Numbered from the stretch's first letter, positions 1-64,000 are shown. The stretch: DNA of 64,000 nucleotides from Saccostrea cucullata (GCF_032062105.1 NW_026927343.1:186001-250000); one strand, 5' to 3'. Notes: generated by a model not told the origin, from the sequence alone. Numbers and translations: made by a program.

Positions 1-1159
1 CTGATCATTTTCTACTCTTCCTTTACCACAAAATATTGTTGGAAATGACAAATACTCAGCCATTTGATCTTGATACAAACTAAGTGGACGTTGTCCCTCT
101 CCTGGAGCAAATGTGAAGATCTGATTCATATCATATGAGTCACTGTCTAGTAGAGTATCACAATTTCCATCCTTACCACTGCTATCAACTTCACAGAATT
201 CATCAGAGTCTGATTCATCTGATTGGTCAAGCATTGCTGAATCTTCATTGGTGTGACCCTCTATAAACTCTCTCATTAATTCGTTTGCGGAATTGGTGAC
301 CTCATGGAACCAGTTGTCATCTACATTTATGTTTGAATTCTGATAAAATTCACTGTTTTTCATTAACCAATGTAAAGCTATCAGAACCTTTGTAGGTCGG
401 ATATTTTCATGACAATAAGAGTGCTGAAAAGATAGTTTTCTTTTTAACTTCACAGGTATTGTAATATTTTCATCAAGTCTCCTGGGAAGACTATTGATTG
501 TTGGTTGAATGTCAACTGGCACATTTACAACATTTCCTTTTACAGAATACTGCCCTCCTCTTGGTAATTCTCTTATCTGCATGAAAGGAATTCTTAAGGA
601 TACAAGTCTTTCTTCCAATGGTAACAGATTCAATTCACTTGGTTTTTGAATCCATATCATTCCATTTGCAATAGAGAGTTTTGGAGTTCGACTTTCTTTT
701 AAACTTGAATTACATGTGTTGCATATCCATTCATGCCCGTTTACAGACTTTGTATTAGTAAAATACTTCCTTTTGATTTCAGCATCCAACAAAACATTAT
801 CTACATTTGAAACACTTTCATGAAACCATGTCTGTTGGCAACATGTGCATACAAACACAGGACCCAATCTTACATTGTTGTGAAAATTGTCAACACACTC
901 AATTGCATCAACTCCAAATTTACTTTTTCTGTATCTTTGTTTTTCAGTTTCAATATAGTCCAAATTCCCCCGTGAGTGTGCTTTTGATTGTTTTGCAGCA
1001 ATGTTTTCTGATGATCTAAACTCTTCATTTTTTCTCTTTTCTTTCATCTTCAATCTCTCTTTGTCTAACTGGGTAGGATTTTGTCTCATTTCTTTTTTCT
1101 TTTTTAAATCCTTTTTTTGCTCATCATGCCTATACTCTTCTTCTTGCCTTTTAATTCTC

Positions 1160-1815
1160 TTACTGTCCCTTTCCTTGTCTTTAAACTCTGTATCTTGTCT
1201 CTTGTTTCTCATACTGTCCCTCTCTTTTCCTTTAAACTTTACATCTTGCCGTTTGTTTCTCATACGGTCTCTTTCGTTGACTTTAAACTCTGTATCCTGT
1301 CTCTTGTTTCTTTTACTGTCCCTTTCCTTGTCTTTAAACACTGGATTTTGTCTTTTGTCTCTTTTACTGTCCCTTTCCTTGACTTTAAACTCTGGATCTT
1401 GTCTCTTGTTTCTCTTACTGTCCCTCTCTTTTCCTTTAAACTCTGCATCTTGTCGTTTGTTTCGCATACGGTCTCTTTCGTTGTCTTTAAACTCTGGATC
1501 CTGTCTCTTGTTTCTCTTACTGTCCCTTTCCTTGTCTTTAAACTCTGGATCCTGTCTCTTATTTCTCTTACTGTCCCTTTCCTTGACTTTAAACTCTTGA
1601 TCTTGTCTCTTGACTGTCCCTCTCTTTTCCTTTAAACTCTGCATCTTGTCTCTTGTTCCTCTTACTGTCCCTTTCCTTGACTTTAAACTCTGCATCCTGT
1701 CGTTTGTTTCTCTTACTGTCTCTTTCCTTGTCTTTAAACTCTGGATCTTGTCTCTTGTTTCTCATACTGATCATTTCCTTGCTTTTAAACTCTGGATTTT
1801 GTCTCTTGTTTCTCA
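1160..1815 (-). repeat. 51-bp coding minisatellite, about 13 units (KRNKRQD[P/A]EFK[V/D/G]KERDS)
   Basis: The unit tctttaaactctggatcttgtctcttgtttctcttactgtccctttccttg recurs with a 51-bp period. One unit near 1612 lacks 8 bp (tttctctt). Confidence 0.95.
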
Positions 1816-2743
1816 TATATTCTCTCATGTAATCCTTTTTATCTTTCTTTAACGCTGTTGTTTTTAAGTGACCAGTATTGGTACCAGTAGACTGTTTGTT
1901 TGTGAGAGCATTTGTTGTTAACTGATCTAATCTACAATATTGATGTGTACTTTGATTATTACTAGGGAAGCTATGAATAAGTGTTCGAAATGCAACAGGC
2001 ATCACTTCAAATTCAGTTGCAAATTCAATGTGCATACTTTCATACATAGCATACAAAAATCCTAACAAATCATCTAAGCAGCAACTGTGTCTCATCAGAG
2101 ACTTTCCATCACATGCAGACAAACCATTTTCCCCATGAGAATGTGAGTCAAAAAAATAAAAATCATTGTCTGAATCTTTGTACAGTGCTGAACATATTGA
2201 GCCAATCATTATTAATACATACCTAGATAACCCCAATGCCTGTCGCAGACATTCATGTAGAGTTTGAATTTGATTGTTCTTATCATCTGTAACTAATAAG
2301 CCAAACAATGTATCAAACTTATCAACCATGTGGTGATTTTCACCAGAATCAATATGAATTGGTAATTCATCAAACATCAGTAATCTACTTTTAAGTTTTC
2401 CAGCACTCTGAAGATTCTTCACAACTGTGTTGTACAAATTATCTCCCTTGAGCAGAGTCTGATCTAAAAAGGAACTAGTAAATGAAAAATTTTCATATGA
2501 ATTTGACAACATCATAAGTGAATTGCATGTACACTGATTACCTCTTGAAAATGACGAAAACCTCATGCTTCCCTGATGGAAAGATCCAAACACCAGATTA
2601 TCTAAATTCTGATGCATACAATTACCTTGCAGTGCATGTGTTGTTTCATTTGGTATATTGTTCATTGTAAACGGAGTAATATTCTGGGTTGTAATCTGAG
2701 AGATATTCTGAGTAAGCAACTGAGATGAATTCTGAGTAATCGT

Positions 2744-2870
2744 TTGAGGCATAGTTTGAGCCAGAGGCAACACTTGAGGCATAGTTTGAGCCAGAGGCAA
2801 CATTTGAGGTACAGTTTGAGCCAGAGGCAACATTTGAGGCATAGTTTGAGCCAGAGGCAAAATTTGAGTC
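2744..2870 (-). repeat. 30-bp coding tandem repeat, about 4 units (PLAQTMPQML)
   Basis: ttgaggcatagtttgagccagaggcaaca recurs with a 30-bp period inside the Helitron ORF. Confidence 0.95.
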
Positions 2871-3325
2871 AAAGTGGTCTCAGGGAGAGCCGCAGAGACC
2901 ACTGTCACAGGGGTGGTAGAGATCACCCCTGCCGGTACAGATGTCATAGGTGTTAGGACGTGGCCTACACCCAGAGGCACAGACAGTTGGACGTGGCCAA
3001 CATCTGTGGGGTACTTGTCACCCACATCTGCCTTACATGCGTTCTTCTTTACCGCAGCTTTCTTCCAGCTCTTCTTCCTAGGCATTCTCTGATCTACAAA
3101 ATATAGAACAATGTTCATTCCCAAATTAATAATGCTGCCATCACTGACACTTTCAGATTAGAGAGCAGTTGTTGGAAACTACAATGCAGATACTTTTAAA
3201 AATATATACTTAATTTAAGTTTGAAGCACAAATCAAATTTTAAAAAGCAGAAAGTTAAAAAAATTTAAAACCTGAAAGTTAAATTCAAAATTACATGCAA
3301 AACATATGACAACATTCATTCAAAG

Positions 3326-3623
3326 AGGTCACTCATGTTGCGCAGTGGTACAAGCGTCTGCTCTAGAGGCACAAACTAGGGAGTTTATCCTTAGTTCGCT
3401 GGTTGAATCCCACTGTGGAATGTGGACACTGGTCCTTTGGACAAGACCGAATAAACAGAGGTCTTATTTCTCTGTAAGTGCAGGAATGAAAAAGATCCCT
3501 CACTACTCTCAATGGCCCTGAGTGCCAAGCATAGGACAAAATTTGTAAATCTCCACCTGCAAGTGGTGGCATCTCATATGAGTGAAAAATTTAGAGGGTT
3601 GTTAAATAACAATCAATCAATCA
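3326..3623 (+). mobile_element. tRNA-derived SINE (Deu/Nin-like core, CAAT tail), diverged
   Basis: A-box-like gcgcagtggt and B-box-like ggttgaatccc, a core ggtcctttggacaagacc...aagatccctc shared with the 20247 copy and the 40770/45632 copy, and a (CAAT)n tail. Confidence 0.75.
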
Positions 3624-3985
3624 TTTTAAGAGAGGCGCAAGTTACATGCAATTTGTAAACCATTTTCACTCAAGACTTACCTTGAACATGTGTCACACAT
3701 TTCCAGAAATTATATGTACCATATAAATGTATACAACATTTACTGGCATAATTTTTGTGCAATAATCCATATTAAATAAATAACCATTGTGGTATTTCAT
3801 TAAGTTTTATAGAATTTTTTTATCTTGTTTATCAAGAACTGTGTGTACATCATCGTCGGAAATCCACAGGTGATCTTGTCTTTACTTATCACCCATGTGC
3901 AAACTCGTTCAAATATCGCTGTAAAATATGCTAATTTTTTGTTTTTATAGTCAACCACTCAGAAAGTTGGAAGTCTTCAATAATG

Positions 3986-4810
3986 AACAAGATGTGTTTG
4001 TGAAACATTACACCTGGCGTCAACAAATTTCGAAAAAGCTATTTTTAGTATAAAGGTCACAGTCAAGGTCACAAGGTCATTGACCTTTGTGTTGTTTGTA
4101 AGAACTTAATTAGTGGGGTATGCATACTAAATATGAAGTCCCTATCTCCTATGGTTCAAAAGTTATGGCAAAAAGTGGAAAAAGCTATTTTTAGCATATA
4201 GGTCACAGTCAAGGTCACATGGTCATTAACCTTGGTGTTGATTGAAAGAACTTCATTAGTGGAGTATGCATACTACATATGAAGTCCCTATCTCCTATGG
4301 TTCAAAAAGTGGAAAAAGCTATTTTTAGCATATACCGTAGGTCACAAGGTCATTGGCCTTGATGTCATTTGAAGGAACTTTCTCAGTGGAGTATGCATAC
4401 TAAAAATGAAGTTTCTATCTCTTATGGTTAAAAAGTTATAAAATCAGTTGAAAAAGCTATTTTTAGTATATAGGTCACAGTCAAAGTCACAAGGTCATTG
4501 ACCTTGATGTCATTTGAAAGAACTTTATTAGAGGAGTATGCATACTAAATAAAAGTCCCTATCTGGTATGGTTCAAAAGTTATGGCAAACAGTGGAAAAA
4601 GCTATTTTTTGCATATAGGTCACAGTCAAGTGTACAAGGTCATTGACCTTGAAATCCATTTGAAAGAACTTTATTTAGGAGTATGCATACCAAATATGAA
4701 GTCTCTATCTCAAATACGGTTCAAAAGTTTTGGCGAATTTAAAGTTGACAACAGACAAACAGATAAACAGACAAACAGTTGGACAAAAACAATATCAAAA
4801 ATTTGCATAA
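3986..4810 (+). mobile_element. Non-autonomous Helentron-derived (HINE/pearl-like) element with ~146-bp internal tandem repeats
   Basis: Starts aacaagatgtgtttgtgaaaca, has about 5 monomers with the ggtcacaaggtcattgacctt motif and an ACAG microsatellite. Closely similar to the copy at 62597-63340. Confidence 0.85.
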
Positions 4811-6359
4811 AAATATGTTTATTACTTTGCTATTTAGGGTAAATATTTTGACTCTTGTTTAAATGTATGAAGTTCGATTTAGGTCCTAAATGAACACTTT
4901 ATTCTGTATTAAATTTTATACTGCTAGGATTGAATATGGGGTCAGTCTAATAACAGGAAATGGACAATACTGCAAGCCAGTGCAAGGTTTTAATACAAAA
5001 GAAAACATTATTAGTCTAGACAATCTGTAAATGTAATTATAGTGAGTGCAGCAAGGGTCGCAAAGCAAGCTCAACAGACTAATGTGTAAGAACAGAGGAA
5101 ATTTGGAATTAAATCTGTGCATATGTCAAGCATATGTTGTGACACCTTCCCAAAATTCCTTTGCTACCCAATACTCTTTGCACAAATAAATTATAACATA
5201 AGGCATAAAAGACTTCCAGTATATAGAAATCTTAAAAAGAAATAATAACTCATCAATGTCTTTCGACTAGGTCTATTAGTTTCAACTAGACGCTTGGCTG
5301 TTTCCGTTAACCCTGACAATCTCTCGTGTGACATAATCTAGATGTCTCACACACTTGAGATTTGAAGTGGCAGATCAACATTTCTGAATCAATGGTATTT
5401 TTAAGGTACAACTGCGCTCGCCCAAATGGTCACACCGTCAAACACATTTGTGAAAAATACAAGTCTTATTTCTGGATAACTACTTTTAAACCTTGTAATC
5501 CCAAAAAATTAATACATGTAGTCATACTAATGAAAGATGGGACTAATATCAGTAATATACCCATTGAATGCAATTTTTCAAAAATATTAATTCCCATTCT
5601 GATTCAATACATCATGATATATATACATACATATATACATATATAATGTTGTTTAAAGTTAACAAAATACTATTTCCAACTTTCAATTATTAAAAGAAAA
5701 ATTAACAAACATTTAAGATTAAGTTTAACTTTTCTGTGTTTATTTGAATTTAAAAATTTCGATTATAGTTCATTATTAAACAATTATGCACAGCAGATTA
5801 TTACCGATATTTGATTCTATTTTTTTTTTCTCATTTCCCATCTCTAGAACTTGAATCAGACTGCTAATTATATATACCAATATACCACATCATCATTATT
5901 CTACTTTTATATAGCACCTTATCTAATAATGTAATTGCCCTAAAGCACTTTACATGTAAAAAAACAAAAACAAGTACAATGTACAATATAAAACAAAGAA
6001 CAAGTGCTTTGTAAAAGGCAGAATAGTAAAATCATATATGGTATGAAAATAAAACCTTCCTTTTAATTTTTTTTTTTTATGAAAAATGCCCATCAAACAA
6101 TAATGCACTGCATGTAAATCTATAGTCTTTTTATTCTACTGTTGTCTTTTTTTAAAATCATTTTAAACACACTACTAAGCTTTATTTTAGCCAATTGTTA
6201 CTCGGGAACCTGTGTAGGTGATATTCCTTCCTCATCTCCGGGATTGACACAAAATCACGATTTATGTATGAGTTTTCTTTCTGCAAACTTAAACACTTTT
6301 TATCCTGCAACCACCCCTTGCATTGACCTAATAAAGGTAACCTAATATTTAAAACCAAA

Positions 6360-6692
6360 GCTTTATCCAGTCACTGCCCTAATAAAGCCTCGTTCATGTA
6401 TTCCGACATTCAAAAGCATTGTGACGTCACGTATACTGCAGTGTTTACGCCATGGCATCATAGTTTCAACTGCAGAGATGTGCCTAAATCTGTCGGAATT
6501 AGCTTGTTTTGGACGCTCAAATGTAAAATTTTGTTGCAGGATTAACAAAATACATGGTTTCTGTCTTGAAATATAAGCAACATTTGGGCTCGGGTCGAAA
6601 ACGTAAGAGGGCTCGGCAAGCACGCCCTCTATCATGTTTTCTTACCCTCGCCCAAATATCGCTTATATTTCAAGACAGAAACCATGTATTTT
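6360..6692. mobile_element. Non-autonomous element ending in a ~145-bp hairpin (possibly Crypton-like; superfamily uncertain)
   Basis: 6547-6692 is an imperfect palindrome (aaaatacatggtttctgtcttgaaatataagc ... gcttatatttcaagacagaaaccatgtatttt). A TGACGTCA motif lies in the body, as in the 49645 element. Confidence 0.55.
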
Positions 6693-7609
6693 ATATGTAC
6701 TGCTACTTTTACTAACAATAAGTTATCCTTTGTAAACACGTCCTGATGACAGGTGTACCTATATGCAAGTCTTGTCCCTGTTGATGACTTTCACATTTAC
6801 AAAAATTAATCCCCTTTGTTGGGACCATCCGGGGTCAACCGGGGTAGACACTGTTTTCCCTTTATAACCTTACCAACTTTATAGGACAGTATCTTAGTAA
6901 TAAAATCTGTATGAATATGTTCATAATTTACATGTAAACATACTCTTGCAATACAGGTACAGATCAAAATTGTCAAATAACATTTGAAGATTAAAAATAT
7001 TAACAAGTGGCCTAACTTACAAATGACAAAGACAGAGGGAAAAGTAGTGTTACGCCGACAACGGGAGTTAACTCTTATGAATGTAAAATTCGTCTATTTG
7101 TATTATGCAATGACAAACTATTACGCTTCAATCTACTAAGTAAATTTTAAAAAAGATCATCTTCTCAATCTTCTTTTATACTAGTAAAATGTAGCAGTAT
7201 CTAAATGGACTTGTTTTTCTCCGTGTGACTTTTCTCCGAGAAACTTCAACTGCGCAGTATGTGCCTAAACACTGCATATAACAAATTAATGCTACATGAA
7301 CAAATATACGCAAGGTTGTATTTATTCAGCAAAATCATTTACTCTTCAAACCTTACATAATGAAAATAACAATCAGCAATGAATACTTTTGTTTCAGACT
7401 GTATAACACCAAACTTCAAGTACTTCTTCGCCGTCCACATGAAAAATGGCTGAAGCCTCGTTTTCATTTATTTGGTACACCGCGCCCGATCGAAAAAAAA
7501 ATAAACAAAGGTAAACCTAATATGTTGATATAATTTCGTACGGCCATAAGTTAGACAAAATTGAATGCGCACTACAGAGGATTGCTTGCATATTAATGTT
7601 ACTAAACAC

Positions 7610-7927
7610 AGCTCTGTTGCTTATGGGATCTGGAGAAGAAGATTTTGAAATTTTTAAGGTTTTATGATGGATTCTTAAGTAAAATTTACTCATCCATTAC
7701 GGCCCCACCCTTGCCCCAGGGGTCATGATTTGAACAAATTTGAGTCTACACCACCTGAGGATACTTCACTATGAGTTTCATCTTTCCTGGCCAAGTGGTT
7801 CTTGAGAAGAAGATTTTTAAAATACACCATTAATTTTTCACTAATTCTTAATTATCTCCCCTTGAAAGAGGGTATGGCCCTTCATTTGAACAAACCTGAA
7901 TCCCCATCACCTAAGGATACTTTATGG

Positions 7928-7958
<31 letters not shown>

Positions 7959-7959
7959 T

Positions 7960-7990
<31 letters not shown>

Positions 7991-8050
7991 ACGACGACGA
8001 CGACGACAACGACGACGACAACAACGACAGACAACGGACAAATTGTGATC
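7610..8050 (+). mobile_element. Truncated HINE segment with Cg170-like satellite monomers and GAC microsatellite
   Basis: Same monomer and terminal box as 8465-9371, but it stops at aattgtgatc before the hairpin. On the left it fades into unique sequence. Confidence 0.8.
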
Positions 8051-8464
8051 GTATGTTTCTAGGTGCAGCTTACTAATGTTTAAATGAAATGTCTATTTTT
8101 GAAACCAATATGATTTTTTTGTTGAAACTACATGACAAGATACTCTGCTTTCATAGTTAGTACTTATTTTTGTAAAAAACAATAACCTGGTTCCCTGAAC
8201 CAGTTTAAGAATGCATTTAGCGCTAACTATTAAAGTAGTAGTACACAAACTATTAAAATAGTAGTACAGTTTCACTTTCATTTGCAAGTTTATTGAGTTT
8301 GGGGTTTTTTTTCGATTAAGTTTCATGGACTTTTATTTTTTAATTAAATATTTTGCTATGGAAATTGGGAAATTTACACCTTTCTTTTGGGAAAAAAGGT
8401 ACCTTTTTTGCATTGGGAACGGGGCCGAATATCGGCCTCAGATATAGAGAATAGAGAGCCCTGA
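8051..8464 (-). mobile_element. One-ended hAT-like DNA transposon fragment
   Basis: Ends ...agagagccctg (CAGGGCTCTC terminus on the minus strand) and separates two HINE segments. The other end was not found. Confidence 0.4.
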
Positions 8465-9150
8465 AACGGGTTGGCCATTTTGGCCCCACCCTTGCCCCGG
8501 AGGTCATGATTTGAACAAATTTGAATCTACACTACCTGAGGATGATTCCACATGAGTTTCATCTTTCCTGGTCCAGTGGTTCTGGAGAAGAAGATTTTTA
8601 AAGATTTTCCCTATATATATTCCTATGTAAAACTTGGGTCGGCCATTTGGCCCCACCTTTGCCCCGGGGGGTCATGATTTGAACAAACTTAAATCTGCTT
8701 TACCTGAGGATGATTCCACATGAGTTTCATCTTTCCTGGCCCAGTGGTTCTGGAGAAAAAGATTTTTAAAGATTTTTCCTATATATTCCTATGTAAAACT
8801 TGGGTCGGCCATTTTGGCCCCACCCTAGCCCCGGGGGTCATGATTTGAACAAACTTGAATCCACACTACCTGAGGATGATTCCACATGAGTTTCATCTTT
8901 CCTGGCCAAGTGGTACTGGAGAAGAAGATTTTTAAAGATTTTTTCCTATATATTCCTATGTAAAACTAGGGTCGGCCATTTTGGCCCCACCCTTGCCCCG
9001 TGGGTCATGATTTGAACAAACTTGAATCTACACTACCTGAGGATGCTTCCACATGAGTTTCATCTTTCCTGGCCCAGCTGTTCTGGAGAAGAAGATTTTT
9101 TAAAAATGCCATAAATTTTTCACAAATTCATAATTATCTCCCCTTGGAAG

Positions 9151-9181
<31 letters not shown>

Positions 9182-9197
9182 TTTCCCTTCACCCAAA

Positions 9198-9272
<75 letters not shown>

Positions 9273-9314
9273 CCGACACCGACGACGCCGACAACACCGA
9301 CGACGACGACGACA

Positions 9315-9371
<57 letters not shown>
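8465..9371 (+). mobile_element. HINE end with about 4 Cg170-like (~166-168 bp) monomers, GAC microsatellite and terminal hairpin
   Basis: Monomer ggccccacccttgccccggggtcatgatttgaacaaacttgaatctacactacctgagg...; hairpin agctcacttgagccttcggctcaggtgagct. Confidence 0.9.
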
Positions 9372-9374
<3 letters not shown>

Positions 9375-9379
<5 letters not shown>

Positions 9380-9438
9380 ATAATAATCTTTACCAACAGA
9401 ATCAGTAGAAGGACTTCCGTTGGAAACGGAAGACCTTA
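9375..9438 (+). mobile_element. Isolated hairpin terminus of a second HINE family
   Basis: aaggacttccgttggaaacggaagacctt matches the terminal hairpin at 15845-15873. Confidence 0.7.
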
Positions 9439-9995
9439 AAAAGCTTTAGGTCCATAAAAGCAATAAAGAGTTTTGTGCCTGTGTATGTACCAGATGACAT
9501 ATAGATTCTATGAACAAACATGTTGTGCAGTGTTAATTTCCATAAACAAGGTATATTAATGCTTTGTATGTACAATAAGGCTATAATAAACAAAGATATA
9601 CTTGCTTAATCATTTTGAATCAGCCAAAAAGATTTTATTTCAATGGACAAGTAAAAATCAGAATTTCATATTGGTGTATAAAATTAAAACCAGGTCCATA
9701 AAAGTATGGGCCTTCCTTAATCAACCACTATCTAAGGATAATTCTAAATAAAAGGACTGATTTTGTGTATTGTTTCTATTATTTGTTTTTAAAATTTCTA
9801 ATAACCTGGCTAGATGTACAATGTATATATATTCCTTGAAAATCATGTTTTTTTTTTTTGTTTTGTTCTTTCTTTTTTCTACATGCATATGGATTCCTTT
9901 GTAAAAATCTTTGAATCCACCTAATACTATTTGTATAACATGTAAATAGGTATATGGGCATTTGTAGATTTATTCTGATAAAGATAAAAATAAAC

Positions 9996-10030
<35 letters not shown>

Positions 10031-10372
10031 CACTAAAGGTAGGAAAAAGTAGAAAATGGCTTTTTATTGTAAAGTTTAAATCCAAAAGTAGTCCCATGAC
10101 CAGTCATGGATTTGCTATTTTTTCGAAAATAATTTTTAAAAAACTTTCCTATATATATCTGATATATCCTTAAAAAATTTGGTCGGCCATTTTGACCCCG
10201 CCCTACCCCTGGGGGTCATGATTTGAACAAATTTGAATCTAAACTACTTGAGCATGCTTCCATATAAATATGGTGAATTATGGCTTTGTCATTCTTGAGA
10301 AGAAAATGTTCAAAGAATTTTCTTATATATTTCTATGTAAAACTTTGGTCGGCCATTTTTGCCCCGCCCTAT

Positions 10373-10408
<36 letters not shown>

Positions 10409-11144
10409 TGATTTGAACAAACTTGAACCTACACTACCTGAGCATGCTTCCATATTTGTATATGATGCATTATGGCTTTGTCATTCTTGAGAAGAAGATT
10501 TTTAAAGAATTTTCCTATATATTTCTTTGTAAAACATTGGTCGGCCATTTTGGCCCCGCCATACCCCCGGGGGTCATGATTTGAACAAAGTTGAATCTAC
10601 ACTACCTGAGCATGCTTCCATATAAATATGATGAATAATGGCTTTGTCATTCTTGAGAAGAAGATTTTTAAAGAATTTTCCTATATATTTCTATGTAAAA
10701 ACCTTGGTCGGCCATTTTGGCCCCGCCCTACCCCCGGGGGTCATGATTTGAACAAACTTGAATCTACACTACCTGAGCATGCTTCCATATAAATATGATG
10801 AATTATGGCTTTGTCATTCTTGAGAAGAAGATTTTTAAAGAATTTTCTTATATATTTCTATATAAAACTTTGGTCAGCCATTTTGGCCCCGCCCTACCCC
10901 CAAGGGGTCATAATTTGAACAAACTTGAATCTACACTACCTGAGAATGATTCTCCATAAGTTTCATCTTTCCTGGCACAGTGGTTCTTGAGAAGAAGATT
11001 TTTAAAATATGCCTCCAAATTTTCATTAATTCCCAATTATCTCCCCTTGAATAAGGGTGTGGCCCTTCATTTGAACAAACTTGGATCCCCTTCCCCCAAG
11101 GATACTTTGTGCCAAGTTGGTTGAAATTGGTCCAGTGGTTCTTT

Positions 11145-11179
<35 letters not shown>

Positions 11180-11201
11180 AACAACGACAACAACAACGAC
11201 A

Positions 11202-11258
<57 letters not shown>
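9996..11258 (+). mobile_element. Complete HINE with about 5 Cg170-like monomers
   Basis: Begins aacaagaggcccatgggccacatcgctcacctgagc (subTIR), then tandem ~166-bp monomers, a GAC/AAC microsatellite and the terminal hairpin. Sits in A/T runs with no TSD. Confidence 0.92.
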
Positions 11259-11600
11259 GAAAATATGATAAATCTATTTATAAAGAAAAAATTCTGAATT
11301 ATCAATTATATTCAGGTAACATCATATGTACATAAGATGTAAATTATTGATTTATAGGAGATTTTTGCCATTGATTGGTTTTATTCATTGTATAAAAGGA
11401 AAAAGGAAAGATAACTCTTCAACAGAATTTAAAGAGTAATAATGTTTTGAGAGTAATCTCCCTTTCATAAGTGTTTTCCATTTTTCATATTTCATACATA
11501 ATCATAATTTTAAAAATCATAAGCTGGATAGGCTGTTGCACAGCCAAATTGAAATTCTGTCTATCTACCCTATATGTATTCATTAGAAATACTTTCTAAC

Positions 11601-11840
11601 CTTCCAGAATTCCGTCTCTAACAATAAAGAGATGTTGATGGACTTCCAGTCCCCTGGTGGACTCTGTAACTTCACTGATATTTTGACTTTGACCTCTTAA
11701 TCGCTTCAGTAGCGTTGTTTTTCCAGCCTCAGCACATCCAACAAGTATTCCTCTGGCATGGGAAACAGTTGTCTTCTCCTTCCTCAGAAACTTCTTCAAC
11801 TCATCCATATAAACCGTATCCAAATCATCATTGCTTGCAC
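11601..11840 (-). CDS. Internal exon encoding the start of a Roc (Roco-family) GTPase domain
   Basis: RGILVGCAEAGKTTLLKRL (G1 P-loop) and TESTRGLEVH (Roc-type G2). Acceptor ttgttttcag at 11841, donor GAAG|gttag at 11600; 240 bp, phase 1-1. Confidence 0.8.
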
Positions 11841-12701
11841 CTGAAAACAATAAAGTCATATATACTTATCATAATTAGATTACCCCTGCCCCCGTTTTTT
11901 CAAAAACCAACCAGACTAAATAATCAAAAATAACTAAATCATGTTTTAAATATTAAGGTTATTTAATAGAAGATCATCCTTTTCCTTAACTTTTATGTAG
12001 AGAAAAGTATAAGATAATCATTTGTTTCTAAGAAAAGGTTTTGAATATGAAATCTTTACCATCAGTCTGTTATACTGGGGACTTACTGGAATCAACAAGT
12101 CTACTAACCCCCCCCCCCCCCCTCCTTTTTTTTTATTTCCACACTTCAATTAACAGTATACTGGTACATTTATATAATCATTGCGGATTTTATTAAGCAA
12201 TCACTCAATGATTCTTTCAGACTTTCACCTCACTCAACTCACTAAAACATTCTCTGAATAAACAAAAAACTTTTTTAAATCACATTGGGAGGATTTTTAT
12301 ACGTTGGTTCAGAGCTAACAGGAACAGCATTATTACATCTCAAGTAATTCCTATTGGTATTCCTATTGTTACACTTGATCAAGTTAAGCTCTCTTTTTAT
12401 GTAATTCCTGACTCAATCTGATATTGGCAAATTTTATTGCAATTGGTTAATTATTCATAAATAATTATACATCAACATAATCAGGATAATGTACCTGATA
12501 ATCTGTTTATTTATATTTTTTATACAATCAACATTTTGTTTAAAATATCTCAATCAAAAGTAAACATGGTAAAAAAAATACAAACAACAAAGACTTAATT
12601 GATCATGTTGATGTCCAGACCCTCATTAATATTCAGTATTCACCTTGTTTTATTTATTACTTTGTTTTAACAATTAATTAATATACAGTAAATTAACTTA
12701 C

Positions 12702-25854: not shown

Positions 25855-26215
25855 CAGGTCCAGCACAATACCCCGATAAAGGTATATACAGCTTGATAAA
25901 GCTATATAGCTTTATCAAGGTATTTAAAATACCTTGATGAAGGTATTTTATGTAAATGAAAATTCAAAAAAATTCTTTAAAACTTAATTACTGAACATGC
26001 TGAAAGTCGAGTTCTGAGTTTTTGTCAGTGTGTCTACTCGTGCATGAAAAACACTCTGGTATCAAAAACAAAAGCATAAAATAACGTCTCCTCACACGAC
26101 ACGTTTTTCTGCTGATTTGTTTGTGTTTGAGTACTTTACATGCATGGGTGAATTTACTGATAAGAAAAAGCGTTATCAAGCTGTATACCTTTATCGAGGT
26201 ATTGTGCTGGACCTG
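25855..26215. mobile_element. MITE with ~40-bp TIRs and a 5-bp TSD
   Basis: caggtccagcacaatacc..gataaaggtata / tatacctttatcgaggtattgtgctggacctg, flanked by GTAAG on both sides. Confidence 0.9.
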
Positions 26216-27630
26216 GTAAGATTATTCTAACTAGGTGTGTCCCTACACCAAACTAGGTTATACAGAAATAATTTGTGTTCCTTTTTAGATATTAACCAAT
26301 CAGAGGCGAGAATACAAACAAAATAAATTGTTATAGAAAAAATAATTATATTACTCAAACGGGCTATCATACCCTTTTTGGGTGGTCCCAATCTGTTCGC
26401 AAGGCGAATTAATGCCGAGTGATCTCAGTCTCTACTCTGTCAATAATTTTTCAGATTCTTTCTACCTTTTCTGGTTTGTTTTTTTTTAATATATTCGATC
26501 AGTGCATACTATTAATGCAAGATATATTACTGTATTCAGCGGCGACTCACACAAATCGTTCCGACGAAAATAGTTCCATCATTAATAAGTAGATATTACA
26601 ATATAATTGTTCATGATAAAAATAATGTTGTGTATATCATACGTAAAAGAAACCAAAATTAATGTTAATTTTTCCTCCAAAGATAACTTTCCCCCCTAAA
26701 TGCAAATAAAAAATGTTGATATTCCTACGCTCGCTCCCTCCTCAGCTTTTTTTTAAACATGTTTGATAACAGAGAATATCTAGGTCATTCTTCGTTTGAT
26801 ATTTTTTCACTGATGAATTGATTATACTATATCAACAACTGTAGTAAAATCATGTTAATTGTTCGTTAATTATCATAAAGTTTCCTTTAAGAGAAAAAAA
26901 ATAATCATTCTGTGTGTAGAATGTTAAATGACGGAATTTTCAATCCCTGAGCTGATTCCTGCACGTGTGTAGACAAACTACACATAGGGAGAGTACGTAT
27001 GAAATGTGTAACAAAACCCGAACTGGCCGGGGGATTTCTAAACTGACAATCGTTTAATTTTTATGAATCAGAATTTGTATTCATGTGATCTAATTATGAA
27101 AAAAAGTTCTGTCTGCCATCGTAACTTCTCTGTGAGCGGGAGTCCGTTTGACAACTCCATCGCACGTGTGTATAGACCAAGGCTAACTGGTCTTGCGGAC
27201 ATAGGTATGTGTACTGTTTGTTAGCACGGTTAGGAGACTGGGTGACCGTAATGCTACTGACTCACGAAATTTACACAAGTTCTATAACTATAACTAGACA
27301 GTGCAGTTTTATTTTTATAAACGTCATTAAACACTGTTAAACATATTAAATCTAAAAGTCGAATATCTTTGGATATGGGGTAACCCATATCCATTCTTGT
27401 TATTTTTTAAAACGGCTTCACACACCCTTCACCTTGTTCTTAAGTTGAATATTCCTAAAATGGCGTCAACTACTTCCTCATTCACAATTTTATTGTCGTG
27501 TCATTCCTTAAGTAGAGAAAACTCTCCATTCCATCACTTGTATATCAACATTTTCTTACCTTTTACTTGGATTTTGCCTTTCTGAGTTGCAAAAGCCAGC
27601 AATCAGTTCTTCCTTCGACTTTCGGTGGCA

Positions 27631-27642
27631 ACTTTCGGTTTC
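27631..27642 (-). promoter_or_regulatory. Candidate IRF-binding element (ISRE/IRF-E)
   Basis: GAAACCGAAAGT on the minus strand, about 70 bp upstream of a strong donor AAG|gtaaga at 27558-27559. Confidence 0.4.
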
Positions 27643-27709
27643 TTAAAGTAGTGCTACCAGTGGCTCACATATATGGCTCACCGATTGCGCCATAAATAAT
27701 TTCTGAAGT

Positions 27710-27814
27710 AGGTCTCATTCAACCAGACGCTCGGCTGTCTCCGTAAATCTCCTATCTCTGCTGGTGGGAGATTTACGGAGACAGTCAGTCGAGCGTCTGA
27801 AAAGATCCTGACTA
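27710..27814. mobile_element. ~100-bp palindromic MITE
   Basis: cagacgctcggctgtctccgtaaatctcc ... ggagatttacggagacagtcagtcgagcgtctg. A related half copy lies at ~5268-5330. Confidence 0.75.
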
Positions 27815-28564
27815 GCGAAAAAAAGACATTTTTTTTATTCGGAAGGGGGGATTATTAAGTTCCAATTAACTTCTTTCAGTACATTTTTTACACTAACATT
27901 AGGCTACTCGAAGTAAAAGTACGTTAAACGTCACCAGCACGCGTAGGTTTCGGAGATATTGGCACTCTTAAAAAAACTTATTAAAAAAAAACAAGATGAA
28001 CAGTTTCTGTCTCGGTTTGCTTTTACTTTTAACATCCCCCCCCCCCCCCAAAAAAAAAAACCTATACATTCCATAGAAATAGACAATATTTGAACCCTCT
28101 ATGAGTCTATTCTATCATTCAAAGTGACAAATTTAAATGAGTAAATACACGTTTGTTTGAAGATTTTGTTTTATTTTTTCCTTCCTCCCAAGAAGGTTTT
28201 GAAATTTGATTGTGGTAATGATATATTGATATTTTTTGTTCTGATCTCAACTGTCTGTTACACAATGCTGCATCCCAGTTTATACCTGTGTCTAAATATA
28301 AAAAAAACTTAAACCAGAATGAACCCCAAAAGTTAAACAATTTCATGACGGAGAACGTGAGAAACGCAGGATTTGGATGAGTGAAGGTCGACAACGTGGT
28401 ATGGGCCACGAATCCTATAGGAACTACAAGATTATCTTTTAAAAAAGATAGGTGAGCTAGCGCCGTAGCAATTTTTAAACACAGAAAGGAGGATCCGTGA
28501 TCAAGTGATTTATTTTGCTGAATTCTTTAAGTTTTATCGCGGCTGGAGAGTGATAAAATTATAA

Positions 28565-29020
28565 TTGTTTTGTGCAGTGTATTGTATAGACACATAGGTA
28601 AAGAAACGGGTGGTGGTGGGGGGGGGGGGGTTGACCTATTGGAGTTTTTACGCAACGAAACATTTATGACCTTTACTGGAGAGGGGGAGACTCTATATAA
28701 TATGGAGAAGATGTCGATTGAGGCATTGTCTTAGCTGGATTTAGAATAGACTTTCTTGGCAATATAGCAAAGAAAATACAGGGGAGTTGTTTTGTGAAGT
28801 GTATTTTATAGACACATAGGTAAAGAAACGGGTCGGGGGGGGGGGGGGGTGGGGGGGGGTTGTTGACCTATTGGAGTTTTTACGCAACGAAACATTTATG
28901 ACCTTTACTGGAGAAGGGGAGACTCTATATAATATGGAGAAGATGTCGATTGAGGCATTGTCTTAGCTGGATTTAGAATAGACTTTCTTGGCAATGTAGC
29001 AAAGAAAATACAGGGGAGTT
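28565..29020. repeat. Near-identical tandem duplication of ~225-230 bp
   Basis: ttgttttgtg.agtgtatt.tatagacacatagg...atacaggggagtt occurs twice head-to-tail; the copies differ mainly in poly-G length. Confidence 0.93.
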
Positions 29021-29479
29021 AAAAGGAATCTAGAAATTACCTCAAAGTGTATGTTGTATAAAGAAATCCAAAGTTCCGAATGTGAAGATGCGAAGTAGTT
29101 GCATGGTTCTTTGGGTCGTCTTTGTCAATTAAGAAATGTTAGGTTTAAAACCATACACATAATGATTTTTTTTTACGAATAATGGATTTATTCGTTATTT
29201 TCAGTGTAAATTCTTGTTTTTGGGATATGTAAGATGTAAGATTGGCCGAATTATCTTTGGTGGTAATTAGACGTAAAAAAAAACCTCCCTTGTCTTTGTT
29301 TAGGACAATCAGATAATGACCCGGGCTTTTCCATCAGAGAAAAACCCGTAAAATTTGAAGTATTACAAATATGTAGTTATCTTTTAAGTGTAAGCTACAC
29401 AATGCAGTTATTTAATGCTAAAACATGATACAACGAAATTGTTATCGTACGGTCTATCTATAGTAGTTTTCCCAGAATG

Positions 29480-31870
29480 CACGACCGTGAAGCCGAGCAT
29501 GCGTATTCAAGGAATGTGGACTAGCGCTAGCAACAAGCGCGCCAAAAGGTACTTTAAATCGTAAAGAGCTTCAATGTGCGCACGACGGTTTCCAAACCAA
29601 AGTATTTAATTAAGGACATTGACGAAGCCTCATAGTGTGATGTGCAATTATTCTGGAAGTTCATCAAACGTCAAAGACCTCGTAGCTCTCGAATAAATCC
29701 TGAAATAGAACTTGATGGTGTTACATACTCAAACCCAAAGGATATAGCCAACTGTTTCGCACATCACTTTGAACGTATACACAACCCACAGGATGACGGA
29801 ACCTTTAACTCTGACTTCTTCCAATTTATTGAAAATTCTTACAACAATCTGAAAACAACTACCAAAGTTCTAACTGAAAAATTTTTCCCAGGCGGAGATG
29901 TCACCATTGACGAAATTTCCATAATCATAAGTGAGTTAAAAAACAGAAAAGCTTCTGGGTTAGACATAATTCAGAACAAACATATTGTCTACGGAGGCTT
30001 AGAACTTAAACTGTGTATACGGCACCTTTTTAACTCTATCATAAAAACTGGTCAAATCCCAGACTCCTGAGAAAAAGACATTATTGTCCCTATACACGAG
30101 GGAAGCAACAAACCACGGAAATCCCCAGACAGTTATAGACCAATAGCCTTACTTCCATGCCTTCTTAAGATTTTTTGAAAAATTGTTATTAGGCAGGATA
30201 AAATCTCATGTTCTATCCGCTATTCATTTTCCAAACACACAACAACAGGGATTCCAGCAGAAGCTCGGCTGCCTCACTGCATCTTTCAACCTCCAAGAAA
30301 CTATATATCACAATATAAAACTTGGTAATCCGGCATGCGTTGCTTTCTTGGATACCCAGAAAGCATTTGACACAGTGTGGCGACATGGTCTTATGTCTTA
30401 AGCTGCACCGCCTGGGAGTACCTGGTAGGCTTTGGACTCTTTGGACTTCAATACGAAAAACTACCTGTTCTGTTGTGGTAAATAACGTTAATTCGAACAT
30501 GCTTCCAGTATGTAGAGATTTCGTCAAGGAGGGGTACTCTTGACATTTCTTTATTTGGTTTTTATTAAATGATCTACTTCTAGACATTCAAGATAAATGT
30601 CCCAATATGGGTATCTACAGCATTACAAGTTCTAATCCTGCCCTTGCAGATGACATTTCCTGTCTAGGGTTATATCCTGCAGCTACCCAAATCATTCTCT
30701 CCACAGCTTATGACTATTCTAAAAATTGGAGATATAAGTTCAATGTTGTCAGACAAGTCAAGTGTTCTTTGATTTTCCAAAACATCTACCAATTATTACG
30801 AGTCCCCAGTATGGTTTCTTGGTCCAGACTCTGTCTATATATCTAAAACCTATAACCATTTAGGAATTCTTCTTCAATCCAAACTCATCCATACCGAGAA
30901 AATTGAAAATGCATGCAGGAAAGGACGACAGGCATACTTTGCCCTCCAAATACAAGAACATCTTAACCCAGTCACCATATCACAGCTTTACACCAGAATT
31001 GTACTCCCTTCGACTTTGTACGGATGTGAACTTTGGTCCAACTTACATCAAAGAGATCTGCAAACCCTTAGCACCTTTCAGCATGCTGTTGGTCTACCAA
31101 AAGACACTAGATCTGATATCTGTGAATCCTTACTTGGACTTCTTCCGATTTCGTATGAAATTGACAAAAGAAAACTGCATTTTTTCGGCCGATTGTGTGA
31201 ACTGAATACCAAAACTCTAACTGAACAGATTTTTCTCCACCGGCTTTTTCTTCCTTACAGTCTCCCGAACTTAAACATTATGGCTTGATCAATGACGTCA
31301 TGGCTCTTTTTATAAGTATGACCTCCATCAGTACCTCCTTATATACTTACAAGATGGTTACTTCCCCCCAAAATACCTGTGGAAAAGATGTGTTAAAGCA
31401 GAAGTCACCAACGTACATCTGGAATCAAGACTTCAACGGATGTACTCAGAACCATCCTTTCTTCTTTTCAATACAACAACGGCAGGGAAATTCCGCAAAC
31501 TATCTGGGAAATTCCAAGCAACATCCACGAAATAGAAATTTGTAAATTTATTGCCAAGCTATGGTCTCTTTCAGACTATCCTCCAGAACCTTGTCCCTTC
31601 TGCGAAGGAAACTTCAGGAACATTTTTGAGCACATATCTACAACCTGCTTGGGCACACCGCCATCCGCGAAGTATGGTGGGATACAATGAGTGAAGACTT
31701 TGACATTATATTAAATGCCGAACTTTCCGGTCTCAGTCCATATGACCTATACCTTTTTCTACTAGGTGCTAGATCATTCTCAAGCGATCTCATTTTGATG
31801 GGCCAAGTTTACATAACTTGAATTTTCGTTTCCTCGAGGATATTGCAGGATGGTTTAACAGGCAGTTGCG
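29480..31870 (+). mobile_element. Decayed 5'-truncated non-LTR retrotransposon (LINE ORF2 reverse transcriptase, CR1/L2/RTE-X-like)
   Basis: Frameshifted fragments: LKNRKASGLD, SYRPIALL, QQGFQ, FLDTQKAFDTVW, ALADDIS, YGCELW, and a C-terminal CPFC...EH motif. Confidence 0.9.
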
Positions 31871-31906
31871 TAGGAGAACAGAGTGCCCTGTCTATACATA
31901 CTGTTA

Positions 31907-32034
31907 GAGTTTTATGAAGAGACTTACTTTTACAATCGACGACTGACTTCTACAATTTAAACAGTGACAAACTCCAATTACTAAAATGTAAAAGTCAACT
32001 GTCGAATGTAAAAGTAAGTCTCTTCATAAAACTC
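31907..32034. mobile_element. ~130-bp palindromic MITE
   Basis: gagttttatgaagagacttacttttaca ... tgtaaaagtaagtctcttcataaaactc, with TTA next to both ends. Confidence 0.75.
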
Positions 32035-32689
32035 CGTTAGCAACCTAGTTCTTTCTTTCTACCTTGTATATCGCTATAGTCAGCAACCTTGATCTTTCCT
32101 ATTGTAATATAATGTACACATGTATTTTTTTATTTCTACTAATTTGTACAAATTGTCCAATTTGGACGTTTGTACAAACTCAACAATGTCAACACTGAAG
32201 AACACTCACCCTCCTTACAAATCAACGTGAATCCTGGGTATTGGTAATGGTACATGTAAGTGTCCACAAGTAACTTCTGAACCAAACAAGCCCTTACATA
32301 AAGATTCTGTCTTGTCCCGTATAGTCCCAATGCTAGTAGTTCTAAATAACAAAAACCTATTCCCTTAATGCTAAGATAGACCCCTATCCCTGTATGAACC
32401 AATTCTATCGAAATTAATTATTTCAGTGCTGATACCCTCGCCTCCGTCTTCATTGTCACCCGAAATTGAAACTTTCAGTACTGGTAATATTTATTGTTAT
32501 TTACCTTATGTATTGATATTCAAATCCACATAGAATAGCATTAGTTAATATCTCTATTACTTAGTAGTTTGCTGCTTATAGACAGACATTTATATTTATG
32601 CATATTTGTTTTATATATACAAACACTTAAACAAAATATATCATTTTAATCTTTATTAGCTGACTTAAGTAAGCTTCTGCGATTATATA

Positions 32690-32914
32690 CCGTAAAAGTG
32701 GAAATTTTAGCGAGACGCAAATTTAGCGATTTCTACTTAAAATCTGGTATTTTATTTTTAGCGAGAAGTAATTTTAGCGATTTTAAAGTGCTAACTAAAG
32801 ACGCTATCACAAATAACACGCAATTAATTTTTAGCGATAGTCAATTTTAGCGATGTCAGCACCCTCGCTAATAATGCCAAAATTAAATCCTCGCTAAAAT
32901 TTCTACTTATACGG
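32690..32914. mobile_element. Tc1/mariner-type MITE, TA TSD
   Basis: ta|ccgtaaaagtggaaattttagcgag ... ctcgctaaaatttctacttatacgg|ta, with repeated internal ttttagcga motifs. Confidence 0.88.
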
Positions 32915-35900
32915 TATGTAATAATGTTACACATGTATATTTTTCTGTATCAACTTATATGTCAATAGCTTGAAAACAAGTATTTAAACGTAGGAAAGCC
33001 TCTTGCATATTGACTTATTGAGTCAACCGTGACACATCAACACAGTTTATAATAGGTAATTAAGTGTATTGTCACATGAAATAATTGACAACAGGAAGTA
33101 GTTATTCACATTTTCCATTCAATTCAGTTGTCAATTTGCAATAAACGTCTTGTTCGTGCTTAAAAACTTCCCAACATAAATCAGATATATCAGCCCTATT
33201 TAGATTCTTTCATTTTAAGTTGAGTGAAAATGAAGGTTATCAATTCATGTAACAATTTTTTTTATATAGAAGGTATGAATAAATTCTGCTTCATTAGGGT
33301 ACGAAAAACTTTATATTTTGATACCATTGCATTTACTGTGTATCAGAAAAAACTGAAGTATAATTAAAAGTTTGAAACGACTTTTCAAAACGTTTTGCCG
33401 GGCCTTAAATTGGTGCTCAAACTCTGGTCTAAGTTATCTTAAAATATAAATTGCATGCAAACACCTCGCTGAGATTTTTGGTTGTTATGTTGTAAATGGA
33501 TCTGTTATAAATCTGTAACAAGATAAAAAAAAAATGTTAGAAATTGATTTTAGTTAATACATGTATAATACTATTTGATCCGTTATCTAAGAAGTACAAC
33601 ATGGATTCGTGTGATAAACTCATGTCGTTACCTTAAACACAGGGATATTGATGACATAATCAACAGTCAGTAAACTGTGCATTTTTGAATATTTGGATCA
33701 CTCTGATTCTACACACAAGTAATATCAGGTTAATATTTAAAGGATTCTGGATTTTTTCATTGACAACATCTTTGTATCAATTGAATTGCAAGGTTTTCGA
33801 ACAATCAGTTGGATTTTCCATGGCAAAGGCCTTAATTTTGCTATTTTATCTTCCACTTTATTTTAATATTCCTTTAGCAGTATTTTTTTTCAAAAGCCTT
33901 AAACATTAAAAAAAAAAATTAGTCGCCATAGGATCCCAGTGAAATAAACGAAATCACAACAGAGTTTGTTTTATTTGTGTCCTAATAATGACAACTTAAA
34001 TGTTTGATAAATGAGACGGCTTCATCTTTTATGTCGTCAATGTTTCCTATAGAACATGTAAAAGAATATGTAGTAATACCCCAACATCTACTGAATATCG
34101 TATTTTAATCCAAACTTATTCGACTTACAAAAATGAAATTTATTTTCACAATTAGTTTTTATACCGATCAATCTTTCATTTACAGTTGTAAACGTAAAGA
34201 CGGTAATAAATCGTTCATTTCATAAACTTTTGTCCCCGACCTTCTTTTTTAGGATAATAATTTGCATTTAATAAGCTCTCTCACAATTTTTTTTAATTTG
34301 TAAAAGGGATCCATGGTTTAAAAATCAGGGGTGAGGCACAGTTGGTCACAAGATAAAAAATATGCTCATTTTTGAAATTCCATTTTTTCTGAAAGTGGAC
34401 GTATAGCAGAAATAAAATAAAAGAAAAATCTGCATCATACATATATTGTAATAATCAGGAATCTGTCTATCAAGATAATGATATTTGAGTTTCCCGTATA
34501 GGTCTGGAATGGAGACCCCATGGTAGAGCCAAGATTTCATACACGGTATATTTAATTTTTAAACATGATTGTGTCTTGTAAAATTCTTTCTATTTCTTGA
34601 CATATTGCAAACGCATGGTGGCATCAAGTTACATGTATTTGCCCTTTGATAACCTTATTATTGAAATGTGTATCCCCAGAACAGAGTAAAACGAGCTTAA
34701 TTGTACAGAACTTCCAACAAAAGCGTAATGTTTACTTTCCGTTTGAAACAGAAAGTCTTTATCGGGAGAACGTATTGATAAATAATTTCGCTTTGAATTT
34801 TTTTAATTGCTTGAAATATTTTAATTATAACTCTGTATTATATACCAAAATCTGAAATTTCTAAGACATAGGACATACACTTACTGTCAAGCTAAAGAAT
34901 ATCAATGATGTAGTCATGCAATTATCAGGACTGTAATAATCACATGGCATCTGATATCACCTCTGATGTTTTGGAGGTCCGTGTTTACTCTGCTCCTTTT
35001 TGTATTGTATTATTGACTTTGATCTGGAATACTGTTGGTTATCTCCATATATGTTTCATGCATTTAAATCCTACAATATCTTTATTGCGTGCTTTGATCA
35101 GATAAATTTGTACGTAGAGTGTTTAGCAGGTTTGCATGGAAGTGCAGATATATATTAACTTTATTTTGAATATGCAATACAATGACAGTATAAGGATGGT
35201 ACTGTGCACAGTATTTCTTATCAGTAGATTGTTTAATTTTGTTGGCGGTAACATTATATAAGTGTTAGCTTTCTGATTCAAATGCGTGTTTATTATTCAC
35301 TCATGTTATCGTAGGATAGGGACCTTGATAAGATAAATAAAACTGTATTTGATTGCACTCGCACTTTCTGATTACATAATAATAACATAAGTTCAAACAT
35401 TAGATGTCTCGTTTTTACGATATAGACGATACTGCGTGTATTCATTTGACACTAGAGCATTTCATGTGAACATATAATATATTATAGTAATGCTGTGTGC
35501 ATTTTTGAATGAATTCAAAATGCATTAATCTTGATTTTTAAAATCATCCTCTTTTAATTTTTATTGGTAGTGTTTGGTAATCTAAAAAGTACTGGTTTTA
35601 TTTGCTTGTCCCTCCCCTTGTGTACATTCTAACCCTTTTTGCATACTATATTAAATGAAACATATGGAAATAACGAACAGTATTCAAGATCAAAAGTCCA
35701 TAAAACAATACAATATAGGAGCAGAACAAACACGGACCCCAAAAACATCAAAAATGGGATTAGATGCCGTAGAGGAATAAGCATCCCTTTTTTGCACAAA
35801 TTCTGCTTCATATGAATACAAAAATATGTCTGCTAATAACGGCGCGCAATTCGTACCCATGGGAATCCCAATAGATTGTTGGAAGACCTGGCCTCATAAC

Positions 35901-36101
35901 TAATGATTCAGCAGTTTTCTTTTCTTGTTTTACAAACACAGTTTTTATAAAAACATAACTTTAGGGGGGAAAAATGAAATAATAAATTTATTTGCAAACA
36001 ATGGAACGCTGTTCAAAGAAAGTTAAAAAGATATGTCGAACATACAACATTATTATGCAATTTTAATAACATGTAAAGTTGTCGCTAAAGTTTCACGAAG
36101 T

Positions 36102-38936
36102 TCAATCCATTGGTATCCACCCCAGATAGATAAAACTACTGACGTCATTATTAAAGTCTTTTGCAAACCTCAAACCCGGGGCAAATACGGGTTTATAATA
36201 CAGAGTTGTTTCCCCTGTCAACCACGCCACCCATCATCCGAAGGTCCCCACGGATATAATCGTGTGGTTTATTAAGGACAACAGCGCCATATCCTCCATT
36301 CCAGAATTACCCAATGATATGTGCACATTTGTTTTGTTCTTAAACGCGTCCTTGGTCCACATGAGGTCATTCGACGCCACGATGAATAAAACGTTTGGAT
36401 ACAAATTTTCAAAGTAATCCATTGCGTTTTCATAATAGCTAGCATTAGGAGTTATTTGACCGTAGTCATTCACAGGTTTAGAGGTGTAGTCCCCACGTCT
36501 TACTTGCACTCCCACTAGCGTGAAATATTTGGAACAACAAGTAAACCCTGATGTTCCTATGATGTCTGCTAGCTGCTTCCTGGCTCTCTCTGTTATTTTA
36601 TCTTGGAATTTAAATGTCTGACGAAGACCGTTTTCATGCTGGATCCAGTATTTCCAGGACTGGAAATACCCATTAAATTTAGCACCCTGAAATATTGGCA
36701 CATTTATAAGTTGGTCATCGAATGAACAAGCCCATTTCTCGGAATAGATCGGGGTGTTATCACAAGCACCGCTTTCTTCACCCATTTGTTTCAACGTCGT
36801 TTTATTAATTTTGAAAACATCGCCGAGCTCAAAGTTTTCGGAGATTAAAGGATACAATCCTTTAGATTTAGAAACACTGTATAGAAAAGCGTACTGAAAC
36901 ATCAGGTTCCCTAGTTTTCCACGGAAACCTATACAAGCTTTCGGCAAACGTTGATGTGGTATTCTATTTATGGAAAGTAATTTGGAAATGATCACCAAAG
37001 CAGCAATCGAAGGCATCCTCTTTCTGCAAAAAGAAGTAAAGAGTAGTAAAAATTCAATGCACTGAATCTCCTATTTATTTGAGTAAGATTAGGTTATCGC
37101 TGCATGCTCTTGATCTGTTACAAAGATGTGTCAAACATTCTTGAAATAAATAAATACCGATCAAAATAAAGTTTGATATACGATGTATGACCCTGATATT
37201 TTCCGGTGGTATCTCGTTTCATTGTTCCATTTTTTGTTCAAAATTGAAAGCAAATAAAGCATCGAGAACAAAATTATCAAACTATGAAACTGGAATTGAT
37301 ATCAAGTATAATGAATAGCTAGAAAAAAAGTTTAAAGTCACAACAAAGTCTTTTGTAAATGTGTAAGTTATGTCGAAACGCATATATTATAACTGTGTTT
37401 GTTGTCACTCTATAGATAAGAAAATTATCCAAAAGCAGTCAGGCTATAAAGAGTCAAAAATGTTTTTTTTTTTTTTTTTACCCTTTGCATGCAGTGTTGC
37501 AATAGCAAGATCAGGGAGGAAAAAAAGAGAATTTGTATATTTTACATCAGACCTTGGTGATCAATTTGTACACAGAGATTCCTGTGACCTCTGTTGACCT
37601 TATTTAATTTAGATGACTCTTCCTTCAATGGAACTTGAGGGGAGTGGTTGATCATTATATTGGAATTATCTACAGCAAAAATGACTGCTAAATCTTCATT
37701 TTAAACATATTTTGCTTTTTCGGTATTTTCTAAATGTAAACTAAAGCGGGGAAAAAGATCAGTGACGGTTTTTTATTAACAAAAGCCTCATACATTAAGT
37801 AAACGAATCAAATGTAATCAAAATGGCAATGTTTTAGCATTGAATTTGTTTCCTACAAACACTACATTCGGATACTGTAAAACGAGAAAATTTGGCGCAT
37901 ACAAATTTTAGCGCAAACGCAAGTGGGAATGCATTAGCGCAAATATATTTTAGCGCTTGCACTTGTCAGTAAAATATATAAATTTGATATTTTGTTTTGT
38001 TTTGTTTTTATCCACACCCGTATTTGACCTTTTGGTTAGTCAAGCACGGAAACACATTAGTACTCCCGTACATCAGTAAATATTCGTTAACTTTACCACG
38101 GTACGTGTTGCTATCACATGGACGTGGCACAATGTTAATTATTAATTTTATTTCTATTTTCTATTAAAAGAAATGGAGTATTTACTCATTTAAAATCATA
38201 TAAAAACAATACATGCATCGACAGAAAATTACTTCGATAAAACGGTAATCCTAATTAGATATTGTCTGCAAGCTCAATCGCCATGCTTGATTGCATTCTT
38301 TACCTCGAGGCTATTGATGATTGACACGCCGAGAAGCCAAACTTTGAAGGTCCTAATGATAATAATCATGTAACAACTACCGGGGTAACAATAGTTTTAT
38401 TAATTAAATTATAATTTGGCAGAACTTTCTGTCTTCCGAACATGTGCAGAACTAGTGTGTATAAAAATTCCAATGTCCCTTCGACATTACGAAAGCGCGC
38501 GTTCCGGTTTACATGTACTTATGTAAAAGCTTTGAACACACACAAAAAAAATGATATTTAGAAATCCTTTAGCGCACAATAAATTTTAGCGCTCAGGGGC
38601 TCTTGTGCCAAAGGCGCTAAAATTAGTAGTGCGCCAAATATTCTCGTTTTACAGTATATCAAACACTAAATTTACTGTACTCACCACTCAGGCGAGCTGC
38701 AATATATTGACTTCATCTTAATTATTATAATTAACATGAAGTTGATATATACCTTTAACTGTTAAGGTATTCGAAATTAATATATAGCTTACTTTTACTA
38801 TTCGACTTAATTGCTTAAAATTATGCTGTATTGTCTAGAGGAGATAATTTTTTGACGCTGAGAGTATATCAACAAATTGAGTTCTATTCCTCTACGTACT
38901 CAGGAGATATTTTGATAATTTCCGCAAAAGCCTCAT
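36102..38936 (-). pseudogene. Alpha-1,2-fucosyltransferase (GT11, FUT1/2-like) pseudogene; exons 38900-38936 and 36102-37023
   Basis: Close paralogue of 51199-53560. It carries TGG>TGA at 36234-36236 (the frame continues to the ancestral stop at 36102), HVRRGDY>QVRRGDY, and an exon-2 start 1 nt shorter, which puts exon 1 out of frame. Confidence 0.85.
37875..38654. mobile_element. Tc1/mariner-type MITE, TA TSD, specific to duplication copy 1
   Basis: ta|ctgtaaaacgagaaaatttggcgca ... tgcgccaaatattctcgttttacag|ta. The empty site is at ~53270 in copy 2. Confidence 0.9.
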
Positions 38937-39432
38937 TATTCATTTCCTGTCCAAAACACCTGATTCCCATTGAAGAACATTACACCAAAATTTTGTCAGA
39001 TGATATTGTAGTAAGTGAATATCTGTGCAGTCTTGAATTCAATACATTTTTATCTGGACACAAAGGAACTGATATAACTCCTTATATTCAGGTAAATCAC
39101 CCACTAATCGGGGTTTCTGTATCAGAGGAGTTTGTGAAGCAAAAGTAATGACTCTGTTTTCCTTTTGGTGTAAATATAAATAACAACCAACCAACATGGA
39201 AAATGATGACAAAGGAAATAAAAATATAGATTTCATGGTACAAAACACTGAAGTATGATGTCAAAAAAACCAGCATCTTGTAGCGTAAAGATAAGAATTG
39301 TTTTTTAAACCTTGGTTTGATTTTGTTAAATGATTTTTATAAAATTCAATTGATGTACAATGTAGGAAGTTTCTAATTGTTGCAATTAAGGTTTAGAAAG
39401 TTATAATCTTTGTGAGGTATAGGTATTTTAAC

Positions 39433-40320
39433 TTTTTATGCCGACGTACACGACTTTTCGGGGGTATATAGTTTTTGCCGCGTCCGTCCGTCTGTCTAGC
39501 TCTCTACATCTGTTTTTCCGCAAAAACTTTAACGTTGCCCATAACATTTGATGTAGTGGAGCTATGACGTTCATATTTTACATGTTTATTCCTTGCGACA
39601 ATACCTTTCTTTGGGTACCACCAAATTTGTTTTGACCTTGGTGTTAGACCCACTTAACATAAAAATTCCAAAGAAATTTACTTTGGCTATATCTTTTGAA
39701 CAGTAGATACCAGGACTTTTATACTTATTGTATATATTCTTTGTGCTAAGACCTTTCTTTGGATACCAATTACTTTGACCTTTTGACCCTGATCTTTTAG
39801 ATGTCCGTACTAATGAAAGTTATTTAACCTTTGCCATAACTTTTGAACAGTAAGGGCTGGTGCTTTTATACTTCACATATGAAATCCTTGTTAAAAATCC
39901 CTTTATTGGATACCATAAACTTTGACCTTTTGGCCTTGGAGTATGACCTTGAAAATAACTTTTAAAGAGTTAGGACTACCGCTTCCATGCTTTACATATT
40001 TAATCCTTGTAACAAAACCTTTCATTTGATATCAAGAATTCTTTGACCTTGGAGTTAAACCAACCTTTTAAAATGTTTAACCTTGACCATAACTTTTAGA
40101 GGGTTAGTGCTAAGGCTACCATACTCCACAAAAGTAATGCTTGTGGTAAAAGCTTCATTGGATATCAAGTACCTTGACCTTGAAAATTTTCGTACTTTAA
40201 CCTTGGCCTATTTCATGTTTCACAATTGTATTTAGGTATACCAATATATTGAATTTGCATTAAGAAAAGTTTGATCTTCGCTATGTTGCCATACGGGACA
40301 TCAGTGTTTCACAAACAAAT
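39433..40320 (-). mobile_element. Old pearl/HINE-like element
   Basis: Decayed hairpin, GTCC microsatellite, degenerate tgaccttg-containing monomers, and the end gtgtttcacaaacaaattatt. Confidence 0.75.
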
Positions 40321-40769
40321 TATTCAACTTTCGTCAAAATTAAAACATAAAAAAATAAATAAAAATTGAAATAAAAATCACAAGTAAAAGAGAAATGTAA
40401 GAAAAGTCTCGTAATTGATTGAATATTTATGATTCACCATTTACATGGCTACTTTAATCATAACTGTTGCATCGAGAAGAGAGAGAGCAATAAATTTTAT
40501 CCACTATTTGATTAATTCTTCGATGATTCTAAATAAACAGATATGGACTGATTGGGACACAGCAAAAATTCGAATTATGATTTTTTTAAAGAGGTTCCAA
40601 TACGCAGGAATAGTCCTATAAAGTTCAAGTAGTGCACATATGTGTCCGTCAGTCTGTTTTTCAAAAAAACTTTAATCATGTCCATAAAACTTTTGATTGG
40701 TTGGAGCTATGGCATTCATACTTCACATATATATTTGTGTCGAGAGCTTTCTTTTGTACCAAAATATTT

Positions 40770-40801
40770 GATTGATTGATTGTTTATTGTTTATCGTCCC
40801 T

Positions 40802-40835
<34 letters not shown>

Positions 40836-40921
40836 GTATGCCGTTGAAAGGCTTCAAATTTTGATCTTTACTCGGCACTCAAGGCCATTGAGAAGTGAGG
40901 GATCTTTATCGTGCCAACACC
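40770..40921 (-). mobile_element. SINE 3' half (split by the Gypsy insertion)
   Basis: (ATTG)n tail and the reverse complement of the 20370-20520 SINE body, up to gtgccaacacc. Confidence 0.88.
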
Positions 40922-43900
40922 TGTTATGTTTTCTGAATGCAAAGATCCAGTGAAATGACGACAAGACAACGAGCACGCTTTTTGACTCTCTATTCTGTAG
41001 AACGGAAATCACAAAAGTGGCGCCTTGCGCATACTCAAACATAGTGTATGTAAAATCAAACAATCAAAGGGAAATAACTCTTATCACACAATTAGCAAGA
41101 TAATTTAACATTTCCCGTTTTAACAAAAAAATCAAAGTCACTTGATTCATGTACAATCATCATACTACATTTAACACTGTCAAATTGAAAATCATAAGTG
41201 TCCATATCTGTATATAAATTCTGATTCACAATGAACATATAAACCATGTTTAATGGACATACATATGCAAATAATGTAGACTGATATGATGATTTAAGTA
41301 ACAATTGATTGACAATTTGATTACATAGAAGGAATGATTTTTTGTTTTACAACTCTTCCAGACCTAGTTACATATGGCTTTGATTGCTCTGGGGGCTTAG
41401 GTGAGTTACCTTTGTCAGGATTTTCTCCATGTTGCACATCATTACCAGAATTCATATTAGGGGTATCATCTGGCAAAGGCTCATGTTTGAAAACATCATA
41501 CTGGGGAAGAGCAAGCTCTTCTGGCTGGGGAGCATCATTTGTTTTATGGAGAAATCTCATGTTGCGCCTATACAAAGAACCAGCAGGTGTCTTGACCAAA
41601 TATGACCTATTCCCATGTGGTTGCATTATAATGGCTGGGGTCCATTTTTTATCATTCAGCTGAACCCTTACTGAATCACCCGAGTTGAGAGGCTTCAGAG
41701 GTCGAGCTGATCTATCATAGTAGACCTTTGACTTGTCATGAATGACTTGTAACTTTACCCTTATCTTGTCTGTGTCATGATGAAAGGGCTAAAGGCTTTC
41801 CTGAACAGTAGGGATGTTTGACACCTAAGTCTTCTGGACATCAACAGTTGTGATGGGGAAAGTCCCATGTCCAAGGGAGTAGTCCTATATGTCAGAAGGG
41901 CCAAATTAATGTCTTGTCGGTCAGCCTTACACTTAGTAAGAATGTCCTTTATGGTTTGTACTGTCCTTTCAGCAAGACCATTAGATCTAGGGTATCTTGG
42001 GCTTGAAGTGACATGCTGAAAATTCCACTCTTTGGAAAAATCAGCAAATTCATAACTTGAATATTGTGGACCATTGTCCGAGACAAACTTTTCAGGTATA
42101 CCATACCTTGCAAAGACTTCTTTGCATTTTGAGATCTGAAGACTTCAAAATACCTACTATAGTAGTCAACAAACAGAACATAGTCCTTGTCATCCCATAG
42201 GGAGAGATCTGAGGCAATTGTCTGCCATGGGTATGAAGGAATTTCATGAGATTGCAAAGGTTCCTTAGAGTTGGAATTCCTAAATTCTAAACAAACATTA
42301 CAGTTCAGTATTAGGTCTGTAATGTCCTTCGTAAGTCCTGGCCAGAAAACTATGTCACGCGCTCGTCTCAGGAAGTTTTTCAACACCAATGTGACCCACA
42401 TGTAAAATTTTCAAGAGCTCTGTCCTGAGGTCATGGGGAATAACTATTCTAAGACCCTTCATAATGATCACATTCTCTACTGACAATTCATCTCGGAAGT
42501 TCCAGTATTCCTTAATGGGGTCTGGGCAATCTCTGCGCAAGTCTGGACAACCTTGCAAAATAAATTTGGTTAAGGTTTGAAACTTAGGGTCTGATTCTGT
42601 AGACAACCTAATCTGTTCTAGATGACGGTCACTGACCTGTATGTTTTTATGAACCAAATGTACCTGGGCCTCAGTGAATGCCCTTGGAGAGCTCTGGCAT
42701 TGTGTGAGGTAAGTACTACCTAGAAAGTGTATCTGCTACAGGAATCTGTTTTCCTGGAACATGAACAAGCTTAAGGTTGTATCTCTGCAGTTGCAGAATC
42801 ATGCGCTGTAAGCGGGCAGGGACAGTAAGTATAGACTTCTGCATAATAGACACTAATGGCTTGTGGTCTGTTTGGACGCACACCTCACGCCCATAAACAT
42901 AATGATGAAAATGCTTACACCCAAACAGAATAGCTAGCATTTCCTTTTCAATTTGTGCGTAGTTAATTTCTGATGGGGTAAGAAATTTAGAGGCATAAGA
43001 CACAGGCTTGCCTTCTTGTAAGAGAGTAGCCAAATTTGGAGGCATCAACTTGCAATACAGTATCTTTGCAAGGATCAAAATAGGCCAATACTGGGCCTGG
43101 TGACCTTGTGATTATGTCCTTGACCTTAGCAAAAGACTCTTCTTGGGCTGGGCCCGAAACAAATTCAGACCTTTTTGACAACAATTGTCGCATGGGGCTA
43201 GTAGTATCAGCCAGCCAAGTTTGGTGCAAATTTGGATAGGTAGTTTACCATACCCAGTACCGTCTCGAGTTCGTTACGATTTTCCGATGGTTTCATGTCT
43301 TTGACAGCTGAGACCTTGTTAGGGTCTGGCTTGACGCCATCTGCAGAAAGTAAGTGACCAAAGTACTCGACTTGTGTCTGACCTACTTCAAGCTTCTCAT
43401 CATTGAGCTTAATGCCCATTTCTCTTGTGCGCTGAAGAGCGGCTTTAAAATTGCTATCGTTCTCAGCACGGGTCTTCCCATACACAAGAATGTCGTCGAA
43501 TATAGCAACAACACCTTTGAGACCTGCATAACAGTAGTCAATCTTGCGCTGAAATTCATCCTGTGCAGATTTCAGGCCAAAGGGCAATCTGAGGAAACGA
43601 TACCCACCATAGGGGGTATTGAAAGTGGTAAGATAGCTCGAATCGTCGTCAAGCTTAATAGTCCAATAACCTGAGCGCGCATCAAGCTTGGTGAAATAAC
43701 GTGCACCGGATAACTCAGGTAAAATGTCATTGAGAGTTTTCAAGGGGTAATGGGGTCGATGAATGACCTTGTTTAGATCCCAGGGGTCAAAGCAGATTCG
43801 TAAAGCTCCAGACGGCTTCTCGACAACAACCATGGAGTTTACCCAACGTGTGGGGGTGTCGACCTTAGCAATGACCTGTAACTTCTCCATCCGGTCTAAC

Positions 43901-45631
43901 TAAGTTTTTACTCTGTCACCCAAAGCCTGTGGTATTCTACGAGTGGGGTGGACAGCAGGTATAGCATCGGGATCTATATGGATAGTACATTCCCCTGGGA
44001 ATAATCTAATCCTTCAAAGATATCCTTAAACTGTGTCAAGAAGGATATGGAGATAACGAACAGTATTCAATCTCAACTGTGCATGTGTCAAGACAGTCTC
44101 TCTGTCGAGTACACTGGCTGCAATTGGGTCTGTTAAAGTCGACTTAACTGTCAAGGAATTAACAAACCTAACCAGTCCCATATTCATACATGATGCGAGT
44201 CCGAGGATAGGTGGGGCATGTCTACTGTCAGGGTCAACAACATGAAACTGTGTGTGAAATATCTTGTCCCCAACCTTAACAGCTACTTTGTCTTAACTAG
44301 TGACCCAGCATAACCAGACAAATCAGACGACGGACTCAACTGATCAGCAACACCTAGTTGTTTATAAGTAGATATTGGTATAAAGTTAACGTGTGAGCCA
44401 GTGTCAAGCTTACATTTGACTGGTACATTATTTGGACCTATTGTAACATGTGTAAATGCTTGATTTTGTTCATATCGCGCATCAGATTTGTTAAGAGCAT
44501 GAACTACACTGATAAAATCAACAAACAAATCAGTAAAATTGTCATTAGAACTGTGACTGTATAAAGGATATTCTGCTCCAGCTGTATGCGGCTCGCGAAC
44601 TTCATGAACTTTCTTGCTACAGCAAACTTTGGCGAAATGGTTCCGTTTATTGCAAAGCTTGTAGGTTTTTCCGTACGCAGGGTACTTTTCCTTTTTAGTA
44701 TGTTTGTATCCACAGTTCGGACATACAGGTTTACTGGATGCATGGCTTGCGGCTGCGTCATTATACCGTTTCGGTTCAGTTTGACTGGTGCTATTTCCGG
44801 TCTTGAAAGTCTTGTGGGAATCACGATTTCCAGGCGGTAGGCTAGATGTAACCGCGTGAACTTCCTGTGACGTGGTACCCATCGACTTAAGCTGCTCCTG
44901 TGAGTATTCGTGGTTCTGGGCGATTTGGATGGCTTTATCCAGAGTAAGCTTGTCACCTTCATTGATAAGCTTTTCGCGAATCTTGGCAGAATTTTTCCCA
45001 AACACAATTCTATCACGGATCATCTCATCTGCATCGTGATACTGACAGTCTTTAGCTAACAAACGGATTCTGGTGACAAACTTTCAATCCACTGTTGACC
45101 TTGAACCTCGTTATTGAACTTGAATCTGCTAAACACAGGGTTGAGCTTAGGTTGCACGTACGCCTTGAAACGCTTGTAGTAAGTGTCGAGCTTTTTCTTG
45201 TCGTTCGTCAGAGTCCACGTAAATTATACACATCACGACCTTTGTCGCCTACCCAAATAAGTAAATAACTTATCTGAACAGTCTCATCTTTCTCTTTCAA
45301 GGGGCCATCAAATATCAGTTGCACGTGCTGCTGGAATTTTTTCCAGCTATCGACCAAATTTGTCGATGTCCAATCCATAGATGGCGTAGGTATGCCTGTA
45401 AGATCCATTTTTACGAGACTTCTGTAAATTCTGACACCATGTTATGTTTTCTGAATGCAAAGATCCAGTGAAATGACGAGAAGACAATGAGCACGTTTTT
45501 CACTCTCTATTCTGTAGATCGGAAATCACAAAAATGGCGCCTTGCGCATACTCAAACAAAGTGTATGTAAAATCAATCAATCAAATAAACGGCAATAACT
45601 CTTATAACAAAATTAGCAAAATAATGTAACA
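40922..45631 (-). mobile_element. Full-length decayed Ty3/Gypsy LTR retrotransposon (Mag-like)
   Basis: TG...CA LTRs at 40922-41110 and 45440-45631, roughly 90% identical by eye. PBS tggtgtcagaa at 45429-45439 and a PPT-like tract next to 41110. Gag (ATG 45408), Zn-knuckle remnants, protease LDTGS, RT (LPFGL, IFDDILVYG), RNase H (YAQIEKE, TDHKPL) and integrase follow in Gypsy order, with multiple frameshifts. Confidence 0.95.
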
Positions 45632-45832
45632 ACACGGGGCTTCGGTTTTTAAGGTTTCATCCGAAGGACCCGCAACTTTCACTTCAAAGTGCCGAGCACA
45701 TGGCGAAGGAACAGTTGCTATCCATTTTCATACATTTATATCGACTTAGGTCAGTCGCGGCAGAGATACGAACTCACGACCTCCCGATCACGGATCCCGG
45801 AGCGAGCGCTCTACCGACTGAGCTACCGTGAA
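45632..45832 (-). mobile_element. SINE 5' half with tRNA-derived head
   Basis: The reverse complement has ggtagctcagtcggtagagc (A box), gagttcgtatc (B box) and the core ggtccttcggatgaaacc. Confidence 0.88.
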
Positions 45833-45871
45833 CAGTTCAAAATGTTTGACCTCTTGGCCTTGATCTTGGAA

Positions 45872-46268
45872 TGAACAATTTCTAAAAAGAGGTAAATTAT
45901 TGACAAACAGGTTGATGAAACAAGAATATCAACAGTCTCGTTTAGAGTCATTATTTCGTAAGTTCTATGGTCGATACAATGACCTTGTCAGCAAATACAA
46001 TTTATCATTGAGTCAAATGCTGACTGGCGCCTTTCATACCAATTGTTAGTCCATTATTTATACACTGAATTGATAACGGATTTTTTCCGTTATTTCCTGA
46101 TCATGACAAGGAGCACACGGCTGGTGTGACCGGTCGACAGGGGATGCTCACTCCTCCATGGCACGTGATCCCACCTCTGATGTTTCGGAGGTCTTTGTTT
46201 GCTATGTTCTTATTTTGTATTGTTTTATGGACTTTGAGATTGAACACTGTTCGTTATATTCATATCCT
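45872..46268 (+). mobile_element. Penelope-like retroelement 3' fragment
   Basis: Encodes LTNRLMKQEYQQSRLESLFRKFYGRYNDLVSKY (RT thumb-like), followed by a tail that also occurs at ~34945, ~35655, ~44045, ~47025, ~49590, ~50755 and ~57063. Confidence 0.7.
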
Positions 46269-46642
46269 TCTTCTACCCAGTTTCTCGAGAAAGTATTAAA
46301 CTTTAACTTTGGCTAGAACAGTTGATGCTAGATTTCTCTGTCGGATTTAAGGGAAGAGCTAGGCCACCCACGCTTCCCTAAAACTTTTATAAGTTAGTAT
46401 GACATGACTAATATTAATGTAAATAAAATGGTAATTCTCGCATACGAAATTATTCAAACATACATAACTAACCAATTGATACAAATATATTTGTGCATTG
46501 TTTTAATTTACTCTAAAAAAAATACACAAAAAAACAGATCTCGAGCCTCCGGCGGCTTTGGCCCCTGGACCCAATGGGGGTCTTAAGGCGGCCCCCAGAC
46601 CCCTTGCCTAATAAAAGTTATCCACGCCCCTCTCCAATCACT

Positions 46643-46905
46643 TATACCCCCGCCTCAAAAGCGGGAAGGTATAAAGTAATAGGGATGTCCGTTCGTCCGT
46701 CTGTTACGCTTTGGGGTTCCCATCTCTTATCAGCAAGTTCTCTTATACCACAGAATGAAATTTGATGAAACTTTCAGAGAATCTTGATCACATAATGTCA
46801 TTTGACAGCTCCTATTTTATTAATATTTCCTTACTCTACTATATACGTTTGTGTGCATATGTAAAAACTTTCTAAAGTGTGTGGGGGGGGGGGGGGTATA
46901 TAACC
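46643..46905 (-). mobile_element. Short HINE-like element
   Basis: Hairpin tatacccccgcctcaaaagcgggaaggtata, a GTCC microsatellite, and subTIR gggggtata at the far end. Confidence 0.65.
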
Positions 46906-49644
46906 ATAACCATTACTCCATTAGGTCCATGGGTTTATACCACCTTCTTACAGCGAATAATCACCGGTACAGATTATAATATTCCTCCTACCACCACAAT
47001 GAATATAACATCATGGTAATGAAACATATGAAGATTTAAAACAGTATTCAAGATCAAAAGTCCATAAACAATACAAAATACGTAATCATACGTGCAATTT
47101 CAACAACATGTGACGATGTTATTTAGTCTTTCAAAAAACTTGTCATAACATGTTTTCAATCTTTATTCATGAATTTCTAAAAGTTCTATAAAACTCTACT
47201 GTAATACTAAACTATCACACACTTCCTACATTTCTAAAGATGAAGACTGAAAGGGTATTGATTTAAGCAGAATTCTCAAGACAGGAAAATGTTCAACCTT
47301 TTATCTCTACGCTGAATGTAAAACTCACAATTCGTCATTGATACTGTGGGACAGGAGGTTGAAAGATGTCAAAATTGATAAATATAACACAGATGCTGGC
47401 ACATCAAAGTAAAAGTAAAATACACCAATTGACTATCTGACAAATGTCAACACTCATCCACTTGTTATATTTTCTGCATCAACTTATATGTCAATAGCGT
47501 GCACACATACTAGCATACTTAAAGGTAGGAAAGGCTCTTACATATCAAATCAACATTCGACATCAGCACAATATACAGGTTATTAGATGCATTTCCACAT
47601 AAATCATTTGACAACGGAAACTAATAAATTACAATTTGCTTTAAGTTTAGTTGTTAGTTTGCAATTTACGTCTTCAACGTGTCTTTAAAAACTTCCCCAT
47701 ATAAATCAAATAAATCAGCGCCTCTTGAGATTCCTCTACTTTAGTGAAAATGAAGGTTTTTATTTCAATTTATGTAACGACTTTTTTTATGTAGAAGTTT
47801 TAAATAAATTCTGCTTCATAAGAGTACCCAAAAACTTAATAATTATCTTTATTTCATTGCAATGACACTGATGGTTTTTTTCTGCCATATTAGAGATAAC
47901 ATAAAATTTGAAGTAAAAGATTTAAAAGACTTATCGAAACGTTGTTCCTACTGCCTAAAATTGGTGCTTAAACTCTGGTCAAAATTGTCTTCAAATATCA
48001 ATTGCATGTAAGCACCTCGCTGAGTTTTTTGGTTGGTATGTTGTAAATGGATCTTTTATAAATCCTTAACAAGATAAACATGTCCGAAATTGATTTTAGT
48101 TAATGCATGTATGATACTATTTGATCCGTTATCTAAGAAGTACAACATGTATTTGAGTGATTAAATCGTATCGTTACCTTAAACATGTTGAACACATGGG
48201 CATTGATGACATAATCAACAGTCTGTAAACTGTGCATTTTTGTATATTTGGATCACCTTGATTCTACACACAAGTAATATCGGACTGATAACTAAAAGAA
48301 TTTGGATTTTTTTTCATTGACAATATCTTTCTTGTATTTGGATTACAGGGTCTTCTAATAAACAGTTGAATTTTCAATAGGCCTTAATTTTGCTCTTTGA
48401 TCATCAGACATGTTTTAATATTCCTTTTATCGGTACTTTTTTTCAAATACCTTATACTTTAAGAAAATATAAAACAGTGGCCTTCACATTAAGATTTTGA
48501 TAATGGACGACGTTTTATCAATTAACAGTTGATGGATACATTACTTTTAGTGTCGACTCAAACAGGCCTCTAAATGACCTCTAGAAAATAGGCGAAAGAT
48601 GCCACCTTATTAAAAAATGTAGACGGCGATGCTTAGTCAACAGGCAGTTTTTAGTAAGGTGCCAACTTTAAAGTTTGATGGTGATTTTAAAGAACTGCAA
48701 AGAACGGGTTGTCATTTTTTTGGAGATATAATATTGATAAATAATACTTGATTGTGAATCTTTATTTTTCATTGTAATTTTATTGATTATCATGTTCATG
48801 TATTATTACCTACTATTCTATCTTGACCATTTATACAAGGAGAAGGTGTACATAGGCATTGCTTGTTGCCCAATCCTGATTGAATTTCTCAATAAAATAT
48901 GTTTAAACTATAAAGAACTGTATTCGGTAATAACCGATATTTGCCCCCCAAACCAAACTTTGAAGGAGAAATATTTAATTATGGGGCACAGTTGGTCACA
49001 ATTAAGATAAAAAATACATGTATGCACAAGTTTGAAATTTTTTTTTTCTAAATGTGGACGTATACATGTAGCAGAAATAAAAAAAATATCTGCATCATAC
49101 AAATATTGTAATAATCAAGAAGCTGTCTCTCAAGATAATGATATTTGAGTCCCCCGTATAGGTCTGGAATGGAGACCCCACGGTAGAGCCAAGATGTCAT
49201 ACACGGTACATTTAATTTTTACATATGATTGTGTCTTGTAAAATTCTTTCTATTTCTTGAAATATTGCAAACGCATGGTGGCATCAAAATATTTGCCCTT
49301 TAATAACCTAATTAAAATATTAACCTCATTGAAATATGTGTCCCCAGAACAGAGCTAGTAAAACGAGCTTAATTTTAATTGTACAGAACTTCCAACAAAC
49401 CCGTAATGTTTACTTTCCGTTTGAAACAGAAAGTCTTTATCGGGAGGATATATTGATGAATTATTTCGCTTTGAATATTTCTTAATTGCTTGAAATTTCT
49501 AAGACATAGGACATGCACTTACTGTCAAGCTAAAGGATATCAATGATGTAGTCATGCATTTATCAGTACTGTACGTACTAATCACATGGCACCTGATCAC
49601 ACCTCTGATGTTTTGGAGGTCTTTGTTACTCTGCTCCTTTTTGT

Positions 49645-50124
49645 TATACAATTATAGCCTTTTGATGAGGTCAATCCCTCGATATATAGACCTTAGAGAA
49701 GCATATCGACCGAGCACGAAGTGCGAGGTCGATATGCTTTCTCTAAGGTCTATATATCTAGGGATTGTACCGAATCAAAAGGCTACAATTGTTTTATTAT
49801 TTTTTATCAGTTAATAGGAAATGTCTTAAAATCCTTCTTTATAATACTCAGTACCTTCTCATACAAGGCATTGTTATGTCATTGCATTATGACGTCACAG
49901 TAATGAAAACCATCTGCAGTATCTGTTTTTAGAAACATCCAGTCTATAAAGACTATTGTGACGTCAGCACTATTGTGGCTTCACAGAGAACGTTTCTAAT
50001 TTTAGAAACAGCAAGTCTATAAATTTTTAAAATAGAAACATCCAGTCTGTAACACTTTTTATACTGGATCATGTGATCCAGTTTGAGCCAATCTGATAAT
50101 TGGAACAATAAAGAAAAATAATAA
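49645..50124. mobile_element. Copy-2-specific insertion beginning with a ~145-bp hairpin (possibly Crypton-like; superfamily uncertain)
   Basis: acaattatagccttttgat...gcatatcgacc[gagcacgaagtgcga]ggtcgatatgc...atcaaaaggctacaattgt, with two TGACGTCA motifs in the body. Absent at the paralogous site ~35003. Confidence 0.8.
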
Positions 50125-51198
50125 TTTGTATTATTGACTTTGATCTGGAATACTGTTGGTTATCTCCATATATGTTTCATGCATCGAAATCCCACAATAT
50201 CTTTACTGCGGGCTATGATCAGATAAATTTGTATGTAGAGTGTTTAGTAGATTTGCATGGAAGTGCAGATATATATTTAAGTTTACTTTTAATATGTAAT
50301 ACAATTACAGTATAAGGATGGTACTGTGCACAGTATTCTTTATCAGTAGATTGTTTAATTTTGTTGTCGATAACATTAAGTGTTAGCTTTTTGATTCAAA
50401 TACGTGTTTATTATTCACTCAATGACATGTTATCGTAGGATAGGGACCTTGATAAGATATAATAAAACTGTATTTGTTTGCACTCGCACTTTCTGTTTAC
50501 ATAATAATAACATAAGTTCAAACATTAGATGTCTCGTTTTTACGATATAGACGATACTGCGTGTATTCATTTGACACTAGAGCATCTCATATGAACATAT
50601 ATAGTTATGCTGTGTGCATTTTGGAATGAATTCATAAAATCATCCTCTTTGATTTTTTTTCGGTAGTGTTTGGTAATCTAAATAGTACTGCTTTTATTTG
50701 CTTGTCCCTCCCCTTGTGTACATTCTAACCCTTTTTGCATACTATATTAAATGAAACATATGGAGATAACGAACTGTATTCAAGATCAAAAGTCCATAAA
50801 ACAATACAATATAGGAGCAGAACAAACACGGACCTCCAAAACATCAAAAATGGGATTAGATGCCGTAAAGGAGTACGCATCCCTTTTTTGCACAAATTCT
50901 GCTTCATATGAATACAAAAATATGTCCACTAATAACGGAGCGCAATTCGTATCCATGGGAATTCCAATAGATTGTTGGAAGACCTGGCCTCATAACAATT
51001 GATTCAGCAGTTTTCTTTTCTTGTTTTACAAACAGTTTTTATGAAAACACAACTTTAGGGGGGGGGGATGAAATAATAAATTTATTTGCAAAAATTGCAC
51101 GCTGTCTAGAGTAGCTTAAAAATACATGTCGAACATACAAAATTATATATTATGCAATTTTAATAACATGTACATTTGTCGCTAAAGTTTCACGAAGT

Positions 51199-53560
51199 TC
51201 ACTCCATTGGTATCCATCCCGGATAGATAAAACTACTGACGTCATTATTAAAGTCTTTTGCGAACCTTGAACCCGGGGCAAATACGGGTTTATAATACAG
51301 GGTTGTCCCCCCTGTCAACCACGCCACCCACCATCCGAAGGTCCCCACGGACATAATCGTGTGGTTTGTTAAGGACAATAGCGCCATATCCTCCGGTCCA
51401 GAATTACCTAATGATATGTGCACATTTGTTTTGTTCTTAAAGGCGTCCTTGGTCCATTTGAGGTCATCCGACGCAACTATGAATAAAACGCTTGGATACA
51501 AATTTTCAAAGTAATCCAATGAGTTTTCATAATAGCTAGCATTAGGAGTTATTTGACCGTAGTCATTCACAGGTTTAGAGGTGTAGTCCCCACGTCTTAC
51601 ATGCACTCCCACTAGCGTGGAATTTTTGGAACAACAAGTAAACCCGGATGTTCCTATGATATCTGCTAGCTGCTTCCTGGCTCTCTCTGTTATTCTGTCT
51701 TGGAATTTAAATGTCTGACGAAGACCGTTTTCACGCTGGATCCAGTATTTCCAGGACTGCAAATATCCATTAAATTTAGCACTCTGAAATATTGGCACAT
51801 TTATAAGTTGTTCATCGAATGAACAAGCCCATTTCTCAGAAAAGGTTGGAATGCTATCACAAGCTTTGTTTTCTTCACCAATTTGTTTCAAAGTCGTTTT
51901 ATTAATTTTGAAAACATTGCCGAGTTCAAAGTTTTCGGGGATTACAGGATACAGTCCTTTAGATTTAGAAATACTGTATAGAAAGGCATACTGAAACATC
52001 AGGTTTCCGAGTCTTCCACGGAATCCTATACAAGCTTTCGGCAAACCTTGATGTGGTATTCTATTTATGGACAGTAATTTGGAAATGACCACCAAAGCAG
52101 CTAGCGTAAACAATCCTATTTCTGCAATAAGAAGTAATGCGTAATAAAAATTAAATGCACTAAATCTCCTATTTATCTGAATGAATAAGATTAGGTTATC
52201 GCTGCTCTTGATCTCTCGTGCAGATTTGACTGAATGTCAAACATTCTTGAGATAAATAAATACAGATCAAAACTAGAAGTACTGTGAGCAATGAGCTCAC
52301 TTTATAGTAACCCCCCCCCCGCCTCCCATATAAATATAATGACAATATAATGACAGTATCCATGTTTTGCTCTGGAAAATCCAAAATATATGTCAGATCA
52401 AAAAATAAAATAAGAGGTGCACAATGGCAATATGTATCAAAGATTCTGTGAACGTTTCGTTAAATTTCATTCAGTGGTATGAGAGAAGTTGCGGATAGGA
52501 GATGGGTACTCTAAAGCATAACAGACGGACGGATGGACATACTGATTACTATATACCCTCCCACTTCTCAAGCGGGGGTATAATAAAGTTAGATTGACAA
52601 TCTATGACCCTGAAATTTTTTCGGTGTTATTTTGTTTCATTGTTCCATTTTCTTCAAAATTGAAAGCAAATAAAACATTGAGAACAAAATTATTAGACTA
52701 TGAAATTAGAACTGATATCAAGCATAATGAATAGCTAGAAAAAAAGTTTAAAGTCACAACAAAGTCTTTTGTAAATGTGTAAGTTATGTCGAAACGCATT
52801 AATGATAAGTGTGTTTGTTATCACTCTATAGGTAAGAAAATTATCCAAAAACAGTCAGACTATAAAAAGTCGAAATGTTTTTTTTACCCATTTCAATAGC
52901 AAGATAAGGGTAAAAAAAAGAAAATGTGTATATTTTACATCAGACTTTGGTGATCAATTTGTATACAGAGATTCTTGCGACTTCTGTTGACCTCATTTAA
53001 TTTAAATGACTCTTCCTTTTATGGAACTCAAGGGGAGTGGTTAATCATTATATTGGAATTATCTACAGCAAAAATGACTGCTAAATGTTCACTTTAAACA
53101 TATTTTGCTTTCGCGGTAATTCCTTAATATAAATTTAAGCGAGGGAAAAGTTCAATGACGGTTTACATAATTTACAAAAGCCTTTATCTTAAGTACACGA
53201 GATATTTGTAATCCAAATGGAAAAAATTATATCTTTGAGTTTTTTCTCACTGCAAACAATAGATTCTGATGTACATCAAACACTATTTCTATTGTACGAA
53301 ACACTCAGGCGAGCTAAAATGTATTGACGTCATCTTAATTATTATAATTAACATAAGTCAATACCGGTAATTACACGTACCTCAAACTTTAAAGGTATTC
53401 GAAAGAAAATCTACTTATTATATATTCGACTAAATTGCTTACAATAAAATTGTCTTGTATTATCTAGAGAGAAGATGATTTGTGGACACAGAGAGTATAT
53501 TATAACAAATTGAATTCTATTCTTCTACTTACTTAGGAGATATTTTGATAATTTCCGCAT
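51199..53560 (-). CDS. Galactoside alpha-1,2-fucosyltransferase (CAZy GT11, FUT1/FUT2-like), intact; exons 53533-53560 and 51199-52121
   Basis: GT11 motifs GRLGNLMFQYA, GYLQSWKY, VGVHVRRGDY, FIVASDD and DMALLS...GTFGWW. A phase-1 join of exon 1 (CTAA|gtaagt) to the acceptor at 52122 gives MRKLSKYLLKIGLFTLAALVVISKLLSI, a type II Golgi anchor. Orthology to FUT1 versus FUT2 cannot be assigned. Confidence 0.92.
52270..52582 (+). mobile_element. Short HINE-like element in the fucosyltransferase intron, specific to copy 2
   Basis: actagaag... start, GGAC microsatellite, hairpin tataccctcccacttctcaagcgggggtata. The empty site tcaaaataaag is at ~37161. Confidence 0.8.
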
Positions 53561-55519
53561 TATTCATTTCCCATCCACAACACGTGGTTCCCATTGAAGA
53601 ACATTACACCCAAATTCTGTCAGATGATATTGCAGTAAGTTGATATCTGTGCAGTCTTAACTTCAATAAATTTTTATCTCGACACAAAGGGACTGATAAA
53701 CGCCTCATACAGGTAAATCACTCAGCGATCTGGTCAGGGATACAGTATCAGAGGAGTTTGTGAGGCAAAAGTAATGGTTCTGTTTTCCTTTCTATATGTG
53801 AAATTATAACTGAAGGAAATACCAACTAAATGGAAAATTTACACAAAGGAAATAAAAACACAAACGTCATGGTACAAACATTCCGAAGTATATGTCAATA
53901 AAGCCAGCATTATGTTGTTATGTAGATAAGAATTTTTACTTAAACAAGGATCTGATTTTGTATTTTTTTATTTTGATATTTTATCAAATTTTATCAAATG
54001 AAATCGATGTACAATGTAGGATTTTTCTAATTGTTGGAATTATGCGATGCATAAGTATTTTAGCTATTTAAGATCCCTCTGATAAAAACTTTAACAGGTC
54101 GAGGAAACTATTTTCTGTGACGTCAGAATAAAATAACATGTTAAGTGAGGAACCAACGTGACTGACAAATCGACCAATCAGCTCAATGAGTTGCATTATG
54201 GTCTACTACAAAAATACTACACATGTTTTTCTAAAAGGCCAATTTTTAAAATCGCTCCCGGAAAAACGTGATGCATTTTTCCAAGCATTTTACACACTTA
54301 ATACAATATGAACATCATTATCTACTGATTCCATGCTCACATTTATATACAAATGATTTACAATGATAAAAATTAGGGTTAAATCTCCACTCCATTGTAC
54401 AAGTCCGTTTGTTGACAGCTTTCCCCGTGCTGTATAGATGTACGGTCAGTGAAAAGTCAATTTCATGTGACTATTCCTTGGTCCAAAAACAATCAACTCT
54501 GAGGTGTGCTCACGTATTGTTAATGTTTGCTACGTACACAACTTCGAAATATATGCTACTCATGTTCTATGATCAATGGGCATGAGGGTTTATATGACAG
54601 GTAAATAATTTTTTTCAAAAATGCAACTTCAGAATCCCTTTTTTTTTTTTTTTTATAAAATGCAACTTTTAATTTTTGGTAACAAATAACTGAGCAACAA
54701 CTACTTAAATTTAACCAGTAACATGGCAAATTATCGAACATCGAGTTAAAAAATTAAGTCTTATTTACTAGTGAAGACTTTGTGAGCGGTATTTCAAAGT
54801 ACTATTTAACAAGGAAAAGTTACTTTATTTGTTAATGTGAGCATGGGGAATCTTAATTAGTACCCAATCTTCGTATTTTTCATGATAAATTTCAAGAAGA
54901 TCGTTAGCTGACTTCCCTGCAGTCGTTTGAAATCGCGTCCTAAAATTCCCTGACCCACGTGTTTGTAGTAAAAATAAACATGTAGTAGACCATCATGCTT
55001 TTCGGCTCATTCACTGGATTGGACCATTGCTTGCTGTGAGCACCTTTGTGCGCAATCGCAACAATATCCATATAAGGTAGTTTCCACGACCTGTTTAATA
55101 CTAACTGCATATTATAAATCACTGTTTATCCTTTATGAGTATTCTCATAACAATATCTTGTTTTACATTTGTATTTATAAAAGGTTTTAAGAAACCAATA
55201 TCATTTGGTGATGGTATCCAATAATCTTGCATGATCAATGTCAAATCAAGTTTATTAATTAGATTTTCCCTTGTCATTAAAGTTCATAAACCCTCTGCTC
55301 ACTCATATAAAATGTTGCTTTAACCTCAATGATTTTCAAAAAGAAATGTATTTTTTAAGTAAAATGCAAACAATTATAGCATATAGCTTGCGGGGCAAAA
55401 GTGGACAAAAAAGACATTTCAACTTGACAAATCTATAAAGGAATTTCTGTCATTAAGAGTTATCTCTCTTATCAGAGTATCGATGAACCTAAAGAATAAA
55501 ATAAAATACTGTATGTGTG

Positions 55520-56381
55520 GATTTGAATTCGTTATAACGAAATCAACAAATTTGTTATAACAGATTAAATTCTTTTAAACGAATTCAAAGAAATTGTCAT
55601 AACGAATTTAAAAATATATTAAAAATATTTTTCGATAGGTCTTAAATGGGCTTCCGTACTTGAACATTTATTTCCTTTTAAAAAAAATATATAGGGGAAA
55701 TTCTGATTAGTGCGGAAGCCCATTTAGGACCTATCGAAAAATATTATTGAATCCGATATATAACGAATTGTCGAATTTTTTAAAACGAATTTATTTCGTT
55801 ATAACAATTTCTATGATTTTGTTATAACGATTTTAAGCTGTTATAACAAATTTGTTGAATTCATTATAGAAAATTCTTTCATTTGTTACAACGAATTAAA
55901 TTTGTTAACACGAATTAAAAAATTTGTTATAACAAATTAAATTCGTTTAAACAAATTCTTAAGTTTGTTATAACAAATGAAATTCTTTAAAACAAATTCC
56001 AAAGTTTGTTATAACGAATTAAATTCGTTTGATCGAATTCAATTATCAGGGTCTATATAGAAAAATATATATGAATTCGATATTACTATTTGTCGAATTC
56101 GTTTTACCGAATTTAATTCGTTATAACAAATTATGGAATTCATTTAATTGAAGTTAATTCGTTATTACAAGTTTTAGAATCTGTTAAAACGAGTTTAATT
56201 CGTATTAACCAATTTTTGAATTCGTTATAACGAAATCAACAAATTTGTTATAACAGATTTAATTCTTTATAACGAATTCAAAGAAATTGTTATAACGAAT
56301 TAAATTCGTAATAACAATTTGGACAATTCGTAATATCGGATTAAAAAATATTTTTTAATGGTTCCTAAATGGTCTTCCGTA
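55520..56381. mobile_element. MITE (55711-56381) with internal short gttataacgaatt repeats, plus an adjacent partial copy ending at ~55658
   Basis: TIR cggaagcccatttag / ctaaatggtcttccg. The internal arrays of ~22-bp units switch orientation around the centre. Confidence 0.8.
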
Positions 56382-57062
56382 TTCAAGTTATATCTACGCT
56401 TGAATTTTTTTTTCGTAAATGCTGGAGTAGCTATTTTATGAAAAAAATTAAGCATGTTAAGATTGCAGTTTGTTGAAAATCATCTTTATTTGATATAATT
56501 TATAACGTATGTACTTAGATATTTATTTCACTTACTTCAGATTATTTCTTAAAGTCTTTGACTGTTAATTTAACAATTTATAAAAAGACATTAATCTGAA
56601 TAATTTTAAGAAGCAGAAACTAAACGAGATATTTCCATGTTCATTAAAATGTATACAAATACAAATACAAATATTTTATTAGTAATTGGTAAAGGCCCAT
56701 AGAAAACATAGTGATAAGTATGAAAATACAGTAGAACACAACTAGGATACAAACAATTGGTGTAGCAAATTATGTATTGTACTTATCAGATACTAAATAC
56801 ATACATGATTCAGTACAATGTAGTTACTCATTTATGACTTAAGTATTTTTTCTTATATCAGATATTTGACATAAAAATGATGATAATATTTTAAGAACCT
56901 TTTTACAACTAATATTCATCAATACTTTTAACAATTTTTGATTATTATCAATTGTTTAAATTATACATGTAGCTCCTACTAGATTTCATTAAATATGACC
57001 ACCATTTTAAAAAAAAAACAATTGTAGAATTATGAGGAACAGAGTATGATTTTTAAAGGAAA

Positions 57063-57720
57063 AATATGGAAATAACGAACTGTATTCAAGATCAAAAGTC
57101 CATTAAACAATGCAAAATAAGAACAGAGCAAACAAGGACCTCCATATCATCAAAAGTTGCTTTAAAATTGTTCATACATAAAACATGCTCTTGCGTATCG
57201 ATTCGATCACTTAAGATGTATAAACTCCGTACACAGGTGATGAAGGTACATTGCTGCATAAGTAAGGGAAGTTGACAATAGAAAAGTTAAAATCATCAAC
57301 AATTATCATAAAGCTTAATTAGATGTTTGATTACTATTAAAGTCTTTTTCAAGTAAAATATCCAAATATAAAACAGATGTGTCAGAGTCTGTGGTATCTT
57401 TTATCTCAAGCTCACCATGATATATCGTATCGACCTAAGAACGGAAATCATTTTTTGTCGACAATACGTCGTCGATATACAAAAATATTGAGTTGAAGGC
57501 CATATCAAGTATTTTCTTCTTTTCATATGAATATAAAAAAAAGTGGGCTAATATGACGCGCAATTGGTACCCATATGCATGGGATTTCCAATAGATTGCT
57601 GGAAGATCTTGTCTCCAAAAACCACATAGATATTGTCAATCAGAAACTCAAGCATCTGTGTGATGTCAACTTCAAAGTACGTATGTGTTCAATCAGAATG
57701 TTTATAACAAAATAGTTTTG
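57063..57720 (-). mobile_element. Decayed Penelope-like reverse transcriptase remnant
   Basis: Minus-strand fragments include YIDDVLS and a disrupted GIPMGTNCA-like motif, next to the same tail as the 45872 fragment. Confidence 0.7.
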
Positions 57721-59469
57721 CAAATGACTAATGACAAGGTAAATAAATTAATGAGTTCCAGTTTTATGGAAAAAACAGCAGTGAATGATATCAAATAAAT
57801 CCTAAACTGGTTATGTATAAGGTTGGAAAGTCGTACGGTTTAAGCTGTAGGTTTTGGCAAAAATCTTTTGATTTCATCTTGTCCAAATGTTCCTTGGACT
57901 TTTTAAGTACTAGTATCAGAATCTGATTTACACTTCTTAAATATATTGTTGCACAGTACTCTTGACGTTTATGCTTCACAACTGTTAATATCTAAGTGAG
58001 GAGTACAGAATAAGGCTTTGTTGAGCATTTACTGGAAAGCGCTTTGTATCTTTGTAAGATTTTTTATAAAGTTTCGGAATCCAATATAAATATGGTAGTC
58101 CAAGTTTATTTTGGTTCCTTGAGATCATAAAAATATTCAAAACTGACATATTATTTTGAAAAATTTCTTCCTTAGAAACAGAACTATGAGTATAAAGTGA
58201 ATTATAACTTGTAGAATTAAATCCAATTGCAAGTTCTTTTAAAATACAATTTATATAATTAGCCTTACATACAAAGCCAATGTTGTTATCTGCTTTGTCA
58301 GCAGAGACCAGTGCTGTACCTACAGATCATGTAATCTATCTAATTCTTTTTTCACTTCTGGATTGTTGGATAAGGAGGATTGACGGTTTTCATTCAGCCC
58401 CTGAATGTTTCAATACGCGATTGTAACATAGATCTGATACATTTAATTCATTCTGACAAAATGTCAACATGCATCTCTTTTTCCTACATGTATCTAGACC
58501 ATCGATCGCCTAGCGTAATCTTCTACAGAATCCATAATATTTATGAAATTCTGACGCCAGTTGAAGGATAGTTGTTCCCCATAGTTAGGTTTATTTATTA
58601 TTGATCTAATGTCCTTATTATGAACTATATTGATGTCACCTGTGATAACGTATCCAGCAGGATGATAATCATCAGGTGAAGAAGAACAAGAACACGACGG
58701 AGTATTATGTTTTAGATATGGACCATCTCTGCACTGGCCCTAAATTTCAGGATACTTTTGTATATTTTGATAGAACAATCATTTGATATAAAAACTTTAA
58801 AAATGTCATTCAGCACTGTATAACAGAAGGGGGAAATAAGTTTAATAATCTATGCCATAGAACACAGGAGAAATGATCAGTTTAAAAACCCACATTTAAT
58901 ATTAAAAGTAAATAGTCTTTGTACGGACACAAAGAATACCACAGTTAAATAAGCACATCATTCATAATATAATAATAGTGATAAAATTTACATAATGTAT
59001 AAATATGTATTTAACATACATAAGTTAACTAGCTATAAAAAATGGTGACATTAATGAGCAATAATACAAACAAACAGTTCTTAATTTTCTCTCAGACAAA
59101 CTGGGATTCTACAATATTTAATAATATTTAATATAGTAGCAGACAATACATTCTGTTTTAGATTGAAAAGCAAAAAAGGGGTATTTTTTTTCTAAAAATA
59201 AACACATACATAGTGACATAGTTAAATACTGAATTAACACTGCATAATTATAATGTTAACTAAGCATGTCATACTTTAGAAAACAAAGAAAATAAACTTT
59301 GATACGTTGCATGGTCTTACACATTTTCTTCACAAATGCACGTATAGTGATACCATGAGTTATTTTACATTCAATTTCACAGGAAAAAAAAAACTTCTCT
59401 CAAAAATGTATGTTTACTTCATTACCACAGCTATTAGTACTTTTTCATGTGTTTCAGATATTTACAAAA

Positions 59470-59539
59470 CTTTCAACCACACACGCCTTATGAATTTTCA
59501 ACCACACGCCTTATGAGTTTTCAACCACACGCCTTATGA
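59470..59539. repeat. 3 x ~23-bp tandem repeat
   Basis: tttcaaccacacgccttatga occurs three times. Confidence 0.9.
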
Positions 59540-60944
59540 GAAAAAGGGTCAAAGCAGAACACAATTTTTTGGACAATGAATATGAGTAAGAAAAGGATGT
59601 TAACTGTTTTCATCATTGTTCAGGAGATAGAAAGACTGATGCGATTGTCCAGCTAATGTCTCAGTTGAGTACCTGAGGTCCTTCCATTAAAATGTACATG
59701 ACATTTACGTTTACCTACAACTGTATATCCATGATTTGTTAATATATATGTTTACAAGTACTTAAAATCATTTTTTTCTCAAAAATTCAATTTTCAATGC
59801 ATGGCACATCATGATAATCCTCAGAACAAATCACATTAAAAAAATTCTTACCCTATGCCATTATAGGGGAGATTCTAAAATATTCTTATGTAAGTCACAT
59901 ATTCTCACATATCACATGAAAATACAAATATTTAATACTTCATATGAACTTTAGAAGTAATATGCATAATAAAAATAATAACATAGAAATATATACATGT
60001 CAGATTATACATAATATAGAAATATTGTGTCAGACAACATGTACAATTTGTTTTTATTTCTTACTGACAAATGATATGTAATTTTAATTCTATTCTCAGA
60101 ATTCTCTTCACACAGTCAAACTGAATTTATTTGAATCAAAATGGAATATTTAGTGACATAGCTTACTTTCTAATGATTGAAAGAAGTAGGAAGAGTCTGT
60201 TAAGCTGTTTAGGGTTAACTACAGTCAACAAAATCTGAGTGTAAACAAATCCAAAATGTTTGATTTCTTTGTGTGAAACTGAATATCATAGTAAAATGTG
60301 TAATGAGAAACATACACCTGGGATACCTGCTTGGCAGTTAATTAATGAAAGCCCTTCGTGGAATGTAATGGGGACTAATTAAGCTTTTTACAGAGAAAGG
60401 AAAATGGATTTCATAACGAAAAGGAGTACATTTGAAACAAATGTATGTAACAAATTCTTATCAAAAACTAGGTCCTGGTTGTAACTGATATTCCAATTCT
60501 GATTAAAGATAAAATGCTAATTTATCAAATTTTATCCAGGACTTAAGTTATAAAACAAAACTGAATTTGTCAATTACACTGACCATCACAAATTGAGCTC
60601 TCTAACTTAACTCGGAAAACAACATTATACCCCAGCAAACAATAACAGAAACTCAGATAATATTTAATTCTATAAAAAAAATTTGGTTTCATTAACAGGT
60701 TTATATTTTTGCCTGTAAACAGATATCTAATTCTATTAAAAAAAAAACATTCGGTTTTTTTTAACAGGTTTATATTTTAGCATGTCATATCTAAAAAGTG
60801 TTTACCTTCAAAATAAATCCATGTACATGTATTTCAAAATGAATATATAATGAGAATCCTTGTGACACACTAAACTTACTTCCCTCTGCGTGAAAGAAAC
60901 AAAAAAGATAAAAATTGATTCCTATTTGTTAAGTTCTAAGTTAA

Positions 60945-62432
60945 TCACTTGGATATGAGTTCCTTCTCCGAGGAGTCCTCACCCTCCTCCATTTTTTCTG
61001 ATATCTGAGCCATGTCCATTTTATGTTTAACCTTCATTTCCTGCCTCCGTACTTCGGTGTACGCCCCGGACCCGAATAACACGACAAAGTTACTGGTCCA
61101 CCAAAGCGTTGATTTGTGATCCTGGTAGTATATACACGCTATCACGGTCTGAGCGCAGGCTTTAGCTGTCCCCGATATGTTGTGGGTGAGAGGAGAGGTC
61201 ACCTGGATCTGTAATCCAGTTATGTATCCGATAGCGAATCCGAACACTCCTCCTATCGTCATGTAGGTCCAGAACGTTGTGTTCCCCAGTTTTGGGAAAT
61301 TCCAGACTTCTCCGATTTCGCCGAACACCAGCATGAGTGGGAGGAAGAGGAAGCAGGCGTTGACGTTGTTGTAGAAGGTCAGTCTCCAGATGTTGTTGTC
61401 CACCACGGGCAGGACTTTCTTTGTGTAAATAGAGTTCAAGGCCACACTGGCGCTCGCCAAGACCCCAAACACCACCCCCATCACAGACAGGGACCCTGAA
61501 ATAACAACGGATAACCACTGATAGGGCTGAAGTATAAATGACACTGAAATAGAAAGCATAATGATTACTAGAGCTCAAGTATAAAAATTTCATGAAGAGA
61601 TATAGGCATATGCCTACTTTTTAGATGTTACACTCTTTTCATGGGTACACTGTTTAACAGATAACATTTGTGAGTCTTTTTTTCAAAATCTTTTTTTTAC
61701 AAAGATACATTCAAAGTCATAAACATTTCATTAGAAATATTTTTAATTTAAACATGCTCATTGCACTGCATACTGAAGAGTTATAATTCTGTGGTATTTT
61801 TGTGCAGATTGAGTGATCTGCCCTTACATTTAGATTGTAAAAATCAAAATCTAATTTGGCTACAATCAATTAAAGCATTCTTAATCTTTCATTACTCCAG
61901 GTAAATTAACTTGACACTTTATTTCTATGTGGTTTCCTCATTTCAATAATCAACAATAATTTATTTTTGCTCTCAATTCTCAATTGTCTTTGTACATTTT
62001 CTCATTTTAAATATCTGCAATATTCATACCTTTTACAAAATTACTTTCTCAAGTGTCCAACAAATATATTTTTGATTGTAATAGAGAGTCCTTAACATTA
62101 CAATCACTGTAAAATCAGTTTCATTGGGACTTCAATTTCATTTATTTTGTTGTTTAAAATTAGCAACAAAATAAAATCCTACACAAAATTTTTATATGGT
62201 GAGATACTGAACATCGTGGTGCTTTCGAAACAACAAAATTTAATGCCTACAGACACTTTTTTTACCTGACAATTCACTGACATTTTATCCCCCTTAAAGT
62301 TTGTACATCTACAGTAGGTTTACCTGCCACTCCTTCTTGATCCACTCCCATGAAAAAGCCTCCAATGATGATCAGACAGCATACAATGGCCTTGACAGAG
62401 GTCGTCTGTTGTAGCATCGTGTAGGAAAACAC
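60945..62432 (-). CDS. SLC35C1: GDP-fucose transporter 1, last two exons (62324-62432 and 60945-61495); 5' exons lie beyond the right edge
   Basis: Spliced phase-1 translation [51 protein letters not shown]...IYTKKVLP...LTFYNNVNA...[21 protein letters not shown] matches SLC35C1 signature segments. Borders are canonical GT-AG. Confidence 0.95.
62105..62316. mobile_element. Degenerate Tc1/mariner-type MITE in an SLC35C1 intron
   Basis: actgtaaa ... tctacagta termini; weak internal inverted similarity. Confidence 0.45.
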
Positions 62433-62596
62433 CTGTGTTAAAATTAAAGTAATATAAGAACTGAACTACTACTGACTAGGCACATATTTCTAAGACAGCA
62501 CACAATGGCCTCGAATACCCTTGAGGTCTGTTGAAAAATTGTTAGATTGCAGATGAGAACTGCATTAAAGACAACATGAAGTGTATTGGAAGACAG

Positions 62597-63340
62597 AACA
62601 AGATGTGTTTGTGAAACACTATGCGCCCGGCGTCAACAAAGTTCGAAAAAGCTATTTTTAGTATATAGGTCACAGTCAAGGTCACAAGGTCATTGACCTT
62701 GGTGTTGTTTGTAAGAACTTAATTAGTGGGGTATGCATACTAAATATGAAGTTCCTATCTCCTATTGTTCAAAAGTTATGGCAAAAAGTGGAAAAAGCTA
62801 TTTTTAGCATATAGGTCACAGTCAAGGTCACATGGTCATTAACCTTGGTGTTGATTAAAAGAACTTCATTAGTGGAGAATGCATACTAAATAAGAAGTCC
62901 CTATCTCATATGGTTCAAAAGTTATGGCGAAAAGTGGAAAAAGCTATTTTTAGCATATACCGTAGGTCACAGTCAAGGTCACAAGGTCATTGACCTTGAT
63001 GTCATTTGAAAGAACTTCATTAGAGGAGTATACATACTAAATATGAAGTCCCTATCTCCTATGGTTCAAAAGTTATGGCAAACAGTGGAAAAAGCTATTT
63101 TTAGCATATAGGTCACAGTCAAGGTCACAAGGTCATTGACCTTGATGTCATTTGAAAGAACTTTATTAGAGGAGTATGCATACCAAATATGAAGTCTCTA
63201 TCTCTTACGGTTCAAAAGTTTTGGCAAAGGTTAAAGTTGACAACAGACAGACAGACAAACAGACAAACAGATAAACAGATAAACAGACAAACAGACAGGA
63301 CAAAAACAATATGCGCCCCGAAAAAATTCGGGCGCATAAA
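62597..63340 (+). mobile_element. Complete HINE/pearl-like element with ~147-bp monomers in an SLC35C1 intron
   Basis: subTIR tatgcgccc at both ends, about 4 monomers, an ACAG microsatellite, and the hairpin atgcgccccgaaaaaattcgggcgcat. Confidence 0.9.
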
Positions 63341-63632
63341 AATTCTACAACACAGGGTTTACAATCATCTACTAATATATAAATATCTAATAAAATTTTA
63401 ACAGCTAGATGAATTTAAAGTGTTCTACTTTGTAGTTATATAATTTGACTACAGTTTAAAAACAGAAATAAAACTAGCAAAAACAATGTTGCCAAAATTT
63501 AGCATTAATTTGGGCTGTAAGTATGTGTCCTTTTAAAACGGAACCATTTACTGACTTAGTTTAAGTAAATGACATATGTTTTACCTTCTTCGGTTATTAT
63601 AGGTTAGTAACGTAGAACTGAAACATTTTTAA

Positions 63633-64000
63633 TAGGGATGTCAAATCGGTCAATTTTTAATACTCGGTTACTCGGACGTTTTTCCAATCGAGTACCCGGG
63701 TACTCGGTAAAAGTGTAAATAAATATGAACAAGTAAACATTGTAAACTCTTGTAGAAATAAAACCACATGCTTTGATAGAAGGTTTACCCGTTAGTGTAT
63801 TTCTGTTGTAACAACGATGAGCACTTCATGCCCGATGAAATTTAATATAACATCATTTATGTTCAATTTATTCATCAGATAAACACAAGAAATAAAATCA
63901 TAAGTAGTTCACAGATTTTTTGTTTCAAAAATTAATCTGCTCCGTATATTGTAATGTAACTCTTTGTTGCGTTTGACGTCCAGGTATCAGTCGTACAGTT
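63633..64000 (+). mobile_element. Probable left end of a hAT-like MITE
   Basis: tagggatgtcaaatcg terminus followed by repeated tactcgg subterminal motifs. The other end is not in the window. Confidence 0.45.

What the first reader, a model, noticed from the sequence alone, without database searches (positions are those of the whole stretch)
36102..62432. Co-oriented fucosylation cluster: GDP-fucose transporter next to tandem alpha-1,2-fucosyltransferases
Seen: the SLC35C1 stop (60945) is about 7.4 kb upstream of the ATG (53560) of an intact GT11 gene. No other host gene was recognised between them, and a second GT11 copy follows, all on the minus strand. Established: SLC35C1 imports the GDP-fucose that Golgi GT11 enzymes use to build H-type antigens; human SLC35C1 and FUT1/2 are on different chromosomes; and oyster HBGA-like glycans are implicated in norovirus binding. 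Inference: this may be a functional donor-supply plus transferase cluster, which is unusual in animals.
Basis: partly seen in the sequence, partly recalled or inferred. Interest (0 to 1): 0.7.

Follow-up and report, generated by a model that had tools for sequence, protein, structure and literature searches.

The report
Oyster fucose transporter beside a fucosyltransferase
In this oyster the gene for the Golgi GDP-fucose transporter lies 7 kb from one intact fucose-transferring enzyme gene (the second copy is broken), and the Pacific oyster's gene numbering shows the same pair, but unrelated neighbouring genes stayed in place too, so it is likely ordinary inherited gene order rather than a purpose-built sugar-pathway cluster.

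Summary
SLC35C1 (stop 60945) lies 7,385 bp upstream of an intact, spliced GT11 gene (GT11-A, ATG 53560), both on the minus strand. A second contig repeats the pair, so this is not a misassembly. The second GT11 copy is a recent tandem pseudogene (frameshift, H183Q, W273*, excess amino-acid changes), so only one enzyme is working. The genome is Saccostrea cucullata. In Crassostrea gigas the pair has consecutive gene IDs (CGI_10006833/6834), and in Ostrea edulis both genes share a chromosome. However, a dystroglycan-like gene and a Rab43-like gene flank the pair in both Saccostrea and C. gigas, so a whole block is conserved. GT11-A belongs to an oyster-only GT11 radiation (about 15 neighbourhoods here). 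In 15 of 16 non-oyster species the GT11 genes seen lie on other scaffolds than SLC35C1. GMDS and FPGT are unlinked. No read-through was seen, though depth was low. GT11-A is not the characterised CgFUT1. Verdict: likely a chance landing in the oyster ancestor, inherited passively. Co-regulation remains untested (about 20%).

The parts
62324..62432 (-). SLC35C1 (GDP-fucose transporter 1) penultimate coding exon; four more exons lie beyond the window end (window-equivalent 64.7-66.0 kb)
   Evidence: tblastn with the O. edulis orthologue P0318 and AG/GT splice sites
60945..61495 (-). SLC35C1 last coding exon including the TGA stop
   Evidence: 72-76% identical to named molluscan GDP-fucose transporters and 88% to O. 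edulis; 22 synonymous and 0 replacement differences to C8271
59100..60944 (-). Likely SLC35C1 3' UTR of about 1.8 kb; its end is approximate
   Evidence: low read and contig coverage down to about 59.1 kb; A[AT]TAAA at 59132 and 59122
54100..58740 (.). Intergenic repeats: a MITE-like element near 54.2-55.0 kb, a palindromic 41-bp minisatellite at 55.5-56.35 kb and a decayed non-LTR retroelement fragment near 57.0-58.7 kb. About 54.1-56.4 kb has no counterpart on C8271
   Evidence: the element classes are assigned from recalled motifs, not from a library match
53533..53560 (-). GT11-A exon 1 (MRKLSKYLL plus one base)
   Evidence: matches the RefSeq N-terminus; spliced joint 52121/53535 in a contig of run X3; similar N-termini in Ostrea and Crassostrea orthologues
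51199..52121 (-). GT11-A exon 2: transmembrane anchor and the whole catalytic domain, intact, with VHVRRGD
   Evidence: PF01531 E=2.6e-39; dN/dS 0.15 against C8271
40922..45631 (-). Decayed Ty3/gypsy-type LTR retrotransposon between the two GT11 copies
   Evidence: RVT_1 hit; LTRs 175 of 190 aligned bases identical; ORFs broken into pieces; the gypsy assignment is recalled from domain order
38900..38936 (-). GT11-B exon 1 equivalent
   Evidence: sequence comparison
36102..37023 (-). GT11-B exon 2, a pseudogene: 1-nt deletion after the acceptor, H183Q, W273* at 36236-36234
   Evidence: lineage-specific changes 24.5 N / 11.5 S against 13 / 27 for A plus C8271, Fisher p=0.005
32936..39388 (.). 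Duplicated unit of about 6.5 kb, the copy of 47466-54042 (76-90% identical)
   Evidence: self-BLAST

Best explanation
[quoted passage not shown] The block reads dystroglycan-like, FUT, SLC35C1, membrane protein, Rab43-like. The two genes are likely transcribed separately. The transporter would feed the common Golgi GDP-fucose pool for all fucosyltransferases, and GT11-A would add alpha-1,2-fucose to terminal galactose like other family members. GT11-B is a younger tandem duplicate that has decayed (birth-and-death evolution). Shown: gene structures, adjacency on two contigs, lesions in B, splicing of A. Inferred: timing, chance origin, enzymatic activity, separate regulation.
For: C. gigas IDs run 6832 dystroglycan-like, 6833 FUT2-like (963 nt), 6834 GDP-fucose transporter, 6835 membrane protein, 6837 Rab43. 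Here a DAG1-like ORF lies about 38 kb left of the window and Rab exons about 45-47 kb right of it, so unrelated genes are conserved too. GT11-A forms an 8-row oyster clade (SH-aLRT 100) inside a 30-row clade whose named rows are all oysters (99). The published supplement calls the orthogroup an 'Ancestral Ostreidae expansion'. In 15 of 16 non-oyster species with both genes seen they lie on different scaffolds. GMDS-like exons are on C12276 and FPGT on C19212, contigs with no GT10 or GT11 match. Read depth falls to 0-0.2 at 53372-54089 in 3 of 3 raw-read runs, and no SLC35C1-to-GT11 joint is among the 15 of 81 joints listed. Oysters keep chromosome-level synteny (PMC9679249 passages).
Against: The prior chance of this specific pair being adjacent is only about 1e-3. 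The pair has lasted since the Saccostrea-Crassostrea split, about 77 Ma (PMC6289776 passage). In Saccostrea both outer flanks hold extra genes (ROCO-HEPN and TRIM-NHL on the left, a KH-domain ORF on the right) while the SLC35C1-FUT interval holds none; this is one comparison and the C. gigas table was truncated. The expression data are too thin to exclude co-regulation (1-4x depth, apparently unstranded libraries). GT11 lists for non-oyster species are incomplete.
Confidence: 0.72

Rival explanations
1. The adjacency began by chance but is now kept by selection: GT11-A uses regulatory elements in or near SLC35C1, so donor import and H-type fucosylation rise together in mucus or gut cells.
For: Specific-pair chance is about 1e-3. 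The pair is kept in Saccostrea (two contigs, dS 0.18-0.21, both genes under purifying selection) and in C. gigas. No gene lies between them. The tandem copy placed 15 kb farther away decayed.
Against: The whole block is conserved. The interval is mostly repeats and differs by 2.5 kb between the two contigs. In C. gigas family RF23 the transporter was differentially expressed (mean log2FC 0.30), while CGI_10006833 was found only in the annotation file, in 1 of 6 files searched. Broken tandem copies also occur in GT11 clusters far from SLC35C1 (C18957, C15270).
Confidence: 0.2
2. The two genes are joined in a read-through or bicistronic transcript from the SLC35C1 promoter.
For: Same strand, a gap of 4.9-7.4 kb, and similar low read depth over both coding regions.
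Against: Near-zero depth directly upstream of GT11-A exon 1, and no linking joint among those listed. Polyadenylation-type signals lie at 59.1 kb. The duplicated unit takes only about 0.5 kb upstream of exon 1.
Confidence: 0.04
3. The arrangement, or the second GT11 copy, is an artefact of a haplotig-rich assembly.
For: The assembly is 1.17 Gb in 23,869 contigs with many near-identical GT11 pairs and triples. A, B and the C8271 copy are about equally distant (dS 0.16-0.18).
Against: The adjacency is on two contigs and in C. gigas gene order. B has three lesions and a significant excess of replacement changes, which an allele of a working gene would not be expected to show.
Confidence: 0.04

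Closest known systems
GT11 alpha-1,2-fucosyltransferases (human FUT1/FUT2/Sec1; oyster CgFUT1 and CgFUT2)
   Same: PF01531 domain, short cytoplasmic tail with one N-terminal hydrophobic stretch, VHVRRGD motif (named as conserved in PMC11522050). A catalytic domain in one exon and a tandem pseudogene neighbour also resemble the FUT2-Sec1 arrangement (recalled).
   Different: GT11-A is not CgFUT1: that gene's RACE primer encodes SYSWWAG, which matches other paralogues (C21750/C7856, C18957b), whereas GT11-A reads GTFGWWVAW. CgFUT2 is 350 aa with another N-terminus. No activity data were found for this orthogroup.
SLC35C1 / FUCT1 Golgi GDP-fucose transporter (mouse Slc35c1, Drosophila Gfr)
   Same: About 350 aa; last exon 72-76% identical to named molluscan and 62-70% to vertebrate GDP-fucose transporters; one locus on two contigs. 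The role is taken from PMC12295658 passages.
   Different: It has a GT11 neighbour, seen only in oysters among the species checked.
Orthogroup OG0001225, 'Ancestral Ostreidae expansion only' (PMC9679249 supplement)
   Same: It contains C. virginica XP_022297432.1 and XP_022301114.1, which are members of the GT11-A orthologue cluster.
   Different: The row seen says nothing about the gene neighbourhood.
Pathway gene clusters (bacterial GDP-fucose/O-antigen operons; plant and fungal biosynthetic clusters; recalled)
   Same: A donor-handling gene sits beside a transferase on the same strand.
   Different: Only one supply gene and one working transferase are present. GMDS and FPGT are elsewhere. 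No co-transcription or co-regulation was shown.

Membership tests
GT11 alpha-1,2-fucosyltransferase (GT11-A) | PF01531 domain above the curated cut-off | tested here: met
   135.7 bits against a cut-off of 23.9
GT11 alpha-1,2-fucosyltransferase (GT11-A) | HxRRGD donor-binding motif and type II membrane anchor | tested here: met
   VHVRRGD present; best 19-residue hydropathy 2.14 from residue 8
GT11 alpha-1,2-fucosyltransferase (GT11-A) | Transfers fucose alpha-1,2 to terminal galactose | not testable with these tools
   inferred from family; no PDB sequence relative at E<=0.001
Functional GT11 enzyme (GT11-B) | Intact reading frame and motif | tested here: not met
   1-nt deletion, H183Q, W273*
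SLC35C1 GDP-fucose transporter | Best named homologues are GDP-fucose transporter 1; complete exon set with canonical splice sites | tested here: met
   the last exon alone scores 24.9 bits on PF03151, below its cut-off of 30
Pathway gene cluster | Three or more non-homologous genes of one pathway linked | tested here: not met
   two gene types only; GMDS-like on C12276 and FPGT on C19212; GFUS and FCSK were not located
Pathway gene cluster | Linkage conserved beyond background microsynteny | tested here: inconclusive
   conserved in C. gigas but together with unrelated flanking genes; not seen outside oysters, on incomplete lists
Pathway gene cluster | Co-transcription or co-regulation | tested here: inconclusive
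   no read-through at low depth; not jointly listed as differentially expressed in one data set

The most novel reading that the evidence does not exclude
Oysters evolved a selected, co-regulated two-gene fucosylation module: an oyster-specific alpha-1,2-fucosyltransferase was placed under the regulatory reach of the only SLC35C1 gene and kept there for at least 77 million years, coupling Golgi GDP-fucose import to H-type glycan synthesis. This uncharacterised orthogroup could then be a main source of oyster H-like epitopes.
Probability: 0.17. Interest if true: 0.6.

Novelty: new member of a known kind. Interest (0 to 1): 0.27.

Why it matters
As it stands this is a small comparative-genomics note. 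Its practical value is that it picks out a conserved, apparently single-copy oyster GT11 orthogroup (C. gigas CGI_10006833) that is neither of the two characterised oyster enzymes, so it is an untested candidate for making H-type glycans. If co-regulation with SLC35C1 were shown, it would be a rare example of pathway-driven gene linkage in an animal and a pointer for work on why oysters retain norovirus.

Tried and rejected
RefSeq accession distance as an adjacency test was rejected. In Mytilus trossulus the two genes are 163 accessions apart on different chromosomes, so the 2,400 gap in O. edulis says nothing. Full-length SLC35C1 records for S. echinata, C. virginica and C. gigas were not found in two homologue searches and two cluster look-ups, so only O. 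edulis gave a scaffold. A metagenome scan gave 3 distant loci (28-34% identity) and no oyster context. The 50%-cluster search carried no names and was not used. PDB searches found nothing. The idea that GT11-A is the CgFUT1 orthologue (both about 318 aa) was rejected by mass, pI and primer peptide. Supplements of PMC9431538, PMC6182001, PMC9892467 and PMC12064177 had no transporter row; that of PMC6289776 was unreadable. The tree is the quick IQ-TREE run, not the finished careful search, and uses 83 rows: 39 of the 40 S. cucullata copies (C277 left out, frameshifted) and 44 chosen database proteins. Three look-ups of earlier findings returned nothing.

Full report
Source. The window is G000:C9480:186001-250000 in a 1.17-Gb assembly of 23,869 contigs. 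The intact GT11 protein is 100% identical to RefSeq XP_062612387.1 of Saccostrea cucullata, on a contig of the same length, 298,772 bp.

Observation. SLC35C1 has two coding exons in the window (62432-62324 and 61495-60945) and four more just beyond it, found with the Ostrea edulis orthologue and bounded by AG/GT sites. Its stop lies 7,385 bp from the ATG of GT11-A. GT11-A has a 28-nt first exon and a second exon carrying the anchor and catalytic domain (PF01531, E=2.6e-39). A contig of run X3 shows the splice. The interval holds the transporter's 3' UTR and repeats, with no ORF above 113 aa. Contig C8271 carries the same two genes 4,908 bp apart. There the transporter exon has 22 synonymous and no replacement differences, and GT11 has dN/dS 0.15. 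The adjacency is therefore real and both genes are under purifying selection. Whether C8271 is a divergent allele or a segmental duplicate is open, since dS is 0.13-0.21 across three genes.

The second copy is broken. A unit of about 6.5 kb (47466-54042) is duplicated at 32936-39388, with a decayed LTR element between the copies. GT11-B has a 1-nt deletion just after its acceptor, which puts exon 2 out of frame with exon 1 (read). It also has H183Q in the VHVRRGD motif and W273* at 36236-36234. Its own branch carries 24.5 replacement and 11.5 synonymous changes, against 13 and 27 for A and the C8271 copy together (Fisher p=0.005). In the tree it falls inside S. cucullata, after the split from S. 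echinata. I did not check its stop against reads.

Family size and chance. The genome has at least 42 GT11 and 78 GT10 profile matches (lower bounds, haplotigs included). The 40 gene-like GT11 copies fetched collapse to 26-32 genes in 15 neighbourhoods. The chance that one neighbourhood is adjacent to SLC35C1 is about 1e-3 by gene order, or 2-4e-4 within 7.4 kb. With 6 supply genes and 60 fucosyltransferase neighbourhoods (my assumed numbers) it is 2-3%. GT11 abundance alone does not explain the pair. A scan that notices any same-pathway neighbours will still meet such cases regularly (inference).

Conservation. In the C. gigas annotation table of PMC6971885 (supplement 6, rows seen, file truncated) the IDs run CGI_10006832 dystroglycan-like, 6833 FUT2-like (963 nt), 6834 GDP-fucose transporter 1-like (1,053 nt), 6835 membrane protein and 6837 Rab43. 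That these IDs follow scaffold order is recalled. That 6833 is the GT11-A orthologue is inferred from its position and from its length, which equals the 320-aa forms P0142/P0148. In O. edulis both genes lie on the 88,744,346-bp sequence. In S. cucullata a DAG1-like ORF lies about 38 kb left of the window, and a membrane-protein exon and Rab43-like exons lie to the right (the Rab43 label rests on recalled motifs and on the C. gigas order). The conserved unit is thus a block of at least four to five genes, most of them unrelated to fucose. Saccostrea and Crassostrea split about 77 Ma (PMC6289776 passage), and oyster chromosomes are largely syntenic (PMC9679249 passages).

Outside oysters. Both genes were seen with scaffold lengths in 10 other bivalves, 3 gastropods, 2 annelids and 1 nemertean. 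Only Tubulanus has a GT11 on the transporter's scaffold (1 of 16), and that GT11 belongs to a distant clade. These GT11 lists are incomplete, so this is absence among the nearest relatives found, not proof. The tree places GT11-A in an oyster orthogroup (support 100) within a 30-row radiation whose named rows are all oysters (99), spread over several chromosomes (quick tree). The PMC9679249 supplement row already labels this orthogroup an ancestral Ostreidae expansion. The simplest history is that a new GT11 copy arrived next to SLC35C1 in the oyster ancestor (inference).

Tests of a functional cluster. GMDS-like exons are on C12276 and FPGT on C19212, and neither contig has a GT10 or GT11 match. 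GFUS and FCSK were not located. In three raw RNA-seq runs of one study both coding regions had about 1-4x depth per mate direction. Depth was 0-0.2 at 53372-54089, and none of the 15 listed joints (of 81) links the two genes; high-depth bins are repeats. Power is low. In PMC6971885 the transporter is differentially expressed in one family (mean log2FC 0.30) and the dystroglycan-like gene in another, while CGI_10006833 appears only in the annotation file. This is weak evidence against tight co-regulation. By established biochemistry SLC35C1 supplies the shared Golgi pool (PMC12295658 passages), so proximity to one of dozens of transferases gives no metabolic advantage unless expression is coupled.

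Relation to known oyster enzymes. CgFUT1 (PMC10217650; parts 1-3 of 5 and passages read) is a different paralogue by primer peptide, mass and pI. CgFUT2 (PMC11522050; parts 1-2 of 6 read) is 350 aa with another N-terminus. The norovirus connection for GT11-A is therefore by family only.

Print status. Five searches found no paper describing this linkage: oyster + fucosyltransferase + norovirus + GDP-fucose transporter, Crassostrea + GDP-fucose transporter, SLC35C1 + fucosyltransferase + synteny (0 papers), oyster + GDP-fucose + transporter + candidate genes, and nucleotide sugar transporter + gene cluster + metazoan. I saw only their listings. Subscription journals, bioRxiv supplements and the unreadable S. 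glomerata supplement could bear on this.

Verdict. This is a real, oyster-conserved adjacency of two ordinary genes plus a young pseudogene. Passive microsynteny after a chance landing is the best reading (0.72). Selected co-regulation remains possible (0.2) and can be tested with public expression atlases.

Noticed in passing
window 1-3157 (-): Two long overlapping ORFs with DUF6570 and Herpes_teg_N domains and a 51-bp coding tandem repeat; this looks like the 5' part of a Helitron-type element (recalled).
   Followed up: no
window 12670-13593 (-): 308-aa open exon with an NHL repeat, probably the last exon of a TRIM-NHL gene of the expanded bivalve family.
   Followed up: no
window 29636-31687 (+): Decayed non-LTR retroelement reverse-transcriptase fragments (class recalled).
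   Followed up: no
L009:5303-7581 and L008:9222-9890 (-): Roc-COR gene with a DZIP3-like HEPN domain, left of the window; no such name is among the C. gigas block IDs seen.
   Followed up: no
L001:6360-7541 (-) and C8271:16294-17475: Intronless 394-aa ORF with a weak KH match about 4 kb upstream of SLC35C1, kept on both contigs with dN 0.018 and dS 0.13.
   Followed up: partly
C9480 versus C8271: The two contigs differ by dS 0.13-0.21 over three genes, far more than most duplicate GT11 contig pairs (97-99.9% identical). Some GT11 loci occur on three or four contigs. This could reflect deep allelic divergence, a hybrid or segmental duplicates.
   Followed up: partly
G000:C21707:259271-259723 and C19867:6317-6769: A divergent SLC35C1-like paralogue, 37% identical, in a 331-aa open frame. 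It may correspond to the weakly expressed C. gigas CGI_10019078.
   Followed up: no
G000:C15312:72922-73788: An intronless 350-aa match to the GDP-mannose dehydratase family, besides the multi-exon GMDS-like gene on C12276.
   Followed up: no
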